Below the pieces are notes generated by a model. It worked only from the letters and a program-made list of their open reading frames with translations, was not told where the DNA came from and made no database searches. A stretch of 64,000 nt of DNA, taken from the IMG/VR virus record IMGVR_UViG_3300035501_001483. The stretch is one strand, 5' to 3'. A program made the position numbers and the translations under genes. Source of the stretch: a virus. Taxonomy: Duplodnaviria; Caudoviricetes. Shown here one piece after another: positions 1 through 64,000 of the stretch (the first letter of the stretch is position 1; the number at the start of each line of letters is the position of its first letter).

Positions 1-329
1 GTATTGCCAAATGTCTCATAAGAAAAGAGACCATCTTTGGTAGGGACATTGCCCTTCTCAAACATGATGGCGCTCTTGACAGGTTTCAGGTGATTGCGCT
101 CAATCGTCTCATCATTGCACCAGCCCACCTTCATAGGTGTGCCGTGGTCATTGATGCCCAGATTTTGTGCATTACGGATCTCGTTGGCCTCCATAGCCGC
201 TGCATCCACCAAGTTAATACTCAGCGGAATCTCTGTACTCCAGCCGTCATAGGCGAAGTTCTTTACCCGATTGGCAGCAATATTACAGCGCCGCAGAAGG
301 CTTTCCAACGCTTTATTTTCTTCAATCAT
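1..329 (-). CDS. Virion RNA polymerase beta' N-terminal subunit (5' part; runs off the window edge)
   Basis: Not in the ORF track. Manual translation from ATG 329 gives MIEENKALES...AAMEA...LKPVKSAIMFEKGNVPTKDGLFSYETFGN. PTKDGLFS..FG matches the beta' N-terminal PxxDGLF..IFG motif. The leader has A-x-E motifs and a late promoter lies at 366-378. Confidence 0.8.
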   Translation of the reverse strand, partial: MIEENKALESLLRRCNIAANRVKNFAYDGWSTEIPLSINLVDAAAMEANEIRNAQNLGINDHGTPMKVGWCNDETIERNHLKPVKSAIMFEKGNVPTKDGLFSYETFGN

Positions 330-365
330 TCTTTGATTACACCCTTTCCAAATAAGGTGATTCGG

Positions 366-378
366 TTAAGGGCTTGTC
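366..378 (-). promoter_or_regulatory. Late promoter GACA-N6-TAA
   Basis: Minus strand GACA AGCCCT TAA; recurrent motif. Confidence 0.7.
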
Positions 379-390
379 AAAGGGCAAAAA

Positions 391-420
391 AAAGAGAGAC
401 TAGGCTGATGCCTAGTCTCT
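391..420 (-). terminator. Intrinsic terminator
   Basis: agagactagg-ctgatg-cctagtctct hairpin followed by a U-tract on the minus strand. Confidence 0.75.
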
Positions 421-1110
421 CCCGTAGATTTGAGGATATAACGCCTTGTTACTTGTGACGTGCTTTACGCCTTTTCTGAACTCCATAAAGGTTTTGGTCT
501 CAGTAGCGTAGAAACGGCAAAGCTCGAAGAATTCATCTTTCAAGGCTGCATTCCAATCGATCTTACCATTCTTACTATGAGTACGCTTCAGCCGTTGTAT
601 GAGTGATTTGACAGCACTGGCCCCTAGCATGATCAGCGGTTCGTGCACAATTTCCAGCCCTGCAAAGCAATAGACCTGGACGCCTTCTGCAATATAGAGC
701 TGCTTCGGGTTCCCATGCATTATTTCGACCGCTCTCATATAGAGTTGATCTAACAACTTACCATCGGTAAACTTGCACGGAATCGGCCTCCCAGTAGCTT
801 CTGCCTTGGTTTCCGCGTCAGCTACCAACTTAGCATACTCAGGAAACTCTTTGATGAGCTGCTCAATGATGCCAGTATTGGATTTATCGAAGTGATACTC
901 GATGTTATCCAGCTCAAAGTGGATAGCGTGTTTCTTCTCTGCCTGTATTTTGCCAGCCATGGTCGTCTTGCCAGCGCCAGAGATGCCGGTAATAAACAGC
1001 ACGTTGTGCTTGCCAGGTCCCCATAGGTCCATGTTAATGGAGAAGTCATCCTCGCCGAGAATGTATCCTTCCATTGCATAGTCCAGAAAGTCTTTGATTC
1101 GATCCATCAT
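412..1110 (-). CDS. P-loop nucleotide kinase-like protein, possibly virion-packaged
   Basis: Walker A GISGAGKTT after a hydrophobic strand; hhhhEG motif (LYIAEG); N-terminal AMEG motif. Confidence 0.65.
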   Translation of the reverse strand: MMDRIKDFLDYAMEGYILGEDDFSINMDLWGPGKHNVLFITGISGAGKTTMAGKIQAEKKHAIHFELDNIEYHFDKSNTGIIEQLIKEFPEYAKLVADAETKAEATGRPIPCKFTDGKLLDQLYMRAVEIMHGNPKQLYIAEGVQVYCFAGLEIVHEPLIMLGASAVKSLIQRLKRTHSKNGKIDWNAALKDEFFELCRFYATETKTFMEFRKGVKHVTSNKALYPQIYGRD

Positions 1111-1111
1111 A

Positions 1112-1618
1112 TTACTCCATCCAAACGATTCTATTTTCCGTTACGGTATGGGCCATCCGTTTGATCTGGTTATGCTCCAGGAACTGAATGGAATCTCCCT
1201 GGTAGAAGATGTAGATATCATATCGATCCAGGAGCTCCTTCAGAATGATGGCCAGGGCTGCTGTGATCTCTTTGGTGTACTGGATGGCTTCGGGAGTATC
1301 ATCCAGATTATCAAAGATGACCGTATCCACATGGTTCGGATCCATTTTGGCCGAGAAGCCATGCACAAACTCTTTTCCAAAATAGTTGCGGACTGCCGGA
1401 ATCTGATAGAGTTGGTATGCCAGATTCTTGATGATATTCACGACTGACATACTCAGAGCTTTACCAGGACCGGTGATGTTTGCCCGATCAAACATGTCAA
1501 TGGTCATCGGCGGGAAGTAGACGTAGTCATACAGATTGCTCACAAACGTCGCATGCGGGTCAAAGACGGGCTTCTTAATGAAAGTGGGTACTACTTTCTC
1601 CTTTTTCCGGAAGAGCAT
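1112..1618 (-). CDS. Hypothetical protein
   Basis: ORF; start moved to ATG 1618, which has a GAGGTG RBS at the rubrerythrin stop. Confidence 0.6.
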   Translation of the reverse strand: MLFRKKEKVVPTFIKKPVFDPHATFVSNLYDYVYFPPMTIDMFDRANITGPGKALSMSVVNIIKNLAYQLYQIPAVRNYFGKEFVHGFSAKMDPNHVDTVIFDNLDDTPEAIQYTKEITAALAIILKELLDRYDIYIFYQGDSIQFLEHNQIKRMAHTVTENRIVWME

Positions 1619-1622
1619 CTCT

Positions 1623-2168
1623 TTACACCTCGCTATCCACGATCGTTTCTTTGCAGATGAAGTCTCTTTTCTCATGATGACACACTGGGCACTCATCGGG
1701 AATCTCCTCTTCCGATTCATAGATATTGCCGCAATGTGGGCAGATCCACAGCTGCTTCTTGACGCCTTTATCCTCGGTATGATCGACAGTGTAGTCATAG
1801 TTCAGAGCTTTTAACATCTCCCGATGATGTGTCTCAATCTTCTGGAGAATGCGGGCCAGTTCTACGACCTCATCGGGGAGCTTTCCTTCCAGGTCAATCA
1901 TCTTCTGGTACATGACGTTGGCATCGTTGTCCTCGCCCTTGATGGCTGTACTAAACATGAGCGGGAGTTCGCCGGTCTTGCCAATCCGCTTCAGCCACTG
2001 CTCCATGTGTTCCTTTTCATTATTGGCCAATTCGTCAAAGAGCATGGCCGCTGAGATCTGTCCGGATTTGCGAAGAGCTTGTGCATATATAGAATACAAG
2101 CCGAATGCGAACCCTTCAGCGCATGCGGCCTGATGAATAACTGAATAGGCGATGTCATTATGATCCAT
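1623..2168 (-). CDS. rbr: Rubrerythrin
   Basis: Ferritin-like diiron ligands (E...EKEH, E...ETHH) plus a C-terminal rubredoxin domain WICPHCG...CPVC; GGAGG RBS. Confidence 0.9.
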   Translation of the reverse strand: MDHNDIAYSVIHQAACAEGFAFGLYSIYAQALRKSGQISAAMLFDELANNEKEHMEQWLKRIGKTGELPLMFSTAIKGEDNDANVMYQKMIDLEGKLPDEVVELARILQKIETHHREMLKALNYDYTVDHTEDKGVKKQLWICPHCGNIYESEEEIPDECPVCHHEKRDFICKETIVDSEV

Positions 2169-2194
2169 AATAACTCAACCTCCTTTGGGATAGA

Positions 2195-2207
2195 TTATGG
2201 GAATGTC
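2195..2207 (-). promoter_or_regulatory. Late promoter GACA-N6-TAA
   Basis: GACA TTCCCA TAA upstream of rubrerythrin. Confidence 0.7.
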
Positions 2208-2239
2208 AGAATTGAGGTAAAATCGATAAGCTGGTTAGA

Positions 2240-3112
2240 TCAACTAACCAGCTTATCAGCCTTGGGAAGCTTGGAATAACCGGGGAAGAGATTCTCCAGA
2301 AGATCTGCCATGGTCTCAAAGACAGGCGTACTTCCAGCGAAGGTGCGCACCAGCATCGGCGTTGTGTAGCAGTTCTTAGAATCGGGCGCCATGGAGATGT
2401 TATACAAGGTGCGGAACCACTCGCCAGTATCGGGATCCAGACGGAACGCCTCGCAATGCAGGACATTGACATACTTATTGCCTTGAATGGTCTTGTAGTC
2501 CACATCCATGATGTCATAAGCTACCCAGGCGCTCTTGTAGTTATTAGTGTCATTCATCTCGACACAGGGTACGAGAATAATATGAGCTACAGCCTGGGCG
2601 ATGCGGGAGTAGCACTTGCAGTTCTCCTCACAGCTTCTCGTCATCATTGCCATGAACTGCGGGCATATCTTGGCAGGAATACGATAAACGAATGTGCTAT
2701 CATATCTTGCCTTCAACCTGATTAGACGGTCATTCTTGGCGAACTCCTCTTCTTGTGCATTGAAGCGTTTCTGAACGATTTCATGCAGGCGTTTGTCAAG
2801 ATCAGCATCAATGTATTTCTCCAGAGCAGCTTGCAAGATCTCTTCATCTCCACTGATGCTCTCAATGAGTTCGGCCTTGATTGCATCGGCCGAGTCTCTC
2901 ACTTCTTTGATGGATTCTTTGAGTTCGCAAGATGCTTTGGCGGCTGAATTGATGCGATTATCCAGGTTCTCGTTCTGCTGGTTGAACTTCTCCCAAGCGT
3001 CTCGCATCGCTTCGATCTTATCAGCATAGAACTTGAAGAAGACTAGCACCGCTGCAGCGCAGAATAGGATGTAGACCGCCGTGAAGATATCTTGGGTCGT
3101 TATATTGAACAT
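2240..3112 (-). CDS. Membrane-anchored coiled-coil protein
   Basis: N-terminal hydrophobic helix followed by a heptad-rich region; GAGGTG RBS. Confidence 0.65.
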   Translation of the reverse strand: MFNITTQDIFTAVYILFCAAAVLVFFKFYADKIEAMRDAWEKFNQQNENLDNRINSAAKASCELKESIKEVRDSADAIKAELIESISGDEEILQAALEKYIDADLDKRLHEIVQKRFNAQEEEFAKNDRLIRLKARYDSTFVYRIPAKICPQFMAMMTRSCEENCKCYSRIAQAVAHIILVPCVEMNDTNNYKSAWVAYDIMDVDYKTIQGNKYVNVLHCEAFRLDPDTGEWFRTLYNISMAPDSKNCYTTPMLVRTFAGSTPVFETMADLLENLFPGYSKLPKADKLVS

Positions 3113-3123
3113 GATGGATCACC

Positions 3124-4215
3124 TCAAAATTGAAATGGAGATTTATTCTGGTAAGATGCTGTCAGGAACGGCAAGTTGAGCGGGAACTGATCGAAATACA
3201 TCTTATTGATCGTCTGGATGCTCTCCATATCCGTCACATAGCTCATCTGACTTGCAATCGACGTTTTATCGATGTCGTTCATGACGTTGACCTGCTGATC
3301 GAGACTTACCGTGGAAAGATTTCTCTCTAATTTTTCAGAAAGTACCCCTTTAGAGCCCAGCAACTCTAGGAATCTGGCGGACACAATTTCCGTAGAATCG
3401 GTTTCTAATTGAGTGGCAGTGTCTAGATACTTGAACAGTGTTTTCCAGCCGATTCTTTGCAATCTGGGGATTCCTCTGAGTTTATTTCCGGCCACTGCCA
3501 AAGCCAGCGGGAAGATATTGTGATGATAGAAAGCCGCATTATGCGGGTCTGTAATATGCTCTCGATCACCCAGGTACTTCCACATGTTTGTACGATTGAT
3601 CACCCTGGTATTCTCACCTTTGGGAGATACGAAGATCCACCGGTCTCGATAGGCATATTGCAGGTCATAATGATCTCGAGAGACCACCATGGACCATTCA
3701 TAGTTGGCCAATCCGGAGCTCTTCAAAGCCAGCGGAATGATGGAAGGCTCCAGATAAGTGGAATCGATGATGAAGACATCTTCAACGTAATTGCAAATGG
3801 ACTTGACGACCGGCATTGCCGAATTCAAGGCATCGTTTACGAAGAAGAATGCCTGGTTCCGAGGGTCATTGATCACTGAGAAGTGATCTCGATATTCGGG
3901 AAGATAAACCGCGTTCTTGAAGCCATGCATGGTCGTGGTATAATATCCAAAGACCCGAGCTTTGATGCGGTTCTTAGCTGCCCACATCTTATAGTGAGCT
4001 AATAGGTTAATGATGTTGGAGACGCACTGTCGTCTGGCGTTGATGCCGCAGACTTGGATCTCCTTATTCACGATAGGACGATGCATGATATGAAAGACAT
4101 CGTCCAGGTTGATAAAGATGTCCATTGACCGGACATACTGACTGAGTGTAATCGTCTTGATGTACTCTGTCAGAATGTCGTATTTGGCCTTATAGGCGTT
4201 AAAATGGGCGTCCAT
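3124..4215 (-). CDS. Divergent 5'-3' exonuclease/FEN (PIN + H3TH)-like protein
   Basis: H3TH-like AGNKLRGIPRLQRIGWKT and SRDHYD motifs; acidic catalytic residues partly lost. Confidence 0.5.
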   Translation of the reverse strand: MDAHFNAYKAKYDILTEYIKTITLSQYVRSMDIFINLDDVFHIMHRPIVNKEIQVCGINARRQCVSNIINLLAHYKMWAAKNRIKARVFGYYTTTMHGFKNAVYLPEYRDHFSVINDPRNQAFFFVNDALNSAMPVVKSICNYVEDVFIIDSTYLEPSIIPLALKSSGLANYEWSMVVSRDHYDLQYAYRDRWIFVSPKGENTRVINRTNMWKYLGDREHITDPHNAAFYHHNIFPLALAVAGNKLRGIPRLQRIGWKTLFKYLDTATQLETDSTEIVSARFLELLGSKGVLSEKLERNLSTVSLDQQVNVMNDIDKTSIASQMSYVTDMESIQTINKMYFDQFPLNLPFLTASYQNKSPFQF

Positions 4216-4303
4216 ATGAATTTTATCAGTCCTTTCAGAAAGGCGGATTGCCTTTAGAGTATGGTCAAGTAAATAATATGCGAATACTCTCCGGCACATA
4301 AAT

Positions 4304-4357
4304 GACGTTGAACTAGATGAAATCACTATTTCTGAGCGACTTCATCTAGTTCAACGT
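4304..4357. terminator. Long inverted repeat, probable terminator
   Basis: Perfect 17-bp arms acgttgaactagatgaa / ttcatctagttcaacgt. Confidence 0.6.
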
Positions 4358-4385
4358 AAGTTATTGGGAAAGGACTTCATATCCT

Positions 4386-4940
4386 TCATGATTCTTCTAA
4401 TTGGTGGTACCGCTTGTTGGCCACCGTAGACACGTCCAAGGCCTGCGTCATGTCCGATCTTCTGATCTTCACGTAGCAGTACTTGGCAATTTCCAGAAAC
4501 TCTGGTCGAATCTCTTTCATGGATTCGTAAGAGAGCTCGATGATGGACATGTCAATATTCTTCAGCGCTTTAAAGAAGAATTCCTCATAGTGAGGATGAT
4601 CTGTCTGCGAATAGATACTGACTTCCCATTCATCGTCTTTTCTGGGATGATGGCTACAGAGCTCTTCACAGCGAGTCTGCATGAATTTCTCCTTCAATGC
4701 CATCAAATGATAGATGCTCTTTTGGCAATGAAGGCAATCAAAATCGCAGATATCTGGTTGGACATCTGCATATCGCTTCTGATCCTCGGTACACGCTCCT
4801 CCATATTGGGCAATCAATTCTAAAAGAGCTTTCTGAGGCTCGAAGCGTTCGCCCGCTAGCATATAGTGCGAAAGGTAATCGTCTCCGTAATAATTCAAAA
4901 CGATGCTATCATCATGCATCGTCTTCACTTTATGAATCAT
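4386..4940 (-). CDS. Hypothetical protein (Cys-rich middle)
   Basis: ORF with GGGAG RBS. Confidence 0.6.
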   Translation of the reverse strand: MIHKVKTMHDDSIVLNYYGDDYLSHYMLAGERFEPQKALLELIAQYGGACTEDQKRYADVQPDICDFDCLHCQKSIYHLMALKEKFMQTRCEELCSHHPRKDDEWEVSIYSQTDHPHYEEFFFKALKNIDMSIIELSYESMKEIRPEFLEIAKYCYVKIRRSDMTQALDVSTVANKRYHQLEES

Positions 4941-5038
4941 AAGCGACACTCTCCCATACTGTCGACACAACTGACCTCGAAAAGAGGTTCAATTTAATAT
5001 TTGGTTCGGTTTCAGCTAGTACTGATGTGTGGCCATTC

Positions 5039-5060
5039 AGTCATTCAAGGAATGACTGTT
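5039..5060 (+). repeat. Cassette hairpin, copy 1 (AGTCATTC-AAG-GAATGACT-GTT)
   Basis: One of four covarying copies (5039+, 35681-, 41989+, 63975+). Confidence 0.9.
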
Positions 5061-5152
5061 TTTCAGAGTTAAAAGAATGACCCGAATCGGAAATCAAGCG
5101 CGCTAAACTGACTCAGATCAAGCTTTCAACCCAAAAAGCCCAAAGCCGAAAA

Positions 5153-5180
5153 CTGCGTAAATTTTTAAGCGGGTTTACCA
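5153..5180 (+). repeat. 28-bp direct repeat CTGCGTAAATTTTTAAGCGGGTTTACCA
   Basis: Identical copy at 42079-42106. Confidence 0.9.
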
Positions 5181-5252
5181 AGTATGGGAGTAAGGGCGCG
5201 TCGTGGTGTTAGGACAGACATCGACCAAACCACCACGGCGAAATCATGAATT

Positions 5253-5672
5253 ATGGCAAATGCTTTTATAATGCAAAGTGCGGCATTCTCTGACAAATAT
5301 CGAATCAGCACACAGACCGTAACCAACACTGATAGCACAATGAAAACACTAACATTCACGGCACCATTTACGCCATATGGATTTACAGTTACACACTTAC
5401 CAAAAGCCACTACCACAGGAGCTAATGGATTAGGAGCTAGGATTTATTTTATTCAATGGATAAATGGTTCGTTCACCTACGAAATGGGAGTTATAGGTGA
5501 CGATTATAATGATCGAATGAAATGGTCTGTATGGACCGATTGTCTTACGCTTACGCATTCTAATCTTAAGTATACAATTACAGTGTCATCTGGCGCGCAA
5601 TTTATATACGGCCAAGGCAATGTCTCATACTATGGCAATATCGGTCATTATCTAGTTACAGTATGGGGCTAA
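5253..5672 (+). CDS. Cassette ORF 1: small Ser/Thr/Tyr/Gly-rich beta-strand protein, putative adhesin or fibre tip
   Basis: 139 aa; A/T-ending codons unlike flanking genes; no SD; downstream of the hairpin leader. Confidence 0.6.
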   Translation: MANAFIMQSAAFSDKYRISTQTVTNTDSTMKTLTFTAPFTPYGFTVTHLPKATTTGANGLGARIYFIQWINGSFTYEMGVIGDDYNDRMKWSVWTDCLTLTHSNLKYTITVSSGAQFIYGQGNVSYYGNIGHYLVTVWG

Positions 5673-5674
5673 AT

Positions 5675-5709
5675 AAAGACTACTACCTCAATGAGGTAGT
5701 AGTCTTTTT
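5675..5709. terminator. Bidirectional terminator (CTACTACC family)
   Basis: aaagactactacctc-aat-gaggtagtagtcttttt between convergent genes. Confidence 0.85.
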
Positions 5710-5713
5710 GATC

Positions 5714-6586
5714 TTAGAAAGAACGCATGAAGTCCGCAATGTCGCCACGCAGAGAACGCTCCACAGGCACAAAGATCCGGCCTTCATTCAGGGTCTTGAC
5801 GCTATACATGCCGTCTGTGGTCACCGTAGCGGATTCCATAGCAGGCTGCAGACCGTCAATGACACGTTTGGCCGCTTCAGACTTGGCCAGAATATACTCA
5901 GAGAAGCTCTCCATGGCCGTGTCAAACTCGGCTTTCTTGACGATGTTCTTCACAGGGATGCTGACGTTCTGATAGGCCTCTTCGCAGGAAGGACCATGGA
6001 CACGATCGAAGCACACCATACGACCAGGACCCGTCACGTCGATAGATCCGTCAGGATTACGACGCTGCGGCACCATGGTACGAGCAGAATGTGCAGGGAC
6101 AATGCCCTGAATCATGTTCATCATCAGGCGATTGCCGGGCGTGCCTTCACCCTGGTCCAGGGTCTCCACAGTGCCCATCATCTTATCACCGTCCCACCAC
6201 CACTCTTTGAGCAGGATGGCCAGGTTGTTGGGATCGATGGTTACCAAGCGCTCCATGGTCACCTGGGCAGTATCGGGAATGGGATGGCCGTTCTCACCGG
6301 GCAGGCCGCCAGCACGATGCAGCTGTTCTTCAATGTGAGGAGCACGCATCATGATAGCCACGATCTGCTTGGTCCACAGCCGTCTATTACGATTACGCTT
6401 ACCAACGGTCATCATACACCCCTGGTAGCGCAGAAAAGACAGATCACCGTTGGGTCTTTTGCCTTCACCAGTGATCTTGAAACTTGCATTACGGTCGCCA
6501 GCTTCCACGGCGGACTCCAGCACCGCATAGAAATCATAGTAATCGGAAGAAGGCATAAGAATCACACCAACTTTCATGAATTTCAA
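5714..6586 (-). CDS. Prohead maturation protease (T4 gp21-like)
   Basis: RNRNRRLW and GENGHP motifs (cf. NRNGRxY, GELGHP); HSAR serine motif; internal AMES sites. Confidence 0.85.
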   Translation of the reverse strand: MKFMKVGVILMPSSDYYDFYAVLESAVEAGDRNASFKITGEGKRPNGDLSFLRYQGCMMTVGKRNRNRRLWTKQIVAIMMRAPHIEEQLHRAGGLPGENGHPIPDTAQVTMERLVTIDPNNLAILLKEWWWDGDKMMGTVETLDQGEGTPGNRLMMNMIQGIVPAHSARTMVPQRRNPDGSIDVTGPGRMVCFDRVHGPSCEEAYQNVSIPVKNIVKKAEFDTAMESFSEYILAKSEAAKRVIDGLQPAMESATVTTDGMYSVKTLNEGRIFVPVERSLRGDIADFMRSF

Positions 6587-6587
6587 G

Positions 6588-6637
6588 TTACTTCAATGTT
6601 AAAAGCCCAGCAAAATGGCCCACGAACACCTGTATAA
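6588..6637. promoter_or_regulatory. Divergent pair of late promoters AACA-N6-TAA
   Basis: Minus 6588-6600 AACA TTGAAG TAA; plus 6625-6637 AACA CCTGTA TAA. Confidence 0.8.
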
Positions 6638-6651
6638 TCCTGGCAGGAGCC

Positions 6652-8616
6652 ATGAATCTGCCCATAAAGGTAGGTGAACTCGAACCTATGGCTTCTCGTG
6701 TAACCATGATTGATCGCTGCCAGAAAATCAAAGAGTGTACTTCCGTCTCGGAGTTGGGTGCTACCATCAAGCTGTATCCCGACATCATTCTGAGCAAGGA
6801 TGGCTATGCGACCTTGATGGCAACGATCCCCGATATTATCCATTCTAGCAACGCTATCTATCTGAACTTCAACTTCATCAGCGCCATTGTGGATACCCAT
6901 CGCAGACACACCAAAGGCATGCTGAGCGATGAGAAGTTCGTAGACACACTCTATTCACAAGATGGCTGGTCCACGCCTGACTATGCCCTGGATATCCTGT
7001 ATTACTACATCAGAACGATGGTGGAATACACCAAGGGTATGTGCTTGGAACGGACCAACCTCATGGTAGAGTATCCCTTCAACGATCCCCACTTTGATGA
7101 ACGGTGCGTTAGCCCGTTGCAATATGTGGGATTCATCATGCTGCTCGCCAAGTGGGAACCCAATGAGCCCATCACCAAAGCAGTCCACAACTTCGTGGTC
7201 TGTGGATTCAGCAACAGGGATCTCATCCAGGCCTTCCTTGAAGTTCTGGGTGAATCCGTTGGCACTCCCAAATGCGACGCACAGGCAGCCTACTACATCT
7301 CCAAGCTTTGGTCCAAGTACTGTGGCTCCAAAGATCACAATTGGATGACAATGGGCGAGTTTGTGTATCGCTGCAGTGAGAAAGATATTGGCTGGCTTGT
7401 AGAGCATAGCAATGAAGTGACAGAAGAGGGCGCGGAGATGCACGCGCATGACCTCGAAGCTTGTACGGATCTCTTCATGGTGCTGAGCAACGTTTTCACC
7501 AATCCATTCATGAGAGAGAACTACTTCTTCGAGTATATCGCCATGATCTCGTACTACTATCCGCTGTCTGTCCAACGTCATAACATTGCTGAGAAGTATT
7601 CATACTACTTCAAGGATCATACCATGATCTACATGGCCGATTTCACCAATGAAATTCTGCAGGCCTTCTCGAAAGAGCAAGTGTCCTACAGAGGAACTCA
7701 TTTTGAGGATAAGATGGTGGAGCATAGTATCCATACCAAAGCTGAGGCCATTATCCTTGACATGCACCGTGAATATCCCGATGTCCCTGCTCGGGTCATC
7801 GAGAATTTTTTCGATGCAACGTGTCACGCCTTTGGCCGAGGTTTCAATGGAGCTGCTCCTGGTGTGATGCTTCTGATTTCTCCCATGATCTACGAGATTA
7901 TTGGAGAAGATAAGAAGACGCTGGAATCCGATCTGGACTGTTTCGGGCTCTTCCAAGCGCTTGAAAGCAGTTATGGAGACGATCCCATGCCACAAACGAC
8001 CGGCACCAACACAGAAGCTGCCGATGATCGCACCTACGAGCCGTCTACCCATGAAAGAGCCAATGTCAAGTCTGGTGCGACTGCCAATATGAAGGATGCC
8101 GAACGGAAGATCTACAATGCTTACCATAAATACAAGAATGGCGAGCAGAAGGTCGATGAAACGCTCAATAAAGGCATCGGTGTTCTAAAGAAGGCTGTCG
8201 TGGGCGATCAGCAGCAGATCATCATTGAGGGGAAGAAATTCTCGGCGATTGGATTCCTGAAGAAAGCTTTGGCAACCATCGCCATTTTCAACTATAATAA
8301 GATTGCAGCCATCCTATTCATCATCGTCTCCCAGGTCATGAAGAAAAAGACCAGGAGATCCGAAAAGCGTAAAATCTTGGAGGAGCTCGAGGCTGAACTC
8401 ACCATGGTCAATGAGAAGATTGAGGATGCACGGGGTGACGGCAATAGAGAGGCCAAGTATGACCTCATGAGAACGCGCAATGCGTTACAGAATGCTATCA
8501 AACGAATCAAGTACGGCATGGGCGCTGAAGAGAAGGAAGGCCTCAAAGATGCAGAGCGCATTAAGAGCAGCCTTCAGCAGCAACGAACCAATGCAGCGTC
8601 CAGTTATAGTGGGTGA
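6652..8616 (+). CDS. Putative head/internal virion protein
   Basis: Lies between the protease and MCP; ALES motif; C-terminal hydrophobic plus coiled-coil domain. Confidence 0.6.
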   Translation: MNLPIKVGELEPMASRVTMIDRCQKIKECTSVSELGATIKLYPDIILSKDGYATLMATIPDIIHSSNAIYLNFNFISAIVDTHRRHTKGMLSDEKFVDTLYSQDGWSTPDYALDILYYYIRTMVEYTKGMCLERTNLMVEYPFNDPHFDERCVSPLQYVGFIMLLAKWEPNEPITKAVHNFVVCGFSNRDLIQAFLEVLGESVGTPKCDAQAAYYISKLWSKYCGSKDHNWMTMGEFVYRCSEKDIGWLVEHSNEVTEEGAEMHAHDLEACTDLFMVLSNVFTNPFMRENYFFEYIAMISYYYPLSVQRHNIAEKYSYYFKDHTMIYMADFTNEILQAFSKEQVSYRGTHFEDKMVEHSIHTKAEAIILDMHREYPDVPARVIENFFDATCHAFGRGFNGAAPGVMLLISPMIYEIIGEDKKTLESDLDCFGLFQALESSYGDDPMPQTTGTNTEAADDRTYEPSTHERANVKSGATANMKDAERKIYNAYHKYKNGEQKVDETLNKGIGVLKKAVVGDQQQIIIEGKKFSAIGFLKKALATIAIFNYNKIAAILFIIVSQVMKKKTRRSEKRKILEELEAELTMVNEKIEDARGDGNREAKYDLMRTRNALQNAIKRIKYGMGAEEKEGLKDAERIKSSLQQQRTNAASSYSG

Positions 8617-9341
8617 CAACTATGAAGATTGGCGAAACCCTCTATCGCAGAAACATCTTCAATGAGCTGGTGGCCATGGAGGCCGGCGAGCCCGAGGATA
8701 TCACTGCAACTACCGATGATATGATGAAGAGAGCTGGCGGCGCCAACGCCGATACCGGCGAAATGAACCCCTCTCGCACTTCCGAAGAAACACAGCAAGC
8801 CAACGGCGGAAACGTCGATAGAGACGCCATGTCCGGCAATACCGATGGACTCAATCCCGACCCCAATGCGGGCGGGACTGATGACACTGGCATGGGTGAC
8901 ATGGATGATCTTGGCGGCGGTGGAGATATGGGAGGCGAAGGTGGTGGAGATATGGGTGGCGGCATGGAGCCCCAAGAGGACCAAGCACCTCCCGAATCTC
9001 CAGAGCAAGCCGAGCAGATTCTCAAACTTCAAAAGAATATGACTACCTTCTACCGTATCCTCAGCAATACGCTGGATACGTTGAACGGGTATAGTGCACC
9101 GGCAACTACGCCGGAACTGCGTAAGATCTACAATGCCGGCGTCAGTCATCTGACCAGCGCTAAGGAAATGATGACAGACCTGGTGTCTACCGATATTACG
9201 TCAGCCAATTACCCGGATAAGCTCCGTAAATACATCACCCTGCGCCATGTATATAGTGCCGTGGTGGAAATGCTTACGCTGCACTTCCAAGTCCTGGAGG
9301 AAGGCCAATCTGGCTCATCCAAAACAGGGTCTGGAAAATGA
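8613..9341 (+). CDS. Putative scaffold/head protein (acidic, Gly-rich linker)
   Basis: AMEA motif; low-complexity GGGGDM repeats; directly upstream of MCP. Confidence 0.6.
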   Translation: MTTMKIGETLYRRNIFNELVAMEAGEPEDITATTDDMMKRAGGANADTGEMNPSRTSEETQQANGGNVDRDAMSGNTDGLNPDPNAGGTDDTGMGDMDDLGGGGDMGGEGGGDMGGGMEPQEDQAPPESPEQAEQILKLQKNMTTFYRILSNTLDTLNGYSAPATTPELRKIYNAGVSHLTSAKEMMTDLVSTDITSANYPDKLRKYITLRHVYSAVVEMLTLHFQVLEEGQSGSSKTGSGK

Positions 9342-9347
9342 TGCAAA

Positions 9348-9496
9348 AACATATCGTTAAATATCCCATTGACTCGTGGATATTACTCGGATTTATAAGG
9401 ATGATTTTCTCTTTTCTGTTAGACGCTGGAGTTTGACGATGGATATCTAAGGCTCGCTTAGACATCGGTAAATCCCGGCATTTAACAACCGACTAA
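9348..9496 (+). promoter_or_regulatory. Tandem late promoters of MCP
   Basis: AACA TATCGT TAA (9348-9360) and AACA ACCGAC TAA (9484-9496). Confidence 0.75.
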
Positions 9497-9587
9497 CCCT
9501 GTATATCATCAGAAGACGTGAAAGTTCGACCCTTGACCTGGCGCTATCACGTTTTGCTGTTGAGCAATAAAAGGAGGTAACTACCTT

Positions 9588-11792
9588 ATGACCGGATTCA
9601 ACGGTTATGTGCCGCCCGTGGGTGATACCCAGGTTGCCGGCAACGACTACGCGTCCGATAGTTCTATGGGCTTCAAGGCTGAAGTGGCTTCCGTGCTGGA
9701 AAGCTATCAGTCTCGCGGCACCAGCGTGAGCGATCTGATGCAGCAGGTCATGTTTAACCCCACTGCCCGGGAGCAGTTCCTGGACAACGTGATGGAGTCT
9801 GTCACCGCTTCTCCCATCTTCACCGATGTGGAGTGCGTCAACAGCCGTTTCTATGATAACTATGCCGACCGTCTGCGCCAGCTGGAGGACAACTCCATGA
9901 AGCAGGTGGCCATCGAGTCCATCGTGACCGGCTACAGCCCCATCGTGGCTTACAACCCCTTCTTCCTGAAGAAGCAGTGGATCAGCACTGTGTTTAAGGA
10001 CATCCTGATGACCGAGGTTCCCGCCTCTCCCGTCATCAACTATGCCGTTGAGCAGCGTTTCCTGCGCACTCAGGACGGCGTCGAGTATCCCATTCCCGAC
10101 GTCTACTATGATCCCAATATTACCCGCAGCCTGAGCGCTGCGTGCACCGGCGCTGCCATCAAGGAGGAGCCCATCCCCCTGACCGACCTGCGCGGCCTGT
10201 CCCTGATCGACCCCACCTACATTCCTGGCATTCTGAAGAATGACCCGGCCGTGGAGCTGACTCAGGATATCAGCATCTGCGCGGTGACCCTGTCTGATGG
10301 CACCGTGGTTCCCACCAACATTCGCACCGACGTCACCACCCATCAGTGGGTCCATGGCAACATCGAGTACAAGCGTACCGATGCTTATGGCAACGTGACT
10401 GAGGTGATCAAGGACATGCTGTTTGGCGGCGTGGACTTCGTGACCGGCAAGGTCACCGTCATGTCTCAGGAAGGCAATGTGACCGCAGTGACCCTGCGTG
10501 GCAAGATTGCCAACCGCTGGAATGATCGGTCTATCACCACCGTGCGGCGCGTTGAGCAGATTCAGTTCGTGATGCCTGAGTCTGGCCAGCGCCTGAACAC
10601 CCCCATCACCCTCGAGGACGCTGCCGACGCTCTGGTGACCCAGAACATCGACATCATCGCCGATAATGTGGATATGATGGGCCGCACCCTGGCCGAGTTC
10701 GAGGACTTCGAGATCCGTGACTTCCTGGATGCTTCCTGGGATGCCCAGGCCAACGCCGGCTCCATGGGCGTGTCCTTCCTGGACAGCAACAGCCTGATCG
10801 TTCGCGGTCACTTCGACGCTGTGCCCTATGAGTCCTTCACCAACAACATCACCGACTGGATGCGCGACTCTCGTGAGTACTTCGAGCGTGTCCTGGCCGG
10901 CCTGAAGACCAAGCTCAAGACCCCTGATGCTGTCATCATCTGCTATGCGCATCCCAACCTGGTGCGTTTCCTGCAGAACGGCATCAACTGGGTGTTTTCT
11001 GACGATACCCAGATCTCCGGCATGAAGATCAGCTACAACTTCGGTATCTATACTTCTGCCCAGGATCGTGTGCATATCGTCACCTCCATGTACGTGCCTG
11101 AGGATTCCGGCCTCCACTTCGTGGTGATTCCCACCACCAAGGAGCTGATCACCTACAAGCACTTCAAGTACAACGCGGTGATCGACCGCAACTATCGTGA
11201 TCCCGTGCATCCCCTGACCCCCAACGTCATGGTGACTCAGCGCACCCTGACCTGCGAGGTTCTGCCCGTTCAGGGCCGGATGACCATCACCGGTCGCGAT
11301 GCTTACAGCCCCACCACGCTGAAGCGCGTTCTGCCTTCTGATACGGTCAGCGCCATCCTGGGCGTGTCCGTGTCCGACGCTGGCGTCATCACTTCTGCTA
11401 TGAAGGGTGAGTCCGGCTATGTGGTGACCGCTTCTGGTACGGCTGCTGCCGGCTCTGCCACCATCGATGCCAGCCTGTTTGGCGCCCTGGAAGGCAATGC
11501 TGTTCAGCTGACTGTCCAACTGCCCGGCGTCACCAACGGTGGTTCTTACGTTGTCAAGCAGTACAATGCTGCTCTGGCCAACTTCTCCACCGATCCTTCC
11601 ATCAAGCAGGTCGGTTCTGACTGGGTCAAGACCAAGACCTACGCTGGCAAGGATATCCTGGACGGCTATGCTCTGCTGCTGGTGGAAGGTGCCGATGCAA
11701 TCGTGCAGATCTTCCCGGCCGCTGGCTACATCGACGGCGCTTCTCAGCCCATGGCGACCCTGACCGTGAAGAACGGCGTCGTTTTCGGTTGA
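9588..11792 (+). CDS. Major capsid protein precursor with C-terminal decoration domain
   Basis: 734 aa; extreme codon bias; AAGGAGG RBS; prodomain with VLES/VMES/AIES sites; head-gene context. Confidence 0.85.
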   Translation: MTGFNGYVPPVGDTQVAGNDYASDSSMGFKAEVASVLESYQSRGTSVSDLMQQVMFNPTAREQFLDNVMESVTASPIFTDVECVNSRFYDNYADRLRQLEDNSMKQVAIESIVTGYSPIVAYNPFFLKKQWISTVFKDILMTEVPASPVINYAVEQRFLRTQDGVEYPIPDVYYDPNITRSLSAACTGAAIKEEPIPLTDLRGLSLIDPTYIPGILKNDPAVELTQDISICAVTLSDGTVVPTNIRTDVTTHQWVHGNIEYKRTDAYGNVTEVIKDMLFGGVDFVTGKVTVMSQEGNVTAVTLRGKIANRWNDRSITTVRRVEQIQFVMPESGQRLNTPITLEDAADALVTQNIDIIADNVDMMGRTLAEFEDFEIRDFLDASWDAQANAGSMGVSFLDSNSLIVRGHFDAVPYESFTNNITDWMRDSREYFERVLAGLKTKLKTPDAVIICYAHPNLVRFLQNGINWVFSDDTQISGMKISYNFGIYTSAQDRVHIVTSMYVPEDSGLHFVVIPTTKELITYKHFKYNAVIDRNYRDPVHPLTPNVMVTQRTLTCEVLPVQGRMTITGRDAYSPTTLKRVLPSDTVSAILGVSVSDAGVITSAMKGESGYVVTASGTAAAGSATIDASLFGALEGNAVQLTVQLPGVTNGGSYVVKQYNAALANFSTDPSIKQVGSDWVKTKTYAGKDILDGYALLLVEGADAIVQIFPAAGYIDGASQPMATLTVKNGVVFG

Positions 11793-11911
11793 AGCGAGAG
11801 CGTTGCAGCACTTCGTACTGAAGATGGCATAGACATCTACACATCTGATGGTGCGGAACTGCACGCAAAGGATGGCGGCACTGTCGTGCCCAAGGATTAA
11901 GTATGAAGCCA

Positions 11912-11947
11912 AAAGAGACTACTACCAGAAATGGTAGTAGTCTCTTT
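11912..11947. terminator. Bidirectional terminator (CTACTACC family)
   Basis: aagagactactacca-gaaa-tggtagtagtctcttt. Confidence 0.85.
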
Positions 11948-11951
11948 CCTG

Positions 11952-12305
11952 TCAGCCGGCATAAGAAGCGGCATAATTGATAATGGAACGCACCACAGAA
12001 GCAATCTCCGCATCCTGCTGGTCAGCAGCACAGTCGCCGCCAATCAGGAAGGGCCGGATATCGGCAGCGCCTCTCATGCGAATGGAATCAGGCACGCCGT
12101 CCAGACTGATCAGTACAGTCACACGTGCGGTGGATTTCTTGTATTCCACGCGGAGAGCGACCGGCTTATGGCCATGGGAAATGGGGCCGAAGTTGAAGGC
12201 GACGACGCCGTCCTCTTCGGGCAGATCACAGTAAGCGCAGGCATAAATCATACTTCTGATATAAGGAGTCAGCGTTTCTTCATTGAAAGCAGTAACATGA
12301 ATCAT
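11952..12305 (-). CDS. Hypothetical protein
   Basis: ORF with AAGGA RBS. Confidence 0.6.
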   Translation of the reverse strand: MIHVTAFNEETLTPYIRSMIYACAYCDLPEEDGVVAFNFGPISHGHKPVALRVEYKKSTARVTVLISLDGVPDSIRMRGAADIRPFLIGGDCAADQQDAEIASVVRSIINYAASYAG

Positions 12306-12432
12306 GTCGGTTTCTTCCTTTCAAAAATATGTGGGCTTGCTATAAATTTTACATTAAATAAAAGTCGTCAAACTGGATTTACATCAAAAAAAGAAGATTC
12401 TCCACATTGGAAGAATCTTCTTTTTCGCATCT

Positions 12433-12657
12433 TCATAAGACCACCCAAGCCAGGATGATCACGAAGATGGCTAACCCAGTACCACCTTTGAACAGGCCTC
12501 GCCATTTCGGCTCGACATGCTCGCAGACGGTTTCCAATAGGACATAGAGCGCGACAGCTAAGGCCAGCGGCACGATGACCGTTAAGCCATAGCTGAGCAG
12601 CCAGAGCAACGCGGCCGCAATACCTATCACGGCGAAGATTGCGATGAGAAATGTCAT
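12433..12657 (-). CDS. Small membrane protein
   Basis: AGGAGG RBS; two to three hydrophobic helices; true start lies inside ORF 12433..13008. Confidence 0.7.
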   Translation of the reverse strand: MTFLIAIFAVIGIAAALLWLLSYGLTVIVPLALAVALYVLLETVCEHVEPKWRGLFKGGTGLAIFVIILAWVVL

Positions 12658-12668
12658 GATAAACCTCC

Positions 12669-12860
12669 TTAGCACCACAGGTTGAATCTGATTATGACTG
12701 CCAAGCATACGAGAATGATGAGCAAATTCCCGATGCTTGTCACTTTGCTCAGGACTGGATACTGGCTGGAATGCTGATGGACATTGATTGTGAGACAAAC
12801 CCACATAGAGACGAGCATGACGACTGCGAGGACGATGACCGAAATAATGATGAATGACAT
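12669..12860 (-). CDS. Small membrane protein (2 TM)
   Basis: Two hydrophobic helices; RBS. Confidence 0.65.
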   Translation of the reverse strand: MSFIIISVIVLAVVMLVSMWVCLTINVHQHSSQYPVLSKVTSIGNLLIILVCLAVIIRFNLWC

Positions 12861-12880
12861 GGAAGCTTCCTTCTTTCTTT

Positions 12881-13195
12881 TTATTGGCTATTGCGCCATT
12901 TTGTGTATCTCTTTGCGAAGTCTGGTTTGAACTTCCTGATCTGGCCTCTGTACCAGATCGGATGCTGATGCCCAGGATCCTCAACGTCCCAGGCATCAGA
13001 GAAATCATATGAGCCTTCTTTGTCAGCCCACATGAAATGGTACCCTTCGTGGATTTGATACCGATTGCGGAAGGGTTTACCGCAATAGATATGAACCTCC
13101 TTTGGGTTCTTGATCTTCGCCTTTACAGCCTCGATTAGGCAATTGGAGTAATATACCTTCGAGACATATGACCATCGGGATTTCACTTGTCCCAC
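12881..13195 (-). CDS. Hypothetical protein
   Basis: ORF within an early operon. Confidence 0.65.
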   Translation of the reverse strand: MGQVKSRWSYVSKVYYSNCLIEAVKAKIKNPKEVHIYCGKPFRNRYQIHEGYHFMWADKEGSYDFSDAWDVEDPGHQHPIWYRGQIRKFKPDFAKRYTKWRNSQ

Positions 13196-13365
13196 CCCTG
13201 CTCACGCATGCGGTTCTCCGCGATGATCGACTCCAAGCTGCGGTTGAGGATGACGCTCATGTCGGGCTCAACGATGGTCTTCTTGCCAGAGGATTTCTTG
13301 CTGGTTTTGGTTTCACCTTCGTAGATGCGCTCGATGCTCTTCTTGGTTCCTTCGATGTTATACAT
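13183..13365 (-). CDS. Hypothetical protein
   Basis: GGAGG RBS; first gene after the early promoter. Confidence 0.65.
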   Translation of the reverse strand: MYNIEGTKKSIERIYEGETKTSKKSSGKKTIVEPDMSVILNRSLESIIAENRMREQGWDK

Positions 13366-13417
13366 GGTATTTACCTCCGTAAAATTGATTTAGGGTTTCT
13401 TTTGCTTCTTCATAAGA

Positions 13418-13447
13418 ATGATATATGGCGGTCTTCGGGACAAATAC
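13418..13447 (-). promoter_or_regulatory. Early promoter GTATTT-N17-ATATCAT
   Basis: Recurrent bipartite motif, four full copies. Confidence 0.7.
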
Positions 13448-13508
13448 GGAGTTTATGCCCCGTCCATCCCAATAAAATTGAGCCAGATGCCAGCATTTGA
13501 CGCCCTTC

Positions 13509-13521
13509 AACACCGATATAA
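13509..13521 (+). promoter_or_regulatory. Late promoter AACA-N6-TAA
   Basis: AACA CCGATA TAA. Confidence 0.75.
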
Positions 13522-13541
13522 TCAAAAGGCAGGTGAAATAC

Positions 13542-14894
13542 ATGGCCACATTGAGCGTTGAGCAATCTGCTTATATCAAATCCCAACAGCAGTACCTGTC
13601 TGATCTGAAGGTCAGCCAGTTTGCAAAGTTCCTGGATAAGAATCCAACCTATGTGACCTATTACCCCGTCATTCAAGCGCAGTCTTCAACGGATGCGGGC
13701 ACTGGTGCCATCTATGAAGAGATTGGCCCCAACTCCCCCATGCGTTACAATAAGATCCTGCAGTTGCCTGCATTCAATCTGCCTGAGCTGAAGCCTGACA
13801 TTATCCAAGACGAAGGCGGTTATGATGCCGAAATGGATATCAACGATATCGCCTTCATTCCTGGAACGGTTCGCCCCAAACCTGGCGACTATATGCTGGT
13901 GGAAATCTCTGGCGTAGAGCCTTTGCTCTTCCGCTGCAATAGCTATCGGCACAATACCATCAAGTCCAATGACTACTACATGGGCGATTTCGACCTCGTG
14001 GACATCAATCAGCAGTACACGAAGCTTATCAATAAGCAGGTCGAGACCACCTATACCTGTCACTTTGAGAATATTGGCACCAATCAGAAGGTGTTCATCT
14101 CCGAAGATGAAGAAGACGAAATCAGCGATATTGAAGATTTGATCACCAAGTTGACTGATTTCTACTCCGATGCCTTCTACAATGGTGACATTGATGGGTT
14201 TGTGCTCTATAATGCTTCAGTGAATGGTAGCAGCGGCAGCTCTACGTTGAATGGCAATGCGGCCAACATGGGTACGCAGTGGTACTATGACAATTATCTG
14301 ACTCGATTTATCAATGAGAGCCAGATCTTTGCCAATGACTCCAGTGACACCACACGGGTCTTCCCATATCTGGAGTTACTGCCGCTCAACTTTGACTATC
14401 TATATAGCAGAACGGTCTGGAATGCCGTTTTGAAACGGACGCGCGACTATCTCCATAAGTATACCTATGCGTGGAGCAGAATGCTGCAGAAACGGACATC
14501 TCCGCTGATGCTGGCGTCCTATCCCACGTTGCATCCGACATTGGAACTCTTCGATCACTATGTGAAACCGGAAGAACCAGTGCCGGAAAACTTAAAAGGT
14601 CTCATCTGGGAGCCTGGCACTCCATGTGGATGGAATGGCGCCGATCCCCAGCTGAGAACTTATTTCTCGATGAATCTCTTGCGTAGTCTGGCAGACAACA
14701 GTCAGACCGGTGATCTCAACGTTCTGGAGAAGATGATCTTCGACTACGTGACGGCCGGTATTGACAATGTGGTGTTTGACAAGAAAGAACTGATCAACTT
14801 CAGCTTTACCCAGAACTACGAGAGTTTCTATCTCGTGCCAATTTGCATCTATATCTTAAAACAGCACTTGGCCAGTGTATCGGCCGACAGTTAA
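13542..14894 (+). CDS. Virion structural protein, possibly neck/head-closure (T4 gp14-like)
   Basis: Late promoter; PKPGDYM...LFR resembles the PxxGDxI...LF motif of neck proteins; upstream of terminase. Confidence 0.5.
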   Translation: MATLSVEQSAYIKSQQQYLSDLKVSQFAKFLDKNPTYVTYYPVIQAQSSTDAGTGAIYEEIGPNSPMRYNKILQLPAFNLPELKPDIIQDEGGYDAEMDINDIAFIPGTVRPKPGDYMLVEISGVEPLLFRCNSYRHNTIKSNDYYMGDFDLVDINQQYTKLINKQVETTYTCHFENIGTNQKVFISEDEEDEISDIEDLITKLTDFYSDAFYNGDIDGFVLYNASVNGSSGSSTLNGNAANMGTQWYYDNYLTRFINESQIFANDSSDTTRVFPYLELLPLNFDYLYSRTVWNAVLKRTRDYLHKYTYAWSRMLQKRTSPLMLASYPTLHPTLELFDHYVKPEEPVPENLKGLIWEPGTPCGWNGADPQLRTYFSMNLLRSLADNSQTGDLNVLEKMIFDYVTAGIDNVVFDKKELINFSFTQNYESFYLVPICIYILKQHLASVSADS

Positions 14895-14908
14895 AGGAGG
14901 AAATCACA

Positions 14909-15331
14909 ATGGCCCTTCTTGATATGATTCGGGAGAACTTGGCAGAGCCCAAGAAGGCGAAGCCGGCGACTGAGAGCTCCACCATCAACCGCTATGTGGA
15001 AGATGCGCCGGCTCCCTATGTTCCCGAAGGCATCGTAATGGACGCCGGCAGTGTCCTGTCTGCGTTGGAATCCCACATGGAATTGCGGGCTAGCATGAAT
15101 CCCACCAATGAACCCTCCGTGGCAAACCAGATCCACGCCGCTCTGGAGTGCGATCTGCCCGAAGGCGAAGCTCCCTACGATCCCTCTGAGGAGCTGGAGA
15201 ACATCGCATCTACCCTGGCTGGTCTGGACGCCGATGACGACGTAGATCCCGACCAGGCGCAGCCCGATGAAGGCATTGAAGACGGCTCTTCTCTGGAAGA
15301 TCTGCAGGAGCAACCCACGGACACCCACTGA
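14909..15331 (+). CDS. Acidic putative head protein
   Basis: AAGGAGG RBS; ATES/ALES/ALEC motifs. Confidence 0.65.
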   Translation: MALLDMIRENLAEPKKAKPATESSTINRYVEDAPAPYVPEGIVMDAGSVLSALESHMELRASMNPTNEPSVANQIHAALECDLPEGEAPYDPSEELENIASTLAGLDADDDVDPDQAQPDEGIEDGSSLEDLQEQPTDTH

Positions 15332-15338
15332 AACCTTT

Positions 15339-15373
15339 AAGAAGATACTACCAATCCCGGTAGTATCTTCTTT
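15339..15373 (+). terminator. Intrinsic terminator
   Basis: aagaagatactacc...ggtagtatcttcttt. Confidence 0.8.
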
Positions 15374-15433
15374 CAATTTGATGTCTTTTGACAACCTGGA
15401 TAATCATAGAAGAAATTAAGGAAGTGAAAGCTA

Positions 15434-18348
15434 ATGGCTGATGTAGTAAATCGAAGTAGAACCTACGATGTGATGGAAATCGACCCATATGCTCCCATGC
15501 TTTATGACGATACATATGGGGACCATGATGAAACCGTTATATCTTCGAGATTCCACTCCGATCAAGGCGGCGCTTCTCCAGCGTTGGAAGACGATATCGA
15601 TTCGTTACGCACCGCTGCACAATCCACCTTCGCCAAGAGAAAGCCCATCATTGACTGGAAGACCACCAATCAATCCTTCATCGATGTGCATAACGACTTG
15701 CGAAGGCTTGGCATCAAAAATAACACGTTCTTCCTCAAGCTTTATGATAGAGATCTCCAAGGCGTCGATCCTTTTATGCCAAACCTGCCTCTGGAGATGC
15801 AAATCAAGGTCTATGTGGAGTGCGTTGTCAATCCTTGGTACTATCTAAGAGAGATTGCTAGATGCCCCGCTCAAGGTAAACCCATCGAGCCAGGCGGTGG
15901 TGATCGTTATGTACTGGATCGTAATAACCTTGCGACCTGGTATCTGTACCTGAACCATATTGACAACTATGCATCCAAGCCTCGTCAGACTGGCAAGACC
16001 CAGGATGCGCTCCACAAGGTAAACTATGCGTATCACTTCGGCTCTACTTCATCATCGGCACTACTCTTTAACAAGGACTTGGCCCTGTCCAAGGAGAACC
16101 TTGCTCGTATGAAGGACCAGCGGGATCTATATCCCACATACCTTCAGATGAGAGTGGCATTTGATGAAGAGACCGGCGGCATCATCAAGGGCGCAGACAA
16201 CATCACCACGATGAAGAATCCTGTGACCAATAATACCATCAAGGTGATGCCATGTGCAACCTCCAAGGAAGCAGCGGACCGGCTGGGACGTGGTTATACC
16301 GCCCCCATCTTGCTCTACGATGAGGTTGACTGGGAACAGCACGCCATCACTGTTATGATGGCATCCGTGTTCGCATACTCCACCGCTTCCAAGAATGCAA
16401 TCGATAACCACAGTATGTCATGCAGACTTCTGCTGTCGACTCCTAAACTACCACTGGGAGTCTGAGCCAGTAATGGCTCTAAGAAAATACCTCTTTAATT
16501 GCGGGAAACTCTCGCTAGGCTCAGATTACGAAGCTTATCTAGTGATGGATAAGTTGCAATGGGTAATGCCAAAGGTATCGTAATAAAATCTGAGATAGAG
16601 ACAATCCGCAGCCAATGATCTCGATCGAGATAAAGGTTCATCGACTATCGAAAGGAGATTGATAACTAGAAATACTATCATGAGAACTGAGTAGAGTAGG
16701 CTTCGGCCCAAATAGGAGGCTCCAAGTATCCTGGTTACAGGGATCTTGGATGAAGATATAGTCAGGCTTATGGGAGACCATAAGGTTAGAAATTACGGGT
16801 GATTTATCTACCAGAGACGGTAAAGCCATGAATGATTACATTCGTGGCACAAAAGAGCAGCGTGGCATGATGATCTGGAATGATCGTATGCTAGATGACC
16901 CTATATCGGCATTGAAAGCAGAAGCTCAGTCTACCAAATACAACGGCATTGTCTATGTCGAGCATACTTGGCAGCAGCTGAAGCGCTCTATGGAATGGTA
17001 TGAGCGTCAGTGCAACCTCTGCGGTTATAACCAGGAAGTTATCCTTCGGGAAATCAACCTGCAGAGATTGGCCGGTTCTAGCTTATGCCCCTTCACCAGA
17101 GAGCAGCAGCTGTATCTTTCTACTCATATCCATAAGCCCGTGGAAGAGATCGACGTACGCTCCAAGGATACCATGTCAACCATTAATATCTACGAGAAGT
17201 TTGATCGTCGAATTCCCTACATCATCGGCATTGACCCGGCTGAAGGTCTGAGTGAAGATAATAACGCCATGATCGTGATCAATCCCTTCACATACAAGAT
17301 TGCAGCTGAGTATAAATGCCCCTACATCTCTCCCAAGGAGTTTGCAAAGCTTATCACTGGTTTTATGGACCAGAGATGCCCTCATGCATTACTGGTCGTG
17401 GAGAGTAACCGAGGCCGTGACCTCATTCAGCGTCTGACAGATTCTCATTATGCCAGCAGAGTCTGGTATGATAAGGATCGCATGAACCAGATTCTCACGG
17501 AAAAGACCGATAGATATGGTGGTATTCCACAGTCTGTGCTGGCTCGTAAAGTGCAGGGATTCGTCACTGGGCCTAAGAGCCGCAATCTGCTCTTCAGTTG
17601 TCTGGAGCAGATGGTCATGGAGAATATCGACTGTATATTCTCCAAGAACCTGGTCAATGAGATGCTGACGCTTATCAGAAAACCCACCACTGGTAAGATC
17701 GAGGCCGCTCCTGGAGAGCATGACGACTGTGTCATGGCGTATCTGATTGGGCTCTATGTCTATCTTAATGCGTCCAATCTTGGAGAGTATGGTATTAGCC
17801 GCCATATGAGACGGCCTGATGAGAAGGTCGAGAAGACCGTCGAATCAGAGAGGCAGTATCGAGACCGTGTGAAAGCAGCCATCAATGTCCTGCCTGAGCA
17901 GTATCGCGGCATCTTTGAGGACTTTGTGCGGGAACGTGATCCTATCACGGATGCCCATCAATATGCCAAAGACCTCAGGAAGGCGGAACGAGATGACCCC
18001 TTTAATCAGTTGAAGATGACTCGTCATCGGACCATGGAAGTGGACGAAGATCAAATCTCACTGGATAAATACATGGGTCGAGATGGAACCCAGAAAGTTC
18101 CCGAGCCCAAAGTTGGCATGGAGTATTTCAAGATGGGCGAAACTCTGCAGACACCTCATTACAATTACGGCAGAAGAGACGATGCGTTGTATATTGGAGA
18201 TGAACCTGACGACACTCTCGGGGAAGAAGAACGTTTCACCTTCGAGCAGGGTATTCTGGATATGAATAGGCCACATGAAGATGAATATGGTTATCCTTCT
18301 TACGAAGATGACGATGGGTTTACCTTCGATCCCAACGATTATGCCTAA
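15434..18348 (+). CDS. terL: Terminase large subunit, two exons (15434-16444 and 16798-18348; 853 aa spliced)
   Basis: Walker A KPRQTGKT, Walker B LLYDE; the spliced junction restores STP|GDLST; nuclease motifs IGIDPAEG and HDDCVMA. Confidence 0.93.
16445..16797 (+). mobile_element. Group I intron without ORF (353 nt)
   Basis: P1 GACTCCT/GGGAGTC with U.G pair; AATTGCGGGAA, AATCCGCAGC, GTTCATCGACTA, AAGATATAGTC; terminal G16797; in-frame ligation. Confidence 0.93.
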
Positions 18349-18631
18349 AATGACGGCTAAAGATCCACTACCCGTGATCAGGTAGTGGACCTTTATGCCA
18401 TCAAGGAGGTATCCCATGAAACTGTCTGGAAAGACAGGGAATTAAACCAGATTCATCAGATATTTCTCAGGATTAACGTTCTGTTTCTGGGAATATCTGT
18501 CTGTATTTCTAAACTACGCCAGACAACTGCGGTAAATCGAGAGTATGACTTTTAAATTTTCAAGTTGTCGATTTTCAAGCCAAGTCCAAATTATACCGCA
18601 GAAGAAACTGTGAAAGGAAGCGAATACAGCG

Positions 18632-19375
18632 ATGGTTGATACCACCTATTTGGAAGTCTCCGACGTCGTCGAAACCTTCGACCTGGATGAGTCTAAGCGC
18701 ATGCTGAGCACGCAGCTGGAAGCCATCCACGACGATGCTTGTGAGAGCATGATCGACAACTTAAAGTCTCTCTATGTCAAATATGCCTCGATCAGAGATC
18801 AGGAAGTCTCCACCAGTCAAGATACCCGAGATCAGGTGGAGCAGATGTTCCATGAAGTCTGCGAGATGTACATCAGCAAGATCACTGATGCGTTCAACAT
18901 CTCCATGGACGAGCAATTTAAAGAGGAGCATTACGCTGATCTCCCCAGCATTGCTCTGCAATTCTATCTTTTCTTCGTACTGGATTTGCGGAGTAATCTT
19001 TACAACGTCTTACTATCCTATATCAGTCAACACACAGCGGGCCTTGCGGAACACTTTGAGAATCTCAAGCAGCGCAAGGATTCCATCACCGAAGTGAATC
19101 GGACGATGGAAGATCAGAATATTGCACTGATTGCGTCCAACATTTACGACGTGATCGATTACGTCATGGAACTGCTCGATGCCGAAACCTTCTTTGCAAA
19201 CATGGAGAGCGGCTACATCGCGCTGGCACCCATGCGTAACATGTACAATCAAGCTGTGATTGACGGTGGCTTTATCGATGCTTTACGAGATATCATGCGG
19301 GAGAATATCGCCATGAAGGCGCGCATTGGATTTGATATCATCTGCCGCCTGAAGGGCTATGACTTCAACGTATGA
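18632..19375 (+). CDS. Hypothetical protein
   Basis: 247-aa ORF with RBS. Confidence 0.7.
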   Translation: MVDTTYLEVSDVVETFDLDESKRMLSTQLEAIHDDACESMIDNLKSLYVKYASIRDQEVSTSQDTRDQVEQMFHEVCEMYISKITDAFNISMDEQFKEEHYADLPSIALQFYLFFVLDLRSNLYNVLLSYISQHTAGLAEHFENLKQRKDSITEVNRTMEDQNIALIASNIYDVIDYVMELLDAETFFANMESGYIALAPMRNMYNQAVIDGGFIDALRDIMRENIAMKARIGFDIICRLKGYDFNV

Positions 19376-19421
19376 CATCTTCCATGATAATTAAATTCAC
19401 AGAAAGGACTGAAAGCACAAT

Positions 19422-21188
19422 ATGGCAGTCATTATCAATGAAAACACAACACCCCAAGAAGAAAACACCGCTGGCTATGTAGCGGTTGCCAACGATAAGG
19501 GAGAGTTCCCTCTCACACCCGTTGGCGTTACTACCACTTATGATGCCGGCGTTACAGCCATTGCCGGCCCTGGCACCATTGCCGAGAACGGCCTGAGCCA
19601 AGATGCTGGCGAAACTACCACAGCATCCACTTCCGCTGAACCTGTCATTGTCCATACCAATGAAGAGGATAAAGGTGAAGCCAATGAAACCGAGGTCGAA
19701 ACCGGAGAAACCTCCGACGGAGAAGAAGCAGTGGCCAGTGAAGAAACCGACGGCGAACTTTCAGAAACGTCGACGCTCTACGAAGAAGACGTCGCTGACT
19801 TCGAAGTCCTGAAGAAGCTGCCCTACATTGACCTCTACAGCAAGTGCTCTGAGGCCAAGCACAACATCGAAGACCTGAAGAGCAGCAAAGAGATGATGGA
19901 CCAGATCGGCGACCTGAGCGATGAGCAGTACGCTGCCAAAGTCGCTCAGATGGACGAGGCCCAGCGTCAGAAGTACGAAGGCAGCGTGAAAGACTTCTAC
20001 GCGAAGTACCCCCGTATGATGACACAGGCCCGTCGCGTCAAGGCCCTTCTGGAGAAAATGGTGGCCATTTTCCCTCAGGAGTTGGTGGGCTCTACAGCCT
20101 TCATTTCTAAATCTATGGTGGAATCTGCTACCATCAGATTGGAGAATTTGAAGAATGCCAACCCTGTTCCCATCAACCAGAAGATGCTGGTGAAGCGCAT
20201 GGAAGAGACGATGGCGGCTTACGCTGATCGTACCAACTTCGATGTGCTCTTCCACAAGCTGCGCTATCCCAACCAGACGCTGGAGATCTACAAGCAGTTC
20301 ATCAAGGACGGCCCTGAAGAGTCCATGAAGTACATCGACAAGGTCTTCATGCCGGTCTTCAACGACAAGTACATGACCCGGTTTCGGAAGTCCTTCACCG
20401 AGCAGGTGATGCTGGCCAAGGAAGATCCCGAGAAGGTCAATAAGAACGTCATTGACGTCATGGTCTTCTTCATGACCTACTGGCTGGCCAAAACCTATGA
20501 GAAGGAGTACCAGAACGGCAAGTGCGCTGTCGCCAAGGTCTTCGTGATGAACATCTACGACATGGATCCTTCTTCCGGCATCTACGATCTGCCCGGCGGC
20601 AGTGAATACATGATCAACGTCGGCTACACCATCTACATGATTCTGATGGTTTCCACCGGCGGTCAGTTCAGTGAGAAGCAGATGCACAAGAAGATCAATG
20701 CTATTATCGATGATCTGCTGCGCATTCTGGAAGCTGCCAAGAAGGACTGCACGGAGCGCAATCCTGGCAAGAACCTGGACGAGATCAACACCGTTTTGGA
20801 GACTGTCTTCCCTGATGCCAACGTCGATAACCTGATCGAGCTGGACGAGCGCGGCGAAGAGTGTTCCGATGCCGACCCCAGCGTTGAGGCTACGCCTGAA
20901 GATGCTGAGAACGGTGGCGAAGATGACGGCGAAGATGCGGAGCCTGAGGAAGGCGACGATGCTGAACCTGAAGAAGACGGCGAACCTGAGGACGACTCTG
21001 AAGATGGCGACGATGCCGAACCTGAAGTTCGGGTACTCGAGAGCCGCAATGATCCCAATCGCCCGCCCATTGAGGACGACGAGACAGTACCTGCGAGTAA
21101 TTTCGATGCTGCCAAGCCGGAGGATCCTGATACGATCCCCGATACGGTGCCTGATACTGAGCCGGCCCGCAGAAATATTGCCAATTAA
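19422..21188 (+). CDS. Hypothetical protein with acidic termini
   Basis: 588 aa; strong codon bias; DDAEPEE repeats. Confidence 0.75.
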   Translation: MAVIINENTTPQEENTAGYVAVANDKGEFPLTPVGVTTTYDAGVTAIAGPGTIAENGLSQDAGETTTASTSAEPVIVHTNEEDKGEANETEVETGETSDGEEAVASEETDGELSETSTLYEEDVADFEVLKKLPYIDLYSKCSEAKHNIEDLKSSKEMMDQIGDLSDEQYAAKVAQMDEAQRQKYEGSVKDFYAKYPRMMTQARRVKALLEKMVAIFPQELVGSTAFISKSMVESATIRLENLKNANPVPINQKMLVKRMEETMAAYADRTNFDVLFHKLRYPNQTLEIYKQFIKDGPEESMKYIDKVFMPVFNDKYMTRFRKSFTEQVMLAKEDPEKVNKNVIDVMVFFMTYWLAKTYEKEYQNGKCAVAKVFVMNIYDMDPSSGIYDLPGGSEYMINVGYTIYMILMVSTGGQFSEKQMHKKINAIIDDLLRILEAAKKDCTERNPGKNLDEINTVLETVFPDANVDNLIELDERGEECSDADPSVEATPEDAENGGEDDGEDAEPEEGDDAEPEEDGEPEDDSEDGDDAEPEVRVLESRNDPNRPPIEDDETVPASNFDAAKPEDPDTIPDTVPDTEPARRNIAN

Positions 21189-21294
21189 GTCTGCTACAAG
21201 ACCAGTATATCCGAGTGATATACTGGTCTTTCCTCCGCATATCATTAGGATGAAGCCAATTAGAAAGCTTAAATAAAAATCAAGGAGGATCATT

Positions 21295-21801
21295 ATGAAA
21301 ATTGGAAACTTTCTCGTGATGAGCAGTTATTCCAGAACTGGTAGTAACGGCAAGAAGCCCACTTACAAAGCCATGCTGGATGATCAGGTCATCTACGACA
21401 TTGGCACGACGGTACCGGCTATCGTCACCGGCCAGGGGTGCATCGGCATCGCCGTCCCCTATGAGGTTCATCTGAACCAGTATGGAACCGTTGTGTTCTT
21501 CACGCTGCTGGATGCGGCTCTGGTGAGCGACAAGATGAAGGCTCATCTCTACAAGCTCTACAGCTATCAGTCTGGGGAGTTTGATGCTCGGCCCACCGCA
21601 GGACGATCTGACCGTGATACCGCTCGGACTGGCATGGACGCCGCTACCCGCATGATGATGGGCGCTGCACGTGACCCTGAGGAGATTGCAGACGGCAGAC
21701 GTATCAGAAGTGCTTTCCGTCGGGATGATGATGATGACACCACGAGCCTGGCGGAGATGATGCGACGCGCCAATCCTGGCGACCCATTCTTTGACGATTA
21801 A
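21295..21801 (+). CDS. Hypothetical protein
   Basis: AAGGAGG RBS. Confidence 0.7.
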   Translation: MKIGNFLVMSSYSRTGSNGKKPTYKAMLDDQVIYDIGTTVPAIVTGQGCIGIAVPYEVHLNQYGTVVFFTLLDAALVSDKMKAHLYKLYSYQSGEFDARPTAGRSDRDTARTGMDAATRMMMGAARDPEEIADGRRIRSAFRRDDDDDTTSLAEMMRRANPGDPFFDD

Positions 21802-21968
21802 AAAGTATCAAACGCCGCACTAAATTTTAATTATTCTCGCATATCATCTATGCGAGATTCCACAACGTAACTGAGAAACCATGAATGAAGCAACTCGCGA
21901 CTGCAACAGACATCGTAGCTTGGCTATGGAGTGGAGAAATTATTTCTTTCTAGAAAGGATGCATAACC

Positions 21969-22229
21969 ATGAAGAAGATCAACTTGACCAAGAAGGACAT
22001 TGGACTGGCCGCAGGTCTGGCAGTTGTCGGCGCTGGCGTCGGCGTGGCTGTCAGCAAGCTGACCACCAAGAAAGAGGAAGTTGCCGCGGACGAAGCCTAT
22101 GAGGGCGACTCCTGCACCGATCTGGACGAGGCCGCTGCCGGCATTGATGCCGAAGAGGGCTCCCAGCCGGACGCTTTCGTGCCTGGCGCCCCTGTGGAGC
22201 CGGACGAAGAGAAGTCCTTCCAGGTTTGA
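21969..22229 (+). CDS. Small single-pass membrane protein with acidic tail
   Basis: RBS; hydrophobic helix; followed by a terminator at 22240-22275. Confidence 0.7.
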   Translation: MKKINLTKKDIGLAAGLAVVGAGVGVAVSKLTTKKEEVAADEAYEGDSCTDLDEAAAGIDAEEGSQPDAFVPGAPVEPDEEKSFQV

Positions 22230-22345
22230 TCCTGCTCCAAAGAGAGGACTACCCACCATGGGTAGTCCTCTCTTTATTGGGATGGGCAGATGTGAAACTT
22301 TCTTTTTTTGACATTTGGATAAAGTATTGCAAAGGAGCATGAAGC

Positions 22346-22597
22346 ATGTTTCTGGACGAATTGAAAGCCGCAGTCGAAAGTGACACCTCTGACGTGGATA
22401 ATGCCAGGAAGTTCGTATGGGAAGTGGGAAAGCTCGCCAAGAAGTTTGGAGTGAACTACTTCGTGGTTACCGATGGTGCTTCTGGCATTTCCAATAGAGG
22501 GAATCCCGCGGTCAAAGCTGCTCGCGATGCTCATATCCAATGGGAGAAAGAACATGGCGGCGATCCTGATGAAGATTGGGCGGACACGATGAAATAG
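22346..22597 (+). CDS. Small late protein, putatively virion
   Basis: Late promoter 22310-22322; AAGGAG RBS; AVES motif. Confidence 0.65.
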   Translation: MFLDELKAAVESDTSDVDNARKFVWEVGKLAKKFGVNYFVVTDGASGISNRGNPAVKAARDAHIQWEKEHGGDPDEDWADTMK

Positions 22598-22637
22598 CAA
22601 AAAAGAAGAGAATCCAAGTGGATTCTCTTCTTTCTTC

Positions 22638-23114
22638 TCAGAAGTGCACGCCGCAGACAGGGCACACTTTCGCGGTCTCTTCGATGTACTGCCCGCAGTT
22701 AGGGCAATCGACTACGTGGTGCTGTAAGCTGAGGACTACGACCTTGACATCGTGTCCTTCGGCGTCCTTGTCGGTCTTCACGGATACGCCAGTGATACCC
22801 ATCCACTGGTCGTATTCGCTGTAGACTTCCATCGGGAGGTGGTCAGGGCCAGGAATCACGCGACCAATGGAGATATTGGCCATGCTCTTGATGTCGTACA
22901 GGGAGTTGCAGTGGAAGGTTTCCTTTGCCAGGGGAATAAGGTCATTGGCGCCGTTGGAGTAGACACCGAGGCCGCGCAGGTAGACGCACTCGACCTCAAG
23001 TGTCTCGCCGTCCTCGGTATATTCACCGACGACATAGGCGTCTACGTCAGCCCAGTTTTCGCCGAGCTTGGATTTGAGCTCATTCATGAGCTCTGTGAGT
23101 GTTAGCACGTGCAT
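22638..23114 (-). CDS. Early protein with C-terminal zinc ribbon
   Basis: CPNCG...CPVCG; early promoter 23161-23190. Confidence 0.7.
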   Translation of the reverse strand: MHVLTLTELMNELKSKLGENWADVDAYVVGEYTEDGETLEVECVYLRGLGVYSNGANDLIPLAKETFHCNSLYDIKSMANISIGRVIPGPDHLPMEVYSEYDQWMGITGVSVKTDKDAEGHDVKVVVLSLQHHVVDCPNCGQYIEETAKVCPVCGVHF

Positions 23115-23160
23115 AATGCAATCTCCTCTCTATAATTTTCTCTCGTGCTTCTTCATAAGA

Positions 23161-23221
23161 ATGATATGTCGGCCCAACTGGCGTAAATACGGTAGAAATG
23201 AGGCCAAAAACATCCCCATAA
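23161..23221. promoter_or_regulatory. Back-to-back early (minus, 23161-23190) and late (plus, 23209-23221) promoters
   Basis: GTATTT-N17-ATATCAT and AACA TCCCCA TAA. Confidence 0.7.
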
Positions 23222-23244
23222 ATTTAAGGAAGGAGGTTCTTCCT

Positions 23245-24003
23245 TTGAACGAGTTTATTCGTCAAGAAGATAAAATCTATCTGAATGTGCCCTATGCTGA
23301 GGCATATCTTCCCAAGAAGCTCTTTGATGACCCCGATGATACCGAGACGGCATCTACCATTGCTACCCAATATGGCGATGGCTTCAAGATTGTGGGCATC
23401 TTCAACATCCGCTTCTTCGATTCGGATGATGCTCCTCGGGAATCTACTCCGCTGCGCACCTTCAACTATCCCAATATGATTATGACCTATCCGACCGATT
23501 TCACGGTCAAGACGCTGATGCTGACGCCCACTCAAGAAGAGCCGGAACCCTACATGATTCTGCGCTACTACATGGGCGATGTCATCATGAACGCTGAAGA
23601 GGTGCAATCGGCTGGTAACTGCGCCAAACTGCTCAACATGATCACCAAGGGGAAGATCCCGAGCACCATTCCCTATGATCGATTTGTGGAGATTTGGCAT
23701 GCCAACTTCGACATCAATAACTTCAATCCGCAGGTTCCTTCTGTGGTCATGCAAATGATCTGGGCTGAGATGTGCAGATGTCCCGAAGACATCACCAAGC
23801 CCTATCGTCTGAAATGGGGCCAAGGCAATGCCGATCCCAACGGCTACACTGAGACCAATATGAATAACGTTGCTGCCGCAACCTCCGTCTTCTCTGCTCT
23901 GGCATTTGAACGTGTGAAAGAGAAGTTGGCTTCCTCTATCAACATGAGCAAGACCGGTGTGGAGCAGCGGCGTTCTCCTGTGGAAGAAGTGCTTACCATG
24001 TAA
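23245..24003 (+). CDS. Virion RNA polymerase beta' C-terminal subunit
   Basis: TTG start with AGGAGG RBS; SVFSALAFE resembles beta' SFISAASFQ; QMIWAEMCR resembles EVIVRQM; late promoter. Confidence 0.65.
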   Translation: MNEFIRQEDKIYLNVPYAEAYLPKKLFDDPDDTETASTIATQYGDGFKIVGIFNIRFFDSDDAPRESTPLRTFNYPNMIMTYPTDFTVKTLMLTPTQEEPEPYMILRYYMGDVIMNAEEVQSAGNCAKLLNMITKGKIPSTIPYDRFVEIWHANFDINNFNPQVPSVVMQMIWAEMCRCPEDITKPYRLKWGQGNADPNGYTETNMNNVAAATSVFSALAFERVKEKLASSINMSKTGVEQRRSPVEEVLTM

Positions 24004-24042
24004 ACCAGCGTTGCATTCATTTATATTGAAAGGGTGATCATC

Positions 24043-24450
24043 ATGGCAGATTTTGCAGATAGCAGACTGCAAGTATTACGGGAAATTAACGATACCACAA
24101 AGACGGTGAGAGCTGGCTATAAAGCCAAGCATTACGTCCAATGCTCCAACGCCTTGATGAAAGGTATCGACCTGATGACAGACCTTTTGCATCACGCTGA
24201 ACTGTACCCTGATGATATTGACCAGATGAAGAAGTTGGCTCATGGCTTTAAGAAGCTGGAGTTCCCCACGATGAGCGGAGACTACATCATCTCCTCTAGT
24301 CAGTACATCAGTTATCCCAACACGGAGAATTTCGCAAGCCTTTGCTTCTATATGTATCAGAGTGGGTCCCTCTACAAAGAGTACGCCCATCAGCTGCTGC
24401 GCATCGTTGGCAAGAAGGCTGCGGAGCATCCCTACGTTCGTAAGAAGTGA
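24043..24450 (+). CDS. Hypothetical protein
   Basis: ORF with RBS. Confidence 0.6.
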   Translation: MADFADSRLQVLREINDTTKTVRAGYKAKHYVQCSNALMKGIDLMTDLLHHAELYPDDIDQMKKLAHGFKKLEFPTMSGDYIISSSQYISYPNTENFASLCFYMYQSGSLYKEYAHQLLRIVGKKAAEHPYVRKK

Positions 24451-24553
24451 ATTTATGACGGCTATCTCTCGTAGATAGCCGTCATTTCCTGTCAAAATTC
24501 GTTTTTTTTTTCCGACATTTTCGTAATTCCCCAATACAGGAGGCTCGCTTACA

Positions 24554-25339
24554 ATGGACCAATTCCAATACATGAATGGTGCCGCAGAATCTCTGCTGAG
24601 TATCAACGGCAAGAAGTCCAAGACCGTATATGAGGCCACAGTCTTTGATAAGAGCAAAGGCATGCCCTCATTCAACGAGTACACCCGTTACCTGTACACC
24701 AATCCCGAGGATGCGCTGATGAAGGAGCTCAACGTCCTGAATACCAGTTCCTCCGAGGATGTAAGCAAATCCAAGAAGATCCAGCTGAGCCCCGCCAAGT
24801 CCAAGAACGCTGCCAATATTTCCATTGTGATTTATCAGGTGGACGTGGAAGGCTACAAGCAGGGCCGCTTCCATCGCAATGAAATCGAAAAGGACGATGA
24901 CGGCAAGTTCAGCAATGCTAAGGTCTACAAGACCTACACGCTGGAAGAAGCCGCCTCCAAGTTCGGCATCACTGTCGAGGCGAAGGCCATGGATGCCAAG
25001 GAACGTCGTGCCGTTCTGACTGCCGTCCGCAAGGCCATTACCGACGCCGTCAAGGGCTGCTCCTGGTGCGATACTCGCATCGACGCCAGCGACCGTGACG
25101 ACTTCATCAACGGCGATGAAGATGAGCTCAGCATCGTGTCCTTTGATATCTTCAAGCCCAATGAGAAGAATATCCCCAAGGAAGATGGCGACCGGCGTCT
25201 GGAAGAGATGAATCAGGCCATGATTGCTGGCGTGAAAGCTGGTCGTGATGCAATTCCGGCGGCTCTCAAGAGCAAGTACAAAATCGATACCGATGGCGAT
25301 AAGACCGACGGCGTCATCTATATCCAGGCCAAGGGCTGA
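24554..25339 (+). CDS. Late protein, putative internal head protein
   Basis: Late promoter 24514-24526; N-terminal AAES; strong codon bias. Confidence 0.65.
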   Translation: MDQFQYMNGAAESLLSINGKKSKTVYEATVFDKSKGMPSFNEYTRYLYTNPEDALMKELNVLNTSSSEDVSKSKKIQLSPAKSKNAANISIVIYQVDVEGYKQGRFHRNEIEKDDDGKFSNAKVYKTYTLEEAASKFGITVEAKAMDAKERRAVLTAVRKAITDAVKGCSWCDTRIDASDRDDFINGDEDELSIVSFDIFKPNEKNIPKEDGDRRLEEMNQAMIAGVKAGRDAIPAALKSKYKIDTDGDKTDGVIYIQAKG

Positions 25340-25371
25340 TAGCAAATTACGCCAGCACTTACACCGAATTA

Positions 25372-25582
25372 ACGATGGACGCATCGTGGCTAGCTCCCTG
25401 CATGTAGCTAGCATGCTTGGTATGCAGGTTCACACGCACGCTGAACTATGGTCTGGCTGCCATAAATGACCGTGCCGGCAGGGGACTGCATGAATGGCAC
25501 GGCGGGCGACGCTTTTCTTTCCTCCATAATCTCCTGTGTACCAGCAAAAAAGAAGACTACCAGAAATGGTAGTCTTCTTTTC
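25372..25582 (+). ncRNA. Putative late structured ncRNA
   Basis: Own TACA-N6-TAA promoter (25360-25372), several hairpins, CCTCC tract, terminator; no SD-led ORF. Confidence 0.45.
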
Positions 25583-25588
25583 AACTCC

Positions 25589-26803
25589 TCACGGAGCGTA
25601 GGTGTAGGTGCCAGAGGCATTCTCGGCGCCAGTACCACCTTCATCGTCCACAATCAGACTATACTGGCCATTTTCATTTAAAAACGTCAGGGACATTTGC
25701 TCGGTATCGCACTGAAATTCGATCCACTCGGCGCCACTATTCCAGATATAGCCATAAGCGTCATAGTTCTCCACGGCCCCGCCATTGCCTCTAATGTAAT
25801 GGAACTGATATTCGCCATCAGAGCCATTCGGATAAACAGGATAGAATACGAATCCATTGCCATCATCAGAGACATACGACTCACCATACTTGATGAGGGA
25901 CTCGAAGGCAGCCATCGACTCGTCGTATACTTCAGAGACATCGGAAGTTTCATCATCGGGGTAATCAGGAGAATACGTTGTAGTACCAGGCGCTGCGAAG
26001 AAGTAGGTGTCTCCACTGTCCGTATAGGTGTAATCTCCGCCGCCATAAATCGTCCGGAATATACCATCGATAACGGCGAGATCCAACGCATTATTGGCAC
26101 TGAAGGTGATGCCTGCAAAGTTCATCGTGATGCTATCAGCATTGATTTGCGTATAGTTCTTGGAGAGATTTTCGATGCTGAACCCAATGATGAAAGGTGA
26201 GGTGGTGTAACTTCCATCAGACGCGCTCACGATGTCGATTTCACCTTCCCATGTGACATCACAGCTACCAGCTTTCTTCAACCCATAAAGCGTGGATTCG
26301 CTGAATTCCCACTCGCCGTTAGGGTCGAAGCGATAGAGAGTGTCGTAAAGACTCATGTCGCTGGAATAGGAAGACAGCTTGTAGCCCTTCACGACATCTT
26401 CCATGGACGTGGTAGCCGCACCATTGGTGAAATAGTGTGCTGCCAGTAAGCATGCCGTAACAAGAATGGCCAGGATTATCATGAACCTGGCAAATAGACG
26501 GTATGCATTCTTGACGTGCCGGATTCCGCCCTTGATGCCAATCTCTTCAGCGAGGTCATTGATGGGCGCGGGGTCGCCCTCAATCTGGATGATATTGCCC
26601 AAGCTCAGCATGCTGTTGAGATCTTCGATGAAGATCTGGTAATCGCCGATGCTCTTTTTGATGATCGGCTTCAGCACGTCGATAGCATTATCGCCCATGC
26701 AGGAATACTTGCCGGACCATCCGGACTTGTGAACTGTGAAGCTAAATTGATCGACGTCGATTGACCAGCCAGGGAACTCCATTCTGTTATTTGCTTTACT
26801 CAT
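25589..26803 (-). CDS. Early membrane protein with large acidic extracytoplasmic domain
   Basis: AAGGAGG RBS; TM helix around aa 105-125; early promoter 26857-26886. Confidence 0.7.
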   Translation of the reverse strand: MSKANNRMEFPGWSIDVDQFSFTVHKSGWSGKYSCMGDNAIDVLKPIIKKSIGDYQIFIEDLNSMLSLGNIIQIEGDPAPINDLAEEIGIKGGIRHVKNAYRLFARFMIILAILVTACLLAAHYFTNGAATTSMEDVVKGYKLSSYSSDMSLYDTLYRFDPNGEWEFSESTLYGLKKAGSCDVTWEGEIDIVSASDGSYTTSPFIIGFSIENLSKNYTQINADSITMNFAGITFSANNALDLAVIDGIFRTIYGGGDYTYTDSGDTYFFAAPGTTTYSPDYPDDETSDVSEVYDESMAAFESLIKYGESYVSDDGNGFVFYPVYPNGSDGEYQFHYIRGNGGAVENYDAYGYIWNSGAEWIEFQCDTEQMSLTFLNENGQYSLIVDDEGGTGAENASGTYTYAP

Positions 26804-26910
26804 GATAAATACCTCCTTTATTTCTTTGGGCCTAATTTCTTTCTTGGCTCATAAAAATGATATCTCGATTAAACTGCGGCAAATACTGGGACATTGCCCT
26901 TACCTCCATT

Positions 26911-26923
26911 AACAATCAGCTAA
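26911..26923 (+). promoter_or_regulatory. Late promoter of the sheath-tube operon
   Basis: AACA ATCAGC TAA. Confidence 0.75.
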
Positions 26924-26989
26924 CCACTGTAAAGATCCAAAGTTCGGTAATTTCCCGATCTCTATTACCGATAAAGGAGGTTAATCATA

Positions 26990-29926
26990 ATGCCTAGCAC
27001 GACACAGATTGTGCCCGAGCACGACTATGCTCATGTGATGACAGTTGTTAATGATAACAGCGCCCGACCCACGGACAGTCTGGGATCTGCGACAACTACC
27101 TACTGCAACATGATGTTCGTGTTCAGTTCTCCGAAGGGCATCGATCGTGAGCTGCAGACTGTCAGCGGCGGCATGAGCGCCTTCATTGAGAAGTACGGCA
27201 CGGGCTCATTTGATGCCTATGGTCAGCCGTACCTCAATGCATATGCTGCTGCTAGCACCAACGCAGCCACGCTGCACTGCCTGCGTGTGACGGCCGATGA
27301 CGCTACCTATGCGGTAGGCGCACTGGTTGCCCACTATAAAGCAACACCCGGCTCTCCCTCTGTGACGCCGGAGCCTGTTTCCTCCGACCTGATCGACACC
27401 ATGGACCACGACGGCGTCATTGCAAGTGACGAAGTTGATGAGCAGACTGGTGCCGTCACCATTACCGTGGCGGGAACGGATATTGAGGCGGGCATCTCCG
27501 ATGAAAACGCGGACCTGTTCGGCGAAAACGCTCCCAGCGAGGTCATCGACCTGACCCTCAATCTGGCTAAGATTGCGGCTCTGGAAGATGATAAGACCTA
27601 TCAGGTCACCCAGATCAACCCCGCTCTGGAAGCCTACGTTGGCAAGGATGAGTTCATCTCTGAAATTGACGGCGTCTTCCAGAAGGTGAAGACCTACACC
27701 GGTGCTGCCCTGAAAGAGGGTTACGCCATTATCGTGGGCGCCCAGACCACCGTCAAGCTGACGATCGTGGAGTGGGGCGCTCTGGATCCCGTGGTTGTGG
27801 TTGTTAACAACACCGACCTGGGCATCACTCTGTCCGACAGCCAGGCCGCCGTTGAGGTGGAAGGCGTCGGCAGCAATTACACTGTCACGTTGAGCGGTGA
27901 CGCCGTTCCCGGCGTGATCCATGCTGACCTGTGGGGTGCCATCTCTGGCAACCATGTGGAAGCTGACGTGATCTTCCCCAACCTGGATGCTGACAAGCAG
28001 TATCGGGTGATTCAGACCAATGCCAACTTGGAAATCTACAGCGCCGACCCTGACATCTCTCAGGTGGATGGCGAATGGAAGAAGACCAAGGAGTACAGCG
28101 GTGCTGATATTGCCGACGGCTATGCTGTCCTGGTGGGCGATGGCAAGGGCGACATTGAGCTGAAGGTCTTTGAGGCCGATGGCTTCGTGTCCGAAGCGGA
28201 CAGCGTGCCTGTCTGCGATGTGACCATCGTCAACATGTACACGTTTGTGAGCCAGCATGACGAGGTTGAGACCACCGGCGCCATTGGCGATCCCATTGAG
28301 GTGACCGTCAACGCTGCTGTTTCTTACACCACTACCAGCGCGAAGAGCACCATTCTGCGGGCCACTGCTCGTACCAATAGCGTTCTGCGCAGCATCACTC
28401 CCGATGCAGAGGAAGGTGTACCTGGCCAGATGGACGTGTACTACACGTTCGAGAGCGCTACGGGCGTCACCGATACCACTGCTCTGGGCAGCCTGGTGGA
28501 TGTGGACGGCGGCCCCGATGCCGATGGCTACTATTCCACCAAGATCTTCGAGATTGCGGCACGTGGCCGTGGTTCTTGGGGTAACAACATCCGGTTCGTC
28601 CTGAACAGCTATGCTCGTGGCGACCGGCTGTCTGACTACAAGCACTACACGCTGTCCATCTACGAGATTGACAATGCAACGATGACCAAGAAAGAGGAGT
28701 TCACGGTGGCCTTCAATCGCGACGCTGTTGACAGCGAGGGCAACACCAAGTTCGCCGATTACATCATTGGCGATCCCTATGATTCCTCTGCGTACATCAG
28801 CATTTCCTCCAACTCTAACGCCATCACTGAGATGTTTGCGGCATACGTGAACGTGTTCCCTGACACCTCTCTGACTGAGAAGACCTTCGACCCCATTTGC
28901 GGCATGATGTTTGGCACCAGCCTGACTTATGTGGAAGGTCTGAATATTGACACAACTTCCAACGGCACCGTCTCCGTGTCTGGTGCTTCTGGCATCTCTC
29001 TGGAGAACGGCAGCGACGGCGCTTTCGATATTGCCAATCCCGACCGGCAGGCCGCGTTGAACGACGCTTACCTGAAGGCCTTCTCTGGTGAGATCGACCG
29101 CAACGTCCGTTCTCGGAAGCTGTTCCCCACCGATCTGATTCTGGACGCCAACTACAGCGTCGAGACTAAGATCGCCATTCACGAGCTGGTCACCGAGCGT
29201 CAGGACTGCATGGCAGCCTATGATCTGGGCCTGAACCTGAACACCTTCGCTTCCGTCATGGAAGAGCTGGCCGATGTGGAATCCTACATCTTCTCTCGTT
29301 CGGAGATGATCGAGGGTTACCGCGGCAAGATTCAGGATCCGACGACCTTCAAGATCGTGGATGTTACCTCTACCTATGCCCTCGCCCTGATGTATCCTCG
29401 TCACTTCCAGCAGAACGGCGACAAGCATGTGCCTCTGGCTGGCAGCTCCTATGGTGTCCTGTCTGGCTTTATCTCTGGTACGGCTTACCCCGTCTTCGAT
29501 GACGATCTGGACCAGACCTACCTGGATGAGCTCACTTCTTCCCACGTCAACTTCCTGAAGGTGAATACCAAGAAGCAGGTTGTGCGTGGCGCCCAGAGCA
29601 CTCGTCAGGATGCGGACACCAACCTCTCCGAGGCCAATAACGTCTTCGTGCTGAACGATATCCGTCGGGATTGCGTCCAGCTCTGCGAGCAGTATGAGTT
29701 CAACTTCTCCGAGGCCTCCGATCTCCAGCGCTTTAACAAGGCTGCCAAGATCCTGGCTGAGAAGTATCAGGACGCTCAGGTCTCCTCCATCTCTGCTGAG
29801 TTCAGCATGAACGATTGGGAGTCCGAGCGCGGCATTCTGCACCTGTACGTCGAATTCGTCCACAAGAACATCATCAAGCGTGCTATCGTTGAGATTGATG
29901 TGAATCGTGGCACGGTCGTCGCGTAA
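26990..29926 (+). CDS. Contractile tail sheath protein with two inserted decoration domains
   Basis: 978 aa; sheath-like motifs (SPKG, LRVT, ARGRGSWGN, LENGSDG, ILDANY, YEFNF). Confidence 0.9.
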   Translation: MPSTTQIVPEHDYAHVMTVVNDNSARPTDSLGSATTTYCNMMFVFSSPKGIDRELQTVSGGMSAFIEKYGTGSFDAYGQPYLNAYAAASTNAATLHCLRVTADDATYAVGALVAHYKATPGSPSVTPEPVSSDLIDTMDHDGVIASDEVDEQTGAVTITVAGTDIEAGISDENADLFGENAPSEVIDLTLNLAKIAALEDDKTYQVTQINPALEAYVGKDEFISEIDGVFQKVKTYTGAALKEGYAIIVGAQTTVKLTIVEWGALDPVVVVVNNTDLGITLSDSQAAVEVEGVGSNYTVTLSGDAVPGVIHADLWGAISGNHVEADVIFPNLDADKQYRVIQTNANLEIYSADPDISQVDGEWKKTKEYSGADIADGYAVLVGDGKGDIELKVFEADGFVSEADSVPVCDVTIVNMYTFVSQHDEVETTGAIGDPIEVTVNAAVSYTTTSAKSTILRATARTNSVLRSITPDAEEGVPGQMDVYYTFESATGVTDTTALGSLVDVDGGPDADGYYSTKIFEIAARGRGSWGNNIRFVLNSYARGDRLSDYKHYTLSIYEIDNATMTKKEEFTVAFNRDAVDSEGNTKFADYIIGDPYDSSAYISISSNSNAITEMFAAYVNVFPDTSLTEKTFDPICGMMFGTSLTYVEGLNIDTTSNGTVSVSGASGISLENGSDGAFDIANPDRQAALNDAYLKAFSGEIDRNVRSRKLFPTDLILDANYSVETKIAIHELVTERQDCMAAYDLGLNLNTFASVMEELADVESYIFSRSEMIEGYRGKIQDPTTFKIVDVTSTYALALMYPRHFQQNGDKHVPLAGSSYGVLSGFISGTAYPVFDDDLDQTYLDELTSSHVNFLKVNTKKQVVRGAQSTRQDADTNLSEANNVFVLNDIRRDCVQLCEQYEFNFSEASDLQRFNKAAKILAEKYQDAQVSSISAEFSMNDWESERGILHLYVEFVHKNIIKRAIVEIDVNRGTVVA

Positions 29927-29945
29927 GAAAGGAGGTAACTGAACT

Positions 29946-30815
29946 ATGGCACTCCAGACAATTCAGAGCAATCTGAAGACCAATACGAAGGATTATAACA
30001 AGTTTAGTTATTTCCTTCAGGGCATCGATGTTACCCAGCAGAACCTGTCCGGATTTGATCCGTACATTCAGGGTACATCTCGTATCTTCATGTATACGCC
30101 TCCCTTCTTCATGACGGAAGGCTTCCCGGAGCAGACTCGCGTCTTCAAGTCCATCATCGAGACGGGCTACACCCGTGTGGACGGCATTGCCGACCTGACG
30201 GTGGACTTCGTGGAGTTCGAAGGCGGCTTTGCCGGCCAGAAGTTCTCCAACGTGTCTCTGGTCCGTGACGATACGGATACCTTCACCATCACGGTGTATG
30301 AGCAGAGCGGTTCTCCCGTTCGTGAGTTCCTCGACACCTGGGTGACTGGCGTCCGCGATCCTCGGTCCGGCGTTGCCACTTACCATGGCATCATGCTGGA
30401 GCACGGCGAGGAGTATCCCGCTGCTACGACCGTGAATGCGGCCGGTCAGACCGTTGCCAAGGTTCCCTATGGTGAGAAGTATCACACCGCAGAGTTCATC
30501 TACTACGATCTGACGCCCAACATGCAGGACCTCGAGTATGCTTGCATGCTCGCTCACTGCTTCCCGACAAAGGTTCCCAAGAGCCACCTCAACTACGAGC
30601 ATGGTGTCCGCGACAACGTCAGCCTCGACTGCGAGTTCCGTGTCACCAAGTACGAGTCCAGCTACATCAACCAGATCGCCGAATGGTATCGCCAGGTGGA
30701 CAAGCTGAAGTTCAGCTATCTGAACTTCGATCCCGGCATCACCCAGGACGAGGTCAACTCCAGCTATCAGCTGCAGCTTGATGGATCTGGTTCCGGCATT
30801 GCTTCGGAGGACTAA
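29946..30815 (+). CDS. Tail tube protein
   Basis: Follows the sheath; YEQSGSPVREFLDTWVTGVRDPRSG and FPT motifs of jumbo-phage tubes. Confidence 0.85.
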   Translation: MALQTIQSNLKTNTKDYNKFSYFLQGIDVTQQNLSGFDPYIQGTSRIFMYTPPFFMTEGFPEQTRVFKSIIETGYTRVDGIADLTVDFVEFEGGFAGQKFSNVSLVRDDTDTFTITVYEQSGSPVREFLDTWVTGVRDPRSGVATYHGIMLEHGEEYPAATTVNAAGQTVAKVPYGEKYHTAEFIYYDLTPNMQDLEYACMLAHCFPTKVPKSHLNYEHGVRDNVSLDCEFRVTKYESSYINQIAEWYRQVDKLKFSYLNFDPGITQDEVNSSYQLQLDGSGSGIASED

Positions 30816-30878
30816 GGCTCAGTGGTTTCACCCATGTGATCTCCTTTATCGGTTAACATATACGCTCCTTAGCACAAA

Positions 30879-30914
30879 GAGAAGGCTACTACCAGAGATG
30901 GTAGTAGCCTTCTC
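30879..30914. terminator. Terminator (CTACTACC family)
   Basis: gagaaggctactacca-gaga-tggtagtagccttctc. Confidence 0.75.
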
Positions 30915-31021
30915 AATGCTCTTATGAGAGAAGTGTAGTTCTTCACACGAAGATATGATAGATTTAGATTGAGGGTCGGACACTCTCAATAAAATTTAGG
31001 GTAAGAAAGGTGAGGTAAAAA

Positions 31022-34000
31022 ATGATTAGCATAGACTACAAGGGACACCCTAAGAAACCCTTCAAGCAACTGCTACACGAGTACACCAACACATACCTCA
31101 TCCTGGATGACGTGCTTGCTAGTGAGGAGAGCTATAGCTACGTCTACCAGGATATTCTAGACATTCTCAAGTACGGTCTAGAGAAGAAGAACATTCGTGA
31201 ACTCCCCATTCGTTTCAAGATCCATGATGAAGACCCTGGTGATGTGGAGCATCTGCATACCTTGCAATGCCGGCATTTCTTGTCCAACCTTGTCATGTGG
31301 TATGCCTTCATGAAGATGGAGCGCGTCGACGTGATGGACGAGTCTTACATCATTGACTGGGTTGGCAAAGATGTGAAATACATTGCGCACTACATCGACG
31401 AGATGATTATCCCCAACTACTTTGGCGATTTCCACAGTCTCAACGCCATCGTGGATGAGATCATCTTCCACATCAAAGCCATCTCCGACGCATTCTGTCT
31501 CATCTTCGGCTACAGTGCCTCCATCTGGGACATCATGCAAGCGGAGCGTGCAGACCCCGAGATTCACGATATCATCTATGGCAATATCGATCTGAATATG
31601 CAGCCCAAGGAACTTGAGGAATACCTCAAGGACCTCAATGAGCGTCTGATGGATCGCTTTGCCCATAGTGACAGCGACTTGCGGCCGTTGCTTCTCTCTG
31701 GCAAGAACATCTCTGCCAACCAGTTCAAGGAGATCTTCCTGAAGATTGGCTTGAAAGCAGATATGTCCAACCGCACCATTCCATGGTACATCAACAGCAA
31801 TTTGCTCATCACGGGCATCGACACGCCCGCAGGATTCTACATCTTGGCAGGATCGGGTCGTAAAGCCCTGATGGACTCCAAACTGCTGATGTCCAAACCT
31901 GGCGCTCTCTCCAAGAAAATGAATCACAGTGCTACCGCAATCATTCTTCGTAAGGATCACGAGCACTGCGATTCCACTCGTCCTGTGTATTATTACATCA
32001 AGGACGAGGACTTCCTGAAAGCGCTGGACAAGAGATGGTACTACGATGAACGTGGTAGCCTCCATCTCCTCAACTATAAGACCGATAAGGATCTGATCGG
32101 TAAGACCCTGGGCTTCAGATCCCCGTGCACATGCAGCTCCAAGGATGGCGTCTGCGAACTGTGCTACGGCACATTATTTGACATTAACGATGACCTGTTT
32201 TCACAGGGCTCGTTGGCGGCTAAACTTACCCTCGGCAGCAATGCTGACAAGTTTCAATACTTGGTGGTCGCCTAAAACCGCTTGAACTGCGGGGAGGTCT
32301 CGATAAAGACATTCAAATTACCAAGCCAGTGTGGTGACATGCTGGTGGCAAAGGGCAACGCCGGAGATATGGTAACAAGATTTGGATGAGGGATGATCCG
32401 CAACTAAGGGACTGCTAGCCAAAATCATCGGGCAGTTTAAAGCTCAACGGCTATCGAAACGGTAACTGGGACGGTGACGCCTCAGGTAGAACGGAGTAGA
32501 GTAGGGGTTTATTTTGAGTACGTTATCTCGTGAGCTATTTCTACTAGCAAGGCTCCTTTTAAAATGTTAAACTGAGCCATTGGTTCATCAAGTTAACGTA
32601 GAATTCTATTGGTATGAATATAATTCCAGTAAATACTTTCAGATTAGCAATGTTCTGATTATATGGAGGAATTTAATATGAATATCAATGAAGAAAACAC
32701 TTTCTATCTGATGTACGGTACGTCCGCATACTACATCACGACGGACTGCCGTATCTTTGGAACGAAGGAAGACCAGATCGTTCTGAATCCTTGGATTCAG
32801 AGAGTAAATCCTGAGCGCAAGTTCAGATTTACTGATACTCGGTATTCGACTGAACTTTCTCTCACCGAATTCATGGCATACACATTCTACGGCAAAACAG
32901 CAGCACGCGTCGCACTGCGTTACCAGGACGACGTACCTACCCTAGACAATATTATTCATATCGACCGGCCGCAATTCAAGATCCCGAACGACCGCACGTT
33001 GGTCGTATGCGCTGGCGAAGAGTATCGTAGATGCATCACAAATCCCCGTGCGAATGAGGCATTCTACATCAATCGTTATGGTGCAGTCATCCGGTCTCAC
33101 GTTCGTCGAGCTGTAACAGAGTTCGAGTTCGTGCAATGGAAATATATCAATGGGTATCCGTACGTCTTCAGTCGCACTGTGCATCTTCTCGTATGGAAAG
33201 CATGGGGTGATGTAGAGCGCAGCGAAGAAACTGACGTGCATCATTCCGATGAGTGCCGCTGGAACGCCGATATTGACAACCTGCAGCTGCTTACGAAATC
33301 TGAGCATCGTCGTGTTCATGGTGGTACCAATGCTGGTAAAGCCGGAAAATACGATGAAGCAACGATTCGCCATGTATGCGAGATGATTGAGGCAGATGCG
33401 CACATCGATGACATCATCCAGTATCTCACTGATGGTGCGCAAGATAAGCGTAATGCCGCACGTTGCATGGTACAGCGTGTTCTCAAGGGTGGATATCCTG
33501 ATGTCACATGTGACTACGACTTCTCGAATTATCGGAAGTTCAAGGGAATCGTATTTGACGAGAGCGTCATTCGTGAGGCATGCGAGATGTTGTCGAGCAA
33601 CACGCCGTATAGTGACTTGGATATCACTGCCGCTACTGGATTGAACCCTGCCTACATTGGGCAAATTCGGCACGGCAATGTGACCAATGCAGCGATTGCA
33701 GATATCGTCAAGGAGTACAAGGATAAGATTCACTGCGAAGTTCGCAAAGATGGAAAATTCAAGCCCCATCTCAGCGACCTTGATGTGCAAGAGATTCTTT
33801 CTCTTTGCATGCGTAGTAATCTCTGCAATAATGAAATTGGTGATCGTTATGGTGTATCATCTTCCACCATTTGTGGAATTCGACTTGGAGACTGCCAGGC
33901 ATACAATCATATGATTCACGGCGAGTGCCCGTGCATCTTTACGCCTAGCGAGAGAAAGTATAAAACCAGCATACTGATCGTCGATGAGAACGATCCTCGT

Positions 34001-35013
34001 GTCATTAGCCTTCGTGATGAGTATTACTCAAGATAAGCTTCCCAAGTGAGCGGCATTTAGGCGCATCTCTATAGGCCTTTGTATCGTCTATAGAGATGCT
34101 CTATTTGAAGATATAGTCTAAGTTTCTAGGAATAGGGGTAAATTCCTAGTAGGTATCTCCTACAATAAATTAAAGTCTTGAAATTTATCGGAGAACCATT
34201 GACTTAACCAAGTCATCAGAACCTTACTCACAAGGTCTTTTAGGTCAAAAGCACTCCCAGTTTACTACGTCGGACGAGATTAAGTTCGATGAAGATTTCT
34301 ATAAGAGCTTTGATATCGTCAATACTGAAGTTACAATGAGTGACTCTGTGGAAGACGGTCTTATGCTCCAGCTCGGCCCTGTCCAGGTTGAGGAAACCGA
34401 TGATGGGGATGTCTACTATGTTGAGTATTTCGACCTGGTGGACTACAACGGTGAACTGAAAGCTCATGTCGAAGAAGAGCATAAGTTCAACCTCTATTTG
34501 TCCAAGGAAATGGAAGCTGCATGGAAGCAGTTTGGCGATAAACCTATCCCCGTGGACAAATTTGATGACGATGATGATACCACAATCCTTTTCAACATCG
34601 AAATCAAGTCTAAGAGCAATGGTCAAGGCTACACGCGTGTGACCGCGTTGCTCGACTCCAAGGACCACATGGGATACTCTGAGAACATCGATGGTATGTG
34701 CCAAGAGTTCGCGGAGACCATGCTGGATAGCGGCATTAACTACAACTTCGTGCATTATGAAATGATCATTCGCTCCATGATGCGTAAGAAGAGCAACGAG
34801 CTCGAGTATCCTGACTTCGGGCCCAATGGAGACCATAAGGATTACATCATCCTGAGATTGACGAGTTCTCTGAGTAAGAATCCCAGCCCCATGGTGCGGT
34901 TGAGCACTGGCTGGCTCAAGAAGAACCTGATCTCTACGCAGCTGTATAAGGCCCATCGGCCTTCTCATCTCGATGCGCTGTTTGTCCCTGTACTGACAGA
35001 CGTCATCGACTGA
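31022..35013 (+). CDS. Non-virion RNA polymerase beta' C-terminal subunit, two exons (31022-32221 and 34207-35013; 668 aa spliced)
   Basis: Bridge helix GRKALMDSK..SKPGALSKKM; Zn site RSPCTC..GVCELCYG; splicing restores the trigger helix GSLAA|TKSSEPYSQGLLGQKH; VHYEMIIRSM. Confidence 0.9.
32222..34206 (+). mobile_element. Group I intron carrying an HNH homing endonuclease; atypical 3' end
   Basis: P1 GGCGGCT/GGTCGCC; AACTGCGGG, GATCCGCAAC, GCTCAACGGCTA, AAGATATAGTC; P10 ACTTGGT/ACCAAGT. Confidence 0.88.
32663..34036 (+). CDS. HNH homing endonuclease with C-terminal HTH repeats
   Basis: VHLLVWKAW..DVHHSDECRWN..IDNLQLLTKSEH; located inside the intron; GGAGG RBS. Confidence 0.85.
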   Translation: MEEFNMNINEENTFYLMYGTSAYYITTDCRIFGTKEDQIVLNPWIQRVNPERKFRFTDTRYSTELSLTEFMAYTFYGKTAARVALRYQDDVPTLDNIIHIDRPQFKIPNDRTLVVCAGEEYRRCITNPRANEAFYINRYGAVIRSHVRRAVTEFEFVQWKYINGYPYVFSRTVHLLVWKAWGDVERSEETDVHHSDECRWNADIDNLQLLTKSEHRRVHGGTNAGKAGKYDEATIRHVCEMIEADAHIDDIIQYLTDGAQDKRNAARCMVQRVLKGGYPDVTCDYDFSNYRKFKGIVFDESVIREACEMLSSNTPYSDLDITAATGLNPAYIGQIRHGNVTNAAIADIVKEYKDKIHCEVRKDGKFKPHLSDLDVQEILSLCMRSNLCNNEIGDRYGVSSSTICGIRLGDCQAYNHMIHGECPCIFTPSERKYKTSILIVDENDPRVISLRDEYYSR

Positions 35014-35018
35014 GGCCT

Positions 35019-35057
35019 TAAGAGACTACTACCGTGAGGTAGTAGTCTCTTTTTTTT
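35019..35057. terminator. Bidirectional terminator (CTACTACC family)
   Basis: aagagactactacc-gtga-ggtagtagtctcttttt. Confidence 0.85.
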
Positions 35058-35476
35058 TATTTCAGAAATGCGATCGCGATTGGATAGCCGCTCGTTGATA
35101 ATTCATATACCGTTGATCCTGAAGATCCTTGCGAATTATAATATAATCCATATAGTGTGATCTGTGTGCCGCTATATATTCCACATATGGATAAATTGCC
35201 ACTCACACCAACCCCATATGAGATGGTTGCGGTTGGTAACGTTGTAATGCATGGGAAAATTACATAGTCGCCAGCTGTTCTAATCGCTGTAATAAGCGCA
35301 GTTCTTATTGTAGATGATGCAGATATTGATGATATGGATGTCCATGTGACTCCGCTACTCAATGAGTTCTTTAAAGTTACGCCAGATGATGGAACTAATG
35401 AGTAGATCTCGCATGCCTGTCCACCTGTTGCAGCAACTGCTTGTAAATAGCTTTGAATAGTTAATCCATCTGCCAT
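35057..35476 (-). CDS. Cassette ORF 2: small Ser/Thr/Gly-rich protein, putative adhesin or fibre tip
   Basis: 139 aa; A/T-ending codons; no SD; hairpin leader. Confidence 0.6.
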   Translation of the reverse strand: MADGLTIQSYLQAVAATGGQACEIYSLVPSSGVTLKNSLSSGVTWTSISSISASSTIRTALITAIRTAGDYVIFPCITTLPTATISYGVGVSGNLSICGIYSGTQITLYGLYYNSQGSSGSTVYELSTSGYPIAIAFLK

Positions 35477-35659
35477 GATTTGTAAATTTGGCGCGGGCTT
35501 CCCGCGCCAGCTTCGTGTCTTTATATCTTATCGACTCTTCGTCAAATGCAATTCCGGGACTTCCAACACCACGCACTAAGCAGCAATTATCCCCGGATTC
35601 GGTCTTTCGCCAGGCCGTTGCATCCAACTTTAAGCGTCTAAGATATGGTTTTAAGCTTG

Positions 35660-35681
35660 AACAGTCGATCCTTGATCGACT
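35660..35681 (-). repeat. Cassette hairpin, copy 2 (AGTCGATC-AAG-GATCGACT-GTT)
   Basis: Compensatory stem changes relative to copies 1 and 3. Confidence 0.9.
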
Positions 35682-35721
35682 CAAACGAGCAAAAAAAAGA
35701 TGCCGCGAGGGCATCTTCTTT

Positions 35722-36600
35722 TTAAACCATTTGCAAAGCCGCCAGCAACGTGTAGATAGTCACGTACGTCGTCCCATTCTTCAGCACTTCCTGAGAGATC
35801 ACATAGTGGAATCGCCCGCCAGATGTATCAATGTCAGGCTGGTCTACCTTGGCGATGGAGAAGATCTGGTCATTGCTCTTCAGGCCAGGGAAGAGATGCT
35901 TGGTGACTGCCACTCTATCCCCATCCAGCGTCACAAACTCTGTGATGTCGTTGTCCAGCATGTCCTGAATGATCTCGCTCTCGATTTGCCGGAACTTCAG
36001 TCCTCTATTCATATACCCAACCAGGTACTGATAGGATGGATCATAGATGAGACTTTGCAACGCCTGCATGTAAGCATCTTCGCCGTCTCGTTTGCGGTTA
36101 GGCAGCTGCAGGAATGGAATCACCAGTTCGTCCTTTGCTGCGGTCTTATCCTCCCGCAGAATTAACGACTGGTTATATAGATCACCATTGCGTTCGCCCA
36201 TGATCACCAACGGCTCCAACTTCGTCTTGTGGAACTCTTTCAGCTTGTCCGCTACTTCCACGGGATTGATCAGGAGCCCTCGCCAGCCAGACAGGTCGTA
36301 TTGGTACTTACCCTTCTCATCAACGAAGGGCGTTACATACATGATGCGCTCCAGATACGGCACGGATGACCGCCCAGCCAAGATATAGCAGCTGGGATGT
36401 TCTGGATTGGTAGGGTCTACGTAGTAGGGCGGAGTCATCGTGCGCATCATAGACGATAACTCCGTGTTTCGATCGATGTCAATGTAGTACAGGTCAAACA
36501 GCTTGGCAGCCATCGTGTTGATTGCTTTCATATCCATAAAGTTCTGAATTACGAAGTCCTCTCTGCTTGACAATTCGGTCGATTTGGGTCTTCTTGCCAT
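35722..36600 (-). CDS. Hypothetical protein
   Basis: 292-aa ORF with RBS and ATATCAT upstream. Confidence 0.7.
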   Translation of the reverse strand: MARRPKSTELSSREDFVIQNFMDMKAINTMAAKLFDLYYIDIDRNTELSSMMRTMTPPYYVDPTNPEHPSCYILAGRSSVPYLERIMYVTPFVDEKGKYQYDLSGWRGLLINPVEVADKLKEFHKTKLEPLVIMGERNGDLYNQSLILREDKTAAKDELVIPFLQLPNRKRDGEDAYMQALQSLIYDPSYQYLVGYMNRGLKFRQIESEIIQDMLDNDITEFVTLDGDRVAVTKHLFPGLKSNDQIFSIAKVDQPDIDTSGGRFHYVISQEVLKNGTTYVTIYTLLAALQMV

Positions 36601-36636
36601 TCAATCACGTCCTTTCTTCATATCAATGATATTTGA

Positions 36637-37209
36637 TCAAGGATACGTGAGGAATGCCTTGGGATTGTGGAGTCTCAATGCGCTGATGAACTCCGCGAAA
36701 TCGTCGTTGATGCTGTCAGCTTCAGCCTCGGTGCAGTACCGGGCAATAACTGCGGCAGCGGTGGGGCCAAGCGCGTCGAGATGAATGATGGTGTACTCTT
36801 CGCCGGGTTTGTACCATGCATCCATTCTGACCTTTTCAGGGTCAGACAGAACGCCAAGGATATGTCTATCACGCAAATAGGGAGGCAGAATATCGTCATG
36901 CATGATGAAGTACTTTCCAATGTACTCTGAGACATCAATCTCAATCAGAACATTGGGCTGGTTTTTCTTGAAGCGACTCAGCACCAGCGCGTTAGACATG
37001 AATGACCAGTACTCTGTGGCCAAACTGACGTCCAAGCCCTCAAGCGGATTACGCTGAGGGACTTTTATAGTGCCATACTCATTGGGACCGACTTTGACAA
37101 TCTTCGCATGATCGCCGACGTCCACCCCAACGTTCGTTCCTTCCACTTTAACAGTGACGGAGTCGCCACGGGGCTCTGTCTCGAACGTGAAATCAGAAAT
37201 GTTACTCAT
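36637..37209 (-). CDS. Hypothetical protein
   Basis: GGAGG RBS; overlaps the upstream stop. Confidence 0.65.
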   Translation of the reverse strand: MSNISDFTFETEPRGDSVTVKVEGTNVGVDVGDHAKIVKVGPNEYGTIKVPQRNPLEGLDVSLATEYWSFMSNALVLSRFKKNQPNVLIEIDVSEYIGKYFIMHDDILPPYLRDRHILGVLSDPEKVRMDAWYKPGEEYTIIHLDALGPTAAAVIARYCTEAEADSINDDFAEFISALRLHNPKAFLTYP

Positions 37210-37781
37210 CGAATGATCCTCCCTTGGCATGCCGGCAGCAGAAATGCATCGGGGTGCGCCTCGATAAAGAGTTCAATCATATCGGACAGGACGTCGGCGT
37301 ACTCCATGGCCGTGTCTTTCGTCATATATCGATTTACGAGGATACCACATTCCTTTCCAATGATGGGAAGAGGAATCACTGTGAATGTCTCATACAGGAA
37401 GCCATCCAGCGGTTCCGTAGCATCCCGGAAGAAAACGCAGACCGCGCCAAGCCTGCATGATGATGGCAGATATTCAGGTCGTATGAATACGGGATGGTCG
37501 GTATATTCTGAAATTGAAATACCGATATGTGTCGTCGGATGCACTTTTCTCCACTGATGCATAGAATAGGCGCTGATGATCTCGGACCAGAAGTCAATAG
37601 CTTTCAGAACTTCCACTCCATCTTTGGTGTAGCAGAACGACGGATCCTTGATCTTTTCAGGAGCCTCTTCATGCTCGTCGTTGGTTTCTTTAGCAGCAGC
37701 CTTTGTGTAGGCCATTGCTTTAACCTCTTTCGGGGGTTTGCCAGCTTTGGCCGCTTCTAATTCTTTTTGAAATAAACCCAT
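37206..37781 (-). CDS. Hypothetical protein
   Basis: AAGGAG RBS. Confidence 0.65.
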   Translation of the reverse strand: MGLFQKELEAAKAGKPPKEVKAMAYTKAAAKETNDEHEEAPEKIKDPSFCYTKDGVEVLKAIDFWSEIISAYSMHQWRKVHPTTHIGISISEYTDHPVFIRPEYLPSSCRLGAVCVFFRDATEPLDGFLYETFTVIPLPIIGKECGILVNRYMTKDTAMEYADVLSDMIELFIEAHPDAFLLPACQGRIIR

Positions 37782-37783
37782 GG

Positions 37784-38125
37784 TCAGTTCTCCTTTCGCA
37801 TTTTCTCTAATTCGTACTGGGCTCGTTGCTGTTTCTGGTCAAGAGCCCGATAATATTCAAGGTCCCTGTGTAGGGTCACGGACGCATTATCAACGTCCTT
37901 TCTGGAGTGCCATTCCCTCTCAGACACCAGCAAACATAGGCGTTCCAGGATGCGATATTTGAAACTTTGATTGCGGATCTCTTTTTGAATATCGAAGACA
38001 TCCTGAATCATTTGGCCAATTCCCTTCACGATATATCGCCAGTCATCTTCTGTCAATGGCTCATACTTGGGTGCTGCCGGGACCTCGAAAAGATCGAGGT
38101 CCCAGTATTTGTCATTATTGGGCAT
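37784..38125 (-). CDS. Hypothetical protein
   Basis: GAGGAG RBS. Confidence 0.65.
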   Translation of the reverse strand: MPNNDKYWDLDLFEVPAAPKYEPLTEDDWRYIVKGIGQMIQDVFDIQKEIRNQSFKYRILERLCLLVSEREWHSRKDVDNASVTLHRDLEYYRALDQKQQRAQYELEKMRKEN

Positions 38126-38143
38126 CTGGGCTAAGCTCCTCTC

Positions 38144-38707
38144 TTACGAGAAGTCATCAATGTGCTCCTCAATGTGAGCGAAAATTTGATCGGTAGTGGG
38201 GAGTTTCATGAAGATCTCCATCATCGCCCACCAATGCTTTCCAGTATAGCACTCCATGAAGAAGTCATTGGCATTCATTTTATACTCACGCTGCTCATTC
38301 TTATCGATGAACTGAATTTGGTACTTGGGAATGTCAATGTGCTCCTTGAAGAAGAGCTTACCCACAAACGTCTTGGGAGACAGATTCTGGATAAGCATGA
38401 TGGACGGATACAGAGAAGTCAAGTCCATATCGATCACAAAGTTGTGGATATGCTGCATGAGAGCACCAGCGATATTGAAGCCGGACTGCTTCTGCCGACG
38501 AGGCTCTGCCACATAGGCGCCATCATAGGCTTTGACCCGGCGTCTACCAGTGCCCGTTTTGGTAACGCCATCAGTTTTACTCGCTGTCTTGAAGCGATCG
38601 ATCTTGGTCCGGGTACGACTCATGTGGTTCATACCCGGATTTCTGATGACGTCTAAGCGGGAGCGATAATCTTTTTGCTTCCCGTTGTTATCTTGAATAT
38701 AAGCCAT
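38144..38707 (-). CDS. Family B DNA polymerase fragment (palm motif A)
   Basis: YDGAYVAEP and DMDLTSLYPSIMLIQNLSPKT; own AGGAGG RBS. Confidence 0.88.
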   Translation of the reverse strand: MAYIQDNNGKQKDYRSRLDVIRNPGMNHMSRTRTKIDRFKTASKTDGVTKTGTGRRRVKAYDGAYVAEPRRQKQSGFNIAGALMQHIHNFVIDMDLTSLYPSIMLIQNLSPKTFVGKLFFKEHIDIPKYQIQFIDKNEQREYKMNANDFFMECYTGKHWWAMMEIFMKLPTTDQIFAHIEEHIDDFS

Positions 38708-38710
38708 GAG

Positions 38711-39007
38711 TTAACCTCCTTGGCCCATCAGCTCCGCGCCCATCTCGATACGACCAGCAACTTCCTGGAGCTGCTCAATCTCTTCGGCATCCAGACCATC
38801 GGCACCCAGAATCTGCTGAGCTAAGCTTGAATACTTCTGCTCAACGGTCTCCAGCTGTGCCTTGTCCATGCCGCGAATGGTCGCAAAGATGTCACAAAGC
38901 GCATCGATGATCTTGCGCTTTGCCATTCCGTTGATGTTGCGGGACTGGATGATCAGATTGCTGTAGCCAATGACCTTGGCCGCACATACAAATTGATCAC
39001 TGTTCAT
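38711..39007 (-). CDS. Hypothetical protein
   Basis: AAGGAG RBS. Confidence 0.65.
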   Translation of the reverse strand: MNSDQFVCAAKVIGYSNLIIQSRNINGMAKRKIIDALCDIFATIRGMDKAQLETVEQKYSSLAQQILGADGLDAEEIEQLQEVAGRIEMGAELMGQGG

Positions 39008-39022
39008 ATGCGTTCTCTCCTT

Positions 39023-39139
39023 TCACTTATTGCCGAAATTCTCCTTGATCGTCCAGACCAAGGCCCGGAGCAGATCAACGATCAGACTGACTGTGAGATA
39101 GATCGGAATCAGCTCCAGAAGATACAGAAACACTTTCAT
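39023..39139 (-). CDS. Small membrane peptide (38 aa)
   Basis: MKVFLYLLELIPIYLTVSLIVDLLRALVWTIKENFGNK fills the gap between genes. Confidence 0.45.
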   Translation of the reverse strand: MKVFLYLLELIPIYLTVSLIVDLLRALVWTIKENFGNK

Positions 39140-39156
39140 TACGATGCTACGTGTCA

Positions 39157-40659
39157 TTAGAAATCACCGCCTTCCTCAAAGCCGCCTTCAATGAGACTGT
39201 CGGCTTCATCATAGGCATCCACGTCGTCGGGATCGGCCAGCAGTGCCTCTTGCGACATCAGGTCGAACTCCTCATGGGCCGCCTTATCATCGATGAACTT
39301 TCGATAATCAAAGGGCGCCATGATACGGTTGGCGTTGGTGCCCAAAATGAATCCCTCCTTGAAGAAATACTTGGTCAATGAAGTGGTCAACATCGTGGTG
39401 GACACAAACGCTTCAGGAATCAGCATACCGTGGTCGTAGCATCTATCGTATACGGCGTCAATGTCACCAGTGGTTCTACCAATGCCTTTCTGCAGAAGAA
39501 CGTCCTTGATATTGTACATGAAGTACTTCCAGAGGTTCTTATACATAAAGGTCTTGATGTTGCCTTCCTCTTCATAGTTGAGCTTCTCATCACGCAATTC
39601 CTTCTTGGCGATGGCGTTCAACTTCATGGAAGGCAGTTTGCCGGCACCAGATCGCACGCCTGCATACATCCACATCTGACACATGATCAGTGGCTTGATA
39701 GAGATGACGCAGCGATGGTTCCGCTTATGGACTTGGATGTTGTCGTCCTCTTCAAAGAAGCAGGTCTTATACTTGAAGGCCGGGTCACAGATGATGGCTT
39801 CAGGCTCATAGCCCAATGCCAAAGGCCGTTCGATGAGGTTCCGGACATCATATGGAGCGTTCCACGCCATCAAATAATCCAGATTGGATCTTCTGATGAG
39901 CTCCCAGAAGACCTGATGTAACTTGATCTCATCGTCAAATAAGATCAGATGATACGTCATCTCTCCATAGTATTCATCGAAGTTGGCATGACACTCTGCG
40001 ATGAACTCGTCCATGTGGTTCTTCAGGTAGTCCACTTGCTCATAGAAGTGCGCTTTGACTTCCTGTGTCTTTCCATAGTTGGGATTGGTCTCTGCCAAGA
40101 TCGGCAGGTTGTCTTTGCACAGACCCAAGGTATACACGGTGTTCTTGGAATCGTCAATGAACGTGATGGCCGACGTCGGGGCCTCACCAGGAGCAGCAAA
40201 GCCATCGGCCTGAATGATATCAGATTCGATATCGAAGTATCCCACGTTGATGGGCTTGGGCAAGTCATTACCATACTCCAAAAGGAACTGAATCCAATAC
40301 CAATGCTCGATTTTGATGTCATATCCAAATAAGAGCGGGGAATACTTGACATCATCGGGAGAGCACCCGAGAATATGGGCAATGTCGCGATCTCTATAGT
40401 GATAAGAAACGACATGCTTATCGAGATTCTCCACCGATTCCCAGCAATCGATATACTGGGCTCTCGGCCAGAACTCTTTCTTGAGAATATAAATCTCATA
40501 GCAGGGGTGGTCGATCGTCTCAATGTAGGTCTGTCCTGTCACAATGTCCTTGAAAGTGATTGCGATGGCATCCCGAGCGCCCAACTCAAAGCAGTCGTAA
40601 GATACGATATGAATGGGCATGAGACTTCGACCCTCAAATCGAGGATCTAAAAATTTCAT
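39157..40659 (-). CDS. Family B DNA polymerase, N-terminal/3'-5' exonuclease subunit
   Basis: ExoI FDIESD, ExoII AWNAPYD, ExoIII YNIKDV. Confidence 0.9.
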   Translation of the reverse strand: MKFLDPRFEGRSLMPIHIVSYDCFELGARDAIAITFKDIVTGQTYIETIDHPCYEIYILKKEFWPRAQYIDCWESVENLDKHVVSYHYRDRDIAHILGCSPDDVKYSPLLFGYDIKIEHWYWIQFLLEYGNDLPKPINVGYFDIESDIIQADGFAAPGEAPTSAITFIDDSKNTVYTLGLCKDNLPILAETNPNYGKTQEVKAHFYEQVDYLKNHMDEFIAECHANFDEYYGEMTYHLILFDDEIKLHQVFWELIRRSNLDYLMAWNAPYDVRNLIERPLALGYEPEAIICDPAFKYKTCFFEEDDNIQVHKRNHRCVISIKPLIMCQMWMYAGVRSGAGKLPSMKLNAIAKKELRDEKLNYEEEGNIKTFMYKNLWKYFMYNIKDVLLQKGIGRTTGDIDAVYDRCYDHGMLIPEAFVSTTMLTTSLTKYFFKEGFILGTNANRIMAPFDYRKFIDDKAAHEEFDLMSQEALLADPDDVDAYDEADSLIEGGFEEGGDF

Positions 40660-40816
40660 AGGTTGATTTTCCTCTCCTTCCCTCCGGTAGTCGGGTTTAC
40701 CACACATGTTAAGGGGTGCATAGCGTCTTAGAGACCAGAGAATTGTGGACCCTTCACAATCCCTTAATCTCAAGGAGATGATATACGCTCCATTTTAATT
40801 GAAAGGAGAATGAACC

Positions 40817-41935
40817 ATGGCTCCTAGAAAGAAAGATGTACAGCATCCTGCGCAGTCTAGCTTCAGCAGCTTACTGTCGCAGTTTGTGGGGCAGAACGAG
40901 GGGCTCTCCACCTTCAATGATGCTGCCACTGGCCTTTCCATCAGTCCAGCAATGCTGCATGAGACGGAAAAGCCAGCCAAGAAGAAACCTTCTGCCAAGA
41001 AAGGCAGTTATGATGATATTCTGCTGGATGATGAAAAGCCGCTGGGTGATCTGGACGATATCGGATCACTTCTTCCCGATGACGATGACTACGATGAGAG
41101 CTTTGATACCCTGATTGAAAATGCTTTCATGGAAGATGAAGACGTCACTATGCGCAATAACCTCATTCGCATGGGACGAAAGTACGCTGTCAAGGGTATG
41201 GAAGAGGCCACCGAATCTTCCGAGGTAAACCGTGCTTTCATCAAGCAAGAACAGGCGTTGGAAGCTTTGATGGATGAGATGGACGCTGGTGCTGCCGCGC
41301 TGGATCGCGATATTGAGCAGCTTCGCATGTCTCGTACCAAGAGCTTCAAGGCGCTATCTGATATGGCAGCTGTCCGTGCTTCTCTCTATAATAGCAAGCT
41401 GAGTGTCATCAAAGAGATGAGCAACATCACCAAGACCAAGTACGATATCAATATCAAGCTCAAGAAGGATTCTAACGCCGAATCGGCTGACACAGGTATG
41501 GCAGCTACCCAAGCTGTCCAGCGCTTGCTGTCCATCGGACGCCAGAACCTCATGGCTGGTGAAGAGGAGTACGTGTCGATGGGCGATTCGCCTGCCGACG
41601 CGCACTTTGATGATGGGCGCGCCGAGACGGCATTACATCTGGCCGCTGATATCCCTCCTGCCGAAACCGATGGAGATAAATTCATTGAGCATGAGGGAGA
41701 GGGCGTGGAATACGTCGTGGACATCAATTCCGAGGACGACTCCAAGATGATTTACGCTGTCAATAAAGATGGCAAGATCGTCGAGGATTATCCCATGCCC
41801 AGCAATCAAGATCAGCTGTCTTTCTCTTTGAATGAATTGGCCGGTGAAGCAACCGATCAGCTGCAGCGCCGGTACAGACTACGGAGAGATGGTCAAGATG
41901 TACTACCTCGTGGATTTGGCGAAGACGAACTTTGA
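40817..41935 (+). CDS. Late acidic coiled-coil protein
   Basis: CACA-N6-TAA at 40755-40767; AAGGAG RBS. Confidence 0.7.
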   Translation: MAPRKKDVQHPAQSSFSSLLSQFVGQNEGLSTFNDAATGLSISPAMLHETEKPAKKKPSAKKGSYDDILLDDEKPLGDLDDIGSLLPDDDDYDESFDTLIENAFMEDEDVTMRNNLIRMGRKYAVKGMEEATESSEVNRAFIKQEQALEALMDEMDAGAAALDRDIEQLRMSRTKSFKALSDMAAVRASLYNSKLSVIKEMSNITKTKYDINIKLKKDSNAESADTGMAATQAVQRLLSIGRQNLMAGEEEYVSMGDSPADAHFDDGRAETALHLAADIPPAETDGDKFIEHEGEGVEYVVDINSEDDSKMIYAVNKDGKIVEDYPMPSNQDQLSFSLNELAGEATDQLQRRYRLRRDGQDVLPRGFGEDEL

Positions 41936-41949
41936 TCCCTGAGATGCCT

Positions 41950-41986
41950 AAGAGCACCTACCTAGAAGACTAGGTAGGTGCTCTTT
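41950..41986 (+). terminator. Intrinsic terminator
   Basis: aagagcacctacctag-aaga-ctaggtaggtgctcttt. Confidence 0.85.
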
Positions 41987-41988
41987 GA

Positions 41989-42010
41989 AGTCATTCAAGG
42001 AATGACTGTT
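41989..42010 (+). repeat. Cassette hairpin, copy 3
   Basis: AGTCATTCAAGGAATGACTGTT, identical to copy 1. Confidence 0.9.
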
Positions 42011-42078
42011 TTCAGATTAAGCTTTTCAAATTTGGCCTTACAATCCCGAGTTTTCAAGGCGATTTTTAGGCTCGGAAT

Positions 42079-42106
42079 CTGCGTAAATTTTTAAGCGGGT
42101 TTACCA
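42079..42106 (+). repeat. 28-bp direct repeat, copy 2
   Basis: Identical to 5153-5180. Confidence 0.9.
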
Positions 42107-42147
42107 GACGGGACGGCGCACTCCGTGCGCCATTCTTTAGCACTTAA

Positions 42148-42618
42148 ATGGGTGCATGTGTTGGATTACAAACGGGTATCGCCGGCGCTGGGCTCAAATT
42201 ATCACAAACTCTAAAATACAACACGACTGCACAATCGTCCATATCGGCTTGGCAAAGCATTACAATACAATCATTTGCATTTAATTCGTACTCATTTGCA
42301 TTTGCTCAAATATCGTTCCCAGCAATCACAGTTACGAAAGCATCTTGCGAATTTTATAAAGCAGCAACTCTCACATATCGTGAATGGATTAAATCTGATA
42401 TTGGAACTGTGTATATCAGCTACACTTCTAGTGGCGTAGACATAATCTCTAACAGTTCCTTTACAATCTCGGCTTTAAATCAAATTCTTCCATATAGTTC
42501 AACGTATACGTATGGAATATCTGTAACACTCAGCAGTACAACGACAGTCGGAAGCTCGGCGTATATAACCTTTTCAATGCCGAGTGTGACATGCACCGTC
42601 AATATGTACAGCATCTAG
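42148..42618 (+). CDS. Cassette ORF 3: small Ser/Thr-rich beta protein, putative adhesin or fibre tip
   Basis: 156 aa; A/T-ending codons; no SD; hairpin leader. Confidence 0.6.
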   Translation: MGACVGLQTGIAGAGLKLSQTLKYNTTAQSSISAWQSITIQSFAFNSYSFAFAQISFPAITVTKASCEFYKAATLTYREWIKSDIGTVYISYTSSGVDIISNSSFTISALNQILPYSSTYTYGISVTLSSTTTVGSSAYITFSMPSVTCTVNMYSI

Positions 42619-42660
42619 CAAAAAAGAAGCTACTACCGCAAGGTAGTAGCTTCTCTTAGC

Positions 42661-44415
42661 TCAATCTTCCTCTTTCTCGTGAATCTCAATGGGCATATAC
42701 TTGAGATCCTCGGAATAGGAGTCGTGCTGTTTCTTGGTGTACTTGATGAAGCTGTCCAGGTCAGTCATGGCCCGAGCAGGGATCTTGGCGATCCAGCTGG
42801 TCTTCAGCTCCGGATACTCCTTCAGAACTTCAGGGTGTTCCTTGAGATACTCATAGAGCACTTTGACGTACTCATATTCCGCATCGCAGGGGTCGGGATT
42901 GGGATTGAAGAAGAACCGGTCATACAGCTTCACGAAGGGCACGAACGACCCGGACATACCAGGATCGCTGTTGGAACTGACATTCAGGTCCAGAATGCCC
43001 AGCTGACTGGGATGCAGATAGCGATACTTGGCAGAGATCATCTTGGAAGAAGTCTCGCCCAGAGAGTTGGGACCCTTGGAGCTGTACATGAGATCCTGCA
43101 GGAACGTCATGTCGTTCACGATGTCGTCGCTCTTCACCACATCGGATAGGTTCTTCATACCAGAGAGGATGATGTCAGACGGGAAGTTAAACAGCTCCAG
43201 CAGCGTGTCCATGGTATTCATCTTGGACTTACTCTTCTTTTCGATGAGCTTATTGATGTTCTCGGAGACTTTCTTGCCGAGAGAGGACATGACGATGTAT
43301 TCGTTCTTACGAACTCTTTTATTCATCATATCCATGTTATTGCGCGTCTTCAGGGTGTTGAAGTTCAGAATCATCCAATACAGGATGTAGTAGATATTCT
43401 GGGTATAGAACTCCGGCAGACGCAGATCCTTCTCGGAGACGTGGTCATAGAGGCGCTCGATCATGTGCAGCGTCGTATAGCCCTTATCCCGGAAAGACTG
43501 GATATTCTTATTCTTGATAGACCCGATGTAACCGATGCGGCACACCCAATACTCACGGTCCTCCAGGTCTTTCCACTCGACCGGGAAGTCCTTATTGGAG
43601 CAGTAAATGAGCATGCAGACTACATGACGCACCAGGTCATACTTCTCCATCAAGGTGGTAGGCACTCTGATGAAGACGTTATCCATGGGGAAATAGGTAT
43701 AGATGGACAGCAGGTCTTCATCGACACGATCTACCAGCTCAATGATTCCACCCATATCGAAGAACTCGATAGCTCTGTGCATGCCCATCTTGGCGGCAAA
43801 AATCATCATGGGGTTAATGAACTTGGTCTTTTTCTTCGCACCCCGCCGCTTGGTCTTCGTATCCAGAGCATAAGAGTGAGAGGTCAAGTTCCATTCCTTG
43901 CCGGTCGAATCACACAGCAGACGATTCTTGGTCTGATAGATGATGATAGGCATGCGGGATTTAAAGGTAACTTTGCCTCTCTGCGTATAGGTGTTGGCGT
44001 CGCACAACTGCCAAATGGGCTTCCAATACTTGCTGTTGATCAGCATCATGCCGTCCTCTTCTTTGGGGAGCAAGATGTGCTTGGTGATGACTGCCTCATT
44101 CAAATTGGTGTGAATGCGGTACGTGAAGCGCATCTCGTAGAAGCGGGTATCGGCCACAAACTTATTCTTGGGAATCTCAATCTGGTCCAGATGCTTCTTC
44201 TTGAAGTTGATATTGATCGTGTGCGCATTGTAGTCAACATCATCCTGGTCATAAATGGTCTCAATATTGAGAATTTCGATATTTTCTATTGTCTCGAAAT
44301 CCCTCATCACCATCGTGACCAATTCTTCCAAGGGGATGTCTTCCTTCGCGTAGATGAAGTCCTCATTGAACTCATCTACGGCAGGGTTTGGGTATTCGTG
44401 AATGTATTCAAGCAT
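42661..44415 (-). CDS. Non-virion RNA polymerase beta N-terminal subunit
   Basis: RYLHPSQLGILDLNVSSNSDPGMSG matches beta [30 protein letters not shown] upstream. Confidence 0.88.
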   Translation of the reverse strand: MLEYIHEYPNPAVDEFNEDFIYAKEDIPLEELVTMVMRDFETIENIEILNIETIYDQDDVDYNAHTININFKKKHLDQIEIPKNKFVADTRFYEMRFTYRIHTNLNEAVITKHILLPKEEDGMMLINSKYWKPIWQLCDANTYTQRGKVTFKSRMPIIIYQTKNRLLCDSTGKEWNLTSHSYALDTKTKRRGAKKKTKFINPMMIFAAKMGMHRAIEFFDMGGIIELVDRVDEDLLSIYTYFPMDNVFIRVPTTLMEKYDLVRHVVCMLIYCSNKDFPVEWKDLEDREYWVCRIGYIGSIKNKNIQSFRDKGYTTLHMIERLYDHVSEKDLRLPEFYTQNIYYILYWMILNFNTLKTRNNMDMMNKRVRKNEYIVMSSLGKKVSENINKLIEKKSKSKMNTMDTLLELFNFPSDIILSGMKNLSDVVKSDDIVNDMTFLQDLMYSSKGPNSLGETSSKMISAKYRYLHPSQLGILDLNVSSNSDPGMSGSFVPFVKLYDRFFFNPNPDPCDAEYEYVKVLYEYLKEHPEVLKEYPELKTSWIAKIPARAMTDLDSFIKYTKKQHDSYSEDLKYMPIEIHEKEED

Positions 44416-44553
44416 GAAAATGAAACCACCCTTCCTTTAAACTAATACGATGATATCCGTACTTAGTTATTTAGGGGAGAGTACATCTTCAAGTGGAAAA
44501 CTAATGGTTAGAAGACCTATCCCTAAGATATTCTGAAGGAAGGAGACTATACC

Positions 44554-45174
44554 ATGCTATCATCAGACATCAATTATCTCGATTTCAGGCAGTTCCCGCA
44601 CATGGAGGTCATTGGCATCACTAGCAAAGAGAAAGTGATTGCATTCAATCAAGGCCTCAAAGAACGGATCCTCGGTCTCCGCAGCGTGGAACTGGATAAC
44701 ATCATCAGCCACTGCGACCATCGCATCTCTCTGATCAGACTGTGCCTGGCCGATGAACAGCTCACAAATCTCATGAGAGAAACACTGCCCAAATTTGCCA
44801 CCGACCAGGGTCGCATTGCAATTGACGTCGAATTTCGCAAGCGCGAATTTCCCGGCCGTACGTACATTGAAGAATACGAAAAGTATGTCGTAGCCAAAAT
44901 GCTGGTTGCATGTAAGCGCAATTCCAAATTTGGCCCGAAAACGGCTGGTCGATACCTCGACATGAAAGATTCCATCAATGATAATGATGGCGAAAGCTAC
45001 TTTGAGTTCTACGTCGATGACCCTGAAGCTGTTGCATGGTCAATGGAACAGCCGATCGTCTACTTACTCTGCATGGACTTGCTCTGCGGTGGCAATGGCG
45101 CCGGCTCAAGCTTTGCCAACGCAGCCAATGCTGGTCCTATCAGTAGTCGCTCCATGCAAAATATTATCGATTAA
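44554..45174 (+). CDS. Hypothetical protein
   Basis: AAGGAG RBS. Confidence 0.7.
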   Translation: MLSSDINYLDFRQFPHMEVIGITSKEKVIAFNQGLKERILGLRSVELDNIISHCDHRISLIRLCLADEQLTNLMRETLPKFATDQGRIAIDVEFRKREFPGRTYIEEYEKYVVAKMLVACKRNSKFGPKTAGRYLDMKDSINDNDGESYFEFYVDDPEAVAWSMEQPIVYLLCMDLLCGGNGAGSSFANAANAGPISSRSMQNIID

Positions 45175-45185
45175 GGAGATCCATC

Positions 45186-45632
45186 ATGTACGATGCACTG
45201 AATGCCAAGAATAACGACTTTGGAAATGAGGTCGTTGAACTTATCAAGAAAGCCTGGGTTCCCATCTGCCGCAAGGTGGAGAAAATGCCAATCGCCGAGG
45301 TCAACTTCTACGTGAAGGGCGATGGATTTGACACCATCTTCTCCAAATACCTGCAGGGCTATGAGAAAGGCTCTATGCTGGTCAACGTCAGAGCTGTCCG
45401 TAAAGACGTTCCCTATGCCGAAGGCTATGATCCCACGGCAACGTCTCTCTTTGACGCCAATGAGATGACCTTCTACTACAACGATGAACCCATCATGGCC
45501 GATTTTGAAGGGTCCGTGGGTGTAGACACAGACCTACCTTCATTATTGGCCATTTTGCAAGAATGCATTGTCCAGAACTCAGCAAATCCCGTCATGCAGA
45601 CGGGTGATTCTACGGAAAAAGAGCCCGAATGA
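45186..45632 (+). CDS. Hypothetical protein
   Basis: AAGGAG RBS. Confidence 0.7.
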   Translation: MYDALNAKNNDFGNEVVELIKKAWVPICRKVEKMPIAEVNFYVKGDGFDTIFSKYLQGYEKGSMLVNVRAVRKDVPYAEGYDPTATSLFDANEMTFYYNDEPIMADFEGSVGVDTDLPSLLAILQECIVQNSANPVMQTGDSTEKEPE

Positions 45633-45683
45633 AATCAAAAAAAGAGAATGAATCATGTCGATTCATTCTCTTTCTTTTAGCCC

Positions 45684-46226
45684 TTAGATGCGAATCTCGT
45701 CGGGCATGGTAGATGTCTTGCGATCAGGGTCCAGCGCTTTCAGCCGAATGTGCTTCAAGCGCCAGACAGTCACGCCGGGGTCACTCTTGACTTCCAGCAA
45801 CTCCATCGTATAATCTTGGCATTGCATGGTATAGCCATCGGTCAGCTCCTTCAGAGCCAACACGAAGTCATGATCGCCGCCCTCTTTCTTGGAAGCATCA
45901 AACTGCTCCTTGTTATTGGCAAAGAGCCGCAGCAGGATGACATCCTTGGCGTAGGGAGAGGTCTGACTTTCATCGTAGTCGACCTCCTGGTCGTCAAAGG
46001 TGAACATCATGCGATTGGGGATCTTATTCATGACCTCGGTGGGCATCTGCTCAAAGAGGGAGTAGATGGCGTCCTCCGGTGTCATGGAGAATGTGTCTGT
46101 GCTTGTGTCCACAATCATGTCAGGGTCCTGCTCGGGGAAGCAGAACGCCTTATAGAAGAAGTCCGATTTTTCATTGATGACGAGCTCCCCAAACTCTTTC
46201 TTCACTTTCTTATAGTGCGCCATCAA
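45684..46226 (-). CDS. Hypothetical protein
   Basis: Translationally coupled to the upstream gene. Confidence 0.65.
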   Translation of the reverse strand: MMAHYKKVKKEFGELVINEKSDFFYKAFCFPEQDPDMIVDTSTDTFSMTPEDAIYSLFEQMPTEVMNKIPNRMMFTFDDQEVDYDESQTSPYAKDVILLRLFANNKEQFDASKKEGGDHDFVLALKELTDGYTMQCQDYTMELLEVKSDPGVTVWRLKHIRLKALDPDRKTSTMPDEIRI

Positions 46227-46969
46227 TCGTCATCTCCTTCATCTTCGCTCTCGGTGACCCAGTCGTCCTTGATCAGGAGCTTGGCCTGGAAGCCGGGCAG
46301 CATCTTGATCGTGAACTGCTCATGGGTCAAATCCGGATTATCCGCGTTTTGCACAATGTCCAGGGCACAATGTGCTTCAAACATCTCCAGGAAGTTGATC
46401 ATGGCGGAGCTGACGCCGTTATCATGCGCCACTTTGGCCATCATCTTCAGCGTCCTGAAGAAATAATTGAAGTAGCAGAATGCCACCAGCGTGTAGTTGT
46501 GGATGTTGGAGCTCATCATCCGGTGCTTCTTCTCCAGGATGACGTTGCACTCCTTCTCGACTTGCTCGATGATGGTGCCCTTCCACATCTCTGGCGTGAT
46601 AACTGGGCAATAATCCCGGTCCACAATCTCAGCGACGAGCTTGCCGGGCACGAATTTGACATTGATATTGCCGTCCTTGTCGGCATCATCGTTCTCCCGA
46701 TTCTCGGAGCTGATCGTAAACAGATCCAGGAAGTTGATGCTGGACTCACCACGGTTCTCCCGCATGAGGCGGACCAGCGTCCGAATGATGCCTTCGACGT
46801 AGACGCAGGCGATGGTCGTCGTATAACCCGGATTCAGTCTGATCTTGTAATCAGAGATCAGGTTGTTACGGCAGACCTGCTCAATCTTTTCAGTGACAGC
46901 TCTTTGCGCCGGATCCGATGGGGTGATCAGATAGTGCTGGCGCTCAGCATTCAAATCATTCATTGCCAT
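46223..46969 (-). CDS. Putative tandem HU/IHF-like DNA-binding protein
   Basis: Internal duplication INFL(D/E)xF...(V/I)K(F/M)xPG resembling the HU arm and FxPGK motif. Confidence 0.45.
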   Translation of the reverse strand: MAMNDLNAERQHYLITPSDPAQRAVTEKIEQVCRNNLISDYKIRLNPGYTTTIACVYVEGIIRTLVRLMRENRGESSINFLDLFTISSENRENDDADKDGNINVKFVPGKLVAEIVDRDYCPVITPEMWKGTIIEQVEKECNVILEKKHRMMSSNIHNYTLVAFCYFNYFFRTLKMMAKVAHDNGVSSAMINFLEMFEAHCALDIVQNADNPDLTHEQFTIKMLPGFQAKLLIKDDWVTESEDEGDDD

Positions 46970-47080
46970 ATTGATTTTCTCCTTTGCTTTCTAAAAGTTA
47001 TGTGCATTGTGAGGGAGCCCATCGATCTTTAAATCAACAGACTCCCTCACAGTATGCCGTGGTAATGATATGCGGGTCAA

Positions 47081-49237
47081 TCAGACCTTGTAGTACTTTA
47101 CGTGTTTCCTGATATCCTTCATCAGAGAATAGCGAGAATACTCAATGTCTTTCTGCTCGAGCTCCACTGCCCGCATCTTAAGCTCTTCCACCAGAGCGTC
47201 CATTTCGCCCACATGAATGAGCGGGACATCTTTGGCAATGGCCTTCTTGGCATTATTGCTGGTGATGTCTCCAGCATACACACATGCGACCGTGTCCTTG
47301 GTGACTCGGTCATTGGCCGGAAATCCGATCTCTTTGAAGATCTCGGCATATTCCTTATTGCGGAATCCCGTAAAGCAGACCGTGCCATAGATGATCTTGT
47401 CGTCCACGATGCGCATGTGATCTTGCAGGAACTGAATCAAGTCTCGATTTTCATTGAGCCAATCTGCAAAGACCTGCGCCGTCGTCATGCCAACACTTCT
47501 GGTCTCCAACAGGCACATCTCGACCCGGCTCTTCTTCATGCTCAACAGATAATCCAGCGTTACATCGCTGAAGATATTCTGGCAGAGACGCTTGCCGATG
47601 TTGTCGATGCCCAGTGAGCCAATGACCTGAGAGACTTCAAATTCTCTGGTTCGCAATTGCTTCAGGCCATTCATGAGCTTGTCAGTCTCGATACGACTTC
47701 CCAGGACATCAACGACCTTATCATACTTAGTCTCCAGGTCGAAAAGATCTTCGATGGTCTCTACCAGGCCCGCATCGACCAACGCATAGAATGTCTGGTC
47801 TCTGAAACCCTCTGCAACGTCCATCTTGTCCAAGAAATTGGCAATTTTACCAGATAAGACACGAGGACATCTCGGATTGAGACAGAAATAGTCCGCTCCA
47901 TTGGCGGTCTTGGGCCGCAGCTTCTTGCCACAGTATGGGCATTTGATGTCCATCTGCAGCCTCTTGGCGCCCTTGGGATAGACCCGAGGCTCCGGCAGAC
48001 GCATTTGCGGAATGACATCGCCCGCTGCATAGATAATGACTTCTTCTCCTTCATGAAGGCACAGAGAGCTGAAACGTGCCATGGAGCCCAACGCCACATC
48101 TTTGACGATGGTTTCATTGACTTCCACAGGCTCCACATGAAGCATCGGCATCGCCATGCCCAGTCGACCGACCGACATGTAGATGTAGTCGATCTTGGTG
48201 CGATTCTCCTGGGTGTTGACCTTGTAGGCCAGGCAATGTGCCATCAGGTCTGTCGTGTTGGGCTCTTCATCAAAGGTACGAATGGGGAAGAGCACCACGC
48301 CATCTACCCGAATGGGATAGTCAGAAGACCGGATGTGTGCTAGGACTCGCTCGATGTTCTCATAGACGATGTCCAGGTCGAAGCATTCCGGATGCTCTAC
48401 CAGGCCGTCGGCATACTGCCAGGCCAGATACTTCATCTTGTGGCCATCGAAGTTGACCCAAGCCAACGGAATCACCGACAGATACTCGGCATAGGCCACG
48501 TTGGACGGATTGGAAATGATGGCCGACGTCGCAGAGCGGCGATTTTTATACTCCTTATTTTTAACCAGCTCTTCAAAGTCCTGACTAGAGACCACAACTT
48601 CGCATTTATAATAGCCATCCGGAAGCTCGGAATTGAAGGTTTTCTTTCTTCGATTCATTCGCCGGATGACTTCTGTGATGTCCTGGCCTTCTACGCCATC
48701 ATTTCGGGTAACTGCGCGTTCGATGTGCCCGTTGCGGAGCGTGATACAGGTAGACACGCCATCGAACTTGGGCGCATACAGGATCCGCTTGTAGCCGTCA
48801 GCACGCATAGCATGTAAATAAGCATCCAGCGTGTCCAGGTCATAGACCTTTCTGCTGATGGTGCCTACCATGAATGGCGCTTCATGCTTCACAAAGGGCC
48901 AAAGTGTGGTCGACATGATATAGTCGGAGTACACCAGTCTTGCCGACCCGGTCAAATTGCAGAAGATCGTCATGCACTGATCGTACGTGTAATCAGGAAC
49001 GAGCACCACGCCGTCATCGCTGTAGGTGTAGACATCCAGACAGATCATCAGATAATCCTCCAGAGTGTCCCGCAGATTCTGGTCGATGCCTTTCCCTGCA
49101 CGATCTTGGTCGATCAATGTCATGGCATAAGCCATGAAGTCGTCATGTTTCTCTTCCACTTCTTTGACCTGCATCGTTCCTTTGCAGATCTTCTTTCTAA
49201 TGGAGGGTATGCTTTGTACGAATTTTCGTTCAACCAT
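47081..49237 (-). CDS. ligA: NAD-dependent DNA ligase
   Basis: KFDG, TRNDGVEGQDIT, DGVV, AYK, AGDVIP, Zn CPYCG..CLNPRC, HhH and BRCT (VCFTG). Confidence 0.95.
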   Translation of the reverse strand: MVERKFVQSIPSIRKKICKGTMQVKEVEEKHDDFMAYAMTLIDQDRAGKGIDQNLRDTLEDYLMICLDVYTYSDDGVVLVPDYTYDQCMTIFCNLTGSARLVYSDYIMSTTLWPFVKHEAPFMVGTISRKVYDLDTLDAYLHAMRADGYKRILYAPKFDGVSTCITLRNGHIERAVTRNDGVEGQDITEVIRRMNRRKKTFNSELPDGYYKCEVVVSSQDFEELVKNKEYKNRRSATSAIISNPSNVAYAEYLSVIPLAWVNFDGHKMKYLAWQYADGLVEHPECFDLDIVYENIERVLAHIRSSDYPIRVDGVVLFPIRTFDEEPNTTDLMAHCLAYKVNTQENRTKIDYIYMSVGRLGMAMPMLHVEPVEVNETIVKDVALGSMARFSSLCLHEGEEVIIYAAGDVIPQMRLPEPRVYPKGAKRLQMDIKCPYCGKKLRPKTANGADYFCLNPRCPRVLSGKIANFLDKMDVAEGFRDQTFYALVDAGLVETIEDLFDLETKYDKVVDVLGSRIETDKLMNGLKQLRTREFEVSQVIGSLGIDNIGKRLCQNIFSDVTLDYLLSMKKSRVEMCLLETRSVGMTTAQVFADWLNENRDLIQFLQDHMRIVDDKIIYGTVCFTGFRNKEYAEIFKEIGFPANDRVTKDTVACVYAGDITSNNAKKAIAKDVPLIHVGEMDALVEELKMRAVELEQKDIEYSRYSLMKDIRKHVKYYKV

Positions 49238-49401
49238 GTCCTTTATCCTTCCTTTCTGGAATTTTTCTCCAAAGAAATAATATGTTTTTACGAATTGTGA
49301 ATGATTATGTAGCATTCCACATCCGCTTAATATTGATTAGAAGATTGAAGAGGGAAGCAATCTGTTATCTTTAGCAATTTTAAGAAGGGACTGATTAGTT
49401 T

Positions 49402-49806
49402 ATGATTCTCTATAGGGTGAACATCCCAAAGCAGTCGACATATGCGGCTGTGGATGGAAAATACTATGATGCCGTGTGGGTTGAGGCCAATAACCCCAAT
49501 ACCGCCGTGTTGGACGCCATTCGCTGGTACGATCTCTTCATTGGAAAGAGAGATCGTACCGCTCGAGAAAAACCTGCCGCCTTTATGGCACCTCCCACTG
49601 TTCGTTTGAGTCCCGATGAAATCAGGCTTCATCAATACAATGTCTGGTATGCCGTGGATGGCTTCAAGAAGCTCGACAAGATCGCGGTCTTTGCCTATGG
49701 ACGCAATAAGGATGACGCTGTTCGTATCGCACTGGAATATGGACGTTACGGTGTCTCTCGACACCATGTGACAGGATTATCTTACGTAGAAAGGGCTGCT
49801 GACTGA
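49402..49806 (+). CDS. Hypothetical protein
   Basis: ORF with RBS. Confidence 0.6.
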   Translation: MILYRVNIPKQSTYAAVDGKYYDAVWVEANNPNTAVLDAIRWYDLFIGKRDRTAREKPAAFMAPPTVRLSPDEIRLHQYNVWYAVDGFKKLDKIAVFAYGRNKDDAVRIALEYGRYGVSRHHVTGLSYVERAAD

Positions 49807-49807
49807 C

Positions 49808-50629
49808 ATGAACTCCAAACTATCCAAAGATCAATACTACCTTGGCATCGCAGAAGCGGTTGCCATCAAATCCACCTGTTTGCGGCGCAAGTATGGCGCC
49901 ATCATCGTCAAGAATGACGAGATTATCTCTACGGGTTACAATGGAAGTCCTCGTGGCTGTATGAACTGCGCAGAGACGGGATGCATGAGAGAAGCCATCG
50001 GAATTGGCAAAGGCGACGCTTACAACCTCTGCGTCTCCGTCCACGCTGAGCAGAATGCCATCATCTCGGCAAGTCGTCGGGACATGATTGGCTCCACCAT
50101 TTACATTGTGGGCCTCAATGCCAAAGAAGAGCTGACGGCCAAAGCGCGTTATGCGGACCCATCACCCTGCCTGCTGTGTCATCGCATGATCATCAATGCC
50201 GGCATCACCAAAGCTGTGGGCATGGTCACCGATGAACTTGGCCAGGATAAAGGTATCTACATCGACATTACCCAGGAACGTTTCATGGAACGCATGCAAG
50301 CAGAATACACCAAGACCATCAATAAGATGGAAATGGACATGGCTGACCCTAAAGTCATTGAGAATGCCAAAAAGCTGGTGCAGATCCGCTCTCAAATGAT
50401 TGAGAAGACTTATCATCCGGATTACAGCGATCCCAATGTGCTGGCGGCTATGCAAATCTGCGCATTCCGTACCAAGGACAGAAAGTGCTCCGCCTTTAGA
50501 TGCTCCGTGAAGCCCGATGGGGAATGTGTCAGCAAAGAATACTTCGACTGTATCGCTCGCCAGTGCCCCATCATCAATAAGGACATGCTGGGCGATGCGA
50601 CGCTGACTTTGGAAGATCACGCAAATTAA
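49808..50629 (+). CDS. dCMP deaminase with Cys-rich C-terminal extension
   Basis: STCLRRKYGA, STGYNG, HAEQNA, PCLLC. Confidence 0.92.
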   Translation: MNSKLSKDQYYLGIAEAVAIKSTCLRRKYGAIIVKNDEIISTGYNGSPRGCMNCAETGCMREAIGIGKGDAYNLCVSVHAEQNAIISASRRDMIGSTIYIVGLNAKEELTAKARYADPSPCLLCHRMIINAGITKAVGMVTDELGQDKGIYIDITQERFMERMQAEYTKTINKMEMDMADPKVIENAKKLVQIRSQMIEKTYHPDYSDPNVLAAMQICAFRTKDRKCSAFRCSVKPDGECVSKEYFDCIARQCPIINKDMLGDATLTLEDHAN

Positions 50630-50651
50630 CATCGAGTGAGGTATAAACACT

Positions 50652-51845
50652 GTGGCGTTAAAACGAGACGCTCATGTCGAACTGACAGAAGAGCAATCGG
50701 AGCTCGTCAAACGTTTGAAAGACTGGTATACCAAGAGTGACCGCCAGTGGTACTCCTACACAGGAGCGGCTGGCACTGGAAAGACCACTGTTGTGGAAGC
50801 GGTGATCGAGGAATTGGGAATTGAGCGCTACATTGCATGCGCCTACGTCGGGAAGGCTGTGACCGTCTTAGCACGGCATGGCCTTCCCGCCTCAACCATT
50901 CACAGCATGATTTACAACGTCATTTGGGTACCAGTATTGGACGAGCATGGAAATCGAGTAATCAAAGAGGACGGGAAACCTAAGATGAGAGTGGAGTTTT
51001 CATTGAAGCCCTCCATTAAGGGAGACCCGCAACTCATCATCGTAGATGAAGCCACCATGGTCAATGACGATTTGGCTGCCGACATTTTATCTTTTGGCAT
51101 CAAGACCGTCTTTATCGGCGATAATAACCAGCTCCCGCCAGTATTTGGCGTATCTTCAGTGATGCTCAATCCAGATTTCTGGCTGACCCGCATCATGAGA
51201 CAGCAGGAGGGCAATCCCATCATCTATCTGTCTCAGAAGATCCTCAAGAGGGAGTTTATCCATTACGGTCAATATGGAAATAGCTCCGTAAGACCTTATA
51301 TTGAGCTGGGTGCCAACTATAAGAACTATGACTGCATCATAACAGCAACCAATAGAGCGCGCGATGATATCAATCATCATATCCGAAAGAACGTCTTACA
51401 AATCAAGTCAGATTTGCCCATTGTGGGAGACCGGCTGATTTGCAGGCAGAATGACTGGGATCGATGCATTGATGGTAACATCTATCTGACTACCGGCATG
51501 ACGGGAACTGTCACGGACATCAATAGAAGTCTGGCAGCCAATCGCTACATGTGCATTGACTTCCAGCCAGATATCTCAGACAGTGAGTTTGTGAACCTCT
51601 TTCTGGACAGTGCATACATCCAAAAGGATTATGAAGACAGAAAGCTGTATGGATTTAGCGCCTATGAGAAGTTTGAGTACGGCTATGCGGTGACTTGTCA
51701 TTCCATGCAGGGCAGTAGTGCCGATCATGTACTCTTCTTTGACCAGTGGTTTCATGATGTAGATATGACCAGGAAAATCCGTTATACTGCCATCACACGA
51801 GCAGTGGAAAGCATCGATATTGTGTCGTCGGTGCGATTCGTGTGA
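50652..51845 (+). CDS. Dda/RecD-like SF1 helicase
   Basis: GAAGTGKT, IIVDEATM, GDNNQLPPV, TCHSMQGS, YTAITRA. Confidence 0.92.
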   Translation: MALKRDAHVELTEEQSELVKRLKDWYTKSDRQWYSYTGAAGTGKTTVVEAVIEELGIERYIACAYVGKAVTVLARHGLPASTIHSMIYNVIWVPVLDEHGNRVIKEDGKPKMRVEFSLKPSIKGDPQLIIVDEATMVNDDLAADILSFGIKTVFIGDNNQLPPVFGVSSVMLNPDFWLTRIMRQQEGNPIIYLSQKILKREFIHYGQYGNSSVRPYIELGANYKNYDCIITATNRARDDINHHIRKNVLQIKSDLPIVGDRLICRQNDWDRCIDGNIYLTTGMTGTVTDINRSLAANRYMCIDFQPDISDSEFVNLFLDSAYIQKDYEDRKLYGFSAYEKFEYGYAVTCHSMQGSSADHVLFFDQWFHDVDMTRKIRYTAITRAVESIDIVSSVRFV

Positions 51846-51946
51846 CCTAAAAGAGACTGCCAACCAGTGTTGGCAGTCGCTTTTTTTGCCCTGAATAGGG
51901 TCCAAAACATTTCCATAAGAATTACCCAAAGTGAGGTGACATTCCA

Positions 51947-52636
51947 ATGAACGGTGAAATCCTAGCTACCATCATCGTGGCTTTGATTGCGCTCTTCGGT
52001 ACGATTGTCACTGCCGTACTACAGTACAGGGCTACCGAAGAGGCCAAGAAGGCCAAGCATTACGATGAAGAAAAACAGAGGGCAGACGCGGCCGAGCGTA
52101 AACTTGAAAAGGAGCAGCGTGATAGGGAGCACGAGCAAATCAAAGCCGAAATGGAAAGTCTTCATAAGGAGATTGCCAAGGTGCATGAAGATGTGCAACA
52201 CCTTGGGGACCGAATCGATGCGGTCAAGAAGACGACAGATGCTCATCTGTCTTCCCATGATGATACTCTCGCCAAGATTTCCGATATTCTGTCGAGAGAC
52301 GCACGGACCTATTCGGGTCTGATGAAGATGCACTCTCAGACGGAGTCTCGACTGCAGGCCTTGCTCAACATCCAGATCTGCAGTATGCAGTTTGCCAATG
52401 ACACTGCGGCTACTCTTCATGTTGTGGGTGACATTCTCGGTCATACGCTGGAGGACGAAGAGGCGCAGGGTAAACTCTCTGAAGCGGTCTCCAAACACGA
52501 GGGCGCTCAGAATAACTTCATCAAAGAGCTGATGAATCAGCAGCAATCACTGTTTAACTCCAATATGATGGACAACGCATCTGAATCTGCTGAAGAACGC
52601 TCCGATGACGTCAAGAATCGGCTATCTAACCGTTAA
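51947..52636 (+). CDS. Late single-TM coiled-coil protein (holin-like)
   Basis: Late promoter 51906-51918; N-terminal IIVALIALFGTIV helix. Confidence 0.5.
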   Translation: MNGEILATIIVALIALFGTIVTAVLQYRATEEAKKAKHYDEEKQRADAAERKLEKEQRDREHEQIKAEMESLHKEIAKVHEDVQHLGDRIDAVKKTTDAHLSSHDDTLAKISDILSRDARTYSGLMKMHSQTESRLQALLNIQICSMQFANDTAATLHVVGDILGHTLEDEEAQGKLSEAVSKHEGAQNNFIKELMNQQQSLFNSNMMDNASESAEERSDDVKNRLSNR

Positions 52637-52674
52637 AAGAAGACTACCATCTCTGGTAGTCTTCTTTTTTGATG

Positions 52675-53370
52675 TCATCTGAGACCTCTATTCTTGAGGT
52701 GATCTCGTTCATACTCGTAGAAATTGCTGTCCCTATTGGCTTCTTCAATATCCTGGAGACTCATCTTACGAGTAGCGCCTCTGGTATAGGCAATCACACG
52801 GTACTTGATGCCTTTCCAACAGGCGATGTCCAGAACGGACTGCATGAGCGTTCTGAAACGCGTATCGACGCGAGTTAATTTTGCCGGGTCATAGTCCTCT
52901 GGCAGAAGCCGAGGTTCTTCGAGTTCTTCCACATTGCAGTTGTAAACCGTTGCAATGTAGGTAGCAATATTCGATTTATAAAGCTTATAGATGCCCGCTC
53001 CACCGCAGATAAAGACGCTGCAGTCGCCATAAGATTCCACGGCTTCCTTCAAGCCTTTGATGGGTTCACTGGAGACCATGGGAAGAGGAGTTGATTTTGG
53101 AAGCTTCATTTCCGCAATTTGCTTGGCGATTTCCTCCACATTGTGAGTGATCACCAGCGTCTGCCTCTTGGGAAGAATCTTGCCAATGGATTCAAACGTT
53201 TTACGTCCCATAATGCAGACATGACCTTGCGTTTTCACCTTGAAGAATTCCAAATCGGCCGGATTATCGAAAATCAGATGGTTGTCATAGCCAATGATAC
53301 CAGCGCGATCCATTGCTAAGATGGCTCTCACTAATATGGGATGGCCGTCCGATGTTACTAAGTTGGGCAT
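52675..53370 (-). CDS. folA: Dihydrofolate reductase
   Basis: AMDRAGIIG, DLEFFK, IMGRKTFESI, LPKR, ICGGAGIY. Confidence 0.92.
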   Translation of the reverse strand: MPNLVTSDGHPILVRAILAMDRAGIIGYDNHLIFDNPADLEFFKVKTQGHVCIMGRKTFESIGKILPKRQTLVITHNVEEIAKQIAEMKLPKSTPLPMVSSEPIKGLKEAVESYGDCSVFICGGAGIYKLYKSNIATYIATVYNCNVEELEEPRLLPEDYDPAKLTRVDTRFRTLMQSVLDIACWKGIKYRVIAYTRGATRKMSLQDIEEANRDSNFYEYERDHLKNRGLR

Positions 53371-53427
53371 ACGTACGGATTCACTCCTCTCAATTCCACT
53401 ATAGTTGAACTTAGACGATTATTGGGC

Positions 53428-54444
53428 TTACTTCTTGGCGGTCTCCCGCAGCTCATAGTAGACAGTGCTGCAGACAGATTCCGAATCCATGAAGTTGCAG
53501 TACCCATTACAGGTATTGCAGCGGTCGCAGTCAAAATTGCGGTAGCGATTTTCGCCTCTCACAATCTTGACGCGTTTGAAACCAGCTCTGCGAAGGGCAG
53601 ATTGGCAGGCATCTTTATTCATGCCATCCTTCATGATGCTCTTGGCCTGAACTGTGGCGGCCGGATGGTCATTGAGCAGATCCATCACGGATTTGCGCAA
53701 GCATTTGCTGACAAGGCTCAGCCCTCTGTAGTTTTCAGCGGTGAGCATCATGGACACTTCATAGTCGCTGTCATCACGGGGGTTTTCGCTGATGGATGCC
53801 ACTGACACGATGCCATACATGGGATCTTCGCAGACTGTGCAATACTGCAGCAGCTTGGAGATATTGCGGGGATGGTAGCACTCATGCGGCCCAAAGACCG
53901 TTTGACACATACCAGCGATGTAGGGATAATCATTGACAGTAGCTTTGCGATACCGCAGAGGATGCTCCTTGGTATTGACATGGTCCAGCTCGTAGAAGGA
54001 GCGCACCATATCTGAAATATAGTCAGGTCTGGCCATGTTGCCTCTCTTGAAAGGCTCCTGGTTGGGCAGACGAGAATTTACAGTCATTTCAAAGTGGCGC
54101 TGGGGATAAATGATGATCTCCATGGTCTGCCACTTATCACGAGGCGCATGAGCCTTCATGTAAGTGAGTTTGACAGTGCCGTTGCTCAGCGGGGTCACAT
54201 CGGGAGCGACTGGCATGCGGAGAATCAGATTGTGGATAAAGTTGACAAAGGTCTTTTTGAAAGGTCGATTTTGGTTACGCGGTTCTGTCCACTCAGGGTG
54301 TCTGCTTTTCAGATGCTCAAGACGCATGAGAAAATTATTGAATGCAGCATGGGGAGTGAACATGGCATTGGGCACCACGTCCTGCTGAACTACCGCAGGA
54401 CGAGTGGCTGCCTCAGGACTAGGCTGCTTATTCAGCTCATCCAT
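53428..54444 (-). CDS. Two-domain protein with C-terminal GNAT acetyltransferase
   Basis: YRKAT, TAENYRGLSL (motif A), LRRAGF. Confidence 0.6.
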   Translation of the reverse strand: MDELNKQPSPEAATRPAVVQQDVVPNAMFTPHAAFNNFLMRLEHLKSRHPEWTEPRNQNRPFKKTFVNFIHNLILRMPVAPDVTPLSNGTVKLTYMKAHAPRDKWQTMEIIIYPQRHFEMTVNSRLPNQEPFKRGNMARPDYISDMVRSFYELDHVNTKEHPLRYRKATVNDYPYIAGMCQTVFGPHECYHPRNISKLLQYCTVCEDPMYGIVSVASISENPRDDSDYEVSMMLTAENYRGLSLVSKCLRKSVMDLLNDHPAATVQAKSIMKDGMNKDACQSALRRAGFKRVKIVRGENRYRNFDCDRCNTCNGYCNFMDSESVCSTVYYELRETAKK

Positions 54445-54553
54445 GGGGTGTCACGTCCTTTCTCTTGAATGAAAATGATGGAATCGCTTTCCATCTTAGA
54501 GGAGAGTTAGATAGTGATTAAGTCTTAAAAAGAAAATCTATAACACGTCGATA

Positions 54554-54715
54554 ATCTTGCGGCCACGCCAGCCGTAAGAGGCGACATGGATCGCTGCTGT
54601 TATCCCAGGCAGTGATGTGCATTGTATCCTCCAAAGGTTCTCCAATCATATGAACCTCCTCTTCTTTCTTTCTGGTAAGAGAGTCAGTACCATTTCCCAG
54701 GTACTGACTCTCCTT
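54554..54715 (+). ncRNA. Putative late small RNA
   Basis: AACA CGTCGA TAA promoter at 54542-54554; hairpins; anti-SD CCTCC motifs; terminator 54678-54715. Confidence 0.4.
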
Positions 54716-54726
54716 AATGTCGTTTT

Positions 54727-55119
54727 TTATTGCTGATTATGCACATTTGACAGGATTTCGGTGACGGCCACTTGCATATACTCGGTCACCAGCATTCTCG
54801 AGAAAGCCGAGGCGAGAGCTTCCAGCATGATACCTTTCGGGTCTTCTTCAACTTTGGCGATGAGCTTGTCCCGGATGTCCTTGAAGGGATCAGTATCAGG
54901 CGGACCAGCCATGAGGCGCTTACAAAGCTCCGTCGGAACTGGCGGATCACTATAGTAGCGCTTGTAGAAGAAAAGATTCTCGACGTTCTCTTGTCTATCG
55001 AAGAATGCAGTGATTGCGGCCTTCGTCACTTCTTTAATATCGTCTGCGCTGAGTTGATCAACGCCTGAGGAAATGAGTTTATTGGCCATCTCGTCAGGTA
55101 TGTTAATTGTGACATTCAT
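54727..55119 (-). CDS. Hypothetical protein
   Basis: AAGGAG RBS. Confidence 0.65.
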   Translation of the reverse strand: MNVTINIPDEMANKLISSGVDQLSADDIKEVTKAAITAFFDRQENVENLFFYKRYYSDPPVPTELCKRLMAGPPDTDPFKDIRDKLIAKVEEDPKGIMLEALASAFSRMLVTEYMQVAVTEILSNVHNQQ

Positions 55120-55225
55120 AAGACTTCTCCTTTCTAGTTTCATTATTTTATTGGCATGGGCAAGATGAAAACTTAATCAAAAAAAAAGAAGACTGCCAGA
55201 GGCGGCAGTCTTCTTTTCAGCCCTC

Positions 55226-56104
55226 TTACGAGAGTAAGTCCTTGATGGGGCCGGACTTCTTGACGTCATGTACTGCAAGGCGTTCACGATGCCAGCCCAT
55301 TTCGATGTACTCATAGGCCTCAAAGAGGGTGTGGCCGTACTTAGAAGCGCAGAACTCGCTGAAGCCGTGCTCGTAGGTGGAATTAACCATAACACGCCGC
55401 TCCAGATAATTACATACATCATAGAACGGTTCGAGAGGCGCGTTGGTCGGATCGAGCACGGTACTGTGCGCGTAATGATCAAATCGCTCATCGATACGCA
55501 GAATCACCTGAGACCAATCTTCGCCGGCGTCTGGATCTCCATGCGTATTGGAGATCTCTACCTCAAGAGGCGAGGTCGTATATTCTTTGCCCTCCCGATC
55601 AACCCAATTGCTCTTGCACACTTCCTTCAGCGAGTGGTAAATGGTGTAGGGCATGTCGAACATGAACTGGATATAGGGACAGCTGTACGTATCGTTCAGC
55701 GCATGCCCCTGGCAGCTGTTCTTCGTAAAGAAGTGGATCTCATTCAGTCGAGCAAGAATATCGGCCATGCCAGGGTCCACTGCGATCATGATAGGCTCAA
55801 CAGCGAGACCCATGTGCCGCTTTTGACGACGACAACGTACGACCAGAGGCGTGTACTCCTCATAGGGCCCGCCCGTGATGACGGGAGAGGATGTGATGTT
55901 ATTGGGGTTGAACGTGTACATGGAAGGATCGGCGAAGGTATCAAACTCCATATCGAAGTTGACCCTGACAGTACCGCCAGTCTCACTTCTGTAGCAGATA
56001 GGGCACATGTATGCCACGCGCTTCTTGTACTCAACGACCTTATGTTCTTGAATCTTATTGCGAATCATTTCTGTCCAACCTTTCTCAGGAACTCTTGTTC
56101 CCAT
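55226..56104 (-). CDS. Hypothetical protein (CxxC, SCQGH)
   Basis: ORF within an early operon. Confidence 0.65.
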   Translation of the reverse strand: MGTRVPEKGWTEMIRNKIQEHKVVEYKKRVAYMCPICYRSETGGTVRVNFDMEFDTFADPSMYTFNPNNITSSPVITGGPYEEYTPLVVRCRRQKRHMGLAVEPIMIAVDPGMADILARLNEIHFFTKNSCQGHALNDTYSCPYIQFMFDMPYTIYHSLKEVCKSNWVDREGKEYTTSPLEVEISNTHGDPDAGEDWSQVILRIDERFDHYAHSTVLDPTNAPLEPFYDVCNYLERRVMVNSTYEHGFSEFCASKYGHTLFEAYEYIEMGWHRERLAVHDVKKSGPIKDLLS

Positions 56105-56787
56105 TTCTTACCTTTGATGGTCTCGTGCAGCTTCTGGGCTGCTTCAAAGAACTCTTCATCGGCGTCAATTACTGCCTGGTCGATGACACCAGTGCGGATC
56201 TTATTGCCGTAGCTCTGAAGGTTTCTCATGGCGATGACGCAGTTCTTGTAATCGACTGATACGGAACTCATCTCACGGAAACCAGGGACGGGCTTGCCAA
56301 TCTCAGCCATCTTCTTGCATAGCTCATCTAAAGAGCCAATGCCGACGCCGTACATCTTGGCCAGCTCGTCATAACCAGCACGCTGCACATCTCTCACGGT
56401 ACTAATTCCGTTACTCAGCAGCGTATTGCGCAATCTGGGATTCACGCCCAGGGTCTGGATCGGCCTATCATCAGGTGCGCACTGACTGGTGGTCTTCAAA
56501 AGGCCGGCGATCTCGCTCATTGCCTGCCGGCATCTGTCAGCGATGGTGGCAGCGCTGAGTGGCTTATTGGTGATCCCATCCTGACGCTGTGTGATACTGC
56601 TGATGTCAATGAGCTTCATGTTCCTCTCATAGCGGTAGTGGACAACCTCCCTGAAGGATTTGGTAGGCATGTTATTGACCGCTTCCAGAAGCTGCTCATC
56701 GGTGTACTCTCCGACGCTCTTGTAGTGCTTCATCATGTCATTGCGAAGCCTCTTCAGCCACAGTGCTTCTTCATAGGTGACTGCCAT
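56065..56787 (-). CDS. Sigma region-4-like HTH fused to RNAP alpha-CTD-like domain
   Basis: REVVHYRY...LSAATI; PIQTLGVNPRLRNTLLSNGISTVRDV...LAKMYGVGIGSLDEL. Confidence 0.75.
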   Translation of the reverse strand: MAVTYEEALWLKRLRNDMMKHYKSVGEYTDEQLLEAVNNMPTKSFREVVHYRYERNMKLIDISSITQRQDGITNKPLSAATIADRCRQAMSEIAGLLKTTSQCAPDDRPIQTLGVNPRLRNTLLSNGISTVRDVQRAGYDELAKMYGVGIGSLDELCKKMAEIGKPVPGFREMSSVSVDYKNCVIAMRNLQSYGNKIRTGVIDQAVIDADEEFFEAAQKLHETIKGKKWEQEFLRKVGQK

Positions 56788-56798
56788 AGATTACCTCC

Positions 56799-57536
56799 TT
56801 ACTCTTTATACTCTTCAGCCATCTTCTTGTCATGAGCGATCTGCTTATCATAAAGACGATCGGCTTCTTCCAGAGGATGCCGAAGCTGTTCAATGGTATG
56901 AACCAGCTCTGCCTGGCGCAGCTTTCCATGATGTAAGCCAGCTCTGATTTGGCGGCCCATCCGAGACCGCATGGGCGTATACACAATGGCCTTGTGGAAC
57001 GCCGCCTGATGATATGGTTTGAACATGGTGCCCTCGCTGGGAGAGAGGACCCATTCGCCGTTATTCTCGACGGTGAAGAACTCCGAGAGAATGCCGACCA
57101 GCTCTTCATCAAGGCTCTGATGGACCTGAATCAGGTCCAGGGTGACGACGTCGCCAGACGGCATGGTATACGACTCGACCGAGTAGCCGCTAGGCATCAC
57201 GTCAATGCTGATGAGATCTACCATCAACTTGGCCAGTCTCTCAGGGACCACAAAGATGTCCTTATGACCGCATTTGGTGCATCCGAAATTGATCAGATGG
57301 CGGTTCAGGCCAAAGCCGTAAAGAGGATCGATGCGATTGGCGTGAACGACATTGTACTTCATGTCGTCAGCGAGCATCTCGGGGTCATAAGCGCCATCGG
57401 GTTCCATGAGATCACCGGAGTCCATCTCCAAGGTGACCTTGAAATTGGGGATCTTGATGATGCGATTGCAATGCATGCAGATGCCGGCCATGTCTTCATA
57501 CTTGGTAATGCAGGAAAATACTGGATTCTGATTCAT
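56799..57536 (-). CDS. Hypothetical protein (two CxxC)
   Basis: CMHC...CTKC. Confidence 0.65.
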   Translation of the reverse strand: MNQNPVFSCITKYEDMAGICMHCNRIIKIPNFKVTLEMDSGDLMEPDGAYDPEMLADDMKYNVVHANRIDPLYGFGLNRHLINFGCTKCGHKDIFVVPERLAKLMVDLISIDVMPSGYSVESYTMPSGDVVTLDLIQVHQSLDEELVGILSEFFTVENNGEWVLSPSEGTMFKPYHQAAFHKAIVYTPMRSRMGRQIRAGLHHGKLRQAELVHTIEQLRHPLEEADRLYDKQIAHDKKMAEEYKE

Positions 57537-57553
57537 GATGCGCTATATCCTTT

Positions 57554-58285
57554 CTAATCTTTATTGCGTTCTCTGTCTCGAGCCATGCTGGACTCAATGG
57601 ATGCGATGATCTTTGCACAGTGCGCTTGAATAGACTTCATCTTCCGCAAGAGATTGCCGTAGTTACTGTGGCAATACACTTTCTCGCCAGCGTAGATGAC
57701 TTCTTTCGCTTCTTTGCTAAAGTCCTTCATCTCATCGGCAATCTCCAGGTGCTCCGAGTCGTATTTGTCCCACTGAAAGCCATTCTTCAGTACTGCTTGA
57801 TACATGACTTCTGCCAAATAGGTAGAGTGTAGCATTTCAGCAATCTGATCTCCAGTGCGATTGGTAACGTCCCAGAGACGATAGATACCCTTCTTGTAAA
57901 GAATTTTGGCGAGATCTTTTGAGAAGAGCCTAGCGCACGCCGGATTGATATTGACTATATAAGGGTCAGGTGCGCCAGTGCCCTTATACAGTATATCTAG
58001 AATACGCTTGTGCTTGGCAGCGATGACTCGTCTGTTAAACTCAGTCACGTGCCAGCGGGTATTCCAGACGTTTGCCAGTTCTCGATCTGATGTGATTCCG
58101 AGGACATAGCGATCTCGGAGCAACGTTTGCTCCATGGGGATCATGTCTTTGATGAGGTCATAATACGTCTGCGGTGAATATCCAGCAGCCTCAAAGTCAT
58201 GCGTTTCAGCAACGGCATCTTTAATTGCTGCATAGGTCTCATCGGTGAACTCATTCACACAAGGCGGGATATATTCATTGACCAT
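57554..58285 (-). CDS. Second, divergent sigma4/alpha-CTD-like protein
   Basis: EQTLLRDRY..SDRELA; FSKDLAKILYKKGIYRLWDV; same architecture as 56065..56787. Confidence 0.5.
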   Translation of the reverse strand: MVNEYIPPCVNEFTDETYAAIKDAVAETHDFEAAGYSPQTYYDLIKDMIPMEQTLLRDRYVLGITSDRELANVWNTRWHVTEFNRRVIAAKHKRILDILYKGTGAPDPYIVNINPACARLFSKDLAKILYKKGIYRLWDVTNRTGDQIAEMLHSTYLAEVMYQAVLKNGFQWDKYDSEHLEIADEMKDFSKEAKEVIYAGEKVYCHSNYGNLLRKMKSIQAHCAKIIASIESSMARDRERNKD

Positions 58286-58378
58286 GTTTTGATGCCTCCT
58301 TTCTACCAGAATGATATGTGGTTAGGTAATGGGCAAAAAAGAAGAGACTAGATTCAATCTAGTCTCTTCTTTGCGGGG

Positions 58379-60268
58379 TTAGCAGATGCTCAGGAACAGC
58401 ATGAACTCAGACACCAGGATATCGGTGTTGACATCGTCGCAGATTCGTCCATTGATCTCAGGGTCCGTATCCACAAATTCAAAGGTGGAATTGATCATGG
58501 TAGACAACATCTTCACGATGGGATCCTCTTTGAGGCCTAACTCGGCAATGTACCGATACTTGTCGGAGATGATGTGCTGATACACGGAAGAAGTTGTAAA
58601 CTTCTCCAGGAACTTGGCGTTCTTGATGCAGGTATCCTTGAATTTACCACGAACCATGGCGGTGCAGATCTGCGGCAGAATCACCATACCTCTGTACTGG
58701 AGGAACTTCTTCATGTAAACTGCCAGCTCGACCGCATTGCGCTTATCCAGCAAGCGGATGGCGTTGGTATCGTGGAAGTACTTGGAGAAGAATGCGTGCA
58801 GCAGTCCTTGCGTCAGAGAGTTGAACTTCATATGCTCGAAGTAGAAGTCGATCTCCTCTTCGGTCGCATTGACATTGAAACGCTTTCTGATCTGCGCCAT
58901 AACCTGGATGGTATTGGTCTCGTTGACCAGCTGGTTGGATTCGTCGACCCGGGAGATCTGCATCTCCAGCGTCTCCACATGAGACAGATAATCATCGGAG
59001 TCGCTATCTTCCACTTCAATCTCCACGGGCTTGAACTTGAAGTTCTCGTAGCGATAGTGCGTGTAGCTGTGCGTGATGATGCCGTCAATGAAGGAGACGA
59101 TAGACCGATTGTATGCCAACTTGTGCAAGCTCTTGACCAGAATTACCTCATGAATGAGCGATGCTGCATAGAGTTCCACGGTCGTGCCATACAACTGCTT
59201 CTTCTTCTCCCAGATGATGGCATCGGAGGTATGAGAACGTTCCACACGATATGCCACAAAGCGGCAGATAGGATTCCAGATCTCCGTGTCACCCTCTTCG
59301 AACTTCTCCACCACTTTCATGAAGATACGATCGAAGCAATCGATGTAGTCCCTCTTATTGATGAAAGTGGCGTTGGTGTTGCTGAAATGGATGCAGGTCG
59401 GCAGAATCAATCTGATACAGAAGGAAACTGCCACGATCATACGGGCATGATCATTGGTGATCTTGGGCGTAGTCTTGTATTTCCCATCCACGTCGGTGTT
59501 GATGTTGAGCTTATACAGATCCAATGCCATGTGCTTGACCTTATATACCATGGACTTGGTGACCATTCTGTTGATGATCATCTTGGTAAAGGCCTTCTGT
59601 GGCATGGTAGGATGCCGGTCGATGTAGTTCTTCACCGAGAGCGCAGCTACCAGGTACTCATGGTCAGGGTCATAATGCGAGATGAAATAGTTGATGTGCT
59701 GGAGAATGTCGGGAATGCGCTCCTTATAGTGCCGCTTGGCAATGATATACTGGAGCATCTGGCGATCTTCAGGGACGTTAAACATCCGAGTCAGATAGTC
59801 AGCGATAATCATCCCATCTCGCTCTGTGAAGAAGACTTCATCGGGGGCGGGTTGCCATGCCATGATGTCAGGTACGTCAGGATGATCATAGAACTCCTCA
59901 TGGCCTTTTAAGGTCACGGGAGCTGCTTCGGGAATGCGATAGGTGAGCGGGTCCTCTGCATCTTCCACGCCATCAAAGATGGTGATCTTCGACAGACGCG
60001 TATCAGGATCGGTGATGGTCTTAACAGTCACCACTTCTCCTGCCGGCACTGAGTGGATCACATCGTCCGGTGTAACGTATGGAGAATCTCCCGGTTCTAC
60101 CTTGATATTCCCAATCAAAGTGGGCTCAAAGGCCTCTTCTGAAGGAGGGTCTGTATCTACACACGGACTCTCGTCTACGAGAGGCTCCTGAGCGATTTCG
60201 ACCTCTCCAGAGGCCGGAGTTTGCTGGGTTTCCAGAGACCCTTCTTTCGATTTTTTAGCTCTTGCCAT
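58379..60268 (-). CDS. Non-virion RNAP promoter-specificity (sigma-like) subunit, AR9 gp226-like
   Basis: Colinear matches to AR9 gp226 as I recall it: KRHY, IRLILP, RV...SDAIIW, KLAYNRSIVSFID, KP, LSHVETLE..ISRVDE, NSLTQ, ILPQI, TDILVSEFMLFL; extra acidic N-terminus. Confidence 0.8.
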   Translation of the reverse strand: MARAKKSKEGSLETQQTPASGEVEIAQEPLVDESPCVDTDPPSEEAFEPTLIGNIKVEPGDSPYVTPDDVIHSVPAGEVVTVKTITDPDTRLSKITIFDGVEDAEDPLTYRIPEAAPVTLKGHEEFYDHPDVPDIMAWQPAPDEVFFTERDGMIIADYLTRMFNVPEDRQMLQYIIAKRHYKERIPDILQHINYFISHYDPDHEYLVAALSVKNYIDRHPTMPQKAFTKMIINRMVTKSMVYKVKHMALDLYKLNINTDVDGKYKTTPKITNDHARMIVAVSFCIRLILPTCIHFSNTNATFINKRDYIDCFDRIFMKVVEKFEEGDTEIWNPICRFVAYRVERSHTSDAIIWEKKKQLYGTTVELYAASLIHEVILVKSLHKLAYNRSIVSFIDGIITHSYTHYRYENFKFKPVEIEVEDSDSDDYLSHVETLEMQISRVDESNQLVNETNTIQVMAQIRKRFNVNATEEEIDFYFEHMKFNSLTQGLLHAFFSKYFHDTNAIRLLDKRNAVELAVYMKKFLQYRGMVILPQICTAMVRGKFKDTCIKNAKFLEKFTTSSVYQHIISDKYRYIAELGLKEDPIVKMLSTMINSTFEFVDTDPEINGRICDDVNTDILVSEFMLFLSIC

Positions 60269-60392
60269 GTTATTTCAGGTCCTTTCTGTGCGTATTTGAA
60301 ATGACGCTGCGGAAGCGCCAAATCTTTCATAAATTAAAATGTATTACGAGCTTCCTCCAAGGACATGATATTGCCATGTAGAAATATACGGG

Positions 60393-61190
60393 TCAATGAC
60401 GACCTATCTTCTTGATCTTGGAGATGAAACTGCTCTTCTTCGTCTTGGGTGTTTTGGAGCTCGTCTGTACCTTGGGCGTCTTGGGAGAAGCTTTCACTTT
60501 ATTGGGATCTTTTCCCTGTGCAATAAGCTTCTCTCGTCTGGCCTCCTCTTTGGCTTTACGAGCTGCTTCAGCATCAGCTTTGCGCTTCCTGACCGCTTCG
60601 GTGTCGGGTGCTCTTTCGTACTGATCTTCTACCTGGTCTTGCGTCTGGACATTGGCAAAGATGTCCTTTTCAGTGCATCGCAGGCTCTTCTCCAAAAGAT
60701 CGGAAGCATGAGTGCTGCGAAGTTTCTGGAAGACGTACCACATGGACGTGTATACGGTTCTTTCATAGCCCACAATGCGAGCAGGATTCCTGGTATTGGG
60801 ATCCTTGCGCATGATCTTACGGTCATACTTCTTCTTTAGCCAAGAGCAAAACAGCCCTCGTTCTTCAAACACTTTGGCATAGGTGTAATAGAACGACGGA
60901 CTATTGGAGAACACGCGAAATGGCAATCTAGCAATGGAGACTTTGGAGTTGGGCTCCAGAGCACTGCAGTCCAGTTCAATCACGATATCATAATGGACGC
61001 CCTTCTTTGTACGAGAGGGCAGCTTCACATGAATCATGAGACGCTTATCCTTGGTGGAATAGACGCTGTGCTGAATGGGCTCAGGATAATCATTTTGAAG
61101 TTCGCGGGTAACGGTGTCTCTGATCATTGCGGTGGGCGCAACGTTGGAGCCTTTCCCATAAGGATTGGCCAAATATTCACCTAAAGTCAT
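60393..61190 (-). CDS. Hypothetical protein with basic C-terminus
   Basis: GGGAGG RBS; late promoter 61211-61223. Confidence 0.7.
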   Translation of the reverse strand: MTLGEYLANPYGKGSNVAPTAMIRDTVTRELQNDYPEPIQHSVYSTKDKRLMIHVKLPSRTKKGVHYDIVIELDCSALEPNSKVSIARLPFRVFSNSPSFYYTYAKVFEERGLFCSWLKKKYDRKIMRKDPNTRNPARIVGYERTVYTSMWYVFQKLRSTHASDLLEKSLRCTEKDIFANVQTQDQVEDQYERAPDTEAVRKRKADAEAARKAKEEARREKLIAQGKDPNKVKASPKTPKVQTSSKTPKTKKSSFISKIKKIGRH

Positions 61191-61436
61191 AAGAGACATA
61201 CCTCCCTTCTTTAGTGTGATGTATGTGAAAGAGTTTATTTTAAAATGTATTACACTTGTGACTTGGATAAATTTGAGGCGATTTGAGTTTTCTTTATATA
61301 TCATCCTGATGAGAATAGCAAACCATTGAATAGAATGATGGAATTTGCTTGAAAGTGTAGCATGAGCGTGGAAATAGCCTACGCTTCAGCGGCATAGAAA
61401 GAACCCTGGCAGAGCAACTTCACTTCAGAGATTCCC

Positions 61437-61466
61437 GTATTTACCCGCTTTTCACTCGTATATCAT
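61437..61466 (+). promoter_or_regulatory. Early promoter GTATTT-N17-ATATCAT
   Basis: Directly upstream of the tRNA-like element. Confidence 0.7.
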
Positions 61467-61482
61467 TTTTATGAGAAAGAAA

Positions 61483-61555
61483 AAGACCATAGCTCAGATG
61501 GGAGAGCGTCAGTCTAATAAACTGAAGGTCGTCGGTTCGAGTCCGGCTGGGTGGC
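61483..61555 (+). tRNA. tRNA-like RNA, anticodon AAT (Ile), degenerate acceptor stem
   Basis: D arm GCTC/GAGC; anticodon arm TCAGT-CTAATAA-ACTGA; T arm GTCGG-TTCGAGT-CCGGC; acceptor only 3-4 bp; no CCA. Confidence 0.65.
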
Positions 61556-61647
61556 TGGCGCCCGAAAGGGCGCTGGCTTCTTTCTTGCCGTCAACTCAAA
61601 AAAAATTGAGAAGGATATGCTACCATGAGCATATCCTTCTTTTCATC

Positions 61648-62169
61648 CTAATCATGCCAGAGGTAAATGGTTCCATCGCCAGTACCCCACTTGGTCTTTT
61701 TCATATCGATCAGGCGTTGGTTACTGCTGCCTCTAAAGAGTAGACTGATATCTTTCTTTTCTTGTATGAAGGGGCCGTCTACCAGCACATCAAGATATTC
61801 CATCATCAGTTGGGCACATATACCTACGCCGCCGCATCTGATGTCTTCATAGGTGTATCCAGTATATAGCCAAATGGAAGTATTGGGCACCTCTTCACGC
61901 ACTCTCTGCACAAACTTCAACACAGTTCTCTGGTTGGGAGGTGCCAACGGCTCTCCACCCAGAAGGGTAAGACCATTGATCTCCGGCGTTTGCAGGGCAG
62001 TGATGATGCTATCTTCTACTTCCTTGGTGAAAGGGTCGCCATAGTTGTAAGGCCAGGCAACCTCATTGAAACAGCCAGGGCAATGATGAGGGCATCCAGA
62101 GACAAATACTGAGACTCTCACGCCAGGTCCATCGGCAATGTCAGTCCATTTGATATTTGCATAATTCAT
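61648..62169 (-). CDS. nrdG: Anaerobic ribonucleotide reductase activating enzyme
   Basis: GPGVRVSVFVSGCPHHCPGCFN, LLGGEP, DVLVDGPF, RGSSNQR. Confidence 0.96.
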   Translation of the reverse strand: MNYANIKWTDIADGPGVRVSVFVSGCPHHCPGCFNEVAWPYNYGDPFTKEVEDSIITALQTPEINGLTLLGGEPLAPPNQRTVLKFVQRVREEVPNTSIWLYTGYTYEDIRCGGVGICAQLMMEYLDVLVDGPFIQEKKDISLLFRGSSNQRLIDMKKTKWGTGDGTIYLWHD

Positions 62170-62264
62170 AATGGATAACCTCCTTCAAGAAAGAATAAAT
62201 GATTGCTCTAGATAGGGAATGTAAAAGAGTCTATGGAAATTCGTTCCCATAGACTCTGTTCAGA

Positions 62265-63572
62265 TTAAATGGTGGAGCTTCCGCCCACAAAGGTGGCTTG
62301 GACTTGGACTGTATACATGGAGCTCTCCTTGGTGAAGGTAGCTGCCATGTTGGAGATCCGATAATGGCCAATATAGTCCTGATATTCCGTGTTATCTGTG
62401 GTGAAGATGTAGTCCTTATTGGGAGAAAGAGCCCGGATATTTACATCTTGCGCCACGATATTGAGCGTTTTCTGAGACTGCTCCATGGTTGTCTTGGCGT
62501 GCTCGGCTGTATCTTCACCTTCATCCTGGACAACCACACGATTGACGAGGCCTTTCTTGGACGTGGAAAGCTCGGAGACTTTCAGGTCACTATTGAGCGT
62601 AGTGACTTCACCGGTGTTGGAGTTGATAGACAGGATATTGCCACCTACCAACTGATCTCCAAACATAGATTCGTTCGTCACGGAGATGGAGTTGCCGATG
62701 ATATTGATCGCGCAGTACTTCTCCTTACCATTGGCATAGAAACCAGACTTCATCGTTGCACTGTCGCCCTTAGCCGGGAAAGACGTTAAGTAGACCGTCT
62801 TGATCTCGTTATTGATCCAGGCGGTTGCGCCCAGCTTTTTATTGAGGACGTAAATGAAATCATAGTCAAAGAAGACTGTCGTACCTGCCTTGTGAAGGCT
62901 GTAGATGTTACAGGTTCGCAGCAGGCCTTGAGAGGCTGCCAGTGGAGGCAAGATGAGCTGATCGAAGGTCTTTACGTTGTCACTGGGGCTCATCAGAACG
63001 TTGGAGAGACCCAGTTTGGACATATAGTATGCCACGGCATCGGTGGCCGTCGCACCACTCAGCACCTTATTGATGATCTGGTTGGAGTTGAAGATGTGAT
63101 CGGATCGATAGAGACCCATCACCAGGGACTTGTTATTATCATAGGCATACTGAGTCGAGGTCTCATCATTATCTTCCAGCTCAGATTTGGCCTTCTCACC
63201 AGGAGATGCGCTGGTCAGCTTTGGGGACTGGTTATCAATGAATGCATAGAAGCGGGTATCCAAGATGGTGCCCATCATGTTGATGGCGGTGTCGGGGTCC
63301 ATCTCATAAATGTCTTCAAAGAGGCCATATTCGATCTTCAGGTCTACATAGACATCTTCAGAAGCTTCCATAACGTCGGAGTAGACCTGGTCAGGCACGA
63401 TGCAACGGAACTCCAAATAGGGATAGAGATAGTTATCATAGTCCTTCTCAATCACCCAGTTACCAATACGAGCTGGATTCACTTCATAGGGCTCGTCATA
63501 GCCAGGGATAATCAGGTTGAATTTGCTGATCTTATATTTGGCAAACTTAAACTCTATATCTTTAACATCCAT
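62265..63572 (-). CDS. Late structural protein, probable baseplate hub
   Basis: Late promoter 63615-63627; hub-like pattern (IEKDYD..YP, QLILPP, GHYRI). Confidence 0.55.
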   Translation of the reverse strand: MDVKDIEFKFAKYKISKFNLIIPGYDEPYEVNPARIGNWVIEKDYDNYLYPYLEFRCIVPDQVYSDVMEASEDVYVDLKIEYGLFEDIYEMDPDTAINMMGTILDTRFYAFIDNQSPKLTSASPGEKAKSELEDNDETSTQYAYDNNKSLVMGLYRSDHIFNSNQIINKVLSGATATDAVAYYMSKLGLSNVLMSPSDNVKTFDQLILPPLAASQGLLRTCNIYSLHKAGTTVFFDYDFIYVLNKKLGATAWINNEIKTVYLTSFPAKGDSATMKSGFYANGKEKYCAINIIGNSISVTNESMFGDQLVGGNILSINSNTGEVTTLNSDLKVSELSTSKKGLVNRVVVQDEGEDTAEHAKTTMEQSQKTLNIVAQDVNIRALSPNKDYIFTTDNTEYQDYIGHYRISNMAATFTKESSMYTVQVQATFVGGSSTI

Positions 63573-63737
63573 TTCAAAGATTCGCCTTCTTCACTTCGAG
63601 GGATTGCTTCTTGATTAGCCGATTGTCAATGGGCTCGAAATTGGTGTGAGAGATGAGAATAACAGAGCGATAAAATTCTGACTTTTATCGTACTATGTAC
63701 ATATAGAAGATAATACCTTTTGAAGGAGGAGAATTTT

Positions 63738-63929
63738 ATGGCACTTCCTGACGTAAACACCATTCGTGAGTACTACCTGAGTGGTAAGTGGAACGATAGA
63801 ATGCTGCAGGTGGCGTTGGTCTGCAAAGCCATCACCAAGGACGATGTGGAGTCCATCAAGGCCGAGAAAGCCGCCGCTGCTGAGAAGTCTACCAAAAAGA
63901 GCAGCAAGAAGAGCAAGGCTACTACCTGA
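63738..63929 (+). CDS. XkdX-family protein
   Basis: IREYYLSGKWNDRMLQVALVCKAITKDDVESI fits the XkdX pattern; late promoter 63661-63673; AAGGAGG RBS. Confidence 0.7.
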   Translation: MALPDVNTIREYYLSGKWNDRMLQVALVCKAITKDDVESIKAEKAAAAEKSTKKSSKKSKATT

Positions 63930-63973
63930 AAGAAGAGACGATACCTGACGGCGCAGGTATCGTCTCTTCTTTT
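63930..63973 (+). terminator. Intrinsic terminator
   Basis: aagaagagacgatacctg...caggtatcgtctcttctttt. Confidence 0.85.
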
Positions 63974-63974
63974 A

Positions 63975-63996
63975 AGTCGTTCAAGGAACGACTGTT
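63975..63996 (+). repeat. Cassette hairpin, copy 4 (AGTCGTTC-AAG-GAACGACT-GTT)
   Basis: Third stem variant; predicted cassette continues beyond the window. Confidence 0.85.
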
Positions 63997-64000
63997 CATG

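What the first reader, a model, noticed from the sequence alone, without database searches (positions are those of the whole stretch)
5039..42618. Dispersed, hairpin-tagged cassettes of divergent adhesin-like genes: candidate receptor-binding variation system
Seen: three complete units (5039-5672 +, 35681-35057 -, 41989-42618 +) and the start of a fourth (63975 +) share one architecture. Each has a conserved hairpin, then a 160-215 nt leader with shared blocks, then a GC-rich stem-loop, then a 139-156 aa ORF, then a terminator shared with a convergent core gene. The ORFs (MANAFIMQS.., MADGLTIQS.., MGACVGLQT..) share only an N-terminal M-(A/G)-x5-Q-(S/T) pattern. They are Ser/Thr/Tyr/Gly-rich and use A/T-ending codons unlike all neighbouring genes. 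None has an SD or either phage promoter motif, whereas nearly all other genes have an SD. Inference: a genome-wide archive of interchangeable fibre-tip/adhesin genes. They may be silent donors copied or recombined into an expression site (pilS/pilE-like), or be switched on selectively through the leader. I know of no description of this in jumbo phages.
Basis: partly seen in the sequence, partly recalled or inferred. Interest (0 to 1): 0.92.

Follow-up and report, generated by a model that had tools for sequence, protein, structure and literature searches.

The report
Hairpin-tagged hypervariable phage gene cassettes
An uncultured giant phage and its relatives carry many small self-contained genes. 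Each sits behind the same covarying DNA/RNA hairpin, lacks a normal ribosome-binding site, and encodes a fast-evolving uncharged beta-sheet protein with a shared N-terminal tag; gene finders mostly miss them and their job is still unknown.

Summary
Four copies of an 8-bp, AAG-triloop hairpin followed by GTT lie in the window (0 of 100 shuffles reach four). Each heads a unit of leader, stable stem-loop, SD-less ATG and a 112-156 aa ORF with GC3 0.30-0.36, against 0.50-0.72 for neighbouring genes. A fifth unit lies just outside the window.

Relatives with 77-84% identical DNA polymerase carry the same units, in different numbers. Downstream of the polymerase gene the window has 1 unit, and three relatives have 1, 9 and 18. 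A 176-kb relative has at least 16.

Across 37 hairpins there are 19 different stems. All interior pairs are Watson-Crick, and positions 5-7 change with full compensation.

The proteins are real. Their N-terminal tag is conserved at the protein level while synonymous sites are saturated, and one subfamily folds as a beta-sandwich (pLDDT 81). No known fold matches convincingly.

My reading: these are portable, independently expressed accessory-gene cassettes in hyperplastic loci, comparable to the PeSL modules of T4-type phages. They probably encode tag-docked surface-type modules. A silent pilS-like archive is not supported. The nearby reverse transcriptase belongs to a separate, canonical DGR. 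The hairpin's mechanism is unresolved. The scan had already noted these cassettes in an overlapping window of this genome.

The parts
5039..5060 (+). Unit 1, H1: 8-bp stem, AAG triloop, GTT tail
5061..5252 (+). Unit 1 leader. It holds the 28-nt block shared with unit 3 (about 5153-5180) and stem-loop H3 (about 5199-5240), followed by a 12-nt AU-rich spacer with no SD.
   Evidence: no sigma-70-like site on this strand
5253..5672 (+). Unit 1 ORF, 139 aa (P0001), GC3 0.33, 11% charged residues
5675..5707 (.). Bidirectional CTACTACC..GGTAGTAG terminator closing unit 1
35660..35681 (-). Unit 2, H1. It lies directly after the terminator of the upstream same-strand gene (35697-35717).
35477..35659 (-). 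Unit 2 leader. Its first ~100 nt are nearly identical to the unit 4 leader. H3 lies at 35509-35489, followed by a 12-nt spacer with no SD.
35057..35476 (-). Unit 2 ORF, 139 aa (P0002), GC3 0.30, 6% charged residues
35020..35051 (.). Bidirectional CTACTACC-type terminator closing unit 2
41989..42010 (+). Unit 3, H1. It starts 3 nt after the upstream gene's terminator.
42011..42147 (+). Unit 3 leader. It holds the shared 28-nt block (about 42079-42106) and H3 (42115-42131), followed by a 16-nt spacer with no SD.
42148..42618 (+). Unit 3 ORF, 156 aa (P0003), GC3 0.36, 6% charged residues
42624..42655 (.). Terminator shared with the convergent DNA-polymerase gene (42661-44415 -). In the 84% relative, sequence homology resumes exactly here.
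63975..64000 (+). Unit 4, H1 and the start of its leader. The rest lies beyond the window: the 112-aa ORF P0005 at window-equivalent 64178-64516, read from L015:9057-9395(-).

Best explanation
These are self-contained, portable accessory-gene cassettes that populate hyperplastic loci of one clade of uncultured jumbo phages. Each unit has three parts. (1) A 5' control module: H1, a hairpin with a strictly Watson-Crick 8-bp stem, an AAG triloop and a GTT tail. Some lineages add a structured leader and a very stable RNA stem-loop, H3, often with a UUCG-type loop. An AU-rich spacer of 10-25 nt follows, then an ATG with no Shine-Dalgarno sequence. (2) One gene from a fast-diverging superfamily of small (75-160 aa), nearly uncharged, Ser/Thr/Tyr/Gly-rich all-beta proteins that keep a short N-terminal tag. 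(3) For dispersed copies, a strong bidirectional terminator. Shown: the architecture; its clade-wide conservation; hairpin covariation; copy-number change at a conserved locus; mosaic leaders; protein-level selection on the tag. Inferred: (a) each unit is expressed on its own, with H1 marking the transcription unit's 5' boundary, most likely as a hairpin-type promoter or start signal for phage machinery, and translation is SD-independent on the AU-rich spacer; (b) units duplicate and are swapped by recombination through the conserved 5' modules and terminators, as with PeSL modules of T4-type phages; (c) the proteins are interchangeable surface-type modules, on the virion or binding a cell surface, which dock through the conserved N-terminal tag and display a variable beta-sandwich. 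My confidence is about 0.8 that the units are real, expressed, shuffled cassettes, about 0.4 for a surface or adhesin-type role, and about 0.4 for H1 acting as a DNA-level promoter.
For: Architecture and significance. Same design in relatives: L018 (84% polymerase identity) has one cassette at the same locus with an unrelated ORF, and homology resumes exactly at the stop codon and terminator. L017 (79%) has 9 plus 3 tandem units, each with H1, a leader that folds with z -3.8 to -7, and H3. L146 (77%) has 18 units in 7.2 kb; seventeen have H1 only about 23 nt before the ATG and none has an SD. G001 (79%, 176 kb) has at least 16 cassette-type genes, in clusters and as singles. L019 (64%) has one compact unit. 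H1 census: 37 copies, 19 distinct stems, 149 Watson-Crick pairs and 2 G.T pairs (both in the outermost position); positions 3-4 are invariant and positions 5-7 covary. The genes code for proteins: in the first 25 codons pN is 0-0.29 while pS is 0.33-1.0, and bodies have dN/dS of about 0.3-0.6. AlphaFold2 on 9 paralogues gives pLDDT 80.6 and pTM 0.72, an all-beta sandwich with a low-confidence N-terminal tag. Mosaic leaders and shared blocks. Surface-type character: 5-15% charged residues; the best structural neighbours, all weak, are a tailspike C-terminus, the monocin side fibre, a jumbo-phage capsid domain, phage K gp144 and the T7 gp17 tip (Z 4.3-5.3); BFVD gives a tail fibre at E 0.012. 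Precedents in the literature: PeSL modules sit upstream of ORFans in hyperplastic regions, including around the DNA polymerase gene (PMC2839356); N4 early promoters are DNA hairpins with a 3-nt loop in which conserved and freely covarying stem positions coexist (PMC4496689).
Against: No fold match reaches a convincing level: Foldseek finds nothing at E<=1e-3, VIA Z is at most 5.3, and atlas TM is below 0.5. The window's own five proteins cannot be tied to the modelled subfamily by sequence, and the one single-sequence model was unusable. A missing SD is unusual for abundant structural proteins in a phage whose other genes have strong SDs. For sense transcription the template-strand loop would be CTT, unlike the purine loop of N4, and the phage's known polymerases are multisubunit. 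In the window H1 lies 140-215 nt from the ATG but only about 23 nt away in L146, so a single fixed role relative to the start codon is not obvious. In G001, H1 is often replaced by small GTAAG-loop hairpins.
Confidence: 0.5

Rival explanations
1. The cassettes are early host-takeover, anti-defence or superinfection-exclusion genes. H1 would be the early-class promoter, read for example by the injected virion RNA polymerase. The small orphan proteins would act inside or on the infected cell and would not be virion parts.
For: The genes are small, AT-shifted and fast-evolving, each with its own start signal and often in arrays. This is the typical profile of early ORFan blocks such as the PeSL regions of T4-type phages. 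H1 is distinct from anything seen in front of SD-bearing genes. The N4 precedent links hairpin promoters to injected polymerases and early genes.
Against: A charged-residue content of 5-15% with a Ser/Thr/Tyr/Gly-rich beta-sandwich is unusual for soluble cytoplasmic effectors. A single conserved N-terminal tag across dozens of otherwise unrelated bodies suggests a common docking or targeting step. The weak fold neighbours are virion parts.
Confidence: 0.25
2. H1 acts in RNA, not DNA. It would be an operator or processing site recognised by a phage protein or nuclease. That factor would cut polycistronic array transcripts into single mRNAs, leaving the hairpin as a 3' stabiliser, or would recruit ribosomes to SD-less starts. 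Dispersed copies would be reached by terminator read-through or from promoters inside the long leaders.
For: H1 is strand-specific (AAG loop, GTT tail) and its covariation pattern resembles protein-bound RNA hairpins. In L146 it sits about 23 nt before each ATG, between tightly packed genes with little room for separate promoters. H3 carries UUCG-type loops, which are typical of RNA-level structure. In the window the 28-nt invariant leader block could hold the real promoter.
Against: There are no interior G.U pairs in 19 distinct stems; RNA helices usually tolerate some. In three of five window-phage units H1 starts 2-4 nt after a strong terminator. In unit 1 it follows a divergent gene, so an upstream transcript that includes H1 is hard to account for.
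Confidence: 0.35
3. One reading: the units are silent donor cassettes, and one at a time is copied into an expression site (pilS/pilE-like) to change the fibre tip.
For: There are many dispersed, divergent copies without recognisable SDs or standard promoters. The phage invests in receptor variation in another way, through a DGR.
Against: The units are complete genes with start codons and a selected N-terminal tag. The bodies share no homology to guide conversion. Each gene in the arrays has its own 5' module. No expression locus was found in about 77 kb. Three independent assemblies of this phage are identical over the compared regions, which cover units 4 and 5.
Confidence: 0.04
4. H1 and the shared terminators are primarily recombination or mobility sites, for example hairpin-recognising HUH or integrase-type machinery. 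The units would then be actively mobile elements.
For: The strictly Watson-Crick hairpin sits at the unit boundary, as expected of a folded-DNA site. The cassette at a fixed locus has been replaced between relatives, with breakpoints at the unit edges. Copy number at that locus varies 1/1/9/18.
Against: No transposase, HUH or integrase gene was seen among Pfam-annotated neighbours in the fetched loci. The hairpin is at the 5' end only. General homologous recombination through 20-100 nt of shared sequence is sufficient, as shown for PeSLs.
Confidence: 0.1

Closest known systems
PeSL (promoter-early stem-loop) mobile regulatory cassettes in hyperplastic regions of T4-type phages (Arbiol et al. 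2010, PMC2839356; PMC4122927)
   Same: Both are repeated composite intergenic motifs placed directly after the previous gene's stop codon or terminator and directly upstream of small orphan genes. Both concentrate in plastic loci, including next to the DNA polymerase gene. Both have mosaic, recombining modules. Closely related phages differ by insertion, deletion or replacement of units.
   Different: PeSLs contain a sigma-70 -35/-10 promoter and end in an SD. Here no sigma-70-like site lies in the leaders and no SD is present. The constant element is instead a covarying triloop hairpin plus GTT, often followed by a long structured leader. PeSL cargo genes are unrelated ORFans, whereas these cargos share a tag, a composition and probably a fold.
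Hairpin early promoters of coliphage N4 virion RNA polymerase (PMC4496689)
   Same: Both have a short stem with a 3-nt loop, conserved and freely covarying stem positions, conserved bases just 3' of the stem, and a position at the head of transcription units.
   Different: N4 has a 5-7 bp stem with a purine loop on the template strand. Here the stem is 8 bp and the template strand for sense transcription would carry CTT. N4 uses a giant single-subunit polymerase, whereas this phage's recognisable polymerase genes are multisubunit and AR9/PBS1-like at 22% identity. No functional data exist here.
Conserved N-terminal tags on polymorphic phage proteins: the T4 capsid-targeting sequence of internal proteins, and N-terminal anchor peptides of multiple receptor-binding proteins (my knowledge; similar tagged arrays in other jumbo phages appear in earlier scan notes e1-161172 and e1-163363)
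   Same: A short N-terminal peptide is kept under selection while the bodies diverge beyond recognition. There are many paralogues per genome.
   Different: The tag sequence is unrelated. No protease site, partner or virion location is known. The bodies are much smaller (75-160 aa).
Diversity-generating retroelement (BPP-1 Mtd type)
   Same: The same phage carries one, 3.4 kb from unit 5, so it does diversify a probable binding protein.
   Different: The DGR acts on one 395-aa gene through TR/VR adenine mutagenesis. The cassettes have no TR homology and vary by divergence, duplication and replacement.

Membership tests
PeSL-type mobile regulatory cassette | Repeated intergenic motif immediately upstream of orphan genes, concentrated in hyperplastic loci | tested here: met
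   All H1 copies head cassette ORFs: 4 of 4 in the window and 17 of 18 in L146. The locus downstream of the polymerase gene holds 1/1/9/18 units.
PeSL-type mobile regulatory cassette | Contains a sigma-70-like -35/-10 early promoter | tested here: not met
   The consensus scan finds no sense-strand site in the leaders of units 1-3.
PeSL-type mobile regulatory cassette | Ends in a Shine-Dalgarno sequence before the start codon | tested here: not met
   No SD precedes any cassette ATG, while neighbouring genes have AAAGGAG-type SDs.
PeSL-type mobile regulatory cassette | Modules recombine, giving mosaic junctions and unit replacement between close relatives | tested here: met
   Units 1 and 3 share an identical 28-nt block. 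Units 2 and 4 share ~100 nt of leader before unrelated ORFs. The syntenic cassette is replaced in L018, with the breakpoint at the terminator.
N4-type DNA hairpin promoter | Short stem with a 3-nt loop; conserved plus covarying stem positions | tested here: met
   8-bp stem and AAG loop. Positions 3-4 are invariant and positions 5-7 covary across 19 distinct stems.
N4-type DNA hairpin promoter | Purine-rich loop (-11 A/G, -10 G) on the template strand | tested here: not met
   For sense transcription the template-strand loop is CTT (against PMC4496689).
N4-type DNA hairpin promoter | Transcription starts a fixed few nucleotides 3' of the hairpin, driven by a cognate virion polymerase | not testable with these tools
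   No RNA data could be obtained. The whole genome is not held.
pilS/pilE-type silent cassette archive | Donor copies are partial or promoterless and share conserved segments with a single expression locus | tested here: not met
   The ORFs are complete, with a selected N-terminal tag. There is no similarity between cassette bodies. No master locus was found in about 77 kb.
DGR target gene | A variable repeat matching the template repeat, with mismatches only at TR adenines | tested here: not met
   The only TR/VR pair is in L142: TR 5058-5219 and VR 3667-3828, in a 395-aa gene. The window has no TR-like sequence.
Integron gene cassette | attC hairpin at the 3' end of promoterless ORFs, arrayed next to an integrase | tested here: not met
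   The hairpin is at the 5' end. No integrase appears among annotated neighbours.
Phage receptor-binding or fibre-tip module | Fold shared with known receptor-binding tip domains | tested here: inconclusive
   The best matches are Z 5.3 (tailspike C-terminus, monocin side fibre) and Z 4.3 (T7 gp17 tip). These lie within the range of common beta-sandwich arrangements. Foldseek finds nothing at E<=1e-3.
Phage receptor-binding or fibre-tip module | Presence in the virion | not testable with these tools
   The phage is uncultured and no proteome is available.

The most novel reading that the evidence does not exclude
H1 is a new class of structure-specific start signal: a DNA hairpin promoter, or a hairpin-dependent translation start that needs no SD. 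A jumbo phage with multisubunit RNA polymerases would use it to run a separate expression channel for a swappable library of tag-docked binding modules. The library is largely invisible to gene callers.
Probability: 0.15. Interest if true: 0.85.

Novelty: new variant of a known kind. Interest (0 to 1): 0.62.

Why it matters
First, it defines a conserved, covarying nucleic-acid element. There are 37 copies and 19 stem variants, and none matches an Rfam family. The element marks a distinct, SD-independent expression class in a large clade of uncultured jumbo phages. Finding what reads it could reveal a new promoter or translation-initiation mode.

Second, the cargo is a large, fast-evolving protein superfamily that standard gene finders skip. 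Only 2 of 18 units were called in L146 and 0 of 2 in L015. It is therefore almost absent from protein databases: 27 hits among 1.84 billion representatives. Jumbo-phage accessory repertoires are probably under-counted as a result.

Third, the same phage combines this cassette system with a DGR. That makes two different ways of generating protein diversity in one genome.

Tried and rejected
- Pfam and PHROGs on the three window ORFs gave nothing.
- tblastn and blastn against 50,697 phage records gave no match for the cassette or for a core gene at DNA level.
- A word-index homologue search with P0004 gave nothing.
- A pattern scan of IMG/VR gave 14 single hits, all unrelated contigs. The leader block has no IMG/VR match.
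Of 120 loci, 8 had a perfect hairpin and only one (L068) was a true cassette. It is therefore not a census.
- Profile comparisons of the modelled subfamily with P0001, P0002 and the five-protein alignment showed no homology.
- The language-model atlas search gave only sub-threshold leads: viral hypotheticals, C1q and the lambda J C-terminal domain.
- The homotrimer prediction for the L017-type protein returned no verdict (score 0.34, mark 0.42). It is not used as evidence either way.
- The single-sequence AlphaFold2 model of P0002 had pLDDT 38 and was unusable.
- The own genome is not held, and ENA/Logan relatives cannot be searched whole.
- A k-mer search for a shared promoter motif in intergenic regions found only SD and terminator words.
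- The idea of a split SD brought close to the ATG by H3 was rejected: no consistent SD-like word lies 5' of H3.
- An AR9-type late promoter (AACA-N6-TW) was rejected: the TGTT word is on the wrong strand for sense transcription.
- A double-glycine leader peptide was rejected: the GG motif is absent from the window proteins.
- DGR targeting of the cassettes was rejected.

Full report
**What the window is.** PHROG hits to tail sheath, terminase, split DNA polymerase, NAD ligase and multisubunit RNA polymerase pieces identify a jumbo myovirus. The RNA polymerase piece matches only AR9/PBS1-type phages, at 22% identity. No deposited phage matches at DNA level. The genome itself is not held. Identical contigs from JGI and Logan assemblies extend the window by about 13 kb.

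The 22-nt pattern occurs four times, where shuffles give 0.06. Relaxing it to 3 mismatches adds no site. Read as RNA or single-stranded DNA, it is an 8-bp stem with an AAG triloop and a GTT tail, and the three middle stem positions change with full compensation. Each copy heads a unit made of:
- a leader of 137-192 nt;
- a GC-rich stem-loop, H3;
- an AU-rich spacer of 12-16 nt with no SD;
- an ORF of 139, 139 or 156 aa.

Cassette GC3 is 0.30-0.36, against 0.50-0.72 for 19 neighbouring genes. Most other genes have strong AAAGGAG-type SDs.

The fourth unit is completed outside the window by a 112-aa ORF. A fifth unit, with a 6-bp GTA-loop variant hairpin and a 159-aa ORF, lies 2.4 kb further on.

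The leaders are mosaic. Units 1, 3 and 5 share the CTGCGTAAATTTTTAAGCGG block. Units 2 and 4 share about 100 nt of leader in front of unrelated ORFs. The closing terminators belong to a CTACTACC..GGTAGTAG type that also ends the capsid gene and the sheath/tube operon.

**The proteins of this phage.** The five proteins have no Pfam or PHROG family and no detectable similarity to one another or to other window proteins. They share an N-terminal M-(A/G)-(D/N)-x-hydrophobic start, 5-11% charged residues and a hydrophobic C-terminal strand.

**Relatives change the picture.** The DNA polymerase piece next to unit 3 has more than 400 metagenomic homologues, on contigs of up to 280 kb.

| Relative | Polymerase identity | What is found |
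|---|---|---|
| L018 | 84% | One cassette at the same locus, with H1 (AGTCAAGT-AAG-ACTTGACT) and a stem-loop before an SD-less ATG. The ORF is unrelated, and homology resumes exactly at the stop codon and terminator. |
| L017 | 79% | Nine tandem units at that locus and three more beside the MYG1-like gene. Each has its own AAG-triloop hairpin with a different stem, a strongly structured leader (z -3.8 to -7) and a long H3, often with a UUCG-type loop. |
| L146 | 77% | Eighteen units in 7.2 kb. Seventeen have the exact AGTCNNNC-AAG-GNNNGACTGTT element only about 23 nt before the ATG, with no H3. The pipeline called only 2 of the 18 as genes. |
| G001 (IMG/VR, 176 kb) | 79% | At least 16 cassette-type genes, in clusters and as singles. 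H1 is often replaced by small GTAAG-loop hairpins. |
| L019 | 64% | One compact unit. |
| Two complete genomes | 56% and 49% | No H1. |

Across all sources there are 37 H1 copies with 19 distinct stems. They contain 149 Watson-Crick pairs and 2 G.T pairs, both in the outermost position.

**The genes are translated proteins.** In L017 paralogues the first 25 codons have pN of 0-0.29 while pS is 0.33-1.0. One pair has identical tags at dS 0.44. The tag is therefore conserved as a peptide, not as RNA. The bodies evolve at dN/dS of about 0.3-0.6.

An exhaustive profile search finds only 27 relatives among 1.84 billion representatives. AlphaFold2 on nine paralogues gives a confident all-beta sandwich (pLDDT 80.6, pTM 0.72) with a poorly ordered tag.

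No search gives a convincing fold match. The weak top rows are mostly phage tailspike, fibre, baseplate and capsid-decoration domains. A profile of the L146 subfamily ranks the L017 subfamily and P0005 above all 104 decoy ORFs, but only at weak E-values. A common origin for the subfamilies is therefore plausible, not proven.

**Interpretation.** The units behave like the PeSL-flanked ORFan modules of T4-type phages (PMC2839356). Like those, they:
- sit after stops or terminators;
- head small orphan genes;
- cluster in plastic loci, including beside the DNA polymerase gene;
- recombine through their constant parts.

They fail two defining PeSL features. They have no sigma-70 promoter and no SD. 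Their constant element is a covarying triloop hairpin instead.

That form, with conserved and freely compensating stem positions, a 3-nt loop and a conserved 3' flank at the head of each unit, recalls N4 hairpin promoters (PMC4496689). The absence of interior G.U pairs leans towards a DNA-level role. Against this, the loop polarity differs from N4, and the recognisable polymerases here are multisubunit.

An RNA operator or processing role is nearly as likely, especially in the tightly packed arrays. H3, with its UUCG-type loops, is most likely an RNA stabiliser or structure placed ahead of an AU-rich, SD-free initiation region.

The near-uncharged beta-sandwich bodies behind a selected N-terminal tag suggest interchangeable surface-type modules that dock through the tag. 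An early intracellular role is the main rival.

**The silent-archive model is not supported.** The units are complete genes, each with its own 5' module. Their tags are under selection. They share no body homology, and no expression site was seen.

The RT gene near unit 5 belongs to a canonical DGR. Its template repeat and the variable repeat at the 3' end of a 395-aa gene differ at 17-18 positions, all of them adenines in the template. The window contains no template-like sequence.

**Limits.**
- No expression, virion or population data could be obtained.
- The census in this phage covers about 77 kb only.
- The window's own proteins have no usable model.
- The metagenome scan was truncated.

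Noticed in passing
L142:3667-6830 (window-equivalent about 70480-73650, outside the window): A canonical diversity-generating retroelement. The RT gene is at 5460-6830(+), the template repeat at 5058-5219(+) and the variable repeat at 3667-3828, at the 3' end of a 395-aa gene (3673-4860, -). All 17-18 mismatches fall at template adenines. A GC-rich hairpin follows the VR, and a 954-aa gene lies next to it. A 2021 jumbo-phage survey reported no DGR-type targets in jumbo phages (PMC7824862).
   Followed up: partly
L146:11760-19180; L015:6518-7134 and 9057-9598: Gene callers used for the public assemblies skipped almost all cassette ORFs: 2 of 18 were called in L146 and 0 of 2 in L015. This explains why protein-database searches return nothing.
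   Followed up: partly
window 16435-16784 (+): A group I intron (Rfam RF00028, 76.9 bits) lies between two ORFs, one of which matches the large terminase.
   Followed up: no
window 11919-11940 and 30886-30907: The same CTACTACC..GGTAGTAG bidirectional terminator that closes cassettes 1-3 also ends the major capsid gene and the sheath/tube operon. It looks like the phage's standard strong terminator.
   Followed up: partly
L015:1547-1624 (+), between the DGR template repeat and the RT gene: A weak Rfam hit to the RT-18 RNA motif (25.2 bits, E 0.73, below gathering). It may be the DGR spacer RNA.
   Followed up: no
L142:3380-3640 (+): Two UUCG-loop stem-loops sit directly before a small SD-less ORF of about 55 aa, between the 954-aa gene and the DGR target. 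It is cassette-like but has no AAG hairpin.
   Followed up: no
window 61487-61550 (+): A tRNA gene (Rfam RF00005, 49.1 bits).
   Followed up: no
L015:3656-4279 and 5878-6480: Two DUF2262 paralogues flank a NUDIX-like gene between the DGR and cassette 5.
   Followed up: no

Follow-up and report, generated by a model that had tools for sequence, protein, structure and literature searches.

The window, meaning the whole 64,000-nucleotide (64-kb) stretch of DNA analysed here, came from an uncultured tailed phage carrying tail sheath and tail tube genes and an intron in the terminase gene. The window matched nothing in the GenBank phage collection, at either the DNA or the protein level, so no cultured or deposited relative was present there. 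A tRNA gene was also detected at 61487-61550 on the plus strand (Rfam, 49.1 bits). The ORF at 31022-32275 and the frame that is open from 34174 to 35013 were two parts of one gene. The best solved relative of this gene was the non-virion RNA polymerase (nvRNAP) of Bacillus phage AR9 (chain 7s00_D, E=5e-77 with a profile and 7e-42 with the single sequence), and gp74 of phiKZ (7ogp_D) also matched the family profile (E=7e-19). The similarity to the beta′-C subunits of both nvRNAPs extended over the full length, trigger-loop motif included. The region of the break aligned to AAQSIGEPGTQLTMRTFH of a bacterial beta′ subunit (8i23_D), which corresponds to the first trigger-loop helix, with the junction falling between AA and QSIGEPGTQ. 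The interrupted gene is thus predicted to encode the beta′-C subunit of a jumbo-phage nvRNAP, and an earlier note on this DNA, which had assigned the gene to beta′ and labelled it late RNAP, was reasonable in both respects because of these profile matches and the trigger-loop alignment. A homology search of the 64-kb window revealed no second copy of the gene.

The features of the locus are collected in Table 1. The exon-1 ORF continued into the intron and reached a stop at 32273-32275, while exon 2 opened with TKSSEPYSQGLLGQKH, the trigger-loop helix, whose first bases (34207-34213) form the exon strand of P10. As placed by the alignments, the insertion would separate Ala400 from Thr401, where the trigger loop begins. 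Gene callers shortened both exons, reporting 417 aa with read-through for exon 1 and 216-225 aa for exon 2.

Table 1. Positions of the gene parts, predicted intron elements and candidate splice-site features in the window
Feature	Position	Strand	Basis
Exon 1 of the nvRNAP beta′-C gene, 400 codons	31022..32221	+	P0002 residues 1-400, 86% identity
P1 exon strand GGCGGCU	32215..32221	+	Covaries with guide in relatives
Predicted group I intron, IA2-like, 1,985 nt, last base A34206	32222..34206	+	Two Rfam RF00028 half-hits
P10 guide ACUUGGU, directly 5′ of P1 guide	32259..32265	+	Seven perfect pairs with 34207-34213
P1 guide (internal guide sequence) GGUCGCC	32266..32272	+	Pairing with exon strand
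5′ half of ribozyme core	32273..32520	+	Rfam alignment and alignment with relatives
Predicted HNH homing-endonuclease ORF, 452 aa	32678..34036	+	Pfam HNH_3, gene callers
3′ half of ribozyme core	34037..34119	+	Rfam alignment, alignment with relatives
P9.0 5′ strand AAGUU, pairs with 34201-34205	34120..34124	+	Covaries in relatives
P9 hairpin (CUAGGAAU/AUUCCUAG, 34126-34149) and small P9.1 hairpin (to 34163)	34126..34163	+	Read from sequence
Unused G after CUU, possible ancestral or cryptic 3′ splice site	34180	+	Sequence; use would give ...AAKFIGEPLT-stop
Exon-like 3′ tail (KFIGEPLT)	34181..34205	+	Shuffle tests, alignment with relatives
Last intron base, A instead of the expected G	34206	+	Ortholog alignment, relatives, P10/P9.0
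Exon 2, 268 codons and stop	34207..35013	+	P0002 residues 401-668, 79% identity

With permissive settings, the Rfam model RF00028 matched the intron in two halves (32282-32462 and 34031-34139, 13.6 and 18 bits) with an ORF between them. At the gathering threshold, only the terminase intron was found among the introns of the window, and the one at 32222-34206 was missed because its 1.4-kb ORF splits the core. An ORF-less relative of 375 nt at the same insertion site (L004) scored 64.9 bits (gathering score 50, E=3e-16). The core of the window intron contained P3 to P8 and the guanosine-binding G-C pair of P7, and its strands aligned with those of the relatives. The 5′ half comprised the P3 5′ strand (32278-32283), P4-P6, the P7 5′ strand GGCUA (32449-32453) and the start of P7.1/P7.2, and the 3′ half comprised the P3 3′ strand (34048-34053), a P8 of 12 bp (34063-34074 with 34088-34099), J8/7 and the P7 3′ strand UAGUC (34114-34118); the P3 pairing was read from the sequence. 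The ORF matched PF13392 (HNH_3) with 31.8 bits (cut-off 24.8) as well as PHROG HNH families. Translation probably begins at ATG 32678, which follows a GGAGG (32666-32670) and was chosen by two gene callers; a further in-frame ATG occurs at 32663. With an HNH catalytic domain in an intron-borne ORF, the product is a predicted homing endonuclease, and 32222-34206 is best described as a putative mobile group I intron with an HNH gene in a peripheral loop.

Exon junction and flanking helices

A search of 5.8 billion proteins yielded 101 homologs of beta′-C. Most of them were uninterrupted, and the intron-free ones measured about 665-690 aa. The closest ortholog, P0002 (86% identical), was intron-free, had 668 aa (400 + 268) and read GSLAA-TKSSEPLGQ at the position where the window read GSLAA (32207-32221, exon 1 ending in GCG GCT at 32221) and, from 34207, TKSSEPYSQ. 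Alignment of P0002 to the window by tblastn put residues 1-400 at 31022-32221 and the remainder (401-668) at 34207-35010, leaving neither gap nor overlap and bearing out the junction that the earlier note had proposed (GCT32221 to ACC34207, with A34206 as the last intron base). Judged from this alignment, U32221 must be joined to A34207 if the 668-aa protein of the intron-free relatives is to be made, which would therefore leave A34206 as the end of the intron. Since the first base of the intron and the first base of exon 2 are both A, the junction can slide by one nucleotide (T32221 to A34207, or A32222 to C34208), and an A closes the intron in both cases; the U.G wobble of P1 would favour U32221 as the end of exon 1. 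The earlier note had named an assembly error as what would refute its reading. Such an error was excluded because two further, independent assemblies (L041 and L042) were identical to the window over all 3,992 nt, so that three assemblies agree. The terminal guanosine of group I introns (omega-G) was thus absent from the window intron, as it was from six relatives, and four other relatives had it. Omega-G is near-universal among these introns, but documented exceptions (PMC6545197) show that it does not define them.

The helices that flank the two splice sites were recovered throughout the introns at this site. P1 presented its terminal U.G pair at the 5′ splice site (U32221), compensatory changes were found in relatives (CGCCGCU/GGCGGCG and CGCGGCU/GGCCGCG), and exon 1 ended in a U opposite a guide G in all introns compared. 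P10 amounted to 7 bp in the window, began at base +1 of exon 2 and drew on the nucleotides immediately 5′ of the P1 guide; ACTTGGT was the perfect complement of ACCAAGT, exactly as the earlier note had described it. This helix covaried among the introns (ACCAAGU/ACUUGGU, ACUAAA/UUUGGU, ACUA/UAGU, ACUUUA/UAAAGU and AUCAAAG/CUUUGAU). The duplex between guide region and exon 2 exceeded that of shuffled exons in eight of nine family members (0-22 of 500 shuffles reached the observed energy), and when all guides were crossed with all exons the cognate exon gave the best or a near-best energy. In most relatives a second P10 segment, located further 5′, paired with exon-2 positions +9 to +18: GGGCUCA/UGAGCCC in L003, GGUUCGCU/AGCGAGCC in L004, UGGCUCGGA/UCCGAGCCG in L014, GGUUCUGAU/AUCAGAACC in L016 and CACUCG/CGAGUG in L017. 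Compensatory changes were clear in these second segments. In the window itself, the first segment was the longest (7 bp) and the second was weak (4 bp).

On the intron side, a P9.0 of 3-5 bp adjoined the terminal A. The pairing of AAGTT with GACTT directly before A34206, also pointed out in the earlier note, agreed with the sequence, and the helix covaried in the relatives (AAGUU/GACUU, AAAAU/AUUUU, UAC/GUA, AACU/AGUU and CAAU/AUUG). Except in L015, the A-ending introns (six of seven) have a U behind the P7 3′ strand that could form a pair with their last base. Covariation of P10 and P9.0 argues that these two pairings fix the 3′ splice junction.

Introns at the same site and their guanosine pocket

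Eleven further introns at the same insertion site were compared, one of which (L040) runs to the contig end with its last base unread. [quoted passage not shown] In L003 the junction was immediately preceded by an in-frame TAA, which would bar the use of any in-frame 3′ splice site further upstream, and in L001 the last 12 nt of the intron contained no G. Shifting both splice sites by one base did not rescue a terminal G, the last base becoming U, A, U, U, G and C across the relatives. Because six related introns share the A and the one-base shifts are inconsistent, the terminal A is a property of an intron group from different samples and not a quirk of the window. The intron-core tree was poorly resolved, so that its topology left a single origin of the A undecided, and the G-ending L017 fell among the A-ending introns.

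Other departures were seen among the homologous loci. The insertion in L015 (5200-6290), at the same site, had a degraded P7 3′ strand (no GAAGATATAGTC), and its exon 2 carried an ATG exactly at the junction and MERITYRPQ in place of the trigger-loop motif TKxSEPxGQ; it may be an intron in decay, with the gene on its way to becoming truly split. In L019 (5200-5900; P0026/P0028 type) the gene was interrupted about 5 nt further downstream, after AATV, by two tandem group I core-like units in which GTGAATTGC..CAACGACTATCG..ACATAGTCT occurs twice, suggesting twin introns or a duplicated intron. In protein P0078 the trigger-loop helix was broken off at a third point (..AATKTSNPLG, followed by VLCA-stop), which suggests another insertion site within about 10 codons.

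The G.U pair in P7 that the earlier note had connected with the unusual end was present in the window, where GGCTA (32449-32453) faces TAGTC (34114-34118). However, every other A-ending intron had GACUA, as did the G-ending L017. Being unique to the window, the G.U pair was rejected as an adaptation to, or a correlate of, the terminal A. The guanosine-binding G-C pair was unchanged in all A-ending introns, J6/7 and J8/7 were the same in A- and G-ending ones, and no change in the core tracked the terminal base. The second group I intron of the window (16435-16784, Rfam 76.9 bits), placed in the terminase gene by the earlier note, had a terminal G and, as that note had said, the canonical P7 GACUA.

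The hairpin of TGACTT (34200-34205) and AAGTCA (34210-34215) across the 3′ splice site, another observation of the earlier note, was real in the window (-4.7 kcal/mol, an energy reached by 8 of 500 shuffles), although it was absent from the relatives. Pairing between the P1-loop (guide) region and the 3′ tail did not exceed that of shuffled sequences in any intron tested.

The 3′ tail and alternative readings

The last nucleotides of the intron had been taken for a fossil exon behind a canonical G. The sequence check agreed that G34180, preceded by CTT, is followed by AAA TTT ATC GGA GAA CCA TTG ACT TAA, reading KFIGEPLT-stop. This tail overlapped a GRACCA motif, present at -14 in the window, L001, L014 and L015, and contained the P9.0 3′ strand GACUU. 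When the 88-nt tail was shuffled, about 0.1% of trials (about 0.001) yielded a correctly spaced [GST]-E-P behind a G, for a pattern that was defined post hoc. At the nucleotide level, the tail of the window and its own exon shared 10 of 26 positions (P=0.31, not significant). Exon-like tails recurred in the relatives: in L014, tail and exon agreed at 14 of 26 positions with the same 26-nt offset, in L004 the tail aligned to the exon over 31 columns (P=0.013), extending beyond the guide-pairing part and ending in CAG-TTA (compare CAGATTA in the exon), and L025 and L039, from a separate G-ending lineage at the same site, had an exon-like stretch (P about 0.02-0.04). Nothing comparable was found in 6 of the 11 introns tested. 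A fossil exon is therefore plausible from its recurrence, although the want of significant similarity within the window itself counts against it, and there is about an even chance that the window tail is a decayed copy of exon 2. The stretch in L025 (6320-6396) and L039, which runs from ATAAGAGAAC to TATAGGTC and lies 14-44 nt before the intron end, also resembled exon 2 of L010 (LKISEPIGQ), with 17 of 20 identities (P=0.017).

The earlier note went further and proposed that G34180 was formerly the intron end, that 26 nt of exon 2 were then taken up from another allele and the 3′ end shifted to the A, and that the intron now chooses between two sites as an on/off switch for late RNAP. The recurring tails agree with such a history, as do the CUU before G34180, which can pair with the AAG of J7/9, and the E-P of KFIGEPLT at the spacing of the family, a match that shuffled tails seldom produce. 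However, the tail patterns were defined after the fact and the resemblance in the window is not significant. The G at -27 was not conserved (A in L001, T in L014), no P10 partner was found for the G34180 site, and a 9-bp pairing between guide region and tail across G34180 was equalled by 43 of 200 shuffles and was rejected as not above chance. Relatives reading AAKFIGEPLTQ were looked for, and none of the 101 homologs read KFIGEP. In addition, the tail of L003 (TGAGTAA up to the junction) set against that of L017 (TGAGTAAGAG) suggests the loss of a terminal GAG (3 nt) as another route to an A end, and a simple G-to-A change or such a 3-nt deletion explains the A equally well as a fossil exon. 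Nothing indicated a regulated choice of sites, and the switch was not upheld. We regard this whole series of events as unlikely, and the simplest view of the last 26 nt is that they are a degenerate duplicate of the exon-2 start or resemble it by chance, and are not a working switch.

Terminal G is near-universal in group I introns, and ribozymes in which it is mutated tend to use cryptic G sites, which would favour a reading in which the A junction is only apparent and a nearby canonical G is used, either G34176 or G34191 in frame (10 or 5 additional residues), two sites on which the earlier note is silent, or G34180 out of frame with a truncated protein. Yet all three of these positions are without P10, and their use would place 5-10 extra residues in the trigger-loop helix, or a stop at residue 408, in a protein whose length the orthologs fix at 668 aa. 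The relatives share no consistent G site either, given the TAA of L003 and the G-free end of L001, and we consider use of a nearby G very improbable. The gene might also not be spliced at all, being permanently split or dead, with its downstream part translated from the Met at 34336. Jumbo-phage RNAP subunits are often split, gene callers report a 225-aa ORF from 34336, and L015 has its ATG at the junction together with a degraded P7 3′ strand. Against this, the 43 codons from 34207 to 34335 carry the trigger-loop His motif, are conserved with the orthologs and offer no start codon or ribosome-binding site, and the ribozyme core, P1, P10 and P9.0 are intact and covarying, which makes a permanently unspliced gene extremely unlikely.

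We consider it probable that a mobile HNH group I intron is spliced out of the nvRNAP beta′-C gene after A34206. Splicing would follow the ordinary two-step route: free guanosine would cut behind the P1 U.G pair, and the released exon 1 would next attack the bond that follows A34206. This bond would be placed by the 5-bp P9.0 adjoining the A and by P10 from the first base of exon 2, not by a bound terminal G; in most relatives, the second P10 segment with exon-2 positions +9 to +18 would also contribute. The second step would probably be slower than with a G, or protein-assisted. Engineered Tetrahymena ribozymes, in the work of Michel et al. in 1989 and of Been and Perrotta in 1991, reportedly ligate exons at a terminal A when G264-C311 of P7 is changed to A-U. 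Because the P7 pocket is canonical here, and in view of that work, a terminal A should be a poor substrate for exon ligation, which counts against splicing after A34206, as do the weak second P10 segment of the window and the poorly resolved intron tree. For the group as a whole, we lean slightly towards exon ligation at a terminal A with an unchanged guanosine pocket, by means of a two-part P10 (up to about 18 exon nt) and a 3-6-bp P9.0; the A end may stem from a 3′ splice site that moved downstream across a duplicated piece of exon.

Comparison with known systems

The engineered Tetrahymena ribozymes share with the window intron the exon ligation at a terminal A that is predicted for it. They reportedly need the A-U replacement of G264-C311, whereas the G-C pair is kept in every A-ending intron described here. 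The Coxiella 23S rRNA intron Cbu.L1917, the subject of Raghavan et al. in 2007 (J Bacteriol 189:6572), reportedly ends in A and is self-splicing. According to the title of that article, which is cited in PMC3428280, the 23S rRNA intron of Coxiella burnetii "lacks the canonical Omega G". As far as this title tells, it resembles the present introns as a group I intron of the bacterial world without the canonical terminal G, and it differs in interrupting an rRNA gene, in its subgroup and in having no phage context, whereas the window intron lies in a phage RNAP gene. The mitochondrial ND5-717 intron of hexacorals ends in A and its exons are precisely ligated in vivo (PMC6545197). Like the A-ending group of the window intron, it is conserved across a lineage; in contrast to the mobile, HNH-bearing phage intron, it is organellar and strictly vertical, holds whole genes in P8 and may back-splice (PMC6545197).

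Among phages, PhiPA3 gp210 denotes an intron with an HNH endonuclease in the gene of the virion RNAP beta subunit (PMC11620839), and group I introns occur in AR9-like phages and are frequent in gut jumbo phages (PMC12880540). [quoted passage not shown] They differ in subunit and site, the target here being the beta′-C trigger loop of the non-virion enzyme. A terminal base other than G is not described in PMC11620839 or PMC12880540.

The second step of group I splicing is regarded as dependent on the terminal G, which some intron finders also take for granted in setting boundaries. Standard annotation misses introns such as the present one or misplaces their ends, as the Rfam threshold and the shortened exons illustrate. 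If the present reading is right, an essential phage gene would depend on an A-ending intron, as in the six relatives, and the canonical pocket, combined with strong pairing in P9.0 and P10, suggests that positioning by helices can replace G binding. The ORF-less L004 intron would then be a ready natural model, of only 375 nt, for a second step without a bound G. Altogether, the A end belongs with a rare, documented exception and is not a new mechanism or principle; its occurrence in seven related phage introns and the clear positional helices strengthen the finding.

Follow-up and report, generated by a model that had tools for sequence, protein, structure and literature searches.

H1, a short hairpin at positions 35660..35681 of the phage DNA studied here, was found to be the 5' boundary of paralogous gene cassettes lacking a Shine-Dalgarno sequence, a key context absent from an earlier sequence-only reading of the same DNA. 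Judged by comparison among related genomes, H1 is a real element whose structure is under selection; it is strand-specific, and its presence is diagnostic of a cassette system confined to one lineage. As to its function, we tentatively favor a leader hairpin acting at the RNA level, which would be read by a putative protein and would define or protect the 5' end of the cassette mRNA.

The phage and the analysed window

The window, a stretch of 64,000 nucleotides (IMG/VR record IMGVR_UViG_3300035501_001483), derives from an uncultured jumbo myovirus with AR9-like multisubunit RNA polymerases of its own, as indicated by PHROG matches and by comparison of the sheath. The matches comprised tail sheath, major head protein, terminase, DNA polymerase, NAD-ligase and pieces of RNA polymerase, the polymerase-like ORFs of this partial genome matching multisubunit RNA polymerase PHROGs. 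A Pfam family was absent for most window ORFs. The largest of them, of 978 aa, encodes the tail sheath protein, which was less than 30% identical to those of AR9, PBS1, phiR1-37 and Staphylococcus jumbo phages. Neither tRNA-rich nor ribosomal features were seen in the window. JGI contig L001 served to extend it to position 73572.

Copies of H1 in the window and just beyond

The pattern AGTCNNTCAAGGANNGACTGTT was present in four exact copies in the window, with none expected by chance, and no further copy was found there when up to three mismatches were allowed.

5039..5060 (+): H1 copy c1, AGTCATTC-AAG-GAATGACT followed by GTT
35660..35681 (-): H1 copy c2, the finding under study, AGTCGATC-AAG-GATCGACT followed by GTT
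41989..42010 (+): H1 copy c3, identical to c1
63975..63996 (+): H1 copy c4, AGTCGTTC-AAG-GAACGACT followed by GTT

Perfect complementarity, an AAG loop and a GTT tail were common to all four. Predicted folding energies ranged from -8 to -9.8 kcal/mol as RNA (z -3.3 to -4.1 against shuffled controls) and from -5.5 to -6.5 kcal/mol as DNA, again well outside shuffled controls. In copy c1, the 3' arm GAATGACT (5050-5057) was nearly repeated 24 nt downstream of the arm as GAATGACC (5082-5089), which gives the 5' arm an alternative partner in this copy only.

A fifth copy (c5) was located 3 kb beyond the window end, with the sequence AGTCCT-GTA-AGGACT GTT, thus a 6-bp stem and a GTA loop. It sits behind a terminator and is followed by a leader and an ORF of the same kind as in the window. 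Three of the four window copies likewise lie just behind a terminator on their own strand, at 4-16 nt.

35697..35717 (-): terminator of gene 35722-36600(-), its stem ending 15 nt (T-tract and linker) ahead of H1 c2
41951..41984 (+): terminator of gene 40817-41935, 4 nt ahead of H1 c3
63934..63967 (+): terminator of the small gene 63720-63929, 7 nt ahead of H1 c4

Copy c1 occupies a divergent intergenic region, and no strong same-strand terminator precedes it. Many terminators of the window share one stem, AAGAGACTACTACC...GGTAGTAGTCTCTT and close variants, forming perfect and often bidirectional palindromes (35020-35051, 42626-42653, 52637-52674, 25540-25580, 30895-30915 and others).

H1 itself is not an intrinsic terminator. 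A U-tract was absent from c2 (GTTCAAG), c4 (GTTCATG), c5 and all copies of the type found in relative G1 (e.g. TGTAGAA), and only c1 was called terminator-like by a consensus scan. The sequence-only reading had already placed three of the four copies behind same-strand terminators and had seen that two copies, now identified as c2 and c4, lack a U-tract; both points were borne out. Its claim that AGTC, C-AAG-G and GACTGTT are invariant was accurate inside the window and failed for c5 and for the relatives described below.

Distribution among related phages

A search of IMG/VR with the capsid protein returned two close contigs, G1 (176 kb, 79% identical) and G2 (58 kb, 84%), and further AT-rich genomes that were more distant. 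The extended window and these relatives were screened for perfectly paired AG...CT hairpins with GTT or TGT behind them. Five true copies were obtained in the extended window, 12 in G1 and four in G2, the remaining matches corresponding to the shuffled expectation; some of the G1 copies form a tandem array (28.4-35 kb). Three more G1 copies (AACCT twice and AGCCCT) were obtained with a covariance model of the G1-type leader (R1), while the window-type and G2-type leaders were out of its reach. An additional relative, L055, contributed stems ACTCATTC and AGTCATTC.

Exact IMG/VR searches with the window motif and with a 28-nt box of the leader gave no match, and a scan with AGNCCTGTAAGGNCTKGT recovered only contig G1 itself and unrelated coding or terminator matches. 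When metagenomes were scanned with the same 18 fixed bases and free NN/NN positions, 20 loci were found: 19 were non-complementary, unrelated chance matches, and the sole complementary one was L055, a relative of the phage. In total, about 40 copies of H1 are known, distributed over four to five genomes of related phages, and about 35 of them are additional to c5 and those of the window.

In the distant relatives G3 and G4 (28-31% GC, capsid proteins 57-58% identical), H1-like hairpins occurred at chance level only and no homologue of the cassette proteins was found. The joint absence of the hairpin and of the protein family from these genomes indicates that the system is specific to one lineage.

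Conservation and covariation

Fourteen distinct stems of 5-8 bp were recorded among the roughly 40 copies, all of them perfectly paired: AGTCATTC, AGTCGATC, AGTCGTTC, ACTCATTC, AGTTGCAT, AGTCATT, AGTCGA, AGTCCT, AGACCT, AGCCT, AACCT, AGCCCT, AGGCCT and AGGCCC. At least seven differ by double substitutions at a single pair, and paired changes were seen at four positions.

Position 2: G-C to C-G or A-T
Position 3: T-A to A-T, G-C or C-G
Position 5: A-T to G-C
Position 6: T-A to A-T or C-G

Loops were of 3-4 nt, with one of 7 nt, and the hairpin measured 13-22 nt overall. In G1-type arrays the tail reads TGT, and a single copy has GTA instead. AAG was kept in 19 of 19 aligned copies, although its structural place shifts: it forms the loop in the window copies and, in the CCT-GTA-AGG types, the last loop base together with the first bases of the 3' arm, giving (Y)AAGG as the common denominator.

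H1 is thus under structural selection, specific in strand and orientation and strictly tied to its cassettes. The compensated NN/NN substitutions reported earlier from four copies were matched by complementarity in four of four copies, 19 of the 20 metagenome loci being non-complementary and the other one belonging to a relative; the covariation extended to the larger set of 14 stems. The earlier proposal of a folded signal other than a terminator, with selection on structure and on some of the sequence, is therefore strongly supported by the copies now known.

The cassettes

Read on its strand, H1 opens the cassette, ahead of a leader that contains additional hairpins, an AT-rich ORF and a terminator. 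In all genomes examined the leader spans about 45-215 nt and the ORF 100-190 aa. An ORF of that size was found within 46-214 nt of H1 at 23 of 23 tested sites, and H1 always stood at the 5' edge of cassettes in the relatives. The relation also held in the opposite direction, since contigs retrieved independently with a profile of the cassette protein displayed H1 ahead of every cassette. Window-type leaders are 135-195 nt long and end in a GC-rich hairpin (H2) 10-16 nt ahead of the start codon; window-type ORFs range from 112 to 159 aa, and from 139 to 156 aa in the three complete window cassettes.

5061..5252 (+): leader of c1, with the 28-nt box at 5153-5180 and the GC-rich H2 at 5200-5239, 13 nt ahead of the ATG; no Shine-Dalgarno
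5253..5672 (+): cassette ORF of c1, 139 aa, GC 0.39, no protein family
35477..35659 (-): leader of c2, with H2 at 35490-35508 (GGCGCGGG-AAG-CCCGCGCC), 13 nt ahead of the ATG; no Shine-Dalgarno
35057..35476 (-): cassette ORF of c2, 139 aa, GC 0.40, no protein family
42011..42147 (+): leader of c3, with the 28-nt box at 42079-42106 and H2 at 42115-42131; no Shine-Dalgarno
42148..42618 (+): cassette ORF of c3, 156 aa, GC 0.40, no protein family

The leader and ORF of c4 extend past the window end and are visible in L001. The cassette ORFs had the lowest GC among the genes (0.36-0.40 versus a mean of 0.49), and a Shine-Dalgarno match of at least 4 nt preceded none of five, versus 37 of 58 other genes in a crude gene list. 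They are passed over by standard gene callers, which explains why two of them were absent from the records in an exact look-up; H1 is therefore a useful marker for such ORFs. Their products constitute one very divergent family, recognizable by an N-terminus near MA(E/D)A(F/V)T and by a C-terminal strand that is hydrophobic. Neither Pfam nor PHROG provided a family for them, and an AlphaFold model reached a pLDDT of 42.

Promoter motifs of the phage

Two other classes of candidate transcription signals were recognized. The genes for the major capsid and tail sheath proteins are preceded by AACA-N6-TA (9484-9497 and 26911-26924, +), and the full motif at these genes, TTAACAA(C/T)C(G/A)(A/G)CTAACC, is conserved in G1 and G2. 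Its match to the late consensus of phage AR9 suggests an AR9-like specificity of the non-virion polymerase. The second motif, ATATCAT, was counted 38 times in the window, in many cases 25-60 nt upstream of genes for replication or transcription and also of a tRNA-like gene; it likely represents an early or middle promoter class. Four of its copies have in common the longer form CCGTATTT(A/G)-N15-ATATCATT(C/T)TTATGA.

ATATCAT examples, strand in brackets:
58317 (-)
44456 (-)
40784 (-)
36632 (-)
21239 (+)
61460 (+)

Neither AACA-N6-TR nor ATATCAT was present in H1 or in the cassette leaders, and no sigma-70-type site was found on the sense strand of the three complete cassette regions. Rfam searches at E<=1 reported only a group I intron and a tRNA in the window, and nothing above the gathering score in the G1 cassette array.

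Several other ways of deriving expression signals from the cassettes were considered and rejected. An AR9-like reading of TGTT in the H1 tail misfits at -1/+1, would direct transcription away from the cassette and is not applicable to G1-type tails, which lack TGTT. A leftward, N4-like reading finds a divergent gene on that side in only two of about 40 copies. The apex AAGG(A) is unlikely to serve as a remote Shine-Dalgarno, since most of its bases are paired and 60-200 nt separate it from the start codon. A leaderless mRNA starting from a promoter in H2 is not compatible with the variable spacing between H2 and the ATG (6-22 nt).

Comparison with known systems

Short repeated control modules organize the variable regions of phage genomes, and few kinds of them are understood, among which promoter-early stem-loop (PeSL) cassettes and N4 hairpin promoters. 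These two are also the closest known kinds to H1, PeSLs having the same genomic role built from different parts, and N4 promoters the same anatomy on a different strand and with a different enzyme.

PeSL cassettes of T4-type phages carry a strong sigma-70-type promoter, and their 3' end consists of a Shine-Dalgarno and a start codon (Arbiol et al. 2010, PMC2839356). The H1 cassettes share with them short, repeated, non-coding stem-loop modules that bound small orphan genes in variable regions, beside terminators, as well as the swapping of ORFs between homologous modules of related phages, the cassette at the c1 site being present, absent or different in three phages. In contrast to PeSLs, they have neither a sigma-70-type promoter nor a Shine-Dalgarno, their hairpin H1 is distinct from the terminator, and the leader downstream of H1 is long and structured.

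The early promoters P1-P3 of N4 are hairpins read by the virion RNA polymerase, with a G-purine-A loop on the template strand; the loop includes a sheared G:A pair and the hairpin is centered at -11 from the mapped start (PMC4496689). H1 resembles them in its stems of 5-8 bp, loops of about 3 nt and few conserved bases, the others being free as long as they are paired, and in heading transcription units. However, its purine loops (GTA, GCA, AAG) are in the cassette sense, so the template strand would carry TAC, TGC and CTT, and only multisubunit-polymerase genes were seen in the window, as opposed to the T7-like giant polymerase of N4.

AR9 promoters are linear: A(-11)ACA-N6-T-A/G(+1) on the non-template strand for the late class, and AT-rich 10-mers near -10 for the early class (PMC7598289). 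The present phage is similar in its AACA-N6-TA at capsid and sheath genes and its AT-rich ATATCAT at replication and transcription genes, while H1 differs from both in being folded.

Hairpins at mRNA ends form a further group, with the ompA 5' stem-loop and sites of hairpin-guided endonucleases, such as Cas6 repeats, as examples. H1 is comparable to these in being short and stable, in its location, either where a leader begins or between read-through cistrons, and in having a conserved base by a possible cleavage point. Classical 5' stabilizer hairpins are not known to show sequence conservation.

A proposed leader hairpin acting in RNA

Among the broad list of functions suggested by the sequence-only reading, two are now prominent, an RNA-level signal, which we tentatively prefer, and a hairpin promoter, its main rival, which is somewhat less likely; the nick or recombination site on that list has lost ground.

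In the preferred model, H1 would be the first helix of a portable, cassette-specific 5' leader acting in the sense-strand RNA. Cassettes would be transcribed largely by read-through or co-transcription from the upstream gene, H1 being transcribed in all copies and folding directly behind the upstream terminator or stop codon. A putative protein would recognize the base and apex of the hairpin, AG...(Y)AAGG...CU-GU, and would then set and guard the 5' terminus of that mRNA, with H1 serving to determine processing and/or to stabilize the 5' end. Translation of the cassette mRNA would depend on the leader instead of a Shine-Dalgarno.

Several features of the cassettes are consistent with this model. 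Downstream of H1 the leader behaves as RNA: among 14 G1-type leaders, helix H2 covaries (CG/UA 7:7, GC/CG, GC/AU) and includes closing pairs of the G.U type. The G1-type H1 helix extends to CAAGCCT/AGGCTTG plus one pair alternating between U.G and C-G, an alternation valid only in sense-strand RNA, although the extension is weak and draws on the upstream T-tract. On the sense strand, the loops are purine-rich (GUA, GCA and GUAA, which are GNA/GNRA-like, and AAG). At three loci (L055, G1 14218 and G1 108110), the stop codon of the preceding ORF overlaps H1 or adjoins it and a terminator is lacking, so that H1 must be transcribed there. Within the same arrays, genes that lack H1 have a Shine-Dalgarno directly behind a terminator-like hairpin, which leaves no room for a promoter; read-through would thus be normal in these arrays, with the H1 leader standing in for the ribosome-binding site. 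As the search upstream of H1 revealed no promoter and strong terminator-like hairpins precede most copies, the supply of transcripts by read-through is an assumption of the model.

Some observations do not favor RNA. H1 is the 5' edge of sequence conservation, the usual place of a promoter. None of the approximately 40 copies contained a G.U pair in H1 proper, a scan for one-mismatch or G.T variants of H1 returned none, and leaders folded equally well in sense and antisense (mean difference -0.1 kcal/mol, 15 of 27 favoring sense). Given this strict pairing and the equal folding of both strands, nothing in H1 itself proves RNA over DNA. Neither of these two tests discriminates, however, because the terminators of this phage are perfect palindromes as well.

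If H1 is an RNA signal, it points to a hairpin-specific RNA-binding or RNA-cutting factor and to expression independent of Shine-Dalgarno sequences. H1 sets apart a private expression class of AT-rich, hypervariable small proteins with no ribosome-binding site in an uncultured clade of giant phages.

A possible DNA hairpin promoter

The promoter alternative, in which H1 would be a DNA hairpin (cruciform) and represent a third promoter class, follows the logic of N4 early promoters and involves a jumbo-phage RNA polymerase or specificity factor, transcription starting at or just past the conserved GT of the tail. It accounts for the fact that the repeated module between ORFs starts with H1 and its tail and is most conserved in this part, and for the leaders being devoid of sigma-70-type, ATATCAT and AACA-N6-TR motifs, the last two of which are present at other genes of the phage. 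The location just behind terminators is typical of phage promoters, the stems are strictly Watson-Crick, and the combination of conserved bases, freely covarying positions, 5-8 bp stems and 3-4 nt loops fits N4 P1-P3 (PMC4496689). On the other hand, the purine GNA-type loops are on the non-template strand, whereas N4 uses the template strand, and no N4-like giant polymerase was seen in the window, where the polymerase ORFs match multisubunit families; for related multisubunit phage polymerases, the promoters known so far consist of short linear motifs (PMC7598289). Moreover, some stems are only 5 bp long, with about -3 kcal/mol as DNA, and read-through is evidently what serves those genes of the same arrays that have no H1. 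That such a promoter would be served by a multisubunit jumbo-phage RNA polymerase or an attached factor, on the N4 principle but of independent origin, is doubtful. If H1 were a promoter, hairpin-promoter logic would reach beyond N4-like phages into an unrelated enzyme family.

Improbable readings: insulator, exchange site and operator

It is improbable that H1 is a second, non-canonical stop or insulator hairpin completing the upstream terminator. The short distance to terminator stems, 4-16 nt in three of the four window copies and in most copies of the relatives, would be expected of such an element, as would the GTTTT(T) tails of c1 and c3 and the terminator-like call for c1. However, most terminators, including those of the cassettes themselves, have no H1, the U-tract is missing in c2, c4 and all G1-type copies, and both c1 and G2 13298 are located in divergent regions where there is nothing to terminate on that strand. 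Furthermore, it is always the downstream leader, never the gene ahead, with which H1 travels.

At syntenic sites, a cassette may be present, missing or replaced by another: the one at the c1 site is absent in G1, and a different one is found in G2. This variability, the tandem arrays with hairpins between cassettes, a TnpB gene inside one array and a reverse transcriptase gene near c5 could all be reconciled with H1 being a site of recombination or mobility, i.e. an attC-like or IS200/IS605-like folded DNA for the insertion or exchange of cassettes. Comparison of G1 with the closely related L073 showed that ORFs were replaced between conserved modules composed of terminator, H1, leader and first codons, with breakpoints some 20-30 nt into the ORF and close to where it ends, and not at H1. 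The pattern resembles the exchange by homology that repeated modules undergo in the case of PeSLs. Breakpoints of close relatives in the leader or first codons and in the 3' terminator are those expected of ordinary homologous recombination, and they weigh against the nick or recombination site proposed by the first reading. The 3' end of the cassette also has no second matching hairpin, and no integrase or TnpA was seen adjoining cassettes. Integron attC sites are imperfect palindromes of 57-141 bp with extrahelical bases, located 3' of a promoterless ORF and crossed over at G/TT by the integrase; this architecture is absent from H1, a perfect hairpin of 13-22 nt located 5' of a leader. A role of H1 in recombination is accordingly quite improbable.

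A palindromic dsDNA operator for a dimeric regulator, to which the perfect palindrome and conserved outer bases might point, is highly improbable, as stem lengths of 5-8 bp and loops of 3-7 nt change the distance between outer half-sites within one genome, which a rigid operator bound by a dimer would hardly tolerate but a folded single strand would, and as the inner positions vary yet stay complementary, which a dimer does not require.

Other elements of the window and its relatives

16435-16784 (+): group I intron, scored at 76.9 bits with Rfam and flanked by ORF 15434-16465 and the terminase-like ORF 16828-18348
61487-61550 (+): tRNA-like gene (Rfam RF00005, 49 bits), missed by ARAGORN
L001 1720-3090 (window-equivalent about 70483-71853, minus strand): reverse transcriptase gene, 3.4 kb from cassette c5
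L017 11124-12440 (contig G1 31024-32340): gene for a TnpB-type RNA-guided endonuclease (NCBIfam guided_TnpB, 155 bits), within the G1 array

The reverse transcriptase had its best match, below the family cut-off, in group II intron RT/maturases. In the tRNA-like gene, the anticodon loop reads CTAATAA, which by position makes AAT the anticodon, and pairing in the acceptor stem is poor; the gene is preceded by the motif CCGTATTTAC-N15-ATATCATTTTTATGAG. In G1-type leaders, the apex of H2 was nearly invariant, (G)CAACAAGCGAAGCG (L017 9151-14115, L073 7447-11090). This apex contains GCGAAGC, a very stable DNA and RNA mini-hairpin with a GAA triloop.
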